The translations under genes were made by a program, and so were the position numbers. 64,000 bases of DNA from an uncultured delta proteobacterium (GTDB lineage Bacteria; Desulfobacterota; Binatia; Binatales; Binataceae): NCBI GenBank assembly GCA_963808235.1, contig CAWEEQ010000004.1, positions 2,944,001 to 3,008,000 of the forward strand, in the 5' to 3' direction. Every line of letters starts with the position of its first letter. Positions within the stretch are counted from its first letter, which is position 1. Under the pieces are notes generated by a model, which saw only the letters and a list, made by a program, of their open reading frames with translations, was not told where the DNA came from and searched no databases. Of this stretch, positions 1 to 64,000 are shown in pieces.

Positions 1-233
1 CGATTGGTCATCCGTGTCTCGGCGATCGCGTCTATGGCGGGGCGAAACTCGATGACGCCGGACACTTCGAGCGGCAGGCGCTGCATGCGCTTGCGCTTTC
101 GATCACCCATCCGCGATCCCGCGAGCATCTCGAATTCCTCGCGCCGCTGCCGGCGGATTTCGTCGCGTTTCTCGCTGATAACTCGAGCGGCGTCGAGCCT
201 GCCGAGCTTCGCCACTGGATAGAGGTGGATTGA
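1..233 (+). CDS. RluA/RluD-family pseudouridine synthase, 3' end (partial)
   Basis: Manual translation from base 3 gives IGHPCLGDRVYGG...RQALHALALSITHP...LEFLAPLPADF...*, the typical RluA/D C-terminal motifs. Not in the ORF track. Confidence 0.85.
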   Translation, partial: IGHPCLGDRVYGGAKLDDAGHFERQALHALALSITHPRSREHLEFLAPLPADFVAFLADNSSGVEPAELRHWIEVD

Positions 234-238
234 CCTCG

Positions 239-267
239 TTGACAACGCCGGTATGCGCGGGTAGCGT
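239..267 (+). promoter_or_regulatory. sigma70-type promoter for rho
   Basis: TTGACA (239-244), 17 bp spacer, TAGCGT (262-267). Followed by a ~265 nt leader before rho. Confidence 0.6.
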
Positions 268-535
268 TTTGATTGAGCTTCCGCACTGAGGACGCTGAGA
301 CGGGTGGGTGGTGACAGAATCCCGGCTCCCGGCGGTCCGATTTTCGAGCCCAAGGCCTCGTTCCGAATCCCGACCGCTTGGGCATCAATGAATCACTAAT
401 GGTTTCTCTCGTCACGAGAGAGTTCGCGAGATTATCTGGATCGTCAAACGCACTTAACCTGCGCCGCAGCCCGACCAGGGCCGCAAGGGTCGCAGCATTC
501 AGATCAAGATGGAGTCAAGGTTGCGGGGAAGGCAT

Positions 536-1927
536 ATGAGCAAGGGCAGAGGAGTTGCGAAGAGCGACGAGGGTCGCTTCGACGACGCGCGTTCATCCAA
601 CGGAGCGCCGCGCCAGGTGAACCTGGATGGAAATCCGAATCTTCCGCCGCCGGCGCCGGTGTTCAGCGACGATGGGGTCCTCAACCTCAAATCGCTCAAA
701 CGCGCGAAGATAACCGAGCTGGCGCAGATGGCGCGCGAGTTGAACGTCGACAACGCCCCCAACATGCGCAAGCAGGAGATGATCTTCGCGATCCTGCAGG
801 CGCAGGCCGCCAAGAACGGCTCGATCCTCGGCGAGGGCGTGCTCGAAATCCTCCCCGACGGCTTCGGCTTCCTGCGCGCCCCCGACTACAACTACCTGCC
901 CGGTCCCGACGACATCTACATCTCGCCGAGTCAGATCCGGAAGTTCAATCTGCGCACGGGCGACGTGGTTTCCGGGTTGATCCGACCACCGAAGGAAGGC
1001 GAGCGCTACTTCGCGCTGCTCAAGGTTGAATCGATCAACTACGAGGATCCCGAAAAGGCACGCGACAAAATTCTCTTCGACAACCTGACCCCGCTCTACC
1101 CCGAAGAACGCATCAAGCTCGAATACAATCACGAGGATTTGACCACCCGCATAATCGATTTGGTCGCGCCGATCGGCAAGGGCCAGCGCGGGCTTATCGT
1201 CGCGGCGCCGTTCACCGGCAAAACGATGATGCTACAGGCGATCGCGAAAGCGATCGCGCACAACCATCCCGAGATCGTGCTGATCGTGCTGCTCGTCGAC
1301 GAACGCCCCGAGGAAGTTACCGACATGCTCCGCTCGGTGCAGGGGGAGGTCGTAAGCTCCACCTTCGACGAGCCCGCCACCCGCCACGTGCAGGTCGCCG
1401 AGATGGTAATCGAAAAAGCGCGCCGCCTCGTCGAGCACGGACGCAACGTCGTGATCCTGCTCGATTCGATCACTCGTCTCGCCCGCGCCTACAACACCGT
1501 GGTCCCGCCGTCGGGCAAGATTCTCTCCGGCGGCGTCGATTCCAACGCGCTGCACAAGCCGAAGAAGTTTTTCGGCGCCGCGCGCAACACCGAAGACGGC
1601 GGCAGCCTGACCATTATCGCGACCGCGCTGGTCGATACCGGCAGCCGGATGGACGAAGTGATTTTCGAAGAGTTCAAGGGCACCGGCAATCAGCAGATCG
1701 CGCTCGATCGCCGACTCCTGGAAAAACGCATTTTCCCAACTATCGATATCCAGCGCTCGACGACCCGCAAGGAAGAGCTGCTGCTGCCGCGCGCCACTCT
1801 CAATCGCGTCTGGATTCTGCGCAAGCTCCTGACCCAGCTCAACGCCGTCGAGGCGATGGAATTCCTCATCGACAAGATGGACAAGACCAAGACCAACGAG
1901 GAGTTCCTCGAATCGATGAACGCATAG
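536..1927 (+). CDS. rho: transcription termination factor Rho
   Basis: [43 protein letters not shown] and EEFKGTGN motifs. ATG 536 follows GGGGAAGG; alternative start at 509. Confidence 0.98.
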
Positions 1928-1997
1928 GGGGCGCAACTTTCATTTGATCGCCACCCCGGAAGGCGTATAACTGCGAAAACCCTGCCAGGTGGGGAAC

Positions 1998-2318
1998 GTG
2001 AAACGCCGCCACGCCGCTGCGCTCGCAATTGTGGGCTGGTATCTGATGATGCCGCCCGACTCCGCCAAAATCCCTCATTCGGTCGATTCGAGGGCGCCGC
2101 TCTCGCGCTGGATGATCGTCGCCACCTTCGACACTTCGGAAGCCTGCGAAAAGGCGCTCGCCGACATTCAAAGCAAGGAACGCGACCCGAGCGAACTCGA
2201 TACCACCGGGAAGCTCCGGCGCCTGAAGAAAGACCCGCCCGATCCTGCGTTGGGAATTTCGCGAGCGGTTAACTCCGGATGCGTCGAGAGCGACGATTTC
2301 CGCCTTAAGAAGAAATAG
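1998..2318 (+). CDS. small exported protein, 'VGWYL...DDxRL' family, copy 1
   Basis: GTG start after GGGGAA. N-terminus MKRRHAAALAIVGWYLMMPP, C-terminus CVESDDFRLKKK. Paralogous to 7109-7417 and 19010-19285. Confidence 0.8.
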   Translation: MKRRHAAALAIVGWYLMMPPDSAKIPHSVDSRAPLSRWMIVATFDTSEACEKALADIQSKERDPSELDTTGKLRRLKKDPPDPALGISRAVNSGCVESDDFRLKKK

Positions 2319-2340
2319 CCGACCGCGATACCCCCTCCGG

Positions 2341-2368
2341 TTGTCACTCTGAGGCCGCTTGATATAAT
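2341..2368 (+). promoter_or_regulatory. sigma70-type promoter (extended -10)
   Basis: TTGTCA, 16 bp spacer, TATAAT preceded by TGn; about 70 bp upstream of the hydrolase gene. Confidence 0.65.
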
Positions 2369-2436
2369 CGCCGCGAAGTCTAAGGGCCCGAAACAATAGC
2401 ACCGGACTGGTGATAGCTGGCGGAGACCGGGCGTTC

Positions 2437-4367
2437 ATGGAAGCTCAAACCAAGTACGCCAAGAGTGGCGATGTTCACATCGCGTACCGCGTCTTCGGCA
2501 GCGGCCCGCGCGACATCATACTGGTGCCGGGCACCGTGTCGCACGTCGAGCTCTACTGGGAGCTGCCCGCCAACCAGTATCTGCTGAAACGGCTCACCTC
2601 TTTTTCACGCGTAATCGTTTTCGACAAGCGCGGTCAGGGTCTCTCCGATCGGGTCGCCGACCAGACGCTCGAGGAGCGGGTCGGCGACGTGCTCGCCGTA
2701 ATGGACGCGGCCGGCTCCAATCGCGCCACCATCTACGGCTGGTCGGAAGGCGGTCAGATGTCGCTGAAGTTCGCCGCGACCTGTCCCGAGCGAGTCTCCG
2801 GCCTCGTCTTGTACGGCACCTATGCGTCGATCAAGCCGGCTCCGTGGGCCGTGAGTCCGGAGCGGTTCGAGCAATTCCTCGGGGCGCTGGAAGCCCACTG
2901 GGGTGAAGGCATCCTGGTCCGTCTTAATGCGCCCAGCCGCGCGAATGATAAGGCATTTATGAAATGGTTCGGACGACTCGAGCGCGCGGTCGCGAGTCCG
3001 AGCACGATCCTCGCCCTGATGCGCGCGAATTACGAAATCGACGTCGGCCATCTTCTCCCATCGATCCAGGTGCCGACCCTGATCCTCCATCGCATTGGCG
3101 ACTCGCTCGTTCCGGTCGAATGCGGGCGCTACCTGGCTCGTAATATCCCCGGCGCCAAATACGTCGAGCTAACCGGCGACGACCATCTGCTCCAGGCCAT
3201 GGATCAAGACGTGCTGGATATCCTTCTCGACAGTATCGAGGAATTCGTGACCGGCCGATGCCATCGCGCGGAGCAGGACCCAATCCTCTCCACGGAAGTA
3301 TCCGCCGACACGCTCGACTCCGCGACGCACGCCGCCCCAGCCATGGCCCGCGCGGATTGGGGAAGTCCAAACGAGGCCATCGCCGAACTCGAAAGATGCC
3401 GTGAGATTCTAGCTTCCGCAGAGGACGGGCGCGGGCTTGCCGCAGTGGTCGCGCGCGCTGAAGCGGTTGCCGCTGCGGCACGAGGTTCGTGGGAGGAATC
3501 GGAAGCACAATTCATCAAGGCCGCAGAGACCTTTCGACGCCTTGGTATGGTCTGGCAGGAGGCGCAGACGTTTCAAAGTTGGGGCCACGCCTTGCGCGCC
3601 GGCGTCGATCGTCACGCGGCGATCGAAAAGCTCGACAAGGCAATCGAGATCTATCGCAAGCACGGCGCGGATCAGAGTTGGATCGACAACGTCAAGGGCA
3701 ACTTCGCGCGCACTGACGGTACCAATGGTTCATCTGGAGCGCGCGCAGAAATCCCAAAACGGCCCGCCGCGCCCGAGGCAGTGTTTCGTCGCGAAGGCGA
3801 CTATTGGACGGTGACATGGGATGGGAACGTGGTCCGCCTCAAGGACGCCAAGGGCCTTCACTACATCTCCTACTTGCTCGCCAATCCCGGCCGGATGATC
3901 CTGGCCTGCGAACTCGCCGCAACTGGAAAGTCAAACGGCAGCGATCGTGGCGGCAACCGTCGTGATTCGATCGATCCGCTCGGCACCGCGCCAGACCTCG
4001 GCGATGCCGGCGCGATGCTCGACGCGAAGGCCCGCCTGCAATATCGCGCCCGCATCAGCGAGCTCGGCGAGGAAGTGGCGCAAGCCGCTCAGCTCAACGA
4101 CACCTTGCGCGCGTCACACCTGCGCTCCGAGCTGGAGTCGCTTCGCGAGCAGATTGTCGCCGCAGTCGGGCTCGGCGGACGAAACCGCAAGGCTGCGTCG
4201 CATCTGAACGGGCGCGCCTGATGGTGACCAAGGCAATCAAGGCCGCGATTGCGAAGATCCGCTCGAGCGACCCTGTGCTCGGCCGCTATCTCGCGACGTC
4301 CATCAAGACCGGCAACTGCTGCGCCTACGATCCCGGCCCTGACGCTCCCATCGCCTGGCAGTTGTAG
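2437..4367 (+). CDS. alpha/beta hydrolase fused to a TPR-like region and putative DNA-binding C-terminal domain (frameshift near 4203)
   Basis: YAKSGDVHIAY, FDKRGQGLSD and GWSEGG nucleophile motif. C-terminus FRREGDYWTV...KGLHYISYLLANPG...AVGLGGR continues in another frame as ERARLMVTKAIKAAI...SIKTGNCCAYDP...WQL* to 4367. Confidence 0.8.
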
Positions 4368-4557
4368 GACTCCGCGCGCCACGATTCGGCCCGCGCTTTT
4401 ATTTGTGCCGAGCGTCGGCACATCGTTCCCGTATTTTTCACGCTTCTAATGTTAGGAAGATTCGCTTTACCGGGCGGGAATAAGACCTGCCTTCGTGAAT
4501 CGCGGCAATGGTCTCGCGTTCGCACCGCTGGAAGCGCCTAACAGGGAGGAAGTAGTA

Positions 4558-5106
4558 ATGAAAAAAGTAGCGGCTCTGACTTTGCTGGCTGGGTGCATGA
4601 TCTTGGCCGGCGCGCACCCACGCGATCGCGCAGCCAGGACTCCACCGAGCCTCGCCCAGGTCGTGGTATTGGACGAATGCGATCCGACCACGTTCAACGC
4701 GGCGATTGGCCCTGACTTTTGCAAGAACGTCACGCTTGGAGCGTTTACCACGTTGTCCGATCTATTTGCAGGTGCGGAGGCTGGAACCCCCGATCCGGGC
4801 TGGGACTTCGAACCCGACACTTTGACGATCAAGCAGGGGACCATCGTTTCCGTGGTCGACCAGGGCGGTGAGCCTCACACCTTTACCGAAGTGAAAGCGT
4901 TCGGCAACGGATTCCTGCCGCCGCTCAACCCAGGCAGTGCGACGAGCGTTATCCCGGAATGCGCGGGCGGCTTTTCCACCGTCGCCGTGGCCAGGACCCG
5001 AATTCTTCAAGGCAGTCATCTCGATGTCGTCGGTCTCTCGAAGGGAAAGCATCTGTTCCAGTGCTGCATCCATCCCTGGATGCGCATGGAAGTCGACGTG
5101 AAGTAA
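4558..5106 (+). CDS. exported cupredoxin (type 1 copper) domain protein
   Basis: Signal-like N-terminus after GGGAGGA; GEPHTFT and CCIHPWM copper-ligand pattern. Confidence 0.8.
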   Translation: MKKVAALTLLAGCMILAGAHPRDRAARTPPSLAQVVVLDECDPTTFNAAIGPDFCKNVTLGAFTTLSDLFAGAEAGTPDPGWDFEPDTLTIKQGTIVSVVDQGGEPHTFTEVKAFGNGFLPPLNPGSATSVIPECAGGFSTVAVARTRILQGSHLDVVGLSKGKHLFQCCIHPWMRMEVDVK

Positions 5107-5236
5107 TCCGCACCGGAATGCACTCGCGTCTGAGGTGTTTGGAACAACCGGGCTCTCGATGGAGCCCGGTTGAATTAAGCGACATTTTGTATTACAGCGA
5201 GATTCGATAGAGACATTCCCGTGGGAGGGAAAGCAG

Positions 5237-6766
5237 ATGCGTCTGGGCCAAGTTGTCGGCTGTGGCGTGATTCTGTGCTTGGGGACCTTCTCCGCTAGCG
5301 TGTCGGCGCAATCGGATCCGCCCGGGATTCCCAAATGGGCTGCCGAAGTCCATCGGCTCGCCATGAAGGTTCATGACACCGGCCCCGCGAGCGATTCGAC
5401 GGGAATCTTTCCTTCTGTAATCCCGCAAGCCCTCCCTAATCCCGATCCCACCGGCGTGGTCGAGACCTTCAACACCGGCGCGCCAACCGACACCTCGTCC
5501 AATCCATTCTTCCAGAGTCTCGGGACCAACGGGCGCGCCTGCGCCACCTGCCATGAACCCCGCAGCGCATGGGGCGTCAGCGCAGCTTCCATTCAACAGC
5601 GTTTTGACGAAAGCAACGGCACCGATCCGATTTTCCGTCTGGTCGACGGCGCGACCTGTCCGAGCGATGACGTTAGCTCGCTCGCGGCGGAACGCGACGC
5701 GTACAAACTCCTGCTATCCAAAGGCCTGATCCGTATCTTCCTGCCGCTGCCCGCAACTCAACTCGGAACCGCGACACCCAGGGACTATGAAATCACCTCG
5801 GTCACCGATCCTTACGGTTGCACCACTCTGTCTTCGATCCCGCCGGTTATCTCGGTTTACCGGCGCCCGCTGCCATCGGCGAATCTGCGCTTCCTGATTG
5901 GTTGCCCGCCGGGTCAGACCACGTGCGCGCCGCTATCGATCATGTGGGATGGACGAGAGCCGTCGCTGCAAAGCCAGTCAATCGACGCAACGCTCGGCCA
6001 TGCGCAAGCGACGAGCAAACCCAGCGACCCACAAGTCGCGCAGATCGTGGCCTTTGAAACCGGCATCTTCGACGCGCAGGAATTCGACAACGACGCGGGT
6101 ACTCTCCATGCACGACAGGCAAGCGGCGGACCGGCGGCGCTCTCGCAGCAGCAATTCTTCATCGGAATCAACGACTCTCTCTCTCCCGGATTCACCTCCG
6201 ACATTTTCACCCTCTACGATCCATGGGAGAACCTCCCGCCGGACGGCCGCAACGCGGCACGCGCGTCCGTAGCGCGCGGAGAGATTTTGTTCGACACCAA
6301 GCCGATCACCATCAGCGGCGTGAACGGGCTCAACTTGTTTGCGAGCGATCCGCTCGGCGCGAACACGATCGTCGGTACCTGCGGCACCTGCCATGATTCG
6401 CCCAACGTCGGCAACCATTCGAAGAAGCTCGCGCTCAATATCGGGATCGCGGACGCGACTCCGCCGGTGCTCGACGTTTCCGGTTTGCCGGTTTTCACGG
6501 TGCAATGTACCGAGACCACCGGTCCGCTCAAGGGGCAGACGTTTACCGTGACCGATCTGGGCAAAGCGCTTATCAGCGGGAGTTGCGCGGATGTCGGAAA
6601 GGTGAAGGGACCTATTCTGCGCGGACTCTCCGCGCGTGCGCCCTATTTCCACAACGGCTCCGCCGCCACCTTCGACAACGTCGTGAATTTCTACGACCAG
6701 CGCTTCGGAATTGGTTTTACAGATCAGGAGAAGGCAGACCTGATAGCGTTCCTGCAGACGCTGTGA
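5237..6766 (+). CDS. exported di-heme cytochrome c peroxidase/MauG-superfamily protein
   Basis: Signal peptide, two CxxCH motifs (CATCH, CGTCH), MWDGRE, LRGLSARAPYFHNGS, EKADLIAFLQTL. Confidence 0.85.
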   Translation: MRLGQVVGCGVILCLGTFSASVSAQSDPPGIPKWAAEVHRLAMKVHDTGPASDSTGIFPSVIPQALPNPDPTGVVETFNTGAPTDTSSNPFFQSLGTNGRACATCHEPRSAWGVSAASIQQRFDESNGTDPIFRLVDGATCPSDDVSSLAAERDAYKLLLSKGLIRIFLPLPATQLGTATPRDYEITSVTDPYGCTTLSSIPPVISVYRRPLPSANLRFLIGCPPGQTTCAPLSIMWDGREPSLQSQSIDATLGHAQATSKPSDPQVAQIVAFETGIFDAQEFDNDAGTLHARQASGGPAALSQQQFFIGINDSLSPGFTSDIFTLYDPWENLPPDGRNAARASVARGEILFDTKPITISGVNGLNLFASDPLGANTIVGTCGTCHDSPNVGNHSKKLALNIGIADATPPVLDVSGLPVFTVQCTETTGPLKGQTFTVTDLGKALISGSCADVGKVKGPILRGLSARAPYFHNGSAATFDNVVNFYDQRFGIGFTDQEKADLIAFLQTL

Positions 6767-6881
6767 GCAACGACCGGAATTCCTGAAACCCAGGCACTTC
6801 CGGCGCAAAGAAAAAAATGGTCTGAAGGTAAATGTCGGGTAATAATAGTAAGAGCACAACCGCTGCCTGGAGGACCTTCCC

Positions 6882-7022
6882 ATGTCGCCACTCATTCTGA
6901 TCTTGATCCTGTTGCTACTCTTCGGCGGTGGCGGTGGTTATTACGCCTACGGACCCGCCGGCGGAATCGGCATCGGCGGAATTATTCTGATCATCCTGAT
7001 CGTGATGCTGGTCAGAAGGTAG
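6882..7022 (+). CDS. 46-aa glycine-rich small membrane protein (DUF3309-like)
   Basis: GGAGGA RBS; MSPLILILILLLLFGGGGGYYAYGPAGGIGIGGIILIILIVMLVRR*. Below the ORF-track size cutoff. Confidence 0.8.
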   Translation: MSPLILILILLLLFGGGGGYYAYGPAGGIGIGGIILIILIVMLVRR

Positions 7023-7108
7023 TCAAGCTTCGAGAAGCACTGCTGACTGCTTCCCTCGCCCGTCTGCTCGATAAGTGAGGGGACATCCGTGCGGCGCGTT
7101 CTCCGAGC

Positions 7109-7417
7109 TTAGTGCGGAGGCGGTGGCGGGTGATGCGGATGGCCCGGCCCTTCCTCGAGGCCGGGATCGTCGGTAGCGATACAAACCGCAAAGAGTACCG
7201 ATTGCAGGCCGGGTTCCGCGGACTCGCTTTTGGTAGCCGAATCGGCGGCGCGCTTCTTTACCGATGCGCGTTCCGCCTCGCATTCCTTGGCGGAATCAAA
7301 ACTCGACAAGATCTGCCAGCGGCGAAGCCCTTCAGTTTCACCGGGCGGAGACCCAGGCGGCGGAACCATCAGGTACCATCCCACAAGCGCAAGCGCAGCG
7401 GTATGCCGAATTTTCAT
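7109..7417 (-). CDS. small exported protein, 'VGWYL...DDxxL' family, copy 2
   Basis: MKIRHTAALALVGWYLMVPP...FDSAKECE...CIATDDPGLEEG plus a His/Pro tail. Confidence 0.8.
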   Translation of the reverse strand: MKIRHTAALALVGWYLMVPPPGSPPGETEGLRRWQILSSFDSAKECEAERASVKKRAADSATKSESAEPGLQSVLFAVCIATDDPGLEEGPGHPHHPPPPPH

Positions 7418-7460
7418 GGCGATGTTCCTACCACACTCATCGCCCGTCTGGGAACGCCCG

Positions 7461-7521
7461 CCCTAATAGCCTCGCCCTGACAGGGAGAGGCCGACGCTCG
7501 TCCCCGAGCGGCGGGTGAGGG
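7461..7521. repeat. REP-like palindromic element
   Basis: CCTCGCCCTGACAGGGAGAGG hairpin followed by CGCTCG..CGAGCG and GGGTGAGGG, a typical GC-rich REP layout. Confidence 0.6.
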
Positions 7522-7568
7522 TCCGCATTCCAAATTCCGCGCACACTAAACGTCATGCAAAGCTCTGA

Positions 7569-7969
7569 GTCGACGCATCGATCGCATTGAACTACGCCCA
7601 ATACAATTTCGTGCGGATTCACCGGACGCTGAGGATGACGCCCGCGATGGCCGCTGGCGTAACGGATCGGCTATGGTCCGTCGAGGATCTATTGGGGGCG
7701 GTTATATGACGGAAAGACAATTGTTCGGGGTGGTTGTTCGAGCGTTCGGCCTTTGGTCTATCGTTCTCGGTGTCTCCGCGATCCACGGGATCATACAGAT
7801 TTTCGGCGTTCGAACGATAAATAACTTTGATTGGCAACCGGCAGTTGCGTTTGCAGCCCTCTATCTTGCTGCCGGTCTTGTCGTACTGCGAAAGTCGGAA
7901 ATGATCGTGCAATTCGCTTACGTAACGGAAGGCTCCAGACCCCCTGGCAATTCAAATTAGGGTGCCACC
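7569..7969 (+). mobile_element. IS1-family-like element remnant: transposase 3' end, passenger ORF and putative right end
   Basis: 7569-7709 translates ALNYAQYNFVRIHRTLRMTPAMAAGVTDRLWSVEDLL*, which I recognise as the C-terminus of single-ORF IS1-like DDE transposases. TTCAAATTAGGGTGCCACC at 7951-7969 is the candidate end. Confidence 0.7.
7706..7960 (+). CDS. small two-TM membrane protein (putative IS passenger)
   Basis: ATG overlaps the transposase-fragment stop (ATGA). Two hydrophobic stretches; looks less GC-rich than flanking genes; stop codon lies inside the candidate IS end. Confidence 0.65.
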   Translation: MTERQLFGVVVRAFGLWSIVLGVSAIHGIIQIFGVRTINNFDWQPAVAFAALYLAAGLVVLRKSEMIVQFAYVTEGSRPPGNSN

Positions 7970-8049
7970 CGCCGATTCATGGGGCTAGCCCCTTCCATCA
8001 CGGCCTGATATTTTGGGTGGATCACTAAGAGGCGCAGGAACAAAATTCT

Positions 8050-8835
8050 ATGACTGAAATCTCCATGAAGCAGCTGCTCGAGGCCGGCGTCCATTTCGGC
8101 CATCAGACCAGCCGCTGGAACCCGAAGATGAAGCAATACATCTTCGGCGCACGCAACGGAATTTACATCATCGATCTTCAGCAGACCGTCAAGATGTTTC
8201 GCGCGACCTTCGATTTCGCACGCGACGTCGCCGCCGCCGGCGGCACGATGCTGTTCGTTGGGACCAAGAAGCAGGCCCAGGACATCGTCAAAGAGGAAGC
8301 CGAACGCTGCGGGATGTTCTACGTCAACAACCGATGGCTCGGCGGGATGCTGACCAACTTCCAGACTATCCGCGCCTCGATCGAGCGGCTCAAGAAGCTC
8401 GAAGAGGTGATGGCCGATCCGGAGATGATCCGCGCGCTCACCAAAAAAGAAATGAGCGACAACGCGCGCGATCACGAAAAACTGATGAGCAACCTGGCCG
8501 GGATCAAAAATATGCGCAAGCTCCCGGACGCGCTCTGGGTTATCGACACCAAGAAGGAAGATATCGCGGTCGCCGAAGCGAACCGGCTCGGTATCCCGGT
8601 CGCGGCGGTGGTCGATACCAACTGCGACCCCGATCTGATCGCTTATCGAATTCCCGGCAACGACGACGCGATCCGCGCAATCAAGTTGTTCACGGCGGCG
8701 GTCGCCGACGCGATTATCGAGGGCAAGCAAATCGCCGAAGAGCGCGCCAAGGGACAGCGCGACGGGGGCTCTGACTCGGGCGCCTCGAACGGCAGCGGCG
8801 CAAACGCGCCGGCGCCCGAATCGCCAAGCGTCTAA
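8050..8835 (+). CDS. rpsB: 30S ribosomal protein S2
   Basis: [32 protein letters not shown]. Confidence 0.99.
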
Positions 8836-8854
8836 GCTCTCGCGGTGCTAGCTG

Positions 8855-8911
8855 AATTGGTTCCCCACGCGCCGGGGGCGATTCCCTCGAGGGAAGGGGT
8901 TAGGGTCAGGT
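8855..8911. repeat. REP-like repeat, copy A (upstream of tsf)
   Basis: GCGATTCCCTCGAGGGAAGGGGTTAGG; nearly identical to 9626-9675 and related to 41600-41641. Confidence 0.7.
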
Positions 8912-8979
8912 AAGCGGAGCGCGATGGCCTTGCCTAAGACCGACTTCACAAACAATACTGGTCACGCTTAGGAATTCCG

Positions 8980-9594
8980 ATGGAAGTAAATTCGAATCTG
9001 GTTAAGGAACTGCGCGAAAAGACCGGCGCCGGCGTGATGGATTGCAAGAAGGCGCTCGCCGACGCCGCCGGCGATCTCGAAAAGGCGGTCGCCGCGTTGC
9101 GCGAAAAGGGAATGGCGGCGGTGGCCGGCCGCGAGGACCGCGTCGCATCCGAAGGATCGGTCGGTTCGTATATACATGCGGGCGGAAAGATTGGGGTGCT
9201 GATCGAAGTCAATTGCGAAACCGACTTCTGCGCGAAATCCGAAGCGTTCCAGGCGCTGGTGAAGAACCTCGCGATGCAGGTGGTGGGGTCGAGTCCGCGC
9301 TGCGTCCGCCGCGAGGAGATTCCCCCCGCCGTCATCGAGCAGGAGCGCCAGATCTTCGCCTCGCAGGCCGAAGGCAAGCCGCCCGCGGTGGTCGCCAAGA
9401 TCGTCGAGGGCAAGCTCGAGAAGTTTTTCAAGGAATCGTGCCTGCTCGAGCAGCCCTACGTGAAGGATCCAAACAAGACGGTGAACGACTTGCTGGTCGA
9501 GGCCGCGCTCCAGATGCGCGAGAAAATAGCGGTGCGCCGATTCGCCCGCTTCCAGTTGGGCGAAGCGCTCGAGGCCAAGTCCGGACCGGCCTAG
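8980..9594 (+). CDS. tsf: elongation factor Ts (short form)
   Basis: VKELREKTGAGVMDCKKAL, EVNCETDF, RRFARFQLGE. Confidence 0.98.
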   Translation: MEVNSNLVKELREKTGAGVMDCKKALADAAGDLEKAVAALREKGMAAVAGREDRVASEGSVGSYIHAGGKIGVLIEVNCETDFCAKSEAFQALVKNLAMQVVGSSPRCVRREEIPPAVIEQERQIFASQAEGKPPAVVAKIVEGKLEKFFKESCLLEQPYVKDPNKTVNDLLVEAALQMREKIAVRRFARFQLGEALEAKSGPA

Positions 9595-9625
9595 AGATGG
9601 AAGCGGCGGAACCACCCCCCCACGC

Positions 9626-9675
9626 AATTGTTCCGCCCGCGCCGGGCGCGATTCCCTCAAGGGAAGGGGTTAGGT
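9626..9675. repeat. REP-like repeat, copy B (downstream of tsf)
   Basis: GCGATTCCCTCAAGGGAAGGGGTTAGG, ending just before the pyrH ATG. Confidence 0.7.
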
Positions 9676-9677
9676 AA

Positions 9678-10421
9678 ATGGCTGATGTCCAAGCCGCCTC
9701 GAACGGGAAGCCGCGCTTCAGCCGTATCCTGCTGAAACTATCCGGAGAGGCGCTCGCCCCGGCTCAAGGCGCGGGACTCGACCTCGACGTGCTCGCCGAA
9801 ATCGCGCTCGAAATCAAGGAAGTTGCGGAGCTCGGAGTTCAGCTCGCCCTGGTGATCGGCGCCGGCAACTACATCCGCGGAATCGACTACGAAGGACGCG
9901 GGATGGATCGCTCGACCGCCGATCAGATGGGGATGCTGGCGACGGTTATCAACTCGCTTGCCCTGCAAAACGCGCTCGAGCACGTCGGTATCACGACCCG
10001 GGTCCTGTCCGCGATCGAGATGCAGGCGTTGTGCGAGCCATATATCCGCCGGCGCGCAGTCAGGCATCTCGAGAAAGGCCGCGTCGTGATCTTCGCCGCG
10101 GGCACCGGAAACCCGTACTTCACCACCGATACGGCCGCGAGCCTGCGCGCGATGGAAATCGGCGCCAAGGTAATCTTGAAGGCGAGCCACACCGTCGACG
10201 GGGTCTACGACCGCGATCCGGTTCGCGAACCAAACGCCAAACGCTTCGAACGCCTCACCTATATTGAGGTGTTGCAGAAGAATCTTAAGGTGATGGACTC
10301 GACGGCAATCTCGATGTGCATGGACAACCGGCTGCCGATCATCGTTTTTAATTTGCGCAAACCGGGTAATATAAGAAGGGCCGTGATGGGGGAGCCAATC
10401 GGAACCTGGGTGGAGAGCTGA
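9678..10421 (+). CDS. pyrH: UMP kinase
   Basis: [33 protein letters not shown]. Confidence 0.98.
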
Positions 10422-10423
10422 TC

Positions 10424-10987
10424 GTGACTATGCTCACCGAAACAATCGAAGGCGCGCGCAAGGAAATGGACAAGACGGTCGAGGCGTTCCGCCACGAGCT
10501 CGCGCGAGTCCGCACCGGCCGCGCATCGACCGCGCTGGTCGAACATCTCCAGGTAAACTACTACGGCTCGAAGACTCCGCTCCGCCAGCTCGCCGGCCTG
10601 TCGGCACCCGAGCCGCGGCTGATAGTGATCACGCCTTACGATAAAGGCGCGATGCATGACATCGAGAAGGCGATTTCAACTTCCGATCTCGGGCTGACGC
10701 CGATGAACGACGGCAAAATAATCCGGATTCCCATTCCGGAGCTTACCGAAGAGCGCCGCCGCGACCTGGTCAAGCACGTGAAAAAGATTGCCGAGGAGTT
10801 CCGCGTCGGCATCAGGAACCATCGCCGCGACGCCAACGACATGCTGAAGGAACTGCACAAGGACAAGCAGGCCACCGAAGACGAAATGCGCGCCGGAGAG
10901 GCCAAAGTGCAGCAGTTTACGACCGAATTCATCGAAAAAATTGACAAAGTGCTCGCTGGCAAAGAAGCCGAAATCATGGAGGTCTGA
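10424..10987 (+). CDS. frr: ribosome recycling factor
   Basis: RTGRAS, IPELTEERR, RNHRRDAND; expected position after pyrH. Confidence 0.98.
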   Translation: MTMLTETIEGARKEMDKTVEAFRHELARVRTGRASTALVEHLQVNYYGSKTPLRQLAGLSAPEPRLIVITPYDKGAMHDIEKAISTSDLGLTPMNDGKIIRIPIPELTEERRRDLVKHVKKIAEEFRVGIRNHRRDANDMLKELHKDKQATEDEMRAGEAKVQQFTTEFIEKIDKVLAGKEAEIMEV

Positions 10988-11131
10988 GCTCGTCCCGAAC
11001 CGCGGCGAATCGCGGTTTCGGCAAAAATATTTTTTGACGGATCGAAGCTACCCATAGAGCCTATCGGCCCAAAACCACAAGGGGTGGTATAAATTGCTCT
11101 TTTCGGCCCACTTCGACCGGTCAGAATTTGG

Positions 11132-11935
11132 ATGAAACCAGAACACCAAGTGGCAATCTCACTACCGCTAAACGACTTCCCAAATCTCTCTCTCGATCCG
11201 TCGCGGATGCCGCGTCATGTGGCCATCGTGATGGACGGTAACGGGCGCTGGGCCAAACGGCGCGGACTCTCCCGCCACGAGGGTCATCGCCGCGGCAAGG
11301 ATTCCGTCCGCGCGGTCGTCGACGCGGCTCGCGAGGTCGGCATCCCGTATCTCACCCTCTATGCGTTTTCGAGCGAGAACTGGGGACGGCCGACGACCGA
11401 AGTCAGCTTCCTGATGGGACTATTTCATCGCTATCTCATCACTGAGACCAAGCGCCTGATGAAGCGCGATATCCGCGTGGTGGCTCTGGGAGATACCGAG
11501 CGGCTGCCGCCGCGCGTGCGAGAGGCGCTCGCCAAAACTGTCGAGGCGACTCGCGGCAACACTGCGATGACGGTTGCGCTCGCGCTGTCCTACGGAGGAC
11601 GCCAGGATATCGTCAATGCGGCGCGAGCGATCGCGCGCGCAGTCGCCGACGGCGCGATCTCTCCCGATGAAATCGACGAGCAGCTCTTGGCGCGCGCACT
11701 CACCACCAGCGACCTTCCCGATCCCGATCTTTTGATTCGCACTTCTGGCGAGCTTCGCGTCTCGAACTTCTTTCTCTTCCAGCTCGCCTACACCGAGCTC
11801 TACTTCACCGACACCCTGTGGCCTGACTTCCGCGAGCGCGAGTTCTTAAGTGCGCTCGCCGCGTACCAACTTCGCGAGCGCCGCTTCGGCGCAGTCCCGA
11901 ACGGCACCGTCCAGCGCCTGCGTGCTCAGAACTAG
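11132..11935 (+). CDS. uppS: undecaprenyl diphosphate synthase
   Basis: PRHVAIVMDGNGRWA, YAFSSENW, DLLIRTSGELRVSNF. Confidence 0.97.
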   Translation: MKPEHQVAISLPLNDFPNLSLDPSRMPRHVAIVMDGNGRWAKRRGLSRHEGHRRGKDSVRAVVDAAREVGIPYLTLYAFSSENWGRPTTEVSFLMGLFHRYLITETKRLMKRDIRVVALGDTERLPPRVREALAKTVEATRGNTAMTVALALSYGGRQDIVNAARAIARAVADGAISPDEIDEQLLARALTTSDLPDPDLLIRTSGELRVSNFFLFQLAYTELYFTDTLWPDFREREFLSALAAYQLRERRFGAVPNGTVQRLRAQN

Positions 11936-12707
11936 GATTCTGACCGCGGCGGTTCTCCTGCCCGCGGTCCTGGCCGCGATCGTCTTCACGCCCAACTGGT
12001 TCTTCACCGCGTTCATCGCCGCGCTTGGACTATTCGGTCTCTACGAGATCGCCGCGATGACCGGGACGCTGAAGCTCGTCGCAATCCCGCTCTACGCGGT
12101 GGTCGGCGGAGTGCCCCTCTTCGGACTCCTTTACGGTGACGACCCAGGATGGTGGCTGCCCGCGATCATCATCGTCGTGATGCTCGTGCTGGTCGCGCGA
12201 ATCGCGCTCGCCGGACGCGACGGCGCGCCGAGTGTGCCCGCTCTCGCCTTCACCGGCGCCGCCTATGTCGGCGCGCTGTTCCCCTACTTCGCGATGCTTC
12301 GCAACCGGCCCGGCGGCGTACAACTGGTTATCGTTGTTGTGCTGCTCGCCGTCGCGAGCGACAGCGGCGCGTACTTCATCGGGCGTCGTTTCGGACGGAC
12401 CAAGCTCGCCGAGAATGTAAGTCCGCAAAAGACAGTCGAAGGAGCACTAGGCGGAATGCTCGCGACGATCGCGGCAGGTATGATCCTGTTCTCGATGCTG
12501 GCGTTGCCGTGGCGCTTGGGCGCGGTGGTATTTTTTTCGGCTATGATTTCCTTATTCGCGCAACTGGGCGACCTCGCCGGTTCCGCACTCAAACGCGCGG
12601 CCGGAGTCAAGGACTCGGGATGGATTTTTCCGGGCCATGGCGGGCTGCTCGATCGAACATGTTCCCTAGTCTTCGCGATGGTTTTCACCTACTATTGGTC
12701 ACGTTGA
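11922..12707 (+). CDS. cdsA: phosphatidate cytidylyltransferase
   Basis: SDSGAYFIG, SPQKTVEG, KDSGWIFPGHGGLLDR; GTG start overlapping uppS. Confidence 0.95.
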   Translation: MLRTRILTAAVLLPAVLAAIVFTPNWFFTAFIAALGLFGLYEIAAMTGTLKLVAIPLYAVVGGVPLFGLLYGDDPGWWLPAIIIVVMLVLVARIALAGRDGAPSVPALAFTGAAYVGALFPYFAMLRNRPGGVQLVIVVVLLAVASDSGAYFIGRRFGRTKLAENVSPQKTVEGALGGMLATIAAGMILFSMLALPWRLGAVVFFSAMISLFAQLGDLAGSALKRAAGVKDSGWIFPGHGGLLDRTCSLVFAMVFTYYWSR

Positions 12708-12784
12708 CGCGATCTCAGGGGCGGTGAAATAGTTTTCAAAATGCTTGGGCTGATCGCGGCCAGGAATCTCACCGGCAGGTCTTG

Positions 12785-14128
12785 ATGATACACTCGATTG
12801 TTTCCTTTGCGCTCGTCTTCGCGGTTCTCGTGGTTGTGCATGAGGCCGGGCATTTCGCGATGGCGAAGAAGGTGGGAGTCCGCGTTCTCAGATTCTCGAT
12901 CGGCTACCCGCCAAGGCTATTCGGAATTCGGCGCGGTGAGACCGACTATGCTTTGGGCGCAGTTCCGTTCGGCGGCTACGTTCGGATGCTTGGCGACGAA
13001 GTCGGCGAAAATGCGAAGCCCGAAGAGCTCACCGTCTATCTGCACGAAGTCGGGCTCGATCTTATCGGCGCCGCGCGTGAGCATGGACCGATCCACACCG
13101 GGTTGGAATTCGACGATGGGTTGCGCGCGATTGCGGATCGACTCGCGACGGCCAGTCCCGCAAGCGTAATCGGGCGCGACATCAAACCCGATGAAGCGCT
13201 CCTGGTAAACGAACTCCGCCATCAAGCCAAAGTTGAAGACGTAATTAAATCGCTCGCCGAGAAACCTCCGGCGGCGCTCCTGGAATCGTTCCGGCAGCGC
13301 GCGTTCCCGACCCAGTCACTTGGCAAGCGGGTGCTGATAGTGCTCGCCGGCCCGCTTGCGAATCTCCTGTTCGCGCCCGTGCTGCTCACCTTGGTTTTCA
13401 TGACGGGCGTGCCCCAGCTTTTACCGGTAGTCGGTAAGGCCACTAAAGATCTTCCCGCGGCAAAGGCCGGACTTCTCGCCGGCGACCGGATTTTATCGGT
13501 CAACGGTCAGCCGGTGGAATCGTGGGATGATTTCTCGCGGACGATCAAGGCTGGCGACGGTTCCCCGATCAAGCTCGAGGTCACCCGGACGCAGGCCGGT
13601 TCGAGCCAGCCCACGACGGTACTGATAACGCCGACCCGGCTCGATCAAAAGACAGTCTACGGCACCAGCGCGACGACCTGGGTTATCGGCGTTCAGCCGC
13701 GCGGCGATGAGATAACGAAGCACTACGGCCCATTCGGCGCGGTCAAAGAAGCCTGCACGACCGCGGTCGAAATGACCTCTCAGATGGTGCTTGGTATCGC
13801 CAGCATCGTAGCCGGCTCGGTTCCGGTTAAAGATGCGCTCGGCGGGCCGATCATGATCGCGCAGATGGCGGGTAAGGAAGCGCACGAGGGGTTTGCGAGC
13901 CTCGCGATGTTTACCGTAATGCTCAGCCTGAATCTTGGTATAGTAAATCTGTTGCCGGTGCCGCTGCTCGACGGAGGGCATCTGCTGTTCTTTGCTTTCG
14001 AAGGTGTGCGCGGGAAGCCGCTGGAACTTCGCTATCGGGAGATGATGCTCCAGGTGGGTTTATTTTTGCTAGTGGCGCTGATGGCGTTTCTGATTTTCAA
14101 TGACATCTCGCGTGTTGTGCAGGGTTAA
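12785..14128 (+). CDS. rseP: RIP metalloprotease RseP
   Basis: HEAGH, GGYVRM, PDZ domain, NLLPVPLLDGGH. Confidence 0.95.
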   Translation: MIHSIVSFALVFAVLVVVHEAGHFAMAKKVGVRVLRFSIGYPPRLFGIRRGETDYALGAVPFGGYVRMLGDEVGENAKPEELTVYLHEVGLDLIGAAREHGPIHTGLEFDDGLRAIADRLATASPASVIGRDIKPDEALLVNELRHQAKVEDVIKSLAEKPPAALLESFRQRAFPTQSLGKRVLIVLAGPLANLLFAPVLLTLVFMTGVPQLLPVVGKATKDLPAAKAGLLAGDRILSVNGQPVESWDDFSRTIKAGDGSPIKLEVTRTQAGSSQPTTVLITPTRLDQKTVYGTSATTWVIGVQPRGDEITKHYGPFGAVKEACTTAVEMTSQMVLGIASIVAGSVPVKDALGGPIMIAQMAGKEAHEGFASLAMFTVMLSLNLGIVNLLPVPLLDGGHLLFFAFEGVRGKPLELRYREMMLQVGLFLLVALMAFLIFNDISRVVQG

Positions 14129-14927
14129 CCGGCTGCTCGAGCAAGCGGCCGCGACGGGCCCGGTCCTGGGACTCGATACCTCCACTCAAATCGCAAGCCT
14201 CGCGATTGTTGCCGGCGGCCGGGTGGCCGGCTCGCGATCGCTCGCCCGTCCCCTGAGCTCGCACGCATCGTCGCTGCCCGGCGTCGTCGATGAACTCTTA
14301 TCGGTGTCGGGCTTGAAGATTCGCGACCTCAAAGCGATCGCGGTTGGAATCGGCCCTGGCTCGTTCACCGGTCTTCGTATCGGCCTCAGCTATGCCAAGG
14401 GAATCGCGATGGCGTCGGGGTGCGCGACGCTCGGCGTGCCCGGGTTTGACGCGATGGCGTTAACTGCGCTCGAGCGCGACAATATCGACTGCGGCCGGCT
14501 GGTCGCCGTCGTTGTGGATGCCCGCAAGGGCGAAGTCTACGCGGCCCTTTACCGGGTCGTGAAAGATGGGCTAGAGAAATTAACAGAGGAGCTGGTAGTC
14601 ACGCTCGAACACTTGGCATCGCGCATCACCGAGGACGTAACGTTCATTGGTGATTCAGGAGCGAAGGATGCGGCGGCCTTGATCGGCAAGCGGGGCCATA
14701 TGGTGGCGGTTTTCGAAACAGGAACGCTCGATTTGCGCGGAGTCTCGATCGCGGCGATTGGCGCCGCGCGGTTCGCCCGTGGCGAAATTGATCCGGCGGC
14801 TCTACTCGAGCCGCTCTACATCAGAACGCCGGACGCAACTTTCAAGCCCAACTTGAAGGGTCCGGCGCTCACTAGCACGGAGGGCGTATGGAGCATCGAG
14901 AGGAAGAACTCATTCGGCAGCATCTGA
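14100..14927 (+). CDS. tsaB: tRNA threonylcarbamoyladenosine biosynthesis protein TsaB
   Basis: LGLDTST, GPGSFTGLRIG, DARKGEVY, EPLYIR; start position uncertain. Confidence 0.93.
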   Translation: MTSRVLCRVNRLLEQAAATGPVLGLDTSTQIASLAIVAGGRVAGSRSLARPLSSHASSLPGVVDELLSVSGLKIRDLKAIAVGIGPGSFTGLRIGLSYAKGIAMASGCATLGVPGFDAMALTALERDNIDCGRLVAVVVDARKGEVYAALYRVVKDGLEKLTEELVVTLEHLASRITEDVTFIGDSGAKDAAALIGKRGHMVAVFETGTLDLRGVSIAAIGAARFARGEIDPAALLEPLYIRTPDATFKPNLKGPALTSTEGVWSIERKNSFGSI

Positions 14928-15118
14928 CCCACGACGAGGATTTGAGGGCCCTCTACGTCGAGCACCAGGAGCTCAAACGCAAGCTCGAAACCTTTAGAAG
15001 TAAACACTACCTGACCAACGAAGAGGAAATCGAAGAAAAACGAATCCAGAAGCTCAAGCTGGCCTCGAAAGATCGCATGATGGCGATCCTCGGGCGCTAT
15101 CAGCACGAGGCCCGCTGA
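14888..15118 (+). CDS. DUF465/YdcH-family small coiled-coil protein
   Basis: EHQELK...LT.EEEIE.KR.QKLKL..KD pattern; GGAGG RBS. Confidence 0.8.
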   Translation: MEHREEELIRQHLTHDEDLRALYVEHQELKRKLETFRSKHYLTNEEEIEEKRIQKLKLASKDRMMAILGRYQHEAR

Positions 15119-15155
15119 ACCACGGTCCCGGCCATGAGCGCGCGCACTCCACCGC

Positions 15156-15689
15156 ATGACAAGTCACACAATATCGGTCCTGGTAGAAAACGAATTCGGC
15201 GTGCTCGCGCGCGTGGCCGGGCTTTTTTCCGGCCGCGGATATAACATCGAGTCCCTCACCGTCAACGAGGATCCCCTCGACCCGACGGTGTCGAGAATCG
15301 TGTTGGTCACCAGCGGTGACGACCAGATCGTCGAGCAGATCAACAAGCAGCTCAACAAGCTGGTCTCGGTAATCAAAATTACGGACTTCAAGGACGTCGA
15401 GACGATCGACCGCGAGATGGTCATCGTAAAGGTCGCGGTCGACGAGCGCACCCGCTCGGAACTCGACTCGATCGTGACCGCGTTTCGCGCCCACGTGATC
15501 GATATCGGTCCTCGCGCGATCGCCGTCGAGCTGACCGGCGACTCGGAAAAGATCAAGGCGTTCATCTCGATCGTGCGGCCGCTCGGAATCAAGGAAGTGG
15601 TGCGCTCGGGCAAGGTCGCGATGGCGCGCGCGGTCCAGCCGAACACCGACAACAACAATAATGGCCGCCGTAAGCGCGACGCGGAATAA
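15156..15689 (+). CDS. ilvN: acetolactate synthase small subunit
   Basis: ISVLVENEFGVLARVAGLFSGRGYNIESL. Confidence 0.96.
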   Translation: MTSHTISVLVENEFGVLARVAGLFSGRGYNIESLTVNEDPLDPTVSRIVLVTSGDDQIVEQINKQLNKLVSVIKITDFKDVETIDREMVIVKVAVDERTRSELDSIVTAFRAHVIDIGPRAIAVELTGDSEKIKAFISIVRPLGIKEVVRSGKVAMARAVQPNTDNNNNGRRKRDAE

Positions 15690-15722
15690 TCTCAGCGCAG
15701 AACAACTCGGGAGAACATCGAA

Positions 15723-16739
15723 ATGAAGGTTTTTTACGACCGCGACGCGGACTTGTCCGCGCTCAAGGGAAAGAAGATCGCGGTCATTGGCTTTGGAAGC
15801 CAGGGCCATGCGCATGCGCTCAATCTGCGCGACAGCGGGATGGACGTATGCGTCGGGCTCGGCAAGACTTCCGCCTCGCGCGAAAAGGCAACTAAGCAGG
15901 GTCTCAAGGTCTTCGATACCGCCGACGCCGCAAAGCATGCCGACGTGATCATGATCCTGGTGCCCGACGAAATGGGCTCGGAGATTTACGACGCGGAGAT
16001 CAAGCCGCATTTGACCAAGGGCAAGTATCTCGCCTTCGGCCACGGCTTCAATATCCATTTCAAATTCATCAAGCCGCCGGCCGACGTGAACGTCTTCATG
16101 ATCGCGCCCAAGGGACCGGGCCACCTGGTCCGCTCCGAGTACGTTAAGGGGCGCGGCGTTCCGTGCCTGCTCGCGGTGCAGCAGGATCCCTCCGGCGACA
16201 CCGCCAAGGTCGGGCTTGCGTACGGAAGCGCGATCGGCGGCGGACGCGCGGCGATTATCGAAACGAGCTTCAAGGAAGAAACCGAAACCGACCTGTTCGG
16301 CGAGCAGTCGGTCCTGTGCGGAGGCCTTACCGAACTGATTCGCGCCGGCTACGAGACGCTGGTCGAAGCCGGCTACGCGCCCGAGATGGCTTACTTCGAA
16401 TGCCTGCATGAAGTGAAGCTGATCGTGGACCTGATCTACGAGGGCGGAATCTCCAACATGCGCTACTCGATCAGCAACACCGCCGAGTACGGCGACATGA
16501 CGCGCGGCAGCAAGGTGGTCGGCAAGGAGTCGCGTGAAGCGATGAAAAAGATCCTCGCCGACATCCAGTCGGGCAAGTTCGCCAACGAATGGATCGGCGA
16601 CTACAAGGCCGGGCTCCCGAGTTTCCGCGAGCATCGCAAGGAAGCCCAAAACCATCCGATCGAGGAAGTCGGCCGCAAGCTGCGCGCCTTCATGCCCTGG
16701 CTAGCCAGCGACCGCCTGGTCGACAAGTCGAAGAACTAG
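15723..16739 (+). CDS. ilvC: ketol-acid reductoisomerase
   Basis: [35 protein letters not shown]. Confidence 0.98.
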
Positions 16740-16783
16740 GCGGCTGTTAAAATAGTGGCCCGGTGGACGGACCTCTTCCGCTG

Positions 16784-16799
16784 ATGTACACTTGTGCAT
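16784..16799. promoter_or_regulatory. palindromic operator candidate for BrnTA
   Basis: ATGTACA-CT-TGTGCAT, a 6/7 inverted repeat 12 bp upstream of the toxin start. Confidence 0.45.
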
Positions 16800-16811
16800 A
16801 TTCGGACCGGC

Positions 16812-17084
16812 GTGGATTTTGAATGGGACGAGCGGAAGGCGCGGACGAATCTTCGCAGGCACCGGGTCGACTTCGCCGACGCAGCCACGGTTTTCGAGGA
16901 TGATCGCGCCGTGACGGTCGCTGACGAGGACTCGGATGAAGAACGCTACTCAACGATAGGCTTGGACGCGCTCGGCAGGGGGTTGGTCGTGATTTACACC
17001 GTGCGTGGCAAGCGGATTAGGATCATCTCCGCGCGACGAGCCACGCGGCGCGAGCGCGCGGAGTACGAGAAACGTGATTTATGA
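16812..17084 (+). CDS. BrnT-family toxin
   Basis: FEWDERKARTNLRRHRVDF...EERY...RIISARRATRRE. Confidence 0.92.
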   Translation: MDFEWDERKARTNLRRHRVDFADAATVFEDDRAVTVADEDSDEERYSTIGLDALGRGLVVIYTVRGKRIRIISARRATRRERAEYEKRDL

Positions 17085-17362
17085 AACGCGAATACGATTT
17101 CAGCAAGGGCAGGCGTGGTCCCGTGGTGCCACTCGAGCTGGGCAAGACCAGGATCACAATCCGGCTGGACAACAAAGTTCTCGATCACTTCCGCAAGCGC
17201 GTCCATGAAATGGGCGGTGGCAACTATCAGACCCTCATCAACGACGCGCTTCGCGAGCACATCCGACGCGGCGGCATCGAGGCGGCAGTTCGTCGCGCCG
17301 TGCGCGAGGAGTTGAAGGACGCGGGCCTCAAACGCGCCGCAGGCAATGGCGGGCGAGACTGA
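17081..17362 (+). CDS. BrnA-family antitoxin
   Basis: EYDFSKG, KTRITIRLD, NYQTLINDALR; ATGA overlap with the toxin. Confidence 0.92.
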   Translation: MKREYDFSKGRRGPVVPLELGKTRITIRLDNKVLDHFRKRVHEMGGGNYQTLINDALREHIRRGGIEAAVRRAVREELKDAGLKRAAGNGGRD

Positions 17363-18045
17363 TAGTGGACGCCCTCAGCCGGGCGCCGTGATTGGGCGAA
17401 TCGCGCGCGCGATCGGAATCGCTGCGGAAGGCGCGATGCTGTCGTTAGGATTGGCCGCTGCCGGAATCGTCCTCATCGTGCTCGGGCTGAAGATCGTCGG
17501 CGCGATCGTTGTCCTGATCGCGTTGCCAATAGCGCTCTTCTTTCGCGATCCGGATCGCTTCCCCACCAAAACCGAAAATGTCGTGATTTCCGGCGCTGAC
17601 GGCAAAGTCACCGACGTCTCCGAGGTGCCGTTTCCCGGCGGAACCGGCCAACTCTACCATCGCGTGTCGGTCTTCATGTCGCCGCTCAACGTTCACGTCA
17701 ATCGCGCCCCGGTCGGCGGCGAAGTCACGATGGTCGAGCACACGGCGGGCGAGTTCCGCGCCGCGTTTCGCGACGACGCGAGCGAGCACAACGAGCGCAA
17801 TATGATTGCGATGACCGACGCCCAGGGACGCATCTTCGCGATGATCCAGGTCGCCGGATACCTCGCGCGGCGGATCATATGCCGGCTGCGCGCCCATGAT
17901 AGAATACAAGCCAGGGCAGCGGATCGGCCTGATCATGTTCGGAAGCCGGGTGGATCATTTCTTCCCGTCCGAATATCGGGTCACGGTCGCAGCCGGTCAA
18001 CGGGTCCGCGCCGGAGTGACGATTATCGGAGACGTCGAGCAATGA
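17346..18045 (+). CDS. psd: phosphatidylserine decarboxylase (frameshift near 17912)
   Basis: FFRDPDR, ADGKV, FMSPLNVHVNRAP, NERN. Continues in another frame as GQRIGLIMFGSRVD (pyruvoyl FGS motif) to TGA at 18045. Confidence 0.9.
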
Positions 18046-18979
18046 GCCGCAATTCACGCCGCTCGCGCGAAGAACGCGCACGGATGGAAATGATCACGGG
18101 CGAGGTCGCGAGCAGGGACGCGCACCAGAACCGTTCCGCAAACCGGACAGCGCGATTCGCCGCGGCGTCTACCTGGTTCCCGCCACGATCACGTCGATCG
18201 GCCTGCTCTCGGGCTTCTACTCGATGGTCTCCGCGGTGACGGGCCACTTCGAGGTGGCGGCGGTGATGATCATCATCGCGTTCGTGTGCGACGGCCTCGA
18301 CGGTCGCATCGCGCGCGCGTCGCGCACCTCGAGCCAGTTCGGCGTCGAGTACGACAGCCTGTCCGACGTGGTCGCGTTCGGCGTGGCGCCGGCGATGCTC
18401 GCATTCTCGTGGGCGCTCAAGCCAATAGGCTCGCTCGGAATCGGCGTGGCCGGACTCTTCGTGCTGTGCGCTGCGCTGCGATTGGCGCGCTTCAACGTCC
18501 AGACCGCGAGCGCGGACAAGAGCCGCTTCGTTGGATTGCCGGTGCCAGGCGCGGCAATCATGATCTCCGGACTCTCGCTCGCATATAGCTACTTCGAGCT
18601 CGATTCGCCGCGCACGCTATGCACCCTGATGGTGCCGATCACTCTCGCACTCGGCGGCCTGATGATCTCGCGGGTACCCTACCCCAGCTTCAAAACGATC
18701 AAACTCGAAAAGCGCGCTCAGGTCGAAGTGGTGATCGCGATGATGGTGTCCGTGGCAATGCTGGTCGTCATGTTCCATCTCACCGCCTTCCTGCTCTCGA
18801 CCGCTTATGTGCTCTCGGGGCCCGCGTTGATGCTGCGTGGCGAACAGATGAGCGCCAAGGTCCCGGTGCTGCGTCCGGTCGCTGCGGCAAAACCGCAAGA
18901 CGCAAATGGCAGTGCGCCCGGCGCCGCCGCTGCTCGACGCACCGGCAGCCTGCGCGAGCATCCACCGGAGCATCGATAG
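18042..18979 (+). CDS. pssA: CDP-diacylglycerol--serine O-phosphatidyltransferase (frameshift near 18157)
   Basis: DGLDGRIAR, FGVEYDSLSDVVAFGVAP, LRLARFN. N-terminal RRGVYLVP lies across a frameshift from ATG 18042. Confidence 0.9.
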
Positions 18980-19009
18980 AATCGCGCTCGGTTTGGGGGG
19001 ACTGACGTA

Positions 19010-19285
19010 ATGAATCTGCGCCACGCAACTGCGCTCGCGCTTGTGGGCTGGTATCTGATCGTGCCTTCCAAAGAGGAGAAACCACCATACTGGGCGGGCA
19101 CGGGCGAGATGTTTATGGACCAACGAGACTGTGAGAAGGCGGCGGCTCGCTTACGGCAAGACGCCTACGGCCAGTCGGCTGTAGATCATGCCCAATCAGA
19201 TCAAGACGCTTTAGAGCAGGCGCTCACTATTTGGCAAATGGAGAATGCCGCGTGTTCCGACGATCCGCGCCTCAAAGGAAATTAA
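19010..19285 (+). CDS. small exported protein, 'VGWYL...DDPRL' family, copy 3
   Basis: MNLRHATALALVGWYLIVPS...FMDQRDCE...CSDDPRLKGN*. Confidence 0.8.
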   Translation: MNLRHATALALVGWYLIVPSKEEKPPYWAGTGEMFMDQRDCEKAAARLRQDAYGQSAVDHAQSDQDALEQALTIWQMENAACSDDPRLKGN

Positions 19286-19337
19286 GACACTCGCGTTTTC
19301 AAATTCAGACACTCAACCCCAAATTAAGACAGCACCC
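19279..19337 (+). repeat. three tandem degenerate copies of AAATT(A/C)AGACA
   Basis: AAATTAAGACACTC (19279), AAATTCAGACACTC (19301), AAATTAAGACAGCACCC (19321). Confidence 0.75.
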
Positions 19338-19352
19338 TTGGGTTTTACTCGC

Positions 19353-19382
19353 TTGACTGTGCTCTCTGCGCGCGCTTAGAAT
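19353..19382 (+). promoter_or_regulatory. sigma70-type promoter of the leuA leader
   Basis: TTGACT, 18 bp spacer, TAGAAT. Confidence 0.6.
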
Positions 19383-19391
19383 CCATACACT

Positions 19392-19475
19392 ATGTTTTGC
19401 AACCTGCTACCGGAGCTGCTGCTTAGCCTGGCCCTTACAAGGGCCCACGCCAGGCGCGCGTCCGGACAGGTCTGA
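19392..19475 (+). CDS. leucine-rich leader peptide (attenuator)
   Basis: MFCNLLPELLLSLALTRAHARRASGQV*: 7 Leu in the first 15 codons, including CTA and CTT. Confidence 0.8.
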   Translation: MFCNLLPELLLSLALTRAHARRASGQV

Positions 19476-19498
19476 CAAGCCTGATTAAACTGAGACAC

Positions 19499-19548
19499 AC
19501 GCCCCGGGCAGTGGGCCGATTGGAAGCCGCCCGGGGCGTTTTCTTTTT
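19499..19548 (+). terminator. intrinsic terminator of the leuA attenuator
   Basis: 11-bp stem ACGCCCCGGGC / GCCCGGGGCGT followed by TTTCTTTTT, between the leader peptide and leuA. Confidence 0.8.
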
Positions 19549-19608
19549 CCGCTCGGGCACTTTCGTCGGCTGGCTTGACCGAGGGCCGCGAAACGAGAGG
19601 TACTGATA

Positions 19609-21195
19609 ATGGCAACCGCAATGGCGAACGCAGAATCGCACCAGAACAATCGCAAGGACGATTACGTCCGAATCTTCGACACCACGCTCCGCGACGGCGA
19701 GCAGTCGCCCGGATGCACGATGAACGTCGAAGAGAAGATCGCTCTCGCCCGCCAGCTCGAACGCCTGAACGTCGATATCATCGAGGCCGGCTTCGCCGCG
19801 TCTTCTCCCGGTGACTTCGAATCGGTGCATCAGGTCGCGCAGGCGGTTAGCGAACCGATCGTGCTGAGCCTCTCGCGCACTCGCGAGGAGGACGTCGATA
19901 GCGCTTTGCGCGCGGTCGACAAGGCGGCGCATCCGGGGATCCACATCTTCATCGCGACCTCGGAAATCCACTTGAAATACAAGCTCAACATGAATCGAGA
20001 GGACGTGCTCGATGCCGCCACCTGGGCGGTCACGCGCGCCAAGAAGCATCTCGACTACATCGAGTTCTCCTGCGAAGACGCCTCGCGATCCGACTGGGAT
20101 TATATGGTTGACGTTTGCAGCGAAGTAATTCGCGCTGGCGCAACCGTAATCAATCTGCCTGATACCACCGGCCATTCGATTCCGGAAGAATTCGGCCGCA
20201 TGTTCGCGTACATGCAGAAAAAAGTTCCCGGCGCCGACAAAGTCATCTGGAGCGCGCATTGCCACAACGATCTCGGCCTCGCGGTTGCCAATTCGCTGGC
20301 TGCGGTTCGCAATGGCGCGCGCCAGATCGAATGCACGGTAAATGGAATCGGTGAGCGCGCGGGCAACTGTTCGCTGGAAGAAGTCGTGATGGCCATGAAG
20401 ACTCGTTACGACCTGATGGGCGTGCAGTCACGCATCAACACGACGCAGATCTACCCGGCCTCGCGCCTCCTGTCGCAGGTGATCGGACAGCCGGTGCCCG
20501 CCAACAAGCCGATCGTCGGCGACAATGCGTTCGCGCACGAGGCCGGAATCCATCAGGACGGCGTGCTGAAGTACAAGCTCAATTACGAAATCATGAAACC
20601 CGAAGACATCGGGATTCCTTCGAACAAACTCGTGATGGGCAAGCATTCGGGGCGCCACGCGTTCGTGAATCGGCTGAAGGAACTCGGCGTCGATACCGAA
20701 GGCCTCGACGTCAACAAGGCGTTCGCCGAGTTCAAAACGCTCTGCGACAAAAAGAAAATCGTCTACGACGACGACATCCTGGCGCTGATCACCGAGGAAG
20801 CGCGCCGCACTGTCGATCACTTCGAGCTGGTCGATCTGAAAGTCGCCTCGTCGAGCAGCGCGACGCCGCATGCCGAAGTCACGATGCGCGTCGAAGGAAA
20901 AGAGTGCTCGGCGGACGGCGACGGCGACGGGATGGTCGATGCGTGCTACAAGGCGATCTACAAAATCGCCGGAATCAATCCGGCGCTCGAGCGCTATGCG
21001 GTCAAGGCGATCACCGGCGGCACTGACGCGCTCGGCGAAGTGAGCTGCATGATTCGCGAGAACGGCGTGACCGTGGCCGGACAGGGAGCGCATAGTGACA
21101 TCGTGATGGCGAGCGCGCTCGCGCTGGTCAACGCGCTCAACCGGCTGAAGGCGCGCAAGGTCGTACCCTTGAAGCCGACTACCGATGTTCCGTGA
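19609..21195 (+). CDS. leuA: 2-isopropylmalate synthase
   Basis: IFDTTLRDGEQSPG, HCHNDLGLA, GIGERAGN, HEAGIHQDG and the regulatory C-domain. Confidence 0.97.
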   Translation: MATAMANAESHQNNRKDDYVRIFDTTLRDGEQSPGCTMNVEEKIALARQLERLNVDIIEAGFAASSPGDFESVHQVAQAVSEPIVLSLSRTREEDVDSALRAVDKAAHPGIHIFIATSEIHLKYKLNMNREDVLDAATWAVTRAKKHLDYIEFSCEDASRSDWDYMVDVCSEVIRAGATVINLPDTTGHSIPEEFGRMFAYMQKKVPGADKVIWSAHCHNDLGLAVANSLAAVRNGARQIECTVNGIGERAGNCSLEEVVMAMKTRYDLMGVQSRINTTQIYPASRLLSQVIGQPVPANKPIVGDNAFAHEAGIHQDGVLKYKLNYEIMKPEDIGIPSNKLVMGKHSGRHAFVNRLKELGVDTEGLDVNKAFAEFKTLCDKKKIVYDDDILALITEEARRTVDHFELVDLKVASSSSATPHAEVTMRVEGKECSADGDGDGMVDACYKAIYKIAGINPALERYAVKAITGGTDALGEVSCMIRENGVTVAGQGAHSDIVMASALALVNALNRLKARKVVPLKPTTDVP

Positions 21196-21472
21196 ACCGG
21201 TATTCCATGCAATGATCGATGGGGCTTGCCGCGAAATCTCAACTGGGCTAAGTGCTTGGTAGGCTTGAGTTTGAATTTGAATTGGCTCTTCACTTTGCGC
21301 CACTGGCGACTTGATGCGGACCTCGCCGCCCAGGCGGGGTTTGCCTCAACGTCAACCCATCGACTCACTCAACTATCTTCGCGACTAATCGTCGAGGCGA
21401 TTCACTGACGGGTTGAACTGCTCACCACGTTCTTCCCGACTGCTCACGTGAGGCGCCGCCGCGCGCTTTGGC

Positions 21473-22582
21473 ATGGCCTACAAAATTCTAGTTCTCAAAG
21501 GTGACGGCATCGGCCCAGAGGTCGTCGGCGAGGCTCTGCAGATTCTCAAGATCATCGCGCGGCTCTCCGCGGTCGATCTGGAGTTCAAGGAAGGCATGAT
21601 CGGCGGTCATGCGCTCGACACCGCGGGCACGCCGCTGCCCGACGAAGTCGTCAAACACGCGCAGGATAGCGATGCGATTCTGCTCGGCGCCGTCGGCGGA
21701 CCCAAGTGGGACAATCCCAACGCCGAGCAACGGCCCGAGCAGGCGCTGCTCGGACTGCGCAAACTGCTCGGCCTGTTCGCGAACGTGCGCCCGGTCAAAA
21801 CCGTCAAAGAAGTGATGGCGGCATCGCCGCTCAAAGCCGAAGTGCTGAACGGCGTCGACGTGGTTATCATTCGCGAGCTGACCGGCGGCATCTACTATGG
21901 CAAGCCGAGCGAAAAACGCGCGGGCAAGGACGGGCGGGAGGCGGTCGATACCTGCTTCTACACCGAAGCCGAGATCACCCGCGTGCTGAAGTTCGGTTTC
22001 GAGATGGCGCGCGATCGACGCAAGAAACTTACCTCCGTCGACAAGGCCAACGTGCTCGCGTCATCGCGGCTATGGCGCGAAATCGCAACCGAGCTGAGCG
22101 CGCAGTTCAAGGACGTCGCGTTCGAAAATCAACTGGTCGACTCCATGGCGATGCATCTGATCCGTCGCCCCAAGGACTTCGACGTCGTCGTCACGGAAAA
22201 TATGTTCGGCGACATTCTCACCGATGAAGCGTCGGTGCTGGCCGGCTCGATGGGCCTGCTGCCGTCGGCTTCGCTCGGCGAGGAACTCAACAGCGCCGGC
22301 TACCGGGTTGGATTGTACGAGCCGATTCATGGCAGCGCGCCGGATATAGCGGGCCGCGACGAAGCGAATCCGCTCGCGGCAATATTGTCGGCGGCGATGC
22401 TGCTGGAGCATTCGCTCGGCATGCGCTCCGAGGCGGAGCTTATCGCCAATGCGGTCGATTCGGTGCTGCGCGACGGCTATCGAACTCGCGACCTTCACGG
22501 CGGCGCCGGAACCCAGACCATCGGATGCAAGGCGATGGGCCGGCTGGTGCGCGAAAAGCTCGAAAGCACAGAGGGAGAATGA
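21473..22582 (+). CDS. leuB: 3-isopropylmalate dehydrogenase
   Basis: GDGIGPEV, RELTGGIY, NMFGDILTDEA, EPIHGSAPDIAG. Confidence 0.97.
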   Translation: MAYKILVLKGDGIGPEVVGEALQILKIIARLSAVDLEFKEGMIGGHALDTAGTPLPDEVVKHAQDSDAILLGAVGGPKWDNPNAEQRPEQALLGLRKLLGLFANVRPVKTVKEVMAASPLKAEVLNGVDVVIIRELTGGIYYGKPSEKRAGKDGREAVDTCFYTEAEITRVLKFGFEMARDRRKKLTSVDKANVLASSRLWREIATELSAQFKDVAFENQLVDSMAMHLIRRPKDFDVVVTENMFGDILTDEASVLAGSMGLLPSASLGEELNSAGYRVGLYEPIHGSAPDIAGRDEANPLAAILSAAMLLEHSLGMRSEAELIANAVDSVLRDGYRTRDLHGGAGTQTIGCKAMGRLVREKLESTEGE

Positions 22583-23553
22583 GCATCTCGCGCGAGCCGA
22601 GAGTGGCGGTTGTGGGCGCCACCGGCGCGGTCGGGAACCAGCTTATCGAACTGATCGCGGCGCGCGGCTTCCAGTTGAGCGAGCTGAAACTGTTCGCGAC
22701 TGAATCGGGCGCGATGCAGACCCTCGACGCGGCCGGCGAGGAGCGCCTGGTAGAAGCGCTCGAAAATCCCGACGGTCTGCGCGAGTTCGACCTCGCTTTT
22801 CTCGCGATTCCCGCCCCGCGGGCCGCTGAAATTGTGGCCGCGCGGCCGGGGCCGCGATTGATCGATCTCAGCGGAGCGGGCCAGGCGCATCCAACTGTTC
22901 CGATGGTCGCGCCCGGACTAACTTCGCGCGAGGCCCTCGCGCGGTTACGCGACGCGATGGTCTTCACAACGCCGCATCCTATGGCGCACGTTCTCGCCAC
23001 CTGCCTCAAGGCGTTAGGCCCGACGACGGGCTTCGTCGCGGCCACCGCGATGCTTGGGGCGAGCGCCGGCGGCATGGACATGCTCACCGCTACCGTCGAT
23101 CAGACGACCGATCTGTTGAGCGCGCGGCTCGAACTCGACGACGAAGAGGTTCAGCGCGGCTTCAACGTGTTCGTGCGCGAGCACGAGCGCTCGGTAGCCG
23201 GCGCGATCGAGGCGCAAGTCTCGGCGCTGCTGGAAAATCCTCCAGTGCTGTCGGTGCAGGCCGTCGCGATCCCGGTGCTGCACGGCTCCGCGCTGACCAT
23301 CGACATCGAGACGACGGGCAACGGCCGCGACGCTCGCGAACTGTTGCGCGCTGCACCCGGCCTTCTGGTCGTCGAAGAAGGCGAACCGCTGGGAGTGATC
23401 GACGCGGTCGGCCAGGAAGCGATCATCGTCAGCGTCGAGACACGGCCCAAATCAATTTCATTGTGGTGCGTGTTCGACAACACCCGGCTGGCCGCTCTGG
23501 GCGCTCTCTGGATCGCGGAGGCGCTCGCGCCAACCTCGCCCACACTCGCCTGA
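22579..23553 (+). CDS. Asd-like (USG-type) protein lacking the catalytic Cys
   Basis: VAVVGATGAVG Rossmann motif and LWCVFDNTR. The Asd NPNC motif is replaced by TPHP. Located before truA. Confidence 0.8.
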   Translation: MSISREPRVAVVGATGAVGNQLIELIAARGFQLSELKLFATESGAMQTLDAAGEERLVEALENPDGLREFDLAFLAIPAPRAAEIVAARPGPRLIDLSGAGQAHPTVPMVAPGLTSREALARLRDAMVFTTPHPMAHVLATCLKALGPTTGFVAATAMLGASAGGMDMLTATVDQTTDLLSARLELDDEEVQRGFNVFVREHERSVAGAIEAQVSALLENPPVLSVQAVAIPVLHGSALTIDIETTGNGRDARELLRAAPGLLVVEEGEPLGVIDAVGQEAIIVSVETRPKSISLWCVFDNTRLAALGALWIAEALAPTSPTLA

Positions 23554-23562
23554 ACCGGCCCG

Positions 23563-24294
23563 ATGGTTCTCAAGCTCACGCTCGAGTACGACGGCAGCAA
23601 CTATTCGGGATGGCAGCTTCAGCCGCGTCACGACTCAATTCAAGGTCGAATCGAAGCCGCGCTCGAGAAGATATTCGCGGCACCGGTACGAGTGTTTGGC
23701 GCAGGCCGCACCGACGCCGGAGTTCACGCCCGCGGGCAGGTCGCCTCGATGACGATTCCACGCCCCTTCGATCCGAACGAATTGCGTCGCGCGCTGAACG
23801 CGATGCTCCCGGCCGATATCGTCGTGCGCGATCTTGTCGCTGCGCCCGATAGTTTCGATCCGCGCCACGACGCGCGCTCGCGCGTGTACGAATATCGGGT
23901 GCTCAACCGCAAGGTCGCGTCCGCATTCGAATATCGTTACAGCTGGCTGGTCCGCGATGAGTTGGATCTTGCCGCTATGAACGAAAGCGCCCAGGTGTTT
24001 GTCGGCGAACATGATTTCGCCGCATTCCGCTCACTCGGCTCGGAAGTGAAGTCCACTGTCCGCCGCGTGATCGCGAGCGGATGGACGCGCGACGCGGATG
24101 TGCTCACTTACGTTATCGAAGCGAACAGTTTTCTGCGCCACATGGTGCGCGCGATGGTCGCGGCGATGGTCGATGCGGGACGCGGACGGCTCGACGCCGC
24201 TGAAATCGCAATCATTCTCGAAGGACGAGACCGTCACGCGGCGCCCGCCAACGCGCCTCCGGGCGGTCTCTACCTGGTCGAGGTGCGTTACTGA
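23563..24294 (+). CDS. truA: tRNA pseudouridine(38-40) synthase
   Basis: EYDGSNYSGWQ, AGRTDAGVHA, GEHDFAAF, FLRHMVR. Confidence 0.97.
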   Translation: MVLKLTLEYDGSNYSGWQLQPRHDSIQGRIEAALEKIFAAPVRVFGAGRTDAGVHARGQVASMTIPRPFDPNELRRALNAMLPADIVVRDLVAAPDSFDPRHDARSRVYEYRVLNRKVASAFEYRYSWLVRDELDLAAMNESAQVFVGEHDFAAFRSLGSEVKSTVRRVIASGWTRDADVLTYVIEANSFLRHMVRAMVAAMVDAGRGRLDAAEIAIILEGRDRHAAPANAPPGGLYLVEVRY

Positions 24295-24534
24295 ATTCGA
24301 ACTTCGGTCAGATATTCACATTATCGAAGTCTGCTCCTGACGCGCGAATCGCGTCGGTCGGCTCCGAAAGAGCGCTTGAACCCCTTGGGGGCCAAGGCTC
24401 CGCGAGGTTGCCTGTGCAGAAATCATCACGATCCCTAGAAAAAGTAGCGATTTTTTGACCGCGCGCACTTGAAATTCGTGCGCCACTGGTTCACGCTCTC
24501 TGCAACCCGGAAACCGGGAACGCTAAGGAGGCGG

Positions 24535-24819
24535 ATGATGACGCAGTCGCAAGTGGCATCTTATATGGCCGAGAAAATCGGTCTCACCAAGAAGCAGGCC
24601 AAGACCGTGCTCGAAGAATTGAACGCGCTAGTCGTGCGCGAACTCAAGAAGGAAGGATCGCTGCGCCTGGCCGGGCTCGGCATCTTCCGCAAGCGCAAGA
24701 CCAAGGCGCGGATGGGTCGCAATCCGGCGACCGGACAGGAGATCAAGATACCGGCGCGCACTCGGCTTCGCTTCACGGCGGCCAAGGCGCTTAAGGACTC
24801 CGTCCTCGGCACGAAATAA
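24535..24819 (+). CDS. HU-family DNA-binding protein
   Basis: GLGIF...ARMGRNPATGQEIKIPA...KALKD; AAGGAGG RBS. Confidence 0.93.
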   Translation: MMTQSQVASYMAEKIGLTKKQAKTVLEELNALVVRELKKEGSLRLAGLGIFRKRKTKARMGRNPATGQEIKIPARTRLRFTAAKALKDSVLGTK

Positions 24820-24885
24820 CTGGCGCCCGACTTTAGTGACCCGCGGGAACGGACTATGTCCGTATCTCGCGGTTTGCTTTTTGCC

Positions 24886-26268
24886 TCAGTCTTTGCGATC
24901 GCGATCGACGCCCTTGCGGTGCGGCGCGGAGTTGCGTTTTTCTCGTTTTTCACGCGCCCGCGCGAGAAATTCGCGAATCCGGATTTCATATCCACGTTCG
25001 GAAGGCTCGTAGTAAATCTTCTCGCCAAGCTCGTCGGGCAGGTAGCTCTGCGCGACCAGCGCGTCTTCGAAGTCGTGCGGATACCGATAGTCCTTGCCGT
25101 AGCCGAGTCCTTTCATCATCGGGGTCGGCGCGTTGCGCAAATGAAGCGGCACCGGTAGCGCGCCGAGATTCTTCGCATCCTCGCCCGCCTGACGCATCGC
25201 GCGATACGACGCGTTGGACTTCGGCGCGCTCGCCAAGTACGTGACGCCCTGCGCTAACGGAATCACGCCTTCCGGCATCCCGACGAAATCCACCGCTTCC
25301 TTGACCGCGATCGCTACCTGCAAGGCGCGTGGGTCGGCGTTGCCAACATCTTCCGACGCGAAGATCACCATCCGGCGCGCGATGAACAGCGGATCCTCGC
25401 CGGCCTCGACCATCCGCATCATCCAGTAGATCGCCGCGTCGGGATCGCTGCCACGCATGCTCTTGATGAACGCCGAAATTACGTTGTAGTGCTCGTCGCC
25501 GGCGCGATCGTAGAGCAGCGCCTTCTGCTGCGCCGACTCGCGAATATGTTCGGGCGTGATCAGCGTCGCGCCCGCGTTCTGCGCGAACTCGGCTGCGATT
25601 TCCAGAGTGCCGAGCGCGCGGCGCGCATCGCCGCCGGCGTTTCGGATGATCTCGTCGATTGCGCCTACGCCGAGTTTGAGCCCGCTCGCGCCGAGACCAC
25701 GCTCGTTGTCGCTTAGCGCGCGATGCACCAGCGTCGAGATGTTTTCTTCCGAGAGCGGACGCAGCACCAGCAGGCGCATCCGCGAGAGCAGCGCCGAGAT
25801 CACTTCGAACGATGGATTCTCGGTGGTCGCGCCGATCAGCGTGATGAGTCCGCTCTCGACGTGGGGCAGAAAAGCGTCCTGCTGCGCGCGGTTCCATCGG
25901 TGGATTTCGTCGATGAAGACCACCGTGCGCTTGCCCGCGTCGAGATCGCGACGCGCGGCTTCGACCGCCTCGCGCAAGTCGGCAACGCCCGAGGTAACCG
26001 CCGCGAGCTTGCGGAAGACCGCGCCCGACTGTTCGGCCAGCACGATCGCGAGCGTAGTCTTGCCGGTGCCCGGCGGACCCCACAGGATCATCGAGTGCAG
26101 CACGTGCGCCGAGACCATCTGGCTGAGTATCTTGCCGGGCGCCAGCAGATGCTCCTGGCCAACGACCTCGTCGAGCGTACGCGGACGCATCCGATCCGCG
26201 AGCGGCTGGCTAAGCGGAGTGCGTGGTGGAAACAGGCTCTGCGAATGATCGCTTTTGCGCCGTGGCAT
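24886..26268 (-). CDS. rarA: replication-associated recombination protein A
   Basis: PLADRMRP, GPPGTGKTT, FIDEIHR, SAFIKSMRGSD, PKSNA. Confidence 0.96.
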   Translation of the reverse strand: MPRRKSDHSQSLFPPRTPLSQPLADRMRPRTLDEVVGQEHLLAPGKILSQMVSAHVLHSMILWGPPGTGKTTLAIVLAEQSGAVFRKLAAVTSGVADLREAVEAARRDLDAGKRTVVFIDEIHRWNRAQQDAFLPHVESGLITLIGATTENPSFEVISALLSRMRLLVLRPLSEENISTLVHRALSDNERGLGASGLKLGVGAIDEIIRNAGGDARRALGTLEIAAEFAQNAGATLITPEHIRESAQQKALLYDRAGDEHYNVISAFIKSMRGSDPDAAIYWMMRMVEAGEDPLFIARRMVIFASEDVGNADPRALQVAIAVKEAVDFVGMPEGVIPLAQGVTYLASAPKSNASYRAMRQAGEDAKNLGALPVPLHLRNAPTPMMKGLGYGKDYRYPHDFEDALVAQSYLPDELGEKIYYEPSERGYEIRIREFLARAREKREKRNSAPHRKGVDRDRKD

Positions 26269-26398
26269 CAAGCAAAAACGCTAGCACACGGCGTCGGCAG
26301 CATCTAAACCATGCTGCGCCCTTGCAAATTGGTGGCGTTGCGCGCGCGATAGCGGTGATCTAGCTTCAAGGCGGGCTGGACAGGAGCCGGCACCACCT

Positions 26399-27211
26399 AT
26401 GATCGTCGGAATCGATATCGGCGGTTCGACCACAGACGCCGTCATCCTCGAGAACGGCGGCTTGCACGTCGTCACTATCGAGGCCAACGACCCGGTCGCT
26501 GCGGCCGCCGGCGCGCTCGGAAAACTGGTCGCGGATTTCGGAATCAAGCTCGAAGATGTGGAACGCGTCGCCGCCACCGGCGCGGGTTCGCGGGTGCTGA
26601 CCGACTCGCTGCTCGGCAGGCCGGTGGTGAAAGTCAACGAGTTTACCGCGATCGGAATCGGCGGCACTTCGCTCGCCGGCAAGAAAAGCGCACTGGTCGT
26701 ATCGCTGGGCACCGGCACCGCGATCGTCTCGGTCACCGACGACAAAATCGCGCACTTCAGTGGCACCGGCGTGGGCGGCGGCACTCTGCTCGGACTCGCC
26801 AAGCACATGCTCGGCGTCTCGACGATCGAGCGGCTCGAGAAGCTCGCGCGCAAGGGCGATCTGCGGCGAATCGATCTGAGCGTCCGCGATATCGCAGGCG
26901 GCGCGATCGGCGATCTGCCGCCAAACACTACCGCCGCCAACTTCGGCAAGATCAGCGCCGACTCCACGCCCGAGGACAAGGCTCTCGCGATCATGAATAT
27001 GATCGTCGAGTCGATCGGCGTGCTCGCGCTCGCGAGTGCGCGGGCCTGCGGCCAGGAAAATATCGTTCTTACCGGCAAGCTGTCGCGCCTGTTCCGATTC
27101 ATGCAGGAGATGAAACGGCTCGACTTTCCATTCGGGCGCCGCTTCGTGATTCCCGAGCATGCGGATTTCGCAACCGCGATCGGCGCCGCGCGCCACGCGC
27201 GTCAGCAGTAG
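26399..27211 (+). CDS. type II (Fumble/CoaW-like) pantothenate kinase
   Basis: GIDIGGS, TGAG, VNEF, SLGTG, GTGVGGGTLLGL, AANFGK, AIGA. Confidence 0.8.
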   Translation: MIVGIDIGGSTTDAVILENGGLHVVTIEANDPVAAAAGALGKLVADFGIKLEDVERVAATGAGSRVLTDSLLGRPVVKVNEFTAIGIGGTSLAGKKSALVVSLGTGTAIVSVTDDKIAHFSGTGVGGGTLLGLAKHMLGVSTIERLEKLARKGDLRRIDLSVRDIAGGAIGDLPPNTTAANFGKISADSTPEDKALAIMNMIVESIGVLALASARACGQENIVLTGKLSRLFRFMQEMKRLDFPFGRRFVIPEHADFATAIGAARHARQQ

Positions 27212-27228
27212 CCCGCGCCCAATCCACA

Positions 27229-28489
27229 ATGCCATCAGAGTTGCTCAATGGACTTCGCCTCCTCGACCTGACTGACGAGAAAGGCGCGCTGGCGGGAAAA
27301 ATTTTCGCGGACCTCGGCGCTGAAGTTATCAAGGTCGAGCCGCCCGATGGATGCGCGACGCGGCGGATTCCGCCCTACCTCGACGACGTGCGCGACGCCG
27401 AGCATTGTCTTTATTCGCTCGCCTACCACGCCGGGAAAAAATCCATCACCGCAAATCTCGCGAGTCGCCGACGCCCGCGAACTCGTCGCCGGTCTCGCCG
27501 CCCGCTCCGACTTTATCGTCGAGTCGCATCCGGTCGGCTATCTCGAATCGATCGGACTCGGCTACGACGCTCTCGCGCGGAGAAGTCCGCGTCTCATCTA
27601 CACCTCGATCACGCCTTTTGGCGATACCGGTCCCGGCAAAAATTACAACTGGGCCGATATCGTGACCTGGGCTGCGGGCGGAATGATGTACCTGATGGGC
27701 GAGGAGGGGAAGCCGCCGCTCCAGATGAGCCTGCCGCAAGCCGGCCTGCACGCCGGTGCCGAGGCCGCCGTCGCGTCATTGCTCGCGCATTATCCGCGGC
27801 AGATCGACGGACTCGGCAATCGAATCGTCGTGAACATGCAAGCTTGTATCGTATGGACGCTGATGAACGAGCAGGCGATGCCGTTCCTGCACGGCAACCA
27901 TCTCTCGCGCACCGGCGTTTTCGTCGGCTCGGCCGACGCGCGCCGCAAGATGGTTTACGAGTGCAAGGACGGATTCATCTCGACGCTGATCGCCGGCGGC
28001 CCAACTGTCGGCGGCTCGACGCGCGCGCTTATCGGATGGATGGGCGAGCGCGGACCGGTGCCGGAGTGGATGCGAGTCAAAGATTGGCTTTCATGGGTGC
28101 CGGGAGTTTTCATGAAATTGACCGATCAGGACCACAAAGAAATCGCGGAACTTGAGAGCACCATCCAGAGTTTTTTTCTCACCATGAACAAACGTGAAAT
28201 TTATGCGGAGGGATTGAAGCGCCGAATTTTTCTCGCGCCGGTCGCGAACGCCGCCGATATCGCTGCTGACCAACAACTGAAATCCCGCGATTTCTGGGTC
28301 ACCGTGCCGCATGACACGCTCGGCCGCACGCTCACGTTTCCCGGTCCGTTCGCAAAAATGACCGCGACGCCGATCGGCGCGACCACTCGCGCGCCGCGAA
28401 TCGGCGAGCACAACGACGAAATCTATCGCGGGCTGCTCGGCCTCGCGCCCGATCGGATCGCATCGCTCCGCGCCGCGGGTGCAATCTAG
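27229..28489 (+). CDS. class III CoA-transferase (frameshift near 27465)
   Basis: LADLGAEVIKVEP-like motif, SITPFGDTGP, APRIGEHN; split over two ORFs. Confidence 0.88.
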
Positions 28490-28508
28490 CTGTCATGAGA
28501 ACTTTGCG

Positions 28509-29726
28509 ATGAGCCACTTCGCACTGGAAGGAATCCACGTCCTCGATTTCGCCTGGGTCGGCGTCGGTCCGATCACCACCAAGTATCTCGCCGACAATGG
28601 CGCCGAGGTTATTCGGGTCGAGTCCGCCGCGCGCCCGGACGTGCTCAGAATCGGGCCGCCGTGGAAAGACGCTCAGCCCGGAATCAATCGCAGCCAGTTC
28701 TTCGCGAGCTTCAACACTTCGAAAAAGGGAATCACGCTGGATCTGAGCAAACCCAAAGCGCGCGAACTCGTGAAACGGCTGGTGCCGTGGGCCGATATCA
28801 TCGTCGAGAGTTTCACTCCGAAGGCGATGCGCAATTGGGGACTCGACTACGAAAATTTGTGCGCGCTCCGTCCCGACCTGATCATGCTCTCCACTTGCAT
28901 GCAGGGGCAGACCGGCCCCAACGCGCTCTACCCCGGCTTCGGGCAACTGATGGCGGCGCTGTCGGGCTTCTACCACATCTCCGGCTACGGTCCGGGTTCA
29001 TGCGCGCCGCCATACGGAGCGTACTCGGATTTCATCGCGCCGCGTTTTTCGACCTGCGCGCTTCTCGCCGCGCTCGATTATCGCCGCCGCACCGGCAAGG
29101 GGCAGTACATCGACATGTCGCAGTACGAGGCCGCGATGCAGAATCTCGTGCCGGCGCTGGTTGACTATTATGCGAGCGGCCGCGTGCTCGAGCCGCGCGG
29201 CAATGACTCGGACCGCTATGCTCCGCACGGCGCTTATCGATGCGCCGATGAAGACGGCACCGAGCGATGGATCGCGATCGCGGTCGCGGACGACGACAAT
29301 TGGCGCGCGATGCTGACGTCGCTGGGCGCGACTTCGTCCGACGAACGCTTCAGGACAATGCCGGCGCGCATCGAAAACGCGCGTGCGCTCGACGAGTTCG
29401 TGGGCTCGCTCACGCGCAGCCACAACGCGCACGAACTCACTATCCGCTTGCAGGCCGCGGGAATCGCTGCATATCCGGTTCAGAACTGCGTCGATCTTCA
29501 CCAGGACGACAACCTCGAATCGTTCGGCTTCTGGCATTGGCTCGATCACAAGGAGATGGGGGCGTCGCCGTACGAAGGACTGTCGCATCGGATGAGCCGC
29601 ACGCCCGGCACGCTGCGCTCGCCGGCGCCGATCCTCGGCCAGGACAACGACGAGATTTTCCAAAAGATGCTCTCGCTCAGCGCGGAAGAAATCGAGCAGC
29701 TAAAGAAAGAGAACGTGATATTCTGA
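28509..29726 (+). CDS. class III CoA-transferase (CaiB/BaiF)
   Basis: LADNGAEVIRVES, GQTGP, AYSD, GKGQYIDMS, APILGQDN. Confidence 0.92.
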   Translation: MSHFALEGIHVLDFAWVGVGPITTKYLADNGAEVIRVESAARPDVLRIGPPWKDAQPGINRSQFFASFNTSKKGITLDLSKPKARELVKRLVPWADIIVESFTPKAMRNWGLDYENLCALRPDLIMLSTCMQGQTGPNALYPGFGQLMAALSGFYHISGYGPGSCAPPYGAYSDFIAPRFSTCALLAALDYRRRTGKGQYIDMSQYEAAMQNLVPALVDYYASGRVLEPRGNDSDRYAPHGAYRCADEDGTERWIAIAVADDDNWRAMLTSLGATSSDERFRTMPARIENARALDEFVGSLTRSHNAHELTIRLQAAGIAAYPVQNCVDLHQDDNLESFGFWHWLDHKEMGASPYEGLSHRMSRTPGTLRSPAPILGQDNDEIFQKMLSLSAEEIEQLKKENVIF

Positions 29727-29767
29727 GCCGTGAAAAAGGCTTGGCGCTTCGCCTGGCCACCTGATAA

Positions 29768-31018
29768 GTGCGATACGAACTCAAAATTGCGCTCCGATAC
29801 CTGCGCGCGCGCCGCAAGGACGCATTCATCTCGATCACGACGATCTTCACCGCCGTCGGCGTGATGATCGGCGTCGCCGCGCTTATCGTCATGTTGTCGA
29901 TCATGAATGGCTTCGCGCAGAGCATCAGGGCGCGCGTGCTCAGCCTTAGCCCTCAAGTGCAGATCCTCAATTCGCAGGGGTCGATCGACAACTACGCCGA
30001 GATCCAGTCCAGGGCCAACCGGGTGCCGGGCGTCAGCGGTTCAGACGCCTACATCGTGGGACAGGCGATGCTGAGTTCCGGACGCGGAATCGGCGGCGTC
30101 GTGGTGCGCGGCGTCGAGCCGAAAAATCCGATCGTACAAAATGAATGGAACCGTTTCATGACCAGCGGCAGGCTGGACAACCTGGCTCGCGAATATGCGT
30201 TTCCCGCAAGCGGCACGACGCCCGCGGTTTCCGGATCCGGCATCGCAGTCGGCGCTCTGCTGGCAAAAAAGCTCAAAGCAAAAACCGGCGACTCGGTTCG
30301 CCTGGTCGCGCCGGTCATCTCGCCGGACGGATCGCTCTCGACCAGGAGCGGCGAATTTGCGATCGGCGCAATTTTCGATTCCGGAGCGAACTTCATCGAT
30401 ACCAACATGGTGTTCATGGACCTCGGACATGCGCAAGATTTCTTCGGCCGCACGGCAAAGGCCGACGGCGTCGATATCCATTTGACCAATCTCGACCAGA
30501 CCGACGCGGTGACCGACGCGATGCGCAAGCTGTTCGCGAGCCCATACCGCGTGCGCAACTGGATGGAGTTCAACGAAGCGGCGGCGGGCGGATTCGAACT
30601 GCTCAAGCGCATCTACGCCCTGGTCCTCATGCTGCTGGTCGGGGTGGCGGCGTTCAATCTGGTAGCCACTCTGATCATGGTCGTGATGGAGAAGCGCAAG
30701 GATATCGCGGTGCTGATTTCGATGGGTGCGACGCGGCGCGAGGTCCGCCTGATATTCGTGATGAAAGGCCTGATCGTGGGCGCCGCAGGCACCTCGGCGG
30801 GCCTTATTTTGGGCGCGGTCGGATGCTTCCTGCTCGAGCACTACCACTTCATTCACATCCAGCGCGAAATCTACGAGACTTCGACGTTGCCGATCTCCGT
30901 CGAGCCGTCCAGCTTCGTGCTGGTCGCAATCGCGTCGCTATTTCTCTGCCTGCTGGCCACAGTCTATCCGGCCCGTCAAGCCTCGCGAGAAATGCCGGTC
31001 GAAGTCTTCCGCTCCTAA
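29768..31018 (+). CDS. lipoprotein-releasing ABC transporter permease LolC/E
   Basis: IALRYLRARR, GVAALIVMLSIMNGF, VMEKRKDIAVL, YPARQAS. Confidence 0.9.
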   Translation: MRYELKIALRYLRARRKDAFISITTIFTAVGVMIGVAALIVMLSIMNGFAQSIRARVLSLSPQVQILNSQGSIDNYAEIQSRANRVPGVSGSDAYIVGQAMLSSGRGIGGVVVRGVEPKNPIVQNEWNRFMTSGRLDNLAREYAFPASGTTPAVSGSGIAVGALLAKKLKAKTGDSVRLVAPVISPDGSLSTRSGEFAIGAIFDSGANFIDTNMVFMDLGHAQDFFGRTAKADGVDIHLTNLDQTDAVTDAMRKLFASPYRVRNWMEFNEAAAGGFELLKRIYALVLMLLVGVAAFNLVATLIMVVMEKRKDIAVLISMGATRREVRLIFVMKGLIVGAAGTSAGLILGAVGCFLLEHYHFIHIQREIYETSTLPISVEPSSFVLVAIASLFLCLLATVYPARQASREMPVEVFRS

Positions 31019-31073
31019 GCGCTGCGCCCCATCCACCCCACATCCGCGGCCGCTTCGATTATTTATTTATTGA

Positions 31074-31391
31074 TTATTTGGGGTGTGATTCGTTCGTGGG
31101 AGTCTTGGCCAATTTCGGTTTGCGAACGACCAGGGTTTCGTGACCGCGAACCTTGATCGTGCGGGCAGGTTCCGACTGGAAGTTCTGCGCCGCTCCGTCC
31201 GTGTGCTTGGGCCTGGACGAAGTGCGCTTGCGCCGCCAGTTACTCAGCTCCTGCGACAGTTTTGAGGCCAGCGAGTCATTGTTCTCGCCAGTCTCGGTGG
31301 TTTCGGCGCCGTCTTTGTCGGGTTCGCCTTCAAAGTCGGCGGGACTCGTTTGCGCTCTCGGTTCTTGTGACGTGGATTTGTCCTCCTTCAT
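31074..31391 (-). CDS. hypothetical charged, low-complexity protein
   Basis: 105-aa ORF filling an otherwise empty, AT-richer gap; no recognisable motif. Confidence 0.4.
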   Translation of the reverse strand: MKEDKSTSQEPRAQTSPADFEGEPDKDGAETTETGENNDSLASKLSQELSNWRRKRTSSRPKHTDGAAQNFQSEPARTIKVRGHETLVVRKPKLAKTPTNESHPK

Positions 31392-31635
31392 CGGACTGTT
31401 TGGGAAACTTAAATTTTGCTTTTCAGAAAATTTACTAACGGTATCGGCGCTCGCGTTCGCGGACTCAGGTCGTTAATGCGTGGAACAGGTTTACGTCTGA
31501 TTCTCGCGTACCGACTTGGAAAACTATCGGCGCATTGAAACTTGGAATGGCTGTATGTGGGATATTTTGCAGGCGGATTTGTCGGCCGGGCCCGGAGTTC
31601 GGGCCCGGCGCCAATCAATTCATCGATGTGCTGGT

Positions 31636-31965
31636 TTAAGCAAACAGTTGCTGCATCTTAAGCGCGAGACCCATGTCGCCCGCAATCCGGAGCTTGCCGC
31701 TCATAAACGCGACCTGCCCGTTGAGCTTGCCAGTCGTCATATCAACGTAGTCCTGCGCGGTCATCGAAATCGTGATGCTCGGCGAAGCGGCAGGGCCTTC
31801 CTTCACCTGGCAGGTCTCATTGTTGATGACCACATGCCATTTGCCGCCGTTATCTCCCGAGAGATCGAACTGGTAAGTGGCATTGAGGCCCTTAGCTGCC
31901 TCTTTGTTGAAACGACTGGGCATCGCCGCAAAAATCTCTTTTGGTGTAGTTGGTGTTTCGGCCAT
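31636..31965 (-). CDS. SCP2 sterol/lipid-binding domain protein
   Basis: YQFDLSGDNGG, AFMSGKLRIAGDMGLA; AGGAGGAG RBS. Confidence 0.9.
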   Translation of the reverse strand: MAETPTTPKEIFAAMPSRFNKEAAKGLNATYQFDLSGDNGGKWHVVINNETCQVKEGPAASPSITISMTAQDYVDMTTGKLNGQVAFMSGKLRIAGDMGLALKMQQLFA

Positions 31966-32183
31966 GAAAAACAGACTCCTCCTGGTGGGAGCGGCTTTCG
32001 CCGCCTTCTTTCCGCCATATAAGCGTTCGGCTCGATCCGTGTCAATACTATCAGACGCCGACAAATTAATCATACCAGCGTGAACGCCACCCAGACCAGC
32101 TTCGTTATGATCTCGAGTCAAGATCTCGAGTCAGAATCGTTGATCGCAAATTCCCGAAGTCTACTCTCGCGCGCTCGCCGGAC

Positions 32184-33773
32184 TCAGAATCCGAACATGT
32201 TGCCCGGCACCACAGTGATCAAATTCGTCCTGACATGAACCGGCGACGCGCTCTCCGCGATCGTGACGGCTTGATTCTTCTGCGCGTCGGTCGTGACCGT
32301 TCCGCCCAGGTACGCATCATGATCGATCACCTTGATCGTGACCTGGTTCAGCCCCGCGTTGGCGAGTTGTTGCGCTATCCGAGCTTGACGCGCGGCCCAG
32401 TCGCTTTCGTCCGTCGCCAATGAATCGATCACATTGCCGACTCCCGGCACCCCGCGCACCACGCGCTCCGCGTATTGCTTGGCCTGGGCATCGAACACTT
32501 TGCCGAAAATCGTCACCGTGCTGCCGCTCGTATAACAGTCAACCCGGCGCAGTCTCGGATTTGACGAAAGCACCTGCTTGACGCTCTGCTGCAAGGTAAG
32601 CGTCGGCGGCGGTTCGCGCGACGCAAGTTCGCGCCTCACGGTGTGCTTGCGAGGGCGAGGAGCCGACGCCGGCGGAGCCTCCGAGGAGGGCACTCCCTCC
32701 GGCACCGCGGCTACGGCAGGCGGCGGTGCGGCGGGCGCCGCCGCTGCTTCCGTCGCGGGAGACGGCGCCGACGCGGCTTCAGAAGGGCCTGCTGACGGCG
32801 CAGCCGGGGCGGGTGCACTCGCAAATTCCGGCGCCTCGGTCGGGCTTAGATTGGTCAGCTTCGAGTTCAGCTGCGAATCAAGCGAATCTTTCGTGGCCGG
32901 ATCATTGGTGAAAATGATCGGATAATCAACTTCAACTTCTCCGCCACTGAAGGCCGGAAAATTCCACGCCGAGACATCCTTCACGACTTCGGCGTCGAGA
33001 CCCGGATTTGGATTGGTCGAGGTCCTTACCGAGGCTGCGTCCACGCTGCCATTGGGCAGTATTCGCGCCCGCAGCACCATCGCGTCGCGGATCGTCGCAT
33101 CGCCCGCGAGCGCGCGCGAATAGCTCTCAACCAACGCTGCCTTGTGATCATCGAAAACCTTTCGCGCTGCATCCTGGTTGCGCTCCGGTGCCGAGGCCGA
33201 CTCGCCGGTGACCTGAACCGTCATCACTTTCGATAGGTCCACCGACGGCACGGTTGGCATCGATGCTGCCGGGGCCGCCGGCGCGGCCGGCGAGGCTTGC
33301 GCCACCGGCTGCTCCGCGTTTCTGTTGCTCAGATGAAGCGCCAGCCATGCGCCACCGCCGAGCGCGATTATCGCCGCGAGCAGGTAGCCGAGGACGCCAA
33401 ACATCCCGCGGCTCTTTTCGTCTTCGTCCTGGCTGTCGGGCATCTTGCCCGTAAATCGCATCGACGGCGACGGATCGCGCGCGGCTTTTGTGCCTCGCGG
33501 TGGTGAGGCTGGAGGCGGCGGCATGTATTGGTTCGCGGGCGCTTCCACGCCCAGCCTCGCACCGCAGAAATTGCAGATGAGTTCGCCCGGCTGCGCTTTA
33601 CCGCCACAGACCGGACATTCGATCGGCGCATCCGCAGCGGAGACAACGCTGGTGGCCGGGCGCTTCGCGCTCTCCGAAAATGTGGGCCCCGACTTGACCA
33701 GGGCAGTGCCGTCAGCTTCGCAAAACGTTTCCGAATCCGGGAATATCTTATCGCAGCGCGGGCATCGTTTCAT
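32184..33773 (-). CDS. membrane protein: zinc ribbons, TM, TonB-C/AgmX-like domain and BON domains
   Basis: CPRC..CEAD and CPVC..CNFC, one TM, 'WNFPAFSGGEVEVDYPIIF', Pro/Ala linker, two BON-like repeats (VRGVPGVGNVIDSL). Confidence 0.75.
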   Translation of the reverse strand: MKRCPRCDKIFPDSETFCEADGTALVKSGPTFSESAKRPATSVVSAADAPIECPVCGGKAQPGELICNFCGARLGVEAPANQYMPPPPASPPRGTKAARDPSPSMRFTGKMPDSQDEDEKSRGMFGVLGYLLAAIIALGGGAWLALHLSNRNAEQPVAQASPAAPAAPAASMPTVPSVDLSKVMTVQVTGESASAPERNQDAARKVFDDHKAALVESYSRALAGDATIRDAMVLRARILPNGSVDAASVRTSTNPNPGLDAEVVKDVSAWNFPAFSGGEVEVDYPIIFTNDPATKDSLDSQLNSKLTNLSPTEAPEFASAPAPAAPSAGPSEAASAPSPATEAAAAPAAPPPAVAAVPEGVPSSEAPPASAPRPRKHTVRRELASREPPPTLTLQQSVKQVLSSNPRLRRVDCYTSGSTVTIFGKVFDAQAKQYAERVVRGVPGVGNVIDSLATDESDWAARQARIAQQLANAGLNQVTIKVIDHDAYLGGTVTTDAQKNQAVTIAESASPVHVRTNLITVVPGNMFGF

Positions 33774-33899
33774 CTTCTTTCAGGTGCGCCTCCGGCGGGT
33801 AGTTTTGGCGGAGTATCATCGATACCAATCATCACTTACTGATCATATCGATTTATTGATCATACCGATCATAGCCACAAATTGTGGAAGCGCAAATTG

Positions 33900-34751
33900 C
33901 TATTGTCGTGCGATCACCTCGGCGCCGAACTTCTCCATCGACGCGATATGGTCCCGGGTCGTCGCCCCCGGGCCGACAATTATTCTGGACACGCCCATCT
34001 CGGCGAACTGTCCTATCTCCTCGGGTTTCAACTGCTCGCGAAGACGGCTCACCGTCAACTCGAGCGGGACGGTCCGGCCGACTGCGCGTTCATGCTCGCG
34101 AAGTCGCTTGATCGTCGCGCCGATCTGACCGGTATCTTCCGCGATTCCGTACCATCCGTCGCCGAGTTTTGCGGCGCGCTTCAGCGACGGTTCGGTGTTA
34201 CCGCCAAACACAATCGGCGGATGCGGTTTCTGCGCGGGCTTGGGCATAAACTTGAACCCTTCCGTCGCGATCGTCTTGCCGTGATAATTTGGCGAATCGC
34301 TGGTCCACAGTTCTTTCATCAGTGCGAGATATTCGCGGGTGCGCAGCGCGCGATCCTTGAAGTTCATTCCGACCGCCGCGAACTCTTCCTCGAGCCATCC
34401 GATTCCGACCCCGAAAATAAACCGTCCACCCGACAGAACGTCGAGACTAGCAACCGCCTTTGCGGTCGTGAACGCATTGCGAATTGGCAAGACGAAAACT
34501 CCGGTGGCAAGACGAATTTTGCTCGTAATCCCGGCGACGTAGGCCAGCGCCAGCATCGGATCGTGCAGCGGCGTCTCCGGCGGCGCACCCATCCTTCCAC
34601 TTGAAGAATACGGATACGGCGAGCGGTAGGTTACAGGCAGAATTATGTGCTCGGGAATCCACAGCGACTCGAAGCCGCACTCCTCCGCCTTGCGCGCGAC
34701 CGCGCCAATACTGTTCGGCGAAGTCTGATACAGAAAGGTTCCGAACTTCAC
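33900..34751 (-). CDS. LLM-class (F420-dependent-like) oxidoreductase
   Basis: AEECGFESLWIPEH, LDVLSGGRFIFGVGIGW, RAAKLGDGW. Confidence 0.9.
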   Translation of the reverse strand: MKFGTFLYQTSPNSIGAVARKAEECGFESLWIPEHIILPVTYRSPYPYSSSGRMGAPPETPLHDPMLALAYVAGITSKIRLATGVFVLPIRNAFTTAKAVASLDVLSGGRFIFGVGIGWLEEEFAAVGMNFKDRALRTREYLALMKELWTSDSPNYHGKTIATEGFKFMPKPAQKPHPPIVFGGNTEPSLKRAAKLGDGWYGIAEDTGQIGATIKRLREHERAVGRTVPLELTVSRLREQLKPEEIGQFAEMGVSRIIVGPGATTRDHIASMEKFGAEVIARQ

Positions 34752-34984
34752 TTCTTTCTTCCTCCGGTCACTGGATCGCCCTCCAGACGAAATCCGATCC
34801 GCACCTCGACCTGGAACTCCACCGCGCCGGTCTTGCTGACCGCGCCGCGGATCGGCCCCACTTCGAACCAGTCGATATTGCGAATCGTCTGGCGCGCTTT
34901 GGCGATCGCGTTACGCACCGCCTGCTGGACGCTGTCCTCGGACACTCCCACCACTTCGATTATCTTGTAGGTCTTATCCGGCAT
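34748..34984 (-). CDS. dodecin (flavin-binding)
   Basis: TYKIIEVVGVS...AIAKA..TIRNIDWFEV...FQVEVRIGFRLE. Confidence 0.92.
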   Translation of the reverse strand: MPDKTYKIIEVVGVSEDSVQQAVRNAIAKARQTIRNIDWFEVGPIRGAVSKTGAVEFQVEVRIGFRLEGDPVTGGRKK

Positions 34985-35029
34985 GATTCCTCCGCGCGGC
35001 GCGCGCCATCTGATGTCCTTATTTCAAGT

Positions 35030-36451
35030 CTAGTCGCTTGCCAGCTTCACCGCGAAGACCGCGGGATCCTCAATCGCACGCAGATCGAGCTGAAACGAAT
35101 CATCGACAATCCTGCCGATGATCCGCGCGCGCCGGAACATCGCCGCGATCGCATTCGCCGATTTCTCCCGATGCGTCACGCGCAGCGCAACCGTCTCCAG
35201 TTCCTTGACCGGCAGCGCGCCCGAGCCGACCTGCGAACTCGCATCGACGATTTCGACCCGGTACTCGACGCCGAGCCGCTCGAGCAGTATCTCTCGCGCC
35301 CGCGGCGCCATCGCGGCAATCTCACTTACTTTGCGCCCGAGAATTCTCAAGGTCGGAAGTTCCGCGCCGATGTCTCGCGAGCGCAGGTAGAGCCTGAGTG
35401 TCGCCGACAGCGCCGCCAGCGTGAGCTTGTCGCATCTGAGCGCGCGCTTCAGCGGATTGCGCTTGATTCGCTCGATCGCCTCGCGACGACCGACGATCAC
35501 TCCCGCCTGCGGACCGCCGAGCAGCTTGTCCCCCGAGAACGTCACAATCGCCGCGCCCATCTCGATTCGCTCGCGCACAATCGGTTCGCGCGGCAATCCG
35601 AACTGCTCCAGATCGACGAGCGCCCCGGACCCGAGATCCTCCATCACGTCAACACCGCGCTCGCGCCCAATTTCCACCAGGTCTTCGAGCGTAACTTCGC
35701 TGGTGAACCCGACCACCCGGTAGTTCGACGGATGCACCTTCAGCAGCAGCGCCGTCTCGGGCCCGATCGCATCCGCATAGTCGCCGCGATGCGTCCGATT
35801 GGTCGTTCCCACTTCCCGCAAACGCGCCCCGCTCTTCGCCATCACGTCGGGCAGGCGAAACGATCCGCCGATTTCGATCATCTCGCCGCGCGAGACGACG
35901 ACCTCACGTCCTTCCGCCATCGAGTTAAGCGCGAGCACGACCGCGGCCGCATTGTTGTTCACGACCGTCGCAGCTTCGGCACCGGTCAGCGCACAAATCT
36001 CGTCCTCGACGATCGTATCGCGATCTCCACGGTCGCCGGTTTCGAGATCGTATTCCAGATTGAGCGGCGAGCGCCCCGCCTCTTCGACCGCTTCGATCGC
36101 CGATTCCGCCAGGATTGCCCGGCCGAGGTTGGTATGCAGCACGACGCCGGTAGCATTGACCACCGGGCGAAGCCGCGGCTCGTCGGCGGCGATCGCCCGC
36201 TCGGCGGCGCGCGCGACTGCGTCGATCATCGCCGCACGATCGCCGAGCGCTGCGCGCCCCGCGATGATCGCGGCGCGCAACTCCGCCTGCGCCCGCTGCA
36301 CCTGTAGCTTCAGGTAGCTGCGGCTGAATCCGCCGAGCGCCGGAAGAGACTCCAATGCGCGCAGGCACTCGTCGATCGGCGGCAGACCGCGCCGTATCTC
36401 CGCGCTACGCTCGTCGCCTGCCGCAACTTTCTTTCCCGATTTGTTCGACAC
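35030..36451 (-). CDS. selA: L-seryl-tRNA(Sec) selenium transferase
   Basis: VNATGVVLHTNLGRA, VVNNNAAAV, EIGGSFRLPDVM, FSGDKLLGGPQAG. Confidence 0.96.
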   Translation of the reverse strand: MSNKSGKKVAAGDERSAEIRRGLPPIDECLRALESLPALGGFSRSYLKLQVQRAQAELRAAIIAGRAALGDRAAMIDAVARAAERAIAADEPRLRPVVNATGVVLHTNLGRAILAESAIEAVEEAGRSPLNLEYDLETGDRGDRDTIVEDEICALTGAEAATVVNNNAAAVVLALNSMAEGREVVVSRGEMIEIGGSFRLPDVMAKSGARLREVGTTNRTHRGDYADAIGPETALLLKVHPSNYRVVGFTSEVTLEDLVEIGRERGVDVMEDLGSGALVDLEQFGLPREPIVRERIEMGAAIVTFSGDKLLGGPQAGVIVGRREAIERIKRNPLKRALRCDKLTLAALSATLRLYLRSRDIGAELPTLRILGRKVSEIAAMAPRAREILLERLGVEYRVEIVDASSQVGSGALPVKELETVALRVTHREKSANAIAAMFRRARIIGRIVDDSFQLDLRAIEDPAVFAVKLASD

Positions 36452-36499
36452 CGTTGATGCGATTATCGAAGAGCGCCGCCCGTCAGCGCAATACGTCCG

Positions 36500-37807
36500 C
36501 TATGCCGGCGAGTCTTCGATTTCAGCCTGTGCGTGCGCGATCAGCTTGAGCCGCGTGAGCAGAAGAAATCCGCACAGCAGCGAAAACGCCGCGCAGAACA
36601 GCACCGCCGTGCGAGGATTCCAATGCTCGCCGATAAATCCAACCGCGAGACTGCCGATCGGCGCCGTGCCGATGAACGACAGCGTGTAGATGCTCATCAC
36701 GCGCCCGCGCAGCTCGTCCGAAACGAACATCTGCAGCAGCGTGTTGGTGGTCACCATGTGATTCATCAGGCCGACCCCGATAAACATCTGCGCCACCAGC
36801 GAGAGCGCCATCCATTTCGAAACTCCGAAGACGGCGGTCGAAATCGCCATGCAAAAAATTCCGAACACGAGGTTCTGGCGAAGCGCTTTGGGAGCCGTCG
36901 AGCGCATGTTCATCACAATCGCGCTCGCCACCGCGCCGAGTCCCTGCGCCGCCATCAAAAATCCGTAGCCATGCGCGCCGACGTTCAGCAGGTCGCGAGC
37001 GAAGACCGGAATCAGCACCGAGTACTGCATCCCGAATCCCATGTTGATCGCGACCAGCACCATCAGCCAAAGCGTCGGCCGATGCCGCCACACGTACCCG
37101 AGCCCAAGCCGCACCTGCCGCATCATCATCGCGCCAAATTGCCGTCGCTCCCGGCGCGGCACGTCCATCTCGGCCAGGCTCCAGATGACCGCGAGAAAGC
37201 TGATCCCGTTGAGCAGGAAGCATCCCGCCACGCCAATCACCGCGATCGAAAGACCGGCTATCGCCGGCCCGATCATCCGCGCGCCGTTGAAGATCATCGA
37301 GTTCATCGCGATCGCATTCGGCAAGTCCTCGCGCCCCACCATCTCGACCACGAACGCCTGCCGCCCCGGCATGTCGAACGAACTCACGAACCCGTTGAGC
37401 GCGGCGAGGATTATCACGTGCTCGACTCGCACCACTCCGGTAAAGGTCAGCGCCGCCAGCACGAACGCGCTTAGCATCAGCAGCGTCTGCGCCGCGATTA
37501 TCAGCCGGCGTCGATCCACGTGATCGACCACCACGCCCGCAAACAGCGCGACCAGCACGATCGGCGTGAAACTCGCGAACGACACGACTCCAAGCATGAA
37601 CGCCGAGTTGGTGAGCTTCAGGACCAGCCACGCCTGCGCGACCGATTGCATCCAGGTGCCGATCAGCGAGACGAGTTGTCCGGCGAAAAAAAGTTTGAAA
37701 TTCCGATGCCGCAGTGCGCGAAAGGCGGTCAGCCTCCCGCCCCAAAAATCCTGTTCTGGAATGTCGCCGCCGCGCTCGTCAACTTCGGCAGCTTCAATCT
37801 CGGGCAC
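36500..37807 (-). CDS. MFS transporter
   Basis: ALRHRNFKLFFAGQLVSLIGTWMQ, about 12 TM segments, LRGRVMS. Confidence 0.92.
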   Translation of the reverse strand: MPEIEAAEVDERGGDIPEQDFWGGRLTAFRALRHRNFKLFFAGQLVSLIGTWMQSVAQAWLVLKLTNSAFMLGVVSFASFTPIVLVALFAGVVVDHVDRRRLIIAAQTLLMLSAFVLAALTFTGVVRVEHVIILAALNGFVSSFDMPGRQAFVVEMVGREDLPNAIAMNSMIFNGARMIGPAIAGLSIAVIGVAGCFLLNGISFLAVIWSLAEMDVPRRERRQFGAMMMRQVRLGLGYVWRHRPTLWLMVLVAINMGFGMQYSVLIPVFARDLLNVGAHGYGFLMAAQGLGAVASAIVMNMRSTAPKALRQNLVFGIFCMAISTAVFGVSKWMALSLVAQMFIGVGLMNHMVTTNTLLQMFVSDELRGRVMSIYTLSFIGTAPIGSLAVGFIGEHWNPRTAVLFCAAFSLLCGFLLLTRLKLIAHAQAEIEDSPA

Positions 37808-37937
37808 CGTGTCGATGACTATCTCTCCGAAAAATTTCTACGCCGCGTGCCAGTGGCACTTCGGCGCGCGTCCAGCGCGACGGGTGAGGGCGCTCGCCCG
37901 TCTTCAATGATCGCAGTAAGGATCTCTTTTCGATACT

Positions 37938-39905
37938 TTGCCAGACCCAATCTCCTCAATCGAGTGGCTTGCCGCGAACTCACCTCTTTGCAAACTTGAG
38001 CGCGTGAACCTCTCGCGCATCGAATTGCGTTACGCCGATTCGAACGGCCATGCGCATGCGCTAAGCTTTGCGCCCTCGCCGACGGGAGAGAACGCCACGA
38101 CGGACCGCGACGTCGCGCTCTCGGCGCGCCTCGAACACGCGCTCGGCGGCACCATGATCCATGTCGCGATCGCAAATCGCGGCGACCAGCCGATTCGCCT
38201 CGACGCCGTGCTGTTCGAAGTCGCAACCGGGATCGCGCCCAACGCGCCGGCACGATTCTTCAAGCACGGTTACCAGTCATGGAGCGGCTCTGCCGCTGTC
38301 GATATCGGCGGATCGAAGTCTCGATCTCACCCCCGCGACGGTGCGAATTTCATCATCCGTCTAAATCATCAAAGCGAATCGACCCGCACCGCCGAATTCC
38401 CCGAAGTACTCACCTCGGAACTATTCACGGTCGTCGAGAGCCCGACTATTTCCGAACGCATCATGGCCGGCTTCGTCGGGGCCGCGTCCACGCTCACGAC
38501 GATCACCGTTCCCTCGCCGGAAAAAATCATCGCACGCGCGATCCTCGACGGCGTCACTCTCGATCCGCGCGCGCGTCGCGAACTCGATCCGCTCCTCATC
38601 ATCGCCGCCGCCGACTCCTCAGCGCGACTCGCCGCGCGATGGGCCGACGCGACCGGCCGATGGATGAACGCGCGCGTCGGCGCGCCGTTCCAGCGTGGAT
38701 GGTGTTCCTGGTACCACTACTTTCACGCCATCACCGAAGACGCACTCCGCGCCAACATCAAGGCGCTCGCTGCGATGCGCTCCGAGTTTCCGCTCGAAGT
38801 GATCCAACTCGATGACGGCTTCCAGTCCGCACTCGGCGACTGGGATATCGCCAACGCAAAATTCCCGAGCGGTCTCCGCAAAATCGCAGAAGAGATTCGC
38901 GCCAGTGGATTCAAAGCCGGCATCTGGACCGCGCCGTTCCTCGCCGCGCGCGACTCACGCGTGATGCGCGAGCATCCCGACTGGTTCATCATTCACGAAA
39001 AAACTGACGAGCCGATCCGCGCCGGTTACAACACCAATTGGACCACGAGCAAAGACGCGTTCGCATACGCACTCGACCCGAGCCATCCGGGATTCCGCGC
39101 GCACCTTGAGCATCTGTTCGAAAAGCTCACGCGCGAATTCGGCTACTCGTACCTGAAACTCGATTTTCTGTACGCGGCCGCCGCGCCTGGACGTCGCCAC
39201 AATCCAAACTTCACTCGCGGCGAGACTCTCCGCCGCGGCCTCGAGGCGATTCGCGCCGGCGCCGGCGACGACGCGTTCATCCTCGGATGCGGTTGCCCGC
39301 TTGGGCAGGCGGTCGGCATCGTCGACGGGATGCGCGTGGGCCCCGACGTCGCGCCGTTTTGGGGATCGACCGCGACCGGCACCGGCGATCCTTCGACGGT
39401 TTACGCCCTCGACGCGATCGTCGCGCGCAGCTTCATGCATCGCCGGCTATGGCTCAACGATCCCGACTGCCTGATGCTCCGGGCGCGCGAAACCCGTCTC
39501 ACTGCCGACGAGCGCGCCGCACTGGCCGCAGTCATCGGCGCGAGCGGCGGGATGCTGCTCATCTCGGACGACATGTCGCTGCTCGGCAGCAACGAGGGAA
39601 AGTTGTACCGCACGGTCGCCGAGATGAGCGCGAAGATCGATTCAATCTCAGCGCACGAACCAATTCTGCCGCTCGATCTGATGTCCAGCGCAGACGTGAG
39701 AGGCTTCAAAATTGTTACTCCGGTGGGTGCGATCGCGATGGTCCTGAATCGGGGCGACTCACCAGCCCAGGTGCAGTCTTCAGAAATCAATCTCGGCAGC
39801 GGAGAAGCGACCACACTCGACTTGGCGACGGAAGAAAAAAACGCCGTCTTCGACACAATCGATCTCCAACCGCACTCAGCCCGAATCATCCGTGCTCGCG
39901 GGTGA
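37938..39905 (+). CDS. alpha-galactosidase (GH36-like)
   Basis: GYQSWS, GWCSWY, IQLDDGFQ, GIWTAPF, YLKLDFLY, MRVGPDV, NDPDC. Confidence 0.9.
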   Translation: MPDPISSIEWLAANSPLCKLERVNLSRIELRYADSNGHAHALSFAPSPTGENATTDRDVALSARLEHALGGTMIHVAIANRGDQPIRLDAVLFEVATGIAPNAPARFFKHGYQSWSGSAAVDIGGSKSRSHPRDGANFIIRLNHQSESTRTAEFPEVLTSELFTVVESPTISERIMAGFVGAASTLTTITVPSPEKIIARAILDGVTLDPRARRELDPLLIIAAADSSARLAARWADATGRWMNARVGAPFQRGWCSWYHYFHAITEDALRANIKALAAMRSEFPLEVIQLDDGFQSALGDWDIANAKFPSGLRKIAEEIRASGFKAGIWTAPFLAARDSRVMREHPDWFIIHEKTDEPIRAGYNTNWTTSKDAFAYALDPSHPGFRAHLEHLFEKLTREFGYSYLKLDFLYAAAAPGRRHNPNFTRGETLRRGLEAIRAGAGDDAFILGCGCPLGQAVGIVDGMRVGPDVAPFWGSTATGTGDPSTVYALDAIVARSFMHRRLWLNDPDCLMLRARETRLTADERAALAAVIGASGGMLLISDDMSLLGSNEGKLYRTVAEMSAKIDSISAHEPILPLDLMSSADVRGFKIVTPVGAIAMVLNRGDSPAQVQSSEINLGSGEATTLDLATEEKNAVFDTIDLQPHSARIIRARG

Positions 39906-40217
39906 GGGCGCCCATCACATCACGCAGCCCGCATCTCGATCACGCTCGCGCCCACAGCTTCGTGCCTCGTCCCCTTTTTTTGTGTCATTCTGAGCGAAGC
40001 GAAGAATCCCGGATCTTTCTCAGCGCCAATTCCACCACGCCTTGCGCGCACCCCCCGATGCGCCCGCGCACAAGATCCGACTCCTTACGTCAGGGAGAAA
40101 CTCTTTGAACACTCGCCTCGCCCGCCGCTGGCGACTTCGTCACCATCCGTGATCGGGTGAGGGCGCCCGACACCAGCACTCACTCACACAGCCCGCATCT
40201 CGATCACGCTCGCGCCC
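39887..40217. repeat. imperfect ~70 bp direct repeat (39887-39953 and 40144-40217) around a ~190 bp insert
   Basis: CATCCGTG..GGGTGAGGGCGCCC..TCAC(G/A)CAGCCCGCATCTCGATCACGCTCGCGCCC occurs twice. Confidence 0.85.
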
Positions 40218-41581
40218 GCGCCCGCACGCAGCACCGACCTGAACTCTTCAACTGCGTCGCCCGGATAAAACTTCGCGTAATATCCACGATCGATCGATTC
40301 GATCACCGACACCGCCGCGTCCGCCTCGCACAGCGCCACGATCGATCCTCCAAACCCCGCGCCCGTAAGCCGCGCCCCAAGCGCACCGCCATCGCGCGCA
40401 CACTCAACCATCGCATCGAGCCGCGCGGTGCTGCATTCGAAATCATCGGCGAGACTCCGATGCGACCGGTTCATCAAATCGCCCATCTCTGCGAGGCGCC
40501 CCGCTTCGAGCGCGTCCGTCGCGCGAATCACCCGCTCCGTTTCACTGAGCACATGACGCGCGCGTTTCAGAATTTCCAGCGGCCGTTTCGCGTCGAGCAC
40601 GATACGAGTCGCCCCCTCGCCAAGCAGCTCCGCCTCGAGCAATGAATGTGGCACGCCGATAATTTGCGCAGCTTCCTTCAGATCGGCGCCGAGTCGCTCG
40701 GGCGCACTATGCGCCAGCGTCGCGATCAACTCCGCCGCACTCCAGTCGCTCAGCGTACGGACGACGTCGCCGAGGATTCTCATCTTGTCGAGCTTCAACG
40801 CCCGACCCAGTATTCGCGCCGCGACCGCGCATTCCACCACGCGCCGATTATATTCGGCGCGCACTTTGCCCGACTTGTCCGCGACCTCGCGGCTGTCGGC
40901 TACCACAAGAGCCGCGTTCGACGGCATCTTCACGCGACGCACTCTGAGCGGATCAAACTCAATAAACAGCACATGGTCGCGACGCCCGAGAATCGACGCC
41001 GCCTGATCCATTCCGCCCGCCCGCGTCCCGACATACCACTCGCTGCGCGCAATCATCGCCGCCGCTTCGAGCGGTTCGAGCTCGAGCCCATTCACCGCCA
41101 TAAACGCCATCGCACTGGACACGGTGAGCGCAGCTGACGACGACAGCCCCGCAGCCGCCGGCACGCGCCCCTCGACGACCATCACCGCGCCGCGCAAATT
41201 TTCGACCTCGATAGCTCGCGCACCGAAGTGATCGACGACGCCCTGCACCGCCGCCTTGACGTAGTTAGCCCAATCGCCGGTTTGGTACGGCGGTATCTGC
41301 CGCTCGACTGTGAAACGCCGCGACGCCCATCGCGAATCAGCATTCGAGATTTCGATCTCACGTGCAGTGTTCGCGGATGCGACCACAATCGTAGATCGAT
41401 CGATCGCAACCGGCAGCACCGGCAGCCCGCTATAGTCAGTATGCTCCCCAATAAGATTCACCCGCCCCGGCGCCCGCACCGCAAACACCCGCGCCTCCGC
41501 ACCCACCCGCCCCCGCACCTGGGATGCGAGCCGCCCCGCCCGCTCAAGCTCCGCACTATCCCATCCATTCGCGTCAATCAT
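40184..41581 (-). CDS. galK: galactokinase (GHMP kinase)
   Basis: APGRVNLIGEHTDY, GLSSSAA, GGMDQ, GARLTGAGFGG. Confidence 0.92.
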   Translation of the reverse strand: MIDANGWDSAELERAGRLASQVRGRVGAEARVFAVRAPGRVNLIGEHTDYSGLPVLPVAIDRSTIVVASANTAREIEISNADSRWASRRFTVERQIPPYQTGDWANYVKAAVQGVVDHFGARAIEVENLRGAVMVVEGRVPAAAGLSSSAALTVSSAMAFMAVNGLELEPLEAAAMIARSEWYVGTRAGGMDQAASILGRRDHVLFIEFDPLRVRRVKMPSNAALVVADSREVADKSGKVRAEYNRRVVECAVAARILGRALKLDKMRILGDVVRTLSDWSAAELIATLAHSAPERLGADLKEAAQIIGVPHSLLEAELLGEGATRIVLDAKRPLEILKRARHVLSETERVIRATDALEAGRLAEMGDLMNRSHRSLADDFECSTARLDAMVECARDGGALGARLTGAGFGGSIVALCEADAAVSVIESIDRGYYAKFYPGDAVEEFRSVLRAGAGASVIEMRAV

Positions 41582-41599
41582 CGCCGAATTTCTATTGAT

Positions 41600-41641
41600 C
41601 CGGTTCCCCTTCCCACATGGGAAGGGGTTGGGGGTTAGGTT
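41600..41641. repeat. REP-like repeat, copy C
   Basis: CCCCTTCCC-ACAT-GGGAAGGGG perfect hairpin followed by a G/T tail ending GGTTAGGT. Confidence 0.7.
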
Positions 41642-41650
41642 GACTGAGGA

Positions 41651-42412
41651 TCAGTGGTTAGCTTTCCTCTTCGGCCGAAACCACGCCCGCGCCTTTTCGA
41701 GATCCTCCACCGTCCCCACATCACTCCAGAACCCGCGCATATCCACCGCGCTCACGATGCGCCCGTCCGCGATCATCTTCGCGATCGCACCCGGCACCTC
41801 GATCTCTCCGCGCGAGGACTTCTCGAGCCTCGCAATGTAATCGAAAATCATCGGCCCCGCCGCGAACAGCCCCGCATTGTTCCACTCCGTCTTCGCGGTC
41901 CCTGCCTCCGGCTTTTCCTCGAGCCGCTCGACCTGCATATCCTTGCTCACGTAAACCGCCGCGCCGCGAAAAGGATCCTTCACCCGGTTCACTGCCAGCA
42001 GCAGGTCGTACTCATCCACGCGCGCATGATGCATAAACCGCGGATAGTTCGCGCGGTCCATCAAAATATCGCCCCACCCGAAAACAAACCGCGCCTCGCC
42101 GCCAAGATGCGTTTTCACCGCGAGCATCGCGCCGCCAGTCCCATTCAGTTCCGGCTGTCTGACCGTCGTAATTTTGATTCCCGGATTCTGTCGCGAATAA
42201 CTTTTCGCCCATTGTTCGATTTGTTCCGGCAAATAACCCGTCACCACGACGAAATTCGCCAGCCCAGCACCAACAAACGCATCGACGATATGCGCAATCA
42301 GCGGCGACCCAGCGATATCCAGGATGGGCTTGGGCGTATCGATAGTCGCATCGCCCAGGCGCTTCCCGCGTCCCGCCGCGAGCAGCACCGCCGTCGTGAT
42401 TTCAACCGCCAC
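41651..42412 (-). CDS. sugar-phosphate nucleotidyltransferase
   Basis: LAAGRGKRL..PKP, QPELNGTGGA, EEKP, RGEIE, WSDVGT. Confidence 0.9.
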   Translation of the reverse strand: MAVEITTAVLLAAGRGKRLGDATIDTPKPILDIAGSPLIAHIVDAFVGAGLANFVVVTGYLPEQIEQWAKSYSRQNPGIKITTVRQPELNGTGGAMLAVKTHLGGEARFVFGWGDILMDRANYPRFMHHARVDEYDLLLAVNRVKDPFRGAAVYVSKDMQVERLEEKPEAGTAKTEWNNAGLFAAGPMIFDYIARLEKSSRGEIEVPGAIAKMIADGRIVSAVDMRGFWSDVGTVEDLEKARAWFRPKRKANH

Positions 42413-42730
42413 GCGGTCAAGGATAGCAGTTTGCCTAATGCACAGGATCGCCACAAAAGTTCAGGGATGAACTGTTCAGCCTGACGCGACGCAAAAATCC
42501 ATGGAATTCTGTCTCCGTGACGAATCCGCATGAAACCCCGGCTACCCACCCGGTCCCACTTAGAGCAGCGTGCGGAAAACAAGATTTTTTTCTCCCACCA
42601 GAGGAAGTGCGAAACCCACTATGGGTTTCGCATCCTGATCTTCCTGCCCTCTCCCTTAGCGCTTGGCTGACGGCATATACTTGGATATGAGTTGAACCAC
42701 AGCGCCCAAAAGCAAGTTGAAAAATACAAA

Positions 42731-43903
42731 ATGTTTGGTGAGATAAGTCCCCGCAAGAAAGCCCGTGCCCCCTTTATTTCCATCGAGGAAGCCCTTGAGG
42801 AAACTCGCCGCGGCCACATGATCATCATGATGGACGATGAGCAGCGCGAAAATGAAGGCGATCTCTGCATGGCGGCCGAAAAGGCCACCCCCGAAGCAAT
42901 CAACTTCATGGCCAGGTTCGGACGCGGACTCATCTGCCTCCCGATGTCCGCGGAGCGAATCGATCGCCTCGGACTCGGCATGATGGTCGGCGACAACCAG
43001 GCTCCGCTCGGCACCGCATTCACTACCGCAATCACCTCGCGCCGCGCGTCAGGCTCCGGTATCTCGGCGCAGGATCGTTCGATCACGATTCTGTCCGCCG
43101 TGCGCGAGGACGCCACCGGCGCCGAGTTCATCACTCCCGGCTACGTCTATCCGCTGCGCGCGCGCGAAGGCGGCGTGCTGGTCCGCACCGGCCAGACCGA
43201 AGGTGCGGTCGATCTCTCGCGGCTGGCCGGCCTCAAGCCAGCCGGCGTCATCTGCGAAATTCTGAAAGAAGACGGCACGATGGCGCGGCGCGACGATCTC
43301 GTCGAGTTCGCTCGAGTGCACGGACTAAAAATTATCACCGTCGCCGATATCATCGAGTACCGGCTTCGCAACGAGACGATGGTCCAACGCATAGCCGAGG
43401 CGAAACTGCCGACTGCGTTCGGCGAGTTCAGCGCGCTGGTTTATCGCAACCTCGTCGATTACACCGAGCATCTGGTCCTCGTGATGGGCAAGGTCGATCC
43501 GGCCAAGCCAATTCTGGTCCGCGCGCATCGCGAATACCTGCCCGGCGACGTGTTCGGCTACACCACCCGTAACACCCGCAGCCTGCTGCGCTCCGCGATG
43601 GAACGAATCGCGGCCGCCGGCGAAGGCGTGCTGCTCTACTTGAAGCGCGAGTCCAATGCGATCGCCGCGGAGCTCGACGGCGGACGTAAACCTGGCCGCG
43701 CAAGCACGGGCCACAACACCCCCGAGGCCGATTTCCGCGACTACGGAATCGGCGCGCAGATCCTCCGCGACGTCGGCGTGCGCAAAATGATCATCATGTC
43801 CGACGCGACCCCGCGCCTCGCCAACCTGCCCGGCTACGGACTCGAGATCGTCGGTTCAGTCCCGCTATCGACCAACGGCAAGCACAGCGCCGCCGCAAAA
43901 TAG
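42731..43903 (+). CDS. ribB: DHBP synthase fused to a degenerate GTP cyclohydrolase II domain (RibBX-like)
   Basis: DDEQRENEGD, GLICLP, GVICEI; the C-domain lacks the Zn-binding cysteines. Confidence 0.88.
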   Translation: MFGEISPRKKARAPFISIEEALEETRRGHMIIMMDDEQRENEGDLCMAAEKATPEAINFMARFGRGLICLPMSAERIDRLGLGMMVGDNQAPLGTAFTTAITSRRASGSGISAQDRSITILSAVREDATGAEFITPGYVYPLRAREGGVLVRTGQTEGAVDLSRLAGLKPAGVICEILKEDGTMARRDDLVEFARVHGLKIITVADIIEYRLRNETMVQRIAEAKLPTAFGEFSALVYRNLVDYTEHLVLVMGKVDPAKPILVRAHREYLPGDVFGYTTRNTRSLLRSAMERIAAAGEGVLLYLKRESNAIAAELDGGRKPGRASTGHNTPEADFRDYGIGAQILRDVGVRKMIIMSDATPRLANLPGYGLEIVGSVPLSTNGKHSAAAK

Positions 43904-43943
43904 ATGCTCACGTTACACGTTAAAGTGGAACCGGAGCCGCCGC

Positions 43944-43988
43944 GACGTTGTTTTGATTACTGAACAGACGTTGTTTTGATTACTGAAC
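43944..43988. repeat. perfect 22-bp tandem direct repeat
   Basis: GACGTTGTTTTGATTACTGAAC at 43944-43965 and 43967-43988. Confidence 0.9.
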
Positions 43989-43990
43989 CA

Positions 43991-45802
43991 ATGATCTTTT
44001 CCGAATCCCGCACTTTGCCGCACCGGAAAGCTCGCCTCCTTCGGGCCGCGCTGATGTCGCTGGCGCTCGCTGGATTGATTTTCGCTCCGGTCGCAAGCGC
44101 GCAGACTCCCAAGGCAAATGAACTCGTAAAAATCACCTCCGCAAAAATCGACCCGCCACTTCACGCCGGCAGTGCAACCACTCTGAAAGTCGCCGCCCAG
44201 GTCGTCGCCGGATGGCATATCAACTCGAACAAGCCCTTCAGCGAGGATTACATCCCGACCAAGCTCGAGGTGAAAGGTCCCGTCAGCATCGCGCCCGGCG
44301 CGATTAAGTATCCGCCTGCAGAAACGATGACGCTCGAGTTCGCGGCCGGCGACAAGCTCTCCGTCTTCGGCGGCGACATCAACTTCGAAGTGCCGCTCAA
44401 AGCCGCCGCCGATTTCGCGCCCAAGCCGGGCGACGCGCTCACCGTCACCATCGATTACCAGGGATGCAACAACACCGAATGCCTGCGGCCGGCGTCAGTG
44501 AGCACCACCATACCGCTCGCAACCTCACCCGCTAACGCATCGGAAGGTTTGCAGGCAATCGGCGCGCTCGCATCGGCAGGCGAAATCGGCGGCAACGGTC
44601 GGCAAGGCGGCGCGATCGACGGAATTTTCAAAAATCACGGATGGTTGCTCGGTTTCCTCGCCGTATTTCTCGGCGGCCTCGCGCTGAATCTCACCCCCTG
44701 CGTCTATCCGCTGATCGGAGTGACGATCGCATACTTCGGCAACCAGAGCGGGAGCCATCGTCGCGTGATGACGCTGGCGATCTTTTTCGTACTCGGAATC
44801 GCGATCACCTTCTCGTCGGTCGGCGTCGCGGCCGCTTTGTCTGGCGGACTGTTCGGCGCTGCGATGCAGAATCGATTCGTCCTGATTGCGCTTGCCGCGA
44901 TGCTCCTGGTGCTGGCCGCGTCGAGCTTCGGCTTGTTCGTCCTGAACCCTCCGCAATGGCTGCTGCAACGGGCGGGCGCCGCGCATCCCGGCAATGCGGG
45001 CGCGCTCGCGATGGGCCTCGGGATGGGCGTGGTCGCGGCGCCATGTATCGGGCCAATCGTGCTGGGCTTGCTCCTGATGGTCGAGCGGAGCGGTAGCGCG
45101 ATTTTCGGCTTCGCGCTGTTCTTCACTCTCGCGCTCGGACTCGGCCTGCCGTATATCGCACTCGCGATGGCGGCCGGGCACATCCGCCGGATGCCGCGCT
45201 CGGGCGAATGGCTCACGTGGGTCGAGCAGCTTTTCGGTTTCGTGCTGGTCGGCCTCGCACTCTATTTTCTCGATCCGGTCTTTCCTAACAACCTGATGAC
45301 ACGCATCCTGCCCTACTACGCCGCCGGCGTCGGAATCTTTCTCGGTTTCGTCACGCCCGAGGGCAGAAACTGGCGGCCGTTCCTGGTGCTCAGATCGGGT
45401 CTGGGGATCGTCGCGGTAATCGCGCTCGGATTCCTGCTCTACCAGCGCCAGGCGTCGCAGCCGCTTCGATTCGAACCGTTCACCTCCGAGATGCTCGCGT
45501 CGGCGGCCGAACAGCGCAAGCCCGTGCTGATCGATTTCAGCGCGGAATGGTGTATCCCATGCCGCGAGATGGAGCATTCGACCTTCATCGATCCCTCAGT
45601 CGTCACCGAGTCGAAACGATTCGTGCTGATGAAGGCCAATCTGACCGCGCAGGATAAGCGCACCGAAGAGCTGACCAGCAAGTACGAAATCCAGGGCGTG
45701 CCAACCACGATGCTTATCGATTCTGCGGGCAAGGTTAGGGAACGCAAGGTCGGTTACATCGGCCCGCGCGAGTTCCTGTCCGACCTCCGCAACGTCGACT
45801 GA
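43991..45802 (+). CDS. dsbD: thiol:disulfide interchange protein DsbD
   Basis: N-domain YQGCNNTECL, LTPCVYP, AAPCIGP, thioredoxin WCIPC. Confidence 0.93.
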   Translation: MIFSESRTLPHRKARLLRAALMSLALAGLIFAPVASAQTPKANELVKITSAKIDPPLHAGSATTLKVAAQVVAGWHINSNKPFSEDYIPTKLEVKGPVSIAPGAIKYPPAETMTLEFAAGDKLSVFGGDINFEVPLKAAADFAPKPGDALTVTIDYQGCNNTECLRPASVSTTIPLATSPANASEGLQAIGALASAGEIGGNGRQGGAIDGIFKNHGWLLGFLAVFLGGLALNLTPCVYPLIGVTIAYFGNQSGSHRRVMTLAIFFVLGIAITFSSVGVAAALSGGLFGAAMQNRFVLIALAAMLLVLAASSFGLFVLNPPQWLLQRAGAAHPGNAGALAMGLGMGVVAAPCIGPIVLGLLLMVERSGSAIFGFALFFTLALGLGLPYIALAMAAGHIRRMPRSGEWLTWVEQLFGFVLVGLALYFLDPVFPNNLMTRILPYYAAGVGIFLGFVTPEGRNWRPFLVLRSGLGIVAVIALGFLLYQRQASQPLRFEPFTSEMLASAAEQRKPVLIDFSAEWCIPCREMEHSTFIDPSVVTESKRFVLMKANLTAQDKRTEELTSKYEIQGVPTTMLIDSAGKVRERKVGYIGPREFLSDLRNVD

Positions 45803-45810
45803 GGTATGCG

Positions 45811-46503
45811 ATGACTACACCGAGCGACGGATTCGTGCGCGAGATTTTCGCGATGGTCAAAGAGCGGCGCTCTTTCGGACGGCATCCGATCTGGCTGCAG
45901 ATTCGCGACGGCAAGGTCTCGCAGGCCGGGCTCTGCAACTTCGCGACCCAGTTCTTCCTCCAGGTGCGCGAATTTCCACGCGCTCTCAGCGCGCTGCATT
46001 CGCGATGCTTCAATGCCGACGAACGCGTGAAGCTGGCGGAGAGCCTGTACGAGGAAGAGACCGGAAAGATTTCCGGCAGCGCGCCGCATCCCGAGCTCTT
46101 CATCCGGCTCGGTCTCGGACTCGGCCTCAGCCGCGACGACATGGTTCACGGCAAGGCGCTGCCCTCCACGGCGGCGCTGATCGATTGGTTCGAGCTCTCG
46201 ACCAAGGATCGCTCATTCGCGGAGGGAATCGGCGCGATCAACATCGCCGCCGAAGGCCAGGTGCCGGGCAACTTCGCGCCGTTCGCGCGCGGTCTCGAAA
46301 AACATTACGGACTCTCGCGCGAGCAGGTCGCGTTTTTCGACGTGCATGAAATCGCCGACCGCGACCACAGCGACGTCGGCGACAATATCTTGAGCCAAAC
46401 TCCGATGAGCGAAATTGAACGCGCGAAAGTGTGGGCCGCAGTCGAGCGCTCACTCGACATGTGGTGGCAATTCTTCGACGGAATTCAGCGCGTCTGCGAT
46501 TGA
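45811..46503 (+). CDS. heme-oxygenase-like diiron protein (PqqC/TenA/CADD family)
   Basis: YEEETG...PHPELF, AEGQVP, FFDVHEIADRDH. Confidence 0.82.
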   Translation: MTTPSDGFVREIFAMVKERRSFGRHPIWLQIRDGKVSQAGLCNFATQFFLQVREFPRALSALHSRCFNADERVKLAESLYEEETGKISGSAPHPELFIRLGLGLGLSRDDMVHGKALPSTAALIDWFELSTKDRSFAEGIGAINIAAEGQVPGNFAPFARGLEKHYGLSREQVAFFDVHEIADRDHSDVGDNILSQTPMSEIERAKVWAAVERSLDMWWQFFDGIQRVCD

Positions 46504-46651
46504 AAAGCGAAAATTCCGGGTCGGTCAGGCAAGCCATTTTCGTTTCCATCTTTTCGCGAAATTCTTTGGCGCGCCGGGGGCCCTTTTTGGAGAGGATCGG
46601 TGCATAGTTCAGCCTGCATAATCATGTTTTGTTAACGTCCTCTAATAGTTT

Positions 46652-46724
46652 TGTGGACAGGCCTCGATGGCTCTGCGCTATTAAGCTATAAAACGCCCAT
46701 CGAGGGGCCTGTTTTCTATCCACA
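46652..46724. promoter_or_regulatory. inverted DnaA-box-like pair around an inverted repeat, upstream of gyrB
   Basis: TGTGGACAG (46652-46660) and CTATCCACA (46716-46724) versus consensus TTATCCACA, in an AT-rich gap. Confidence 0.45.
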
Positions 46725-46749
46725 GGTGCCTAATACAAATACTGTTTGA

Positions 46750-49272
<2,523 letters not shown>

Positions 49273-49344
49273 CGCGCGGCCGATGAAGCGCGGCAAACAT
49301 TCTGAAATCATACGCGCCGCGTGGCGCGCGCAGGTTTAGCGTAA

Positions 49345-51888
49345 ATGGCTGAGACCAACGGGAACACTCCGCTTCATAACGAACCCACGCTCCTGAATAT
49401 CGAAGACGACATGCGGCAGTCCTACCTGGACTACGCGATGTCGGTAAATATCGGGCGCGCGCTGCCGCAAATTCGCGACGGCCTGAAACCGGTGCATCGG
49501 CGGATTCTCTACGCGATGTTCCGCGAAGGGTTGCTCGCGAACCGGCGCTATTCGAAATGCGCTGGCGTCGTGGGCGAGGTCCTCAAGCGCTACCATCCGC
49601 ACGGCGACATGTCGGTGTACGACGCGCTGGTTCGGATGGCGCAGCCGTTTTCATTGCGTTACCCGCTGGTCGACGGGCAAGGAAATTTCGGCTCCGTCGA
49701 TGGCGACCCGCCCGCCGCTTATCGTTACACCGAGTGCAAATTGACGCGGCTGGCGGAGCGGATGCTCGCCGATATCGACAAGGACACCGTCGATTTCGTC
49801 CCGAACTACGACGGACAGCACACGGAGCCCGAGATCCTGCCCTCGCAGATACCGAATCTTTTGATCAACGGCTCGGACGGAATCGCAGTTGGGATGGCGA
49901 CCAATATTCCGCCGCACAACCTCGGCGAGATTTGCGACGCCCTGCTCGCGCTCATCAACAAGCCGGGTATCACGCACGAAGAAATCCTCGACATCGTGCC
50001 GGGTCCCGACTTTCCGACCGGCGCGCAGTTGCTCGGCAAGCAGGCGATTCGCAACGCGTACCTGACCGGCCGCGGCACGCTAACGATGCGTGCGTTGGCG
50101 GCGATCGAAACCGACAAGCGCAGTTCGCGCGCGTCGATCATCGTCCGCGAAATTCCGTACCAGGTGAACAAGGCGCGGATGATCGAGCGGATGGCCGAGC
50201 TGGTCAACGAAAAGCGAATAGAAGGAATCAGCGACCTGCGCGACGAATCGGATCGCGACGGGATGCGGATCGTAATCGAGCTCAAGCGCGATGCCGAGCC
50301 CCGGATCGTGCTGAACCAGCTCTACAAGCTGACCCAGATGCAGCAGGGTTACGGGATCATCTTACTGGGCATCCACGAGGGGCGGCCCAAGGAAATGAAT
50401 CTGCTGCAGATGCTCGACGCGTTCCTCGAGCATCGCAAAATAGTCATCACGCGGCGCACGCGCTTCGAGTTGAAGGAAGCCGAGGCGCGGCGTCACATCC
50501 TGGACGGGCTCTTGATCGCGCTCAAAAACCTCGACGCGGTGATCAAGCTGATTCGCGGATCGAAGGACGCCGAGACTGCACGCGGCGGCCTGATGAAGCA
50601 ATTCGGGCTCTCGCAGTTGCAGGCGCAGGCGATCCTCGATCTCACGCTGCGCCGGCTTACCTCGCTGGAGCGCGAGAAGATCGAAACCGAGCACAAGGAA
50701 ACCGTCGAGCTGATCGCGCGGCTCAAGAAAATTCTCGCCGACGAAAAGGAACTGCTCAAGATAATCGCCAAAGAACTCGAAGAGATCAAAAAGGAATTCG
50801 CGGATCCTCGTCGCACCCAGATAATCGAGGCCGAGGGCGAGTTCTCGATCGAAGATCTTATCGTCGAAGAGGACCAGCTCGTCACCGTCACTCACGGCGG
50901 CTATATCAAGCGCACTCCGCTCTCGCTGTATCGCACGCAAAAGCGCGGCGGGCGCGGAAAAATCGGCGCGACCACAACCGAAGAAGACTTCGTCGAGCAC
51001 CTCGAGCGCGTCTCGACGCACGACCGCCTGATGTTCTTCACCAGCGCGGGAAAAGTTTACGAGCTGAAGGCCTACGAACTGCCCGAGGGCGGGCGCGCGG
51101 CCAAAGGGCGCTCGATCGCGAACCTGCTGAGCCTCGCGAACGACGAGACGCTGTCCGCATTCATCCCGGTGCCACGCGACACCGCCAGCAAATTCGTCTT
51201 TTTCTCGACTCGTCGCGGACGGGTGAAGAAAACCGCGCTCGACGAGTACGAAAATATTCGCTCGACCGGAATCATCGCGATCAACCTTGAAGACGGAGAC
51301 ACGCTCGTCGACGTACGAATCACCGACGGCAATCAACAGATCGTGCTCTCGACGCGCGAGGGGCAGGCGATTCGCTTCAAGGAAGAAGAGGCGCGCCCGA
51401 TGGGCCGCGCGACTGGCGGCGTGGTCGGCATGGAACTCGAGTCGCAGCCGATCAAAGAAGGAAAGACCGTCACCCTGGTCGAGGACGAAGTCGTCTCGAT
51501 GTCCACGGTGCGCGACGACGAAACGCTGCTCACGGTTTCGGAGCTCGGCTACGGCAAACGCACGCCCGCTTCGGATTACAGATTGACGCATCGCGGCGGC
51601 AAGGGGGTCATCACGATGAACGTCACCGACAAAACGGGCAAAGTAATCAGCGTCCGGCAGGTCGGAATCGACGATCAGATGATGCTGATAACCGACGGCG
51701 GCAAAGTGATCAGGCTCGCGGTCAAGGGCGTGCGCATCACCGGCCGCAACGCGCAGGGCGTGCACATGGTGAGGCTCGAGGGCAACGAGCGCGTGCGCGC
51801 GGTCGCCGGCATGGCCGAGCGCGACGACGAAGACGCCAACGGCAACGGATCAAATGGTGACGGCGGCGCAGACGATTCTGACGAATAG
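49345..51888 (+). CDS. gyrA: DNA gyrase subunit A
   Basis: [22 protein letters not shown]; GyrA-box QKRGGRG. Confidence 0.98.
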
Positions 51889-51921
51889 CTAATGGAGTGA
51901 CTATCTCAGATTAGTGACTAA

Positions 51922-52530
51922 CTATGCCTGCGCGCTCGGGCGCGACGACACTGCGCGATACCATCGGGCGAGATTTTTCTGTAACGGTTGAATCCGAATA
52001 TCCACGCTTCGCGCAAAGTCGATCATACATAGCGTCGTGATGTCGGCGATCGAGAACCGGTCGCCGGCGATGAATTCGCGATTCTCGAGATCCTCGTCCA
52101 GCCACGCGATTCGGTCGATTGCTGTGCGCTTCTGAATCTCGCCGAATTCCGCTATTCGGCGGCCACGTCCTTTCGCGACTTCGCTCAGGTGCGACCAGAC
52201 GTGGCCGACCGGCGCGAATATTTCGAGCTCGATTCTCCGGTTCCACATCTCGACCAAAGCCCGCTCGCGCGCGCCGACGCCGAACAGCGGAGGCTCTGGT
52301 TGCAGTTCCTCGAAGTAGCGGCAGATCGCGACGCTTTCCGCGAGGCAACTGCCGTCGTCGAGTTCCAATATCGGAAGCGAGCCCGACGGATTCTTTTTGT
52401 AGAACTCGGGCGTGCGATTCGCGTTCTTCATGATGTCCACTTGCACCAGTGGAACCGCGATTCCCTTCTCCGCGAGGAAGATTCTCACTCGGCGCGGGCT
52501 CGGCGCGAGCGTAAAGTCATACATCTTCAT
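51922..52530 (-). CDS. glutathione S-transferase family protein
   Basis: SPRRVRIFLAEKG, LAESVAICRY, FSIADIT. Confidence 0.93.
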   Translation of the reverse strand: MKMYDFTLAPSPRRVRIFLAEKGIAVPLVQVDIMKNANRTPEFYKKNPSGSLPILELDDGSCLAESVAICRYFEELQPEPPLFGVGARERALVEMWNRRIELEIFAPVGHVWSHLSEVAKGRGRRIAEFGEIQKRTAIDRIAWLDEDLENREFIAGDRFSIADITTLCMIDFARSVDIRIQPLQKNLARWYRAVSSRPSAQA

Positions 52531-52539
52531 CGGAGTTTT

Positions 52540-53757
52540 CTAGTCGCCGGTCGGCGGTTCGCCGGCGCCGAGACCCTCTGCTACGTACGCGGCGTCGGCC
52601 GCTGCGAGTGCGCGACCGCGAGCAATCTCGAAGCCCATCGAGCTTAAGATTTCTTCGAGTGCGTTCAGAACCAGCATCACGTTTTCACTGTGCGAGCCTT
52701 CACCCATCAGTCCGATCCGCCAAATTTTGCCCTTCAGTGGCCCGAGCCCGGCAGCGATCTCGATATTGAACAGCCTGAGCAACTCCGCGCGGACCTTCGC
52801 CTCGTCGATTCCTTCCGGCACCGCGATCGTCGTGAGTTGCGGCAACCTGTAGCCCTCCTGCGCTGCGAGTTGCAGGCCCATCGCGCGCATTCCGGCTTGC
52901 AGAGCCGCCGCGTTGGCGCGATGCCGTGCCCAGCGTGTCTCCAATCCTTCTTCGACGACGATCCTGAGCGCCTCATAGAGCGCATAGTTCATCGTGATCG
53001 GAGCGGTGTGATGGTACAGGCGGTCCGGTCCCCAGTACTGCTCGATGAGTGCGACGTCGAAATACCACGATCGGCATTTGGTCTTGCGCTTTCGAATCGA
53101 ATCCATCGCGGATGCGCTAAACGTCACCGGTGACAGTCCCGGCGGCGCGCCGATTCCCTTTTGCGTGCAGCTGTAGCACGCGTCGATTTTCCATTTGTCG
53201 ATCTCGACCGGCACGCAACCGAGCGAGGTTACCGCGTCAATCGCCATCATCGCACCGTGGCGATGCGCCAACTCGGATATTTCCTCGATTGGCTGATGTA
53301 TCCCGGTCGACGTCTCCGCGTGAACAATCGCGACCAGCTTCGGTTTCTTCGCCGCCTTGAGCGCCGCCGCGATCTGCGACGGTTCGATGATCTGTCCCCA
53401 TTGCGCTTCGACCTTGTGAACCTTGGCGCCCTGGCGTTCGGCGACTTCCGCCAGACGCGTTCCGAACGCGCCGTTAACGCCAACCACCACTTCGTCGCCT
53501 GCTTCGATCAGGTTCGCCATCACGGTTTCCATACCCGCGGATCCAGTGCCGGAAACCGGAAAAGTGATTTCGTTTTGAGTGCGAAAAACGACGCGAAGCA
53601 ATCGCTTGATACCGTCCATCACTTTCATGAAGTCGGGATCGAGGTGGCCGACCACGGGCGACGCCATCGCTTTCATCACGCGCGGATGGACGTTTGAAGG
53701 GCCGGGGCCGAGCAGAATGCGTGCCGCGGGTCTGAGTTCCGGAAATGTATCCGCCAA
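52540..53757 (-). CDS. alanine/serine--glyoxylate aminotransferase (class V)
   Basis: LLGPGPS, HAETSTG, DAVTSLG, TQKGIGAPPG, WRIGLMG. Confidence 0.93.
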   Translation of the reverse strand: MADTFPELRPAARILLGPGPSNVHPRVMKAMASPVVGHLDPDFMKVMDGIKRLLRVVFRTQNEITFPVSGTGSAGMETVMANLIEAGDEVVVGVNGAFGTRLAEVAERQGAKVHKVEAQWGQIIEPSQIAAALKAAKKPKLVAIVHAETSTGIHQPIEEISELAHRHGAMMAIDAVTSLGCVPVEIDKWKIDACYSCTQKGIGAPPGLSPVTFSASAMDSIRKRKTKCRSWYFDVALIEQYWGPDRLYHHTAPITMNYALYEALRIVVEEGLETRWARHRANAAALQAGMRAMGLQLAAQEGYRLPQLTTIAVPEGIDEAKVRAELLRLFNIEIAAGLGPLKGKIWRIGLMGEGSHSENVMLVLNALEEILSSMGFEIARGRALAAADAAYVAEGLGAGEPPTGD

Positions 53758-53885
53758 ATTTATTCCCCTACGATTAGTGTTATCGACGAACCTTGGCATT
53801 ATGACGGGATCGATCGCAAAAGCATAAAGCGCGCGCCCTGGCCCTGATGATGGTAGAGTTCTGCATGCGTGGACGCTCGGTCACG

Positions 53886-55319
53886 ATGAACGCAATCGAC
53901 GGAAATCTACTTGGCGAACTTCGCACGATTCTCGGCAGCGACGGAATCGTTTCGCATGCAACCGAACTGAAGGTGTACGAGTGCGACGGATGGACCGTCG
54001 AGAAAAGCATCCCCGACGTGCTGCTTCTGCCGCGCTCGACGACGCAGGTGAGCGCGGTGCTCGCGGCGCTGCATCGGCGCGGCGTCGCATTCGTTCCGCG
54101 CGGCGCGGGCACCGGGCTTTCAGGTGGATGTCTGCCGTTGAATGCGCCCGCAATGATCTGCACATCAAAAATGAATCGGATTCTGGAAATCGACTGCGAT
54201 AACCGGCGCGTCGAAGTTGAGAGCGGCGTTGTTAATCTGCATGTGACCAACGCGGTCAAAGCGAATGGCTTTTTCTACGCACCCGATCCATCGTCACAGG
54301 TGGCCTGCACCATCGGCGGAAACATTGCGGAGAATTCCGGCGGTCCGCATACGCTCAAGTACGGCGTCACGACCAATCATGTGCTGGCGCTCGAAGTCGT
54401 TCTGCCAGACGGCAAAGTTGTCGAGCTCGGAGGATCGGCAGAGGAGCGATGCGGTTACGATCTGGTCGGTGCGGTCGTCGGCGCGGAGGGCACCACTGGA
54501 ATTGTCACGCACGCAACTCTGAAGCTCATGCGCGAGCCGGAGAATCATCGCACGCTGCTCGCTTCATTTCCCGATGTGGACAGCGCGACGCGCACGGTGT
54601 CGACAATAATCGCGTCGGGCATCGTGCCGGCCGCGGTCGAAATGATGGATCAACTGATCATCCGCGCGGTCGAAGAGGCATTTCATGTCGGTCTGCCGGC
54701 TGACGCTGGCGCGGTGCTGATCATCGAACTCGATGGACTCGAAGCCGGGCTCACCGCATCCGCTGACGCAGTTGCGAACATGGCGACGGCGAGCGGGGCG
54801 ATGTCGGTCAAGCTCGCACGCGATGAGTCGGAACGTGCGGCGCTGTGGAAGGCGCGCAAACGCGCGTTCGGGGCGGTTGGTCGCCTCGCGCCAAATTATG
54901 CGACCCAGGACGGCGTCGTGCCGCGCACCTGCCTGCCACAAATCCTGCGCGTGATTAGCGATGTGAGCCGCCGCTACGATTTGCGCATCGGCAACGTCTT
55001 TCATGCCGGCGACGGGAACCTGCATCCGATCATCCTTTACGACGAGCGCGAACCGGGCCAGGTCCGCCGCGCGATCGATGCTGGACGCGAGATCCTCAAG
55101 GCCTGCATCGAGATGGGCGGCAGCCTTACTGGCGAGCATGGAATCGGCGTCGAAAAACTTGGCGAGATGCCGCTGATGTTTTCGCCCGACGACATTCGCG
55201 TGATGACTGAGTTGCGTCACGTCTTCGATCCGATGGATCACTCGAATCCCGGCAAGGTCATTCCCACGCCCGGCGCCTGCGTTGAGGTCGCGTCGCCGCG
55301 ACGCCAGGTCCCGATCTAG
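53886..55319 (+). CDS. glcD: glycolate oxidase subunit GlcD
   Basis: PRGAGTGLSGG, YAPDPSS, HAGDGNLHP, GEHGIGVEK. Confidence 0.9.
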   Translation: MNAIDGNLLGELRTILGSDGIVSHATELKVYECDGWTVEKSIPDVLLLPRSTTQVSAVLAALHRRGVAFVPRGAGTGLSGGCLPLNAPAMICTSKMNRILEIDCDNRRVEVESGVVNLHVTNAVKANGFFYAPDPSSQVACTIGGNIAENSGGPHTLKYGVTTNHVLALEVVLPDGKVVELGGSAEERCGYDLVGAVVGAEGTTGIVTHATLKLMREPENHRTLLASFPDVDSATRTVSTIIASGIVPAAVEMMDQLIIRAVEEAFHVGLPADAGAVLIIELDGLEAGLTASADAVANMATASGAMSVKLARDESERAALWKARKRAFGAVGRLAPNYATQDGVVPRTCLPQILRVISDVSRRYDLRIGNVFHAGDGNLHPIILYDEREPGQVRRAIDAGREILKACIEMGGSLTGEHGIGVEKLGEMPLMFSPDDIRVMTELRHVFDPMDHSNPGKVIPTPGACVEVASPRRQVPI

Positions 55320-55340
55320 GCGGCCCGGTTCGCGATTATC

Positions 55341-56605
55341 GTGGCCGTCACTTCGACTTCAGAACTGGCAAACCGGCTCACAGAGCTGGTCGACGCCGAT
55401 CACGTTCGCGAGCCGATCGACGCCGAGCGAGCCGCCGCAAATGTGATCATCGAGCCAACCAGCGTCGAAGAAATTTGCGAAGTTGTTCGGATGTGCGAGA
55501 TCGATCGGATCACGCTCGCCGCGCTGGGAAGTGCACGCACGCTATCGCAAATTCGGCCGTCACCTGTCTCGCTCGGCGTATCGCTCAAACGCATCGCACG
55601 AATCGTGGCGCACGAGCCCGACGACATGACGGTTGTCGCCGAAGCGGGACTCACGGTTGGCGAACTGAACAATGCGGTGGCGCCGGCAGGCCAACGGCTT
55701 CCCGTCGATCCGGGCGATCCCGGCCTGACCACGCTCGGATCGTTGATTGGCGCATCGCATTCCGGACCGCTTCGCCTTTCGGAAGGGACCTCGCGCGACT
55801 TGCTGATCGGAATTCGATTCGTCGGTCATGGCGGCAGGCAAATTCACGGCGGCGGACGAGTAGTCAAAAATGTCGCGGGTTATGATTTGATGAAAGTGAT
55901 GGGCGGATCATTCGGAACACTCGGCATCATAACCGAGGCGACGTTTAAAGTGCGCCCGATACCGGCGCGGTACAGTCTCGCGATCATGTCGTACCAGCAC
56001 GCCTCCGACGCGTTCGCGGCCGCGCACATACTCAACGATGCTCTCCCGCTAAGTCATCTTGAGATCCTGAGTTCAGCTCTAGCGGAGCGATTCGAGGCGC
56101 CCGGCGAATTTCTTCTGCTCGCCGGATTGTCGGGAAGTTCGCTTGAGATCACTTACCAGGCCGGAAGAGTCCGAGAACTGGCGGACGTGGGCGCCGAGAT
56201 TCTTGAGGATGAGGATGCGCTCGGAAAATATCGGCTGTTGCGCGATATCGATTTTCATTCGCGTCCGCTCTCTGCACAGATTGCCGTCGCGCCTGCGCTT
56301 CTCGCTTCAACACTCGACGAGTGTGGATGCGAATTTCGCGCGCATGCCGGTTCCGGAGTCGCGCAATTGTTCCTTGTTGATGAGTGTTCAGCGCAATCGC
56401 GCTCGATACGGTCGCGCGATGGCGCGAAGCTGCGCACTCGGCGCGCGGTAATCTGCGCGTCATAGCCGGTTCCGGAGCCATTCGCGGGGAGCTACGGTTT
56501 TTCGACACGCCGAACGATGGAGCTCTAGCGTTGATGCGTGGCCTCAAGACTGCATTCGATCCTGCCGGGATCTTCAACCCCGGATGCTTCGTCGGCGGAA
56601 TCTGA
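55341..56605 (+). CDS. glcE: glycolate oxidase subunit GlcE (frameshift near 56390)
   Basis: GGRVVKNVAGYDLMK, GSFGTLG; C-terminal LKTAFDPAGIFNPG is in another frame. Confidence 0.85.
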
Positions 56606-57898
56606 TGGCAGACGTCGCCATATCATCGGTGCCGCTTCGCGACGTTTGCGATTACGAGTTGCTGTTCGACTGCGTTCATTGCGGACTTTGCGCCGAGGCC
56701 TGTCCAACTTACATCGCGACTCGATGCGAGATGGACTCTCCGCGCGGGCGAATCTACCTGATGAAGTCGCTAGCCGAAGGCGCGATCAAACTCGACGACG
56801 AAGCGGTCCGCCATCTCGATTTGTGTCTCGGATGTCGCGGATGCGAGACCGCATGTCCGTCGGGAGTTCATTACGGACGCCTGATCGAAGGCACGCGCGC
56901 ATTCGTCGAGCGAAACCATCGCCGCGGATTGGCCGAACGAATCAAGCGCAGCGTTATCGGCGCCATTTTTCCATATCCGCGCCGACTCCGAATGTTGCTC
57001 GCACCGCTAGCGTTCGCAGAACGCGCAGGGTTCCGACCGGCTCTCAGAGCCAGCCTGCCCGGCGCGATGCGCGACTGGTTGGACTTGCTCCCATCGCTCG
57101 GACCCGATACTCGACCGCTCGCGCCCAAACCTGTCGCCGCGCCGCGCGCCGGCGCGCAGTCGGTCGTAGTACATCGCGGATGCGTCGCGCAGGTGCTCGC
57201 AAATTCGGAGAACGTGAATAGCGAACGTCTGCTCGCAGCCGCCGGCTATCGAGTGGTTCAACTCGAACCAACCGCGTGTTGCGGAGCACTCGATCTGCAT
57301 TCCGGAAACGCCTCGCGAGCGCACGAATTTGCACGCGCGAACGTTCGAGCACTAAAGAATTCCGGCGCCGACGCAATCCTATCGGCGGCTTCGGGATGTT
57401 CGACCGCGATCTCCGAGTATGGCGAGTTGCTCAAGGACGATCCCGAGTTCGCCGAGGACGCGCGTATCGTCTCCGCCAAAGTGCGAGAACTAAGTTCGTT
57501 GCTGCTTGCGTCGCCGGTCGCCTCCTAGGTGGCGCGAGCTGCGATGCACCGTGACTTATCACGACGCGTGTCATCTTGTGCATGGACTCGGAATCCGCGA
57601 GGCGCCGAGAAAATTGCTCGCGTCGATCCCAGGCGTAACGATCTTCGAGATGACAGAATCCGATCTCTGTTGCGGCTCTGCGGGATCATACAACCTGACC
57701 GAGCCAAAGATGGCGCGGGATTTGGCGCGCCGCAAAACCGACAACATTCTGAATACCGGCGCGGATTACGTCGTGCTCGCAAATCCCGGATGCGAGTTTC
57801 AGATCGCGGCGGAATTGCGCCGGCGTGGCTCGAAGACGAGGGTCGTGCATCTCGCGGATTTTCTTGCGATGGCGTCGCGTGGTGATTCGATTCGATGA
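56605..57898 (+). CDS. glcF: glycolate oxidase iron-sulfur subunit GlcF (frameshift near 57520)
   Basis: CVHCGLC..CP, CLGCRGCETACP and CCG domains; YHDACHL, CCGSAG, NPGC in the second frame. Confidence 0.88.
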
Positions 57899-57904
57899 GC
57901 ATTC

Positions 57905-58501
57905 ATGCCGCACGAAATCAAGCTCTACTTCGCGTACACCAGTCCCTACTCGTACCTGGCGATGCAACCCGCTTATGATCTCGAGCGTTCGCATCGCGTG
58001 CGGATACGATTCATCCCCTACGGAATAAACATCCGCAACGTCTATGGTCCGCTCGACAGTGCTGACGCGGATCGGCGCAAGGTCCGCTACCTGTATATAG
58101 ACGCGCGTCGGATCGCGAAGGACCGAGGGCTCATCATCTACCCGCCGAAAAAGATTTTCAGCGCGCGGCTGGCGTTCTACGGCGGCCTTTACGCCGAACG
58201 ACATGGACAGTTCCGCGCTTACTCAGATCGCGTGTTCGAGCGCTTTTGGAAACAAGAGCTCGATGTTGAAAATCGCGATTCGATTTCGGCGATCATAGCC
58301 GAGGTCGGCCTCGACGCGGCGGGATTTCTCGACTATGCCGATCGCGATGCACGGGCGGACCTGGACGCGTGCTTCGCCGAGGCCGATCGCGACAAGGTTT
58401 TCGGAGTGCCCACATTCATCGTAGACGGTGAGCCGTTCTGGGGCGAAGATCGAATCGATTGGGTGATTCGAAAGCTCGACGCAATGGGACTGCGCCGCTG
58501 A
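57905..58501 (+). CDS. DsbA-like/2-hydroxychromene-2-carboxylate isomerase family protein
   Basis: [26 protein letters not shown]. Confidence 0.88.
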
Positions 58502-58526
58502 ACTTTTCAACCGACGCTAATAAATC

Positions 58527-59972
58527 TCAGAGATCGGGACTGGTCGGCAGAAAGGTCTCGCCCATCAGGAAAGCATCGACGGCGCGCGCCGCCTCGCGCC
58601 CTTCCCATATCGCCCAGACGACCAGCGACTGTCCGCGGCGAGTATCGCCGGCGGCGAACACACCGGGCACGCTCGACATGTAGTTTCCGCACAGCACATT
58701 GCTGCGCGGATCGAGCTTGAGGCCGAGTTCCGAGACGATGCCCTCGGGCTCGGGGCCGAGAAATCCGAGCGCGAGCAGCACGAGGTCGCACTCGATCTCG
58801 AAGTCGCTGGCGGGAATTTGCTCCATCACCATGCGGCCGTTATCGTGCTTCCAGTTGAGGCGCACGCCGTGGAGTTTTTTCACGAAACCGTTTTCGCCGG
58901 AGAACTTGCTGGTGTTGATGCTCCAGTCGCGCTGGACACCCTCTTCATGTGAGCTCGAGGTGCGCATGATCATAGGCCAGTCGGGCCATGGCATCTCGGC
59001 GGTACGCTTCTCCGGCGGCATCGGGAGCAACTCGAACTGATGAACGACTTTGGCACCTTGGCGATTTGAAGTGCCGAGGCAATCGGAGCCGGTGTCGCCG
59101 CCGCCGAGAATTACAACCCGCTTTCCGTTCGCGGTGATCTCGGACGCGGGATCCAGCGCGTCGCCGAAGTTGCGCTTGTTCTGCTGCGGCAGGAATTCCA
59201 TCGCGTAGTGGATCCCCTTGAGCTCACGTCCGGGAATCGGCAGGTCGCGCGGTTTGGTCGCGCCCATCGTGAGCACGATCGCGTCGTATTTCGAGCGCAT
59301 CTCGTCGGCGTGGAGGTCGAACCCCACGCGGCAGTTGGTAACGATCTCGACGCCCTCGGCCTTCATCTGTTCGACGCGGCGATTTACGAGCCATTTCTCG
59401 AGCTTGAAATCCGGAATTCCATAGGTGAGCAGTCCCCCGACTCGATCTGACCGCTCGTAGAGAGTGACCGCATGTCCCGCGCGGGCGAGTTGCTGTGCGC
59501 ACGCCAGGCCGGCGGGACCCGATCCGACTACTGCGACCCGTTTGTTCGATTTGCGGGCCGGTATTTGCGGCGCGATCCATCCTTCGGTCCATGCATGATC
59601 GATGATGTTCTTTTCGATGAGCTTAATAGTCACCGGATCGTTGTTGATATTCAGGACGCAAGCTTCTTCGCAGGGTGCCGGGCAAATTCGGCCGGTAAAT
59701 TCGGGAAAATTGTTGGTCGAGTGAAGGCGGTCGATGGCCTCGCGCCATCTTCCGCGGTAAATCAGATCGTTCCAATCGGGTATGATATTTCCGAGCGGAC
59801 AACCCTTGTGGCAGAAGGGAATTCCGCAGTCCATACATCGCGCACCCTGAGCGCGCAGTTTCTCTTCGGGCATCTTGAGATCGAATTCGCGCCAGTCCTT
59901 GAGGCGTTCCCCGACGGGACGCCGCGAGGGAGTCTCGCGCTGAATCTCCATGAAGCCCGTAATCTTGCCCAT
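58527..59972 (-). CDS. gltD: glutamate synthase small subunit
   Basis: [44 protein letters not shown]. Confidence 0.97.
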
Positions 59973-60044
59973 CGAAACCGCGATCTCCAGTCAGCTCTGG
60001 CTAGTAAGTCTATTAGTCAGTCGATTACTCATTGCGCATCTTGA

Positions 60045-64000
<3,956 letters not shown>

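Follow-up and report, generated by a model that had tools for sequence, protein, structure and literature searches.

[quoted passage not shown] Copy 1 (1998..2318, + strand) encodes 106 aa plus stop from a GTG start, with an alternative GTG start at 1989; copy 2 (7109..7417, − strand) encodes 102 aa plus stop, and copy 3 (19010..19285, + strand) 91 aa plus stop. Each has a 5′ leader block, located at 2007-2034 (4 mismatches), 7381-7408 on the − strand (6 mismatches) and 19019-19046 (2 mismatches), respectively. Copies 2 and 3 align to copy 1 at 36-37% identity, and R4, H5, A8, L9, A10, V12, G13, W14, Y15, L16, P19, F44, C50, E51, C95, D99, D100 and L103 are invariant in all three. An earlier note on this DNA had described the three frames and their shared motifs, a stretch from CGCCAC to CTGAT matching at 37 of 41 nt between copies 1 and 3, and housekeeping neighbours. 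All of this was reproduced, with 4 differences counted in the 41 nt and with rho at 509-1927, rpsB at 8050-8835 (633 nt from the start of copy 2), pssA at 18224-18979 and leuA at 19609-21195. The note's remark that the segments in between do not align was right for the loop between helix 1 and helix 2, the only paralog-specific part of the middle, but not for APLxxW, W38 and FD..xxCE, which the copies have in common. Copy 2 is oriented against rho and rpsB and has a decayed C-terminal motif, DDPGLEE, before a Pro/His-rich tail; it belongs to a block of ~5.7 kb that separates copy 1 from rpsB and is missing from relatives.

We built a Hidden Markov Model (HMM) from the three copies and recovered 10 further intact copies in the genome (E 6e-19 to 4e-8), with the next match at E 0.11. 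Given this sharp gap in E-values, the resemblance among the copies is far beyond chance. The 4.59-Mb genome (G000) thus holds 13 intact copies and one frameshifted remnant. All 18 genomes of the genus contained family matches, 2-24 each (genus-wide counts take in the unpublished genomes G018 and G035), as did 41 of 151 genomes in a sample of the class, including 13 of 17 from the same family. Among 8000 candidates scored, 1841 matched; the few matches carrying an organism name were all from Candidatus Binatus or Binataceae. A public collection held 4755 family clusters at 50% identity. A Pfam search of the three ORFs returned nothing at E≤1, 133 members yielded only 2 stray matches (E 0.004-0.01), and the family had no match in NCBIfam, a PDB profile search, PHROGs or PADLOC. 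The three ORFs are therefore, as the earlier note had supposed, members of an expanded and undescribed family. They are paralogs in a large unnamed family that is restricted to Binatia (uncultured soil bacteria) and expanded in Binataceae and Candidatus Binatus.

Copies 1 and 3 have different histories. Of 19 relatives that could be assessed, 13 have a family copy with a conserved core downstream of rho; copy 1 is an old gene in syntenic linkage with rho. Among 13 copy 1 orthologs, dN/dS was 0.23 overall and 0.16 in the loop. Because the family grew by old duplications, after which each paralog was held by purifying selection, the variable core just marks different paralogs: it is old paralog divergence, not hypervariation. 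Copy 3, by contrast, is an insert confined to this species, placed between pssA and the leuA promoter. No family ORF was found in the pssA loci of 24 relatives, 21 of which span pssA-leuA. In 12 of the 16 relatives' intervals listed, pssA and leuA are 245-299 nt apart, versus 633 nt here; in 4 of the 16, different small-ORF inserts occupy the same site. No target duplication was clearly readable around copy 3.

Copy 3 runs into a ~60-nt 3′ element of three direct repeats (19279..19337, + strand), the best match of element model R1 (E 2.9e-19). The repeats (R1, 19279-19291; R2, 19300-19313; R3, 19320-19337) follow one another in direct orientation with a period of ~21 nt. The motif AAATTAAGACAC (19279-19290) is the first of them, and the stop codon TAA of copy 3 (19283-19285) falls within it, as had been noticed before. 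R3 ends 15 nt ahead of the leuA -35 hexamer TTGACT (19353-19358), and this last repeat is similar to the terminal repeat at the right end of the genus's IS1-like insertion sequence. The element model matched 25 of 26 genomes of the genus, with 1-13 matches per matching genome. Of 60 elements in relatives, 24 lie directly 3′ of an ORF matching the family HMM at E<1e-5 (two via the leader only), and the 28-nt leader block stands upstream of 37 of 60, sometimes on unrelated lipoprotein genes; arrays occur at L158 and L132. In this genome, only 2 of the 13 copies carry the element. An inverted left end within 90 nt upstream was present for only 2 of 49 leader blocks, which makes most units unlike two-ended transposable cassettes.

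The elements keep a fixed distance from -35-like hexamers. A TTG lies at +14..18 beyond the element end in 21 of 34 elements versus 6% of controls, exactly at +16 in 16 of 34, and a complete TTGNNN-N16-19-TANNNT promoter pattern follows 9 of 34 versus 0.1% of controls. Right ends of the insertion sequence (IS) have a TTG at +16/17 in 5 of 11 cases, and in one genome (G015) an IS scar with a flanking 9-bp duplication sits exactly inside the 16-nt spacer. Nearly the same sequence follows a full-length IS right end (L102, G033) and a cassette element (L135, G005), so the L102 IS and the L135 cassette appear to share one orthologous site.

IS1-like sequences also adjoin copy 2. The C-terminal remnant of an IS1-like transposase (...NYAQYNFVRIHRTLRMTPAMAAGVTDRLWSVEDLLGAVI and stop; ~7506..7709, + strand, one internal TGA) lies 89-170 nt from the copy 2 start, in line with the ~150 bp given earlier. 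A 95-aa hydrophobic ORF (7673..7960, + strand) occupies a passenger-gene position between this remnant and a degenerate IS1-like right-end motif (TCAAATTAGGGTGCCACC; 7952..7969, + strand), 80 nt upstream of rpsB. The ORF had no family match, Pfam DUF2243 reaching only E 0.0076, under the cut-off; at L100, a ~100-aa hydrophobic open frame is found in the matching position between transposase remnant and right end. In 9 of 10 IS loci, the right end TCAAATTAGGACACTACC directly follows the transposase stop. In this genome, 2 of 5 transposase matches lie <1 kb from a family copy, against 0.03 expected.

Some of the copies are organised as small units, roughly 300-480 bp long, in which a near-constant 28-nt leader-coding block is followed by an ORF body and the three-repeat element. 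This organisation is seen in copy 3 of this genome, in about one third of the copies checked in two relatives and at 24 of 60 elements. The same two ends also surround unrelated exported-protein genes, such as lipoproteins; units at the same sites differ between species; and units end ~16 nt before a -35-like TTG, as the IS often does. The units may be IS1-like-derived non-autonomous cargo elements, or fixed remains of such elements, with a preference for insertion just upstream of promoters. Overall, the family probably comprises Binatia-specific exported paralogs from old duplications, plus a subset on candidate IS1-like-derived cargo units before promoters. The idea that the copies spread as cassettes or IS passengers is partly supported: it fits copy 3, whose 3′ element, motif included, is related to the IS1-like right end, but copy 1 is an old gene and only 2 of the 13 copies here carry the element.

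A recombination-driven diversity system, akin to the paralogous surface-protein families of pathogens, is the first alternative. Here two constant parts, the leader block at the 5′ end and the C-terminal block with the three-repeat element at the 3′ end, would act as homology handles, and ORF bodies would be swapped between loci or drawn from a genus-wide pool to give variable exported proteins. Among 13 paralogs, synonymous identity exceeds the codon-usage expectation in the N block (0.51 vs. 0.36) and C block (0.56 vs. 0.46) and not in the middle (0.40 vs. 0.43), an excess that neither old paralogy nor IS1-like cassettes explain. Near-identical 28-nt blocks and 3′ elements enclose non-homologous bodies (lipoproteins, membrane proteins, a 14-codon mini-ORF), and apparently the same promoter-proximal sites, recognised by near-identical sequence downstream, are filled by different bodies from one species to another (L129/L132/L133/L143/L162, L141/L154 and L136/L146). 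Orthologs also show a dS of 0.39 in the N block, roughly half the 0.74 of the entire gene. Against this alternative, neither end is homogenised within genomes. Likeness between paralogs was 0.682 within versus 0.686 between genomes for the N block and 0.662 versus 0.665 for the C block (210 within-genome and 446 between-genome pairs), equal means that reveal no concerted evolution. The earlier suggestion that recombination between constant ends diversified the cores is not supported, given this equality and the conserved cores of the orthologs, which are under purifying selection. Moreover, most copies are single, complete and dispersed, no expression locus with silent copies was seen, and the 3′ element is missing from 11 of 13 copies here. 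Families of paralogous exported proteins or lipoproteins that combine a conserved leader with a variable body include the variable lipoproteins of Mycoplasma and paralog families of Borrelia. The present family resembles these in being multi-copy, with synonymously conserved leader DNA and divergent mature proteins; it differs in lacking a silent-copy expression site, in orthologs that are stable across species, in that no invertase sites were seen, and in its free-living soil host. We consider a diversity system unlikely, although end-mediated exchange keeps some room, as the leader block and 3′ element also flank unrelated ORF bodies.

The three-repeat element could also be a cis-regulatory module rather than a mobile-element end: three protein sites ~21 bp apart, in fixed phase upstream of the next gene's -35 like tandem response-regulator sites. 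Its IS-end likeness would then be secondary, for example if the same protein were bound or the IS end mimicked the site. The TTG spacing could equally mean a site serving the downstream promoter, and the sigma-70-like promoters behind 9 of 34 elements, the direct repeats and the near absence of an inverted left end all fit such a module. However, at pssA-leuA the promoter functions in the 12 short-interval relatives, which lack the element, and the element came in there together with an ORF. Full IS ends share the spacing, one apparently at the same site as a cassette; the G015 scar lies within the spacer itself; and the downstream genes are unrelated (leuA, rpsB, ileS and others). These observations leave a regulatory origin improbable.

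We compared the proposed IS1-like-derived units with known mobile systems. Mobile insertion cassettes (MICs), like transporter IS (tIS), are IS-derived, passenger-gene-carrying units (PMC3913671, PMC5444012, PMC9330008). As with these, the units here are small, lack their own transposase, carry one passenger ORF, end in a resident-IS-like terminal repeat and vary in presence between related genomes, and full IS copies of the genus could act in trans. Unlike these, ours are candidate mobile units: an inverted left end was found for only 2 of 49, their left border is a constant signal-peptide-coding block, their right end comprises three direct repeats where the genus's full IS shows a single terminal motif, and they stand at a fixed distance from -35-like hexamers. 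The resident IS itself is closest to the IS1 family (NF033558; DDE_Tnp_IS1 PF03400). Its full-length transposases match NF033558 best in NCBIfam, at E 2e-13 to 2e-17 and 51-64 bits, under the curated cut-off of 100 bits; its terminal inverted repeats begin GGTAGTG, and the 9-bp duplication at one scar fits the 8-9 bp typical of IS1. A single ORF of 293-318 aa encodes the transposase, two IS copies have a small hydrophobic ORF between transposase and right end, and the apparent preference for sites ~16 nt before a TTG is not, to our knowledge, an IS1 trait. Integron cassettes (ORF plus attC) likewise combine small ORFs with a conserved non-coding 3′ site that may include the stop codon, form occasional tandem arrays (compare L158 and L132) and encode diverse products, most of them unknown and many exported. 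A tyrosine-recombinase remnant adjoins one family copy, its best, weak match being integron integrase TIGR02249 (E 6e-6). However, the 3′ site here consists of direct rather than imperfect inverted repeats, no GTTRRRY core was readable in the element consensus, no intact integrase or attI is present, and the units are dispersed at promoter-proximal sites with a constant 5′ coding block that integron cassettes lack.

We utilized AlphaFold (AF2) to predict the structure of the protein (pLDDT 83, pTM 0.70; strands 14-18, 39-44 and 94-97, helices 47-62 and 83-91), with low confidence only at residues 1-10 and 61-80. The leader comprises the first 12 residues, MKxRHAAALALV. The domain extends from GWYLMxPP, starting at G13-W14 in strand 1, through APLxxW (strand 2), a helix beginning at invariant Cys50, the paralog-specific loop, a second helix and strand 3 with invariant Cys95 to the terminal DDPRLK. 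Leader and strand 1 may together form a hydrophobic export signal or membrane anchor, and the two cysteines probably pair as a periplasmic disulfide. Judged from sequence, these would be small exported single-domain proteins; we infer the topology only, because no clear cleavage site is evident in the canonical leader, whose short hydrophobic stretch spans ~13 residues. The earlier description of exported, disulfide-type miniproteins gains support from an even cysteine number in 216 of 228 proteins (196 with 2, 20 with 4) and from signals preceding the domain in relatives. In three of these (P0263, P0266, P0268), two tandem domains that both begin (G)W(Y/H)L(M/L)xPP lie behind a classical signal (..AFA|G or ..ALA|G), and lipoprotein signals precede (W)LLMVPP or WYMMVPP at L156 and L173. 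In P0264, the leader heads a PsbP-like domain and the family domain follows. In two genomes of one genus (G087, G052), and only there, the family domain is N-terminally fused to an SLT lytic transglycosylase (PF01464, E 1e-24). Non-exported proteins, with the N block as structural strand plus cytoplasmic interaction motif and a metal-binding or redox-active Cys pair, are very hard to credit: WYLMM is a strand of the AF2 fold with pLDDT above 90, and the leader, in which R4, H5, A8, L9, L11, V12 and G13 are each at least 90% conserved (133 sequences), is shorter and more conserved than would be expected of an ordinary signal peptide, but cleavable Sec or lipoprotein signals stand directly before the domain in relatives, lipoprotein precursors bearing a lipobox start with the same leader, cysteine counts are even, and the SLT partner is periplasmic.

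A fold search was uninformative (best Z 3.9). ClpS (2w9r), MzrA (4pwu) and the DamX SPOR domain (2lfv) share a three-stranded sheet packed on two helices, at Z 3.2-3.9, rmsd 4.4-5.2 Å and 7-12% identity, values within the range of unrelated matches, so that no relationship can be claimed. MzrA and DamX are membrane-tethered periplasmic modules. Our best guess for the family protein is a binding module tethered to the membrane on the periplasmic side, with cell-wall enzymes or peptidoglycan as its possible targets.

The three ORFs singled out by the earlier note, at 1998-2318 (+), 7109-7417 (-) and 19010-19285 (+) and here called copies 1 to 3, exist and translate as it described, with a mutual identity of 36-37%. 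Their ends are constant as claimed, with MxxRHxxALAxVGWYLxxP, F44/C50-E51 and a C-terminal C..DDxxL invariant in all three, and copies 1 and 3 are identical at 37 of 41 nt from CGCCAC to CTGAT by hand count; the housekeeping neighbours rho, rpsB, pssA and leuA were likewise confirmed. An HMM built from the three ORFs recovered 13 intact copies in this genome (G000; 4.59 Mb in four contigs, 60% G+C) at E≤4e-8, the next match standing at E 0.11, which bears out the proposed expansion. A second HMM round added a frameshifted remnant in two overlapping ORF pieces at C4:1255821-1256238 (-), and a leader-only remnant of 15 codons, MNLGHAAALALVGGY followed by a stop, lies at C4:570974 (-). Family genes also form tight tandem pairs or clusters of 3-5, as at C3:44680-45300 (-) in this genome, a pair with a 10-nt spacer, and at C10:654689-656663 and C2:1653360-1654625 in the relatives G011 and G017.

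We surveyed the range of the family in protein collections and genomes. Within a word-indexed protein collection, 1841 of 8000 scored candidates matched; the organism names on the few named matches were Candidatus Binatus or Binataceae, and the remaining labels were 'hypothetical protein' and one DUF2135-type label. An exhaustive profile search yielded 4755 clusters at 50% identity (2403 at E≤1e-10), which, with up to 24 copies per genome, makes this a very large family from a globally common uncultured soil lineage. Each of the 18 other genomes in a genus sample carried 2-24 matches, and a class-wide sample contained matches in 41 of 151 genomes, with 6/6 in the genus, 13/17 in the family and a patchy presence of 1-4 copies in five further families; the genus counts take in the unpublished genomes G018 and, in later analyses, G035. 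No characterised Pfam family emerged for the three ORFs in Pfam-A at E≤1, agreeing with the earlier note, which could not name one, and 133 members gave stray matches in two alone (E 0.004-0.01). NCBIfam held no family for the mini-proteins (one chance match at 12 bits), PHROGs and PADLOC gave no match, a sequence profile search of the PDB returned none at E≤1, and the ESM Atlas offered unnamed Binatota clusters alone, with no usable named cluster. Among the listed titles and abstracts naming Binatota, Binatia, Candidatus Binatus or Binataceae, nothing was found on the family, and a word search of the main Binatota genome paper (PMC8262859) met none of the words paralog, transposase, signal peptide and insertion sequence. 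Judged from sequence, the family is real, large and undescribed, and its members are predicted to be exported mini-proteins.

We used AlphaFold2 to predict the structure of the mini-protein from an alignment of 133 sequences, in which W14, P19, W38, C50, C95 and D100 are invariant and M1, R4, H5, A8, L9, L11, V12, G13, Y15, L16, P20, P34, D99, P101, R102 and L103 are conserved in at least 90%. The model (pLDDT 83, pTM 0.70) runs through a strand at 14-18, a strand at 39-44, helices at 47-62 and 83-91, a strand at 94-97 and a short helix at 101-104, with a low-confidence stretch at residues 61-80. As the first strand covers 14-18, the model builds the hydrophobic WYLMM into the fold as a strand. 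Foldseek found no PDB structure at E≤0.001 (best, eIF4E at E 2), and the best scores in a wide fold search with VIA-align were to generic alpha/beta domains, at a Z of 3.9.

Longer natural relatives appear to settle both the domain borders and the cellular location. Three database proteins (P0263, P0266 and P0268) open with a conventional cleavable signal, ...AFA|G or ...ALA|G, in front of two tandem family domains, each of which runs from (G)W(Y/H)L(M/L)xPP to C.(P/A)(S/T)(N/D)D, while loci L156 and L173 encode lipoprotein signals ahead of LLMVPP or WYMMVPP. The longer fused forms (n=13) are mostly tandem domain repeats or read-through of tandem genes, and only one of the 13 carries a Pfam domain foreign to the family, PsbP_2. 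Read-through of tandem family genes also accounts for some database proteins 300-420 aa long (P0124, P0257 and P0258). In P0264, MNPRHAAALALVGWYLMM serves as the signal for a PsbP-like domain and the family domain comes after it. Two genomes from another Binatia family encode fusions of 253-254 aa to an SLT lytic transglycosylase (PF01464, E 1e-24; L184 2482-3240 (-) in G087 and L185 23-784 (-) in G052), with the family domain as the N-terminal ~100 residues and SLT as the C-terminal half. The family domain is accordingly placed by these architectures among predicted exported domains, and it probably contains one disulfide: an even number of cysteines is found in 216 of the 228 family proteins between 80 and 125 aa long (two in 196, four in 20). 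The cysteine counts also bear indirectly on export, as does the occurrence of the family leader on lipoprotein precursors. In the standard single-domain form, the 12-residue leader together with strand 1 of the model supplies the sole hydrophobic segment, which may be cleaved off or kept as an anchor. Since the family has neither a name nor a structural relative, these predicted borders and this predicted exported location provide a usable starting point.

The earlier note had further raised the possibility that the cores were diversified by recombination between the constant ends, an idea that found no support. Gene order in relatives is rho, 0 to 2 family copies, rpsB; in 13 of the 19 assessable relatives, rho is followed by a family copy at a distance of at most 1.5 kb, and in G033 and G014 rho stands directly beside rpsB with nothing between. 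The 13 copy-1 orthologs have the whole core in common (PPDSAKIPHxVDSxAPLSRW...QDPIxLDKTGKL...ALGKARA.NA.CV.SDD.RLK), with a dN/dS of 0.23 overall and 0.16 in the loop, which argues against a hypervariable core. Because orthologs keep the core, the variable middle marks old paralogs, preserved within each. Equal end identity within and between genomes leads us to reject ongoing gene conversion between paralogs: in a set of 37 copies taken from G000, G017 and G004, and leaving out pairs more than 50% identical as proteins, identity of the N block was 0.682 within genomes (210 pairs) vs 0.686 between them (446 pairs), and that of the C block 0.662 vs 0.665.

The ends are nonetheless conserved as DNA, as the dS comparison suggested by the earlier note also found: copy-1 orthologs have a dS of 0.39 in the N block vs 0.74 over the whole gene. 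When two of the 13 paralogs agree in amino acid at a site, the rate at which their codons also agree was 0.51 in the N block vs 0.36 expected from genome codon usage, 0.56 vs 0.46 in the C block and 0.40 vs 0.43 in the middle. Six 78-nt folds of the 5' conserved block showed no sign of RNA structure (z-scores -1.39 to +0.45), and Rfam over 1-21000 gave one chance match, below the gathering score. Unless the leader block, a near-constant 28-nt 5' coding stretch, has a role at the DNA level, we have no account to offer for the synonymous excess in the ends.

This genome alone has a block of ~5.7 kb between copy 1 and rpsB (2410-7960); in its relatives, a stretch of about 1-2 kb takes in rho, one or more family copies and rpsB. 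The block contains an alpha/beta hydrolase (2410-4221), a di-haem cytochrome c peroxidase/MauG-like gene (5237-6766), a small hydrophobic ORF, copy 2 in inverted orientation and the IS1-like remnant that the earlier note had placed near copy 2, a transposase tail at 7506-7709 (+), 89-170 nt from the start of that copy. The block is probably an IS-mediated insertion or inversion. Just past the 3' end of copy 2, and on the other strand, a 46-codon ORF read by eye at 6882-7022 (+) encodes a very hydrophobic Gly/Leu/Ile-rich mini-protein beginning MSPLILILILLLLFGGGGGYYAYGP.

We then turned to the 3' side of copy 3, whose stop codon lies within AAATTAAGACAC, as had been noted. This exact 12-mer is no dispersed motif, with a single occurrence in the genome; what recurs is a degenerate ~60-nt element of three direct repeats (R1-R3; 19279-19337 (+) at copy 3), of which AAATTAAGACAC is the first. 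The consensus of nine elements is CAAATTAAGACACTCGC..TTTCAAATTCAGACACTCAG.CCCGAATTAAGACAGTACC. This genome has four elements, two of them 3' of family copies (copy 3 and C4:3249704) and two 3' of small ORFs with family-leader-like N-termini, and a sequence model found 1-13 matches in each of 25 of 26 genus genomes. Outside G000 and G035, the 58 best-scoring places gave 60 elements. A family ORF (HMM, E<1e-5) directly precedes 24 of the 60; two of these 24, L148 and L179, match in the leader alone and are otherwise BamE-type lipoprotein-like. The 28-nt block CGCCACGCAGCCGCGCTCGCGCTTGTGG, allowing at most 6 mismatches, lies upstream of 37 of the 60, mostly at 235-390 nt, a distance with room for a single ORF. 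The same block heads lipoproteins (L129, L131, L134, L143, L158, L161 and L172) and membrane proteins, and in L132 it opens a 14-codon mini-ORF whose stop comes right after the block; L158 and L132 carry arrays of two units. These observations confirm that the ends are conserved as DNA and common to unrelated bodies.

By comparison with relatives' pssA loci, copy 3 is an insert. No family ORF occurs in 24 relatives' pssA loci, 21 of which span pssA-leuA; 12 of the 16 intervals written out are 245-299 nt long, and in these only a few bases separate the stop codon of pssA from the promoter and leader of leuA. Other small-ORF inserts occupy 4 of the 16, and two of these four end with the same type of motif.

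The genus also carries an IS1-like insertion sequence. This genome has five transposase matches including the tail in the window, and two of the five lie within 1 kb of a family copy vs 0.03 expected. Matches occur in 24 of 26 genus genomes, many with full-length frames (about 300 aa or more; 293-318 aa in the full-length relatives). NF033558 is the best family for two full-length relatives (E 2e-13 and 2e-17; 51 and 64 bits vs a 100-bit cut-off), PF03400 scores 19.6-20.1 bits on them vs a cut-off of 24.1, and the 106-aa remnant alone matched no family. TCAAATTAGGACACTACC lies 3' of the transposase in 9 of 10 IS loci, and an inverted copy 1.84 kb away in L100 (the pair GGTAGTGCCCTAAATTT ... 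AAATTAGGACACTACC) identifies it as a terminal repeat. In the pssA-leuA interval of G015 (L050), the start of the left end is joined to the tail of the right end in a minimal scar, GTAGTGCCCTAAGGACACTACC, flanked by a 9-bp direct duplication, GAGCCGTTG. The IS1-family hallmarks, terminal inverted repeats and an 8-9-bp target duplication, are therefore both present, the latter at this one scar (n=1). The last repeat of the element is identical to the IS end at 13 of 16 positions by hand count, and an IS-end-like 14-mer lies at most 120 nt downstream of 7 of 24 family copies in G017 and G004.

Next, we measured the distance from the element to the following promoter in the 34 elements with a placeable last repeat. 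A TTG stands 14-18 nt beyond the element end in 21 of them, at exactly +16 in 16 (control rate 6%), and the full TTGNNN-N16-19-TANNNT pattern follows 9 of the 34 vs 0.1% in controls. Copy 3 conforms, as the last base of R3 is 19337 and TTGACT, the -35 hexamer of leuA, begins at 19353; the L050 scar falls in the 16-nt spacer that separates cassette element and leuA -35 hexamer. The IS ends themselves have a TTG at +16/17 in 5 of 11. We read the fixed spacing as a target preference common to the IS and the units. The main rival takes the repeats to be regulatory. A full-length IS in G033 (L102) and a cassette element in G005 (L135) have nearly the same downstream sequence and so apparently occupy one orthologous site, and the 14 nt between element and -35 hexamer in G005 are native, because the empty sites of G007, G013 and G002 share them.

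Before leuA itself, we also observed a classical leucine attenuator at 19353-19549. Its promoter (TTGACT 19353-19358, TAGAAT 19377-19382) is followed by a Leu-rich leader ORF of 27 codons (19392-19475, beginning MFCNLLPELLLSLALT) and a G+C-rich hairpin, then a T-run, at about 19501-19549. The attenuator is conserved in 16 relatives' intervals, and it drew no match in Rfam.

How the units might move was examined by comparison with known systems. A two-ended MITE or mobile insertion cassette as the general structure is ruled out: a left-end-like motif in inverted orientation (at most 2/15 mismatches) was found upstream, at 90 nt or less, for only 2 of the 49 leader blocks (controls 0/2000), and within 800 nt a credible match (3 mismatches or fewer) was found for 4 of the 60 elements alone. 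Integron cassettes come close to the units, but their attC sites have inverted cores (R''/L''...L'/R') and act with intI and attI, which the units do not show; no inverted cores were read in the consensus of nine elements, which has three direct repeats instead. A truncated tyrosine-recombinase N-terminus stands beside one copy alone, that at C4:3249704, upstream of ileS. Copy and recombinase remnant lie there between two 116-nt direct repeats, 96% identical (5511-5626 and 6494-6609 of locus L004), and perfect palindromes of type GTGAAACCTTTCAAAGGTTTCAC, with 4-7 genome copies, flank the remains, so that L004 5441-6709 (C4:3249440-3250708) looks like the remains of an integrated element. Among known systems, the units stand closest to mobile insertion cassettes, to transporter IS and to one-ended mobilisation by IS (PMC3913671, PMC5444012, PMC9330008). 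Like mobile insertion cassettes, the units have a passenger gene, no transposase and a matching autonomous IS in the host group; unlike them, they have as a rule no inverted repeats at both ends.

For the copy-3 insert, target-duplication candidates were GGTTT and GACTG.., none convincing; 11 of the 13 family copies in this genome have no 3' element, and no conserved neighbour gene was found among the 13 loci. Because left ends are few and a target duplication, the element and common neighbours are missing in this way, the mobilising mechanism is one that we infer, and the units may be fixed remains. In four soil DNA runs, the short, low-depth contigs gave none that bridges any one of copies 1-3 so as to show a filled or empty site. 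In two odd joints from these runs, the 3' end of copy 3 leads into the start of a family gene; the joints probably stem from tandem copies in related strains.

For a subset of the family there is a link to IS1-like ends, at hot spots close to promoters. A further-reaching proposal, which we consider rather improbable, is that the IS1-like system sets its right end, and small non-autonomous cargo units built on it, ~16 bp upstream of -35 hexamers. The cargo would be a genus-wide pool of genes for exported proteins, all with the one constant signal-peptide-coding block and the one constant three-repeat end, between which new ORF bodies can be slotted. If true, this would amount to a secretion-ready gene-cassette system that targets promoters and is distinct from integrons. 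If the units are not mobile, the family would be an ordinary lineage-specific paralog family with IS scars alongside. The genomic side could outweigh the protein, in that units with a common leader block and a common IS-end-like element carry unrelated exported proteins and end at a fixed promoter distance, and this pattern of cassettes and promoter spacing most deserves to be pursued. If the units are mobile, they would represent a new route for distributing secretion-ready genes and a promoter-proximal target choice by a bacterial insertion sequence.
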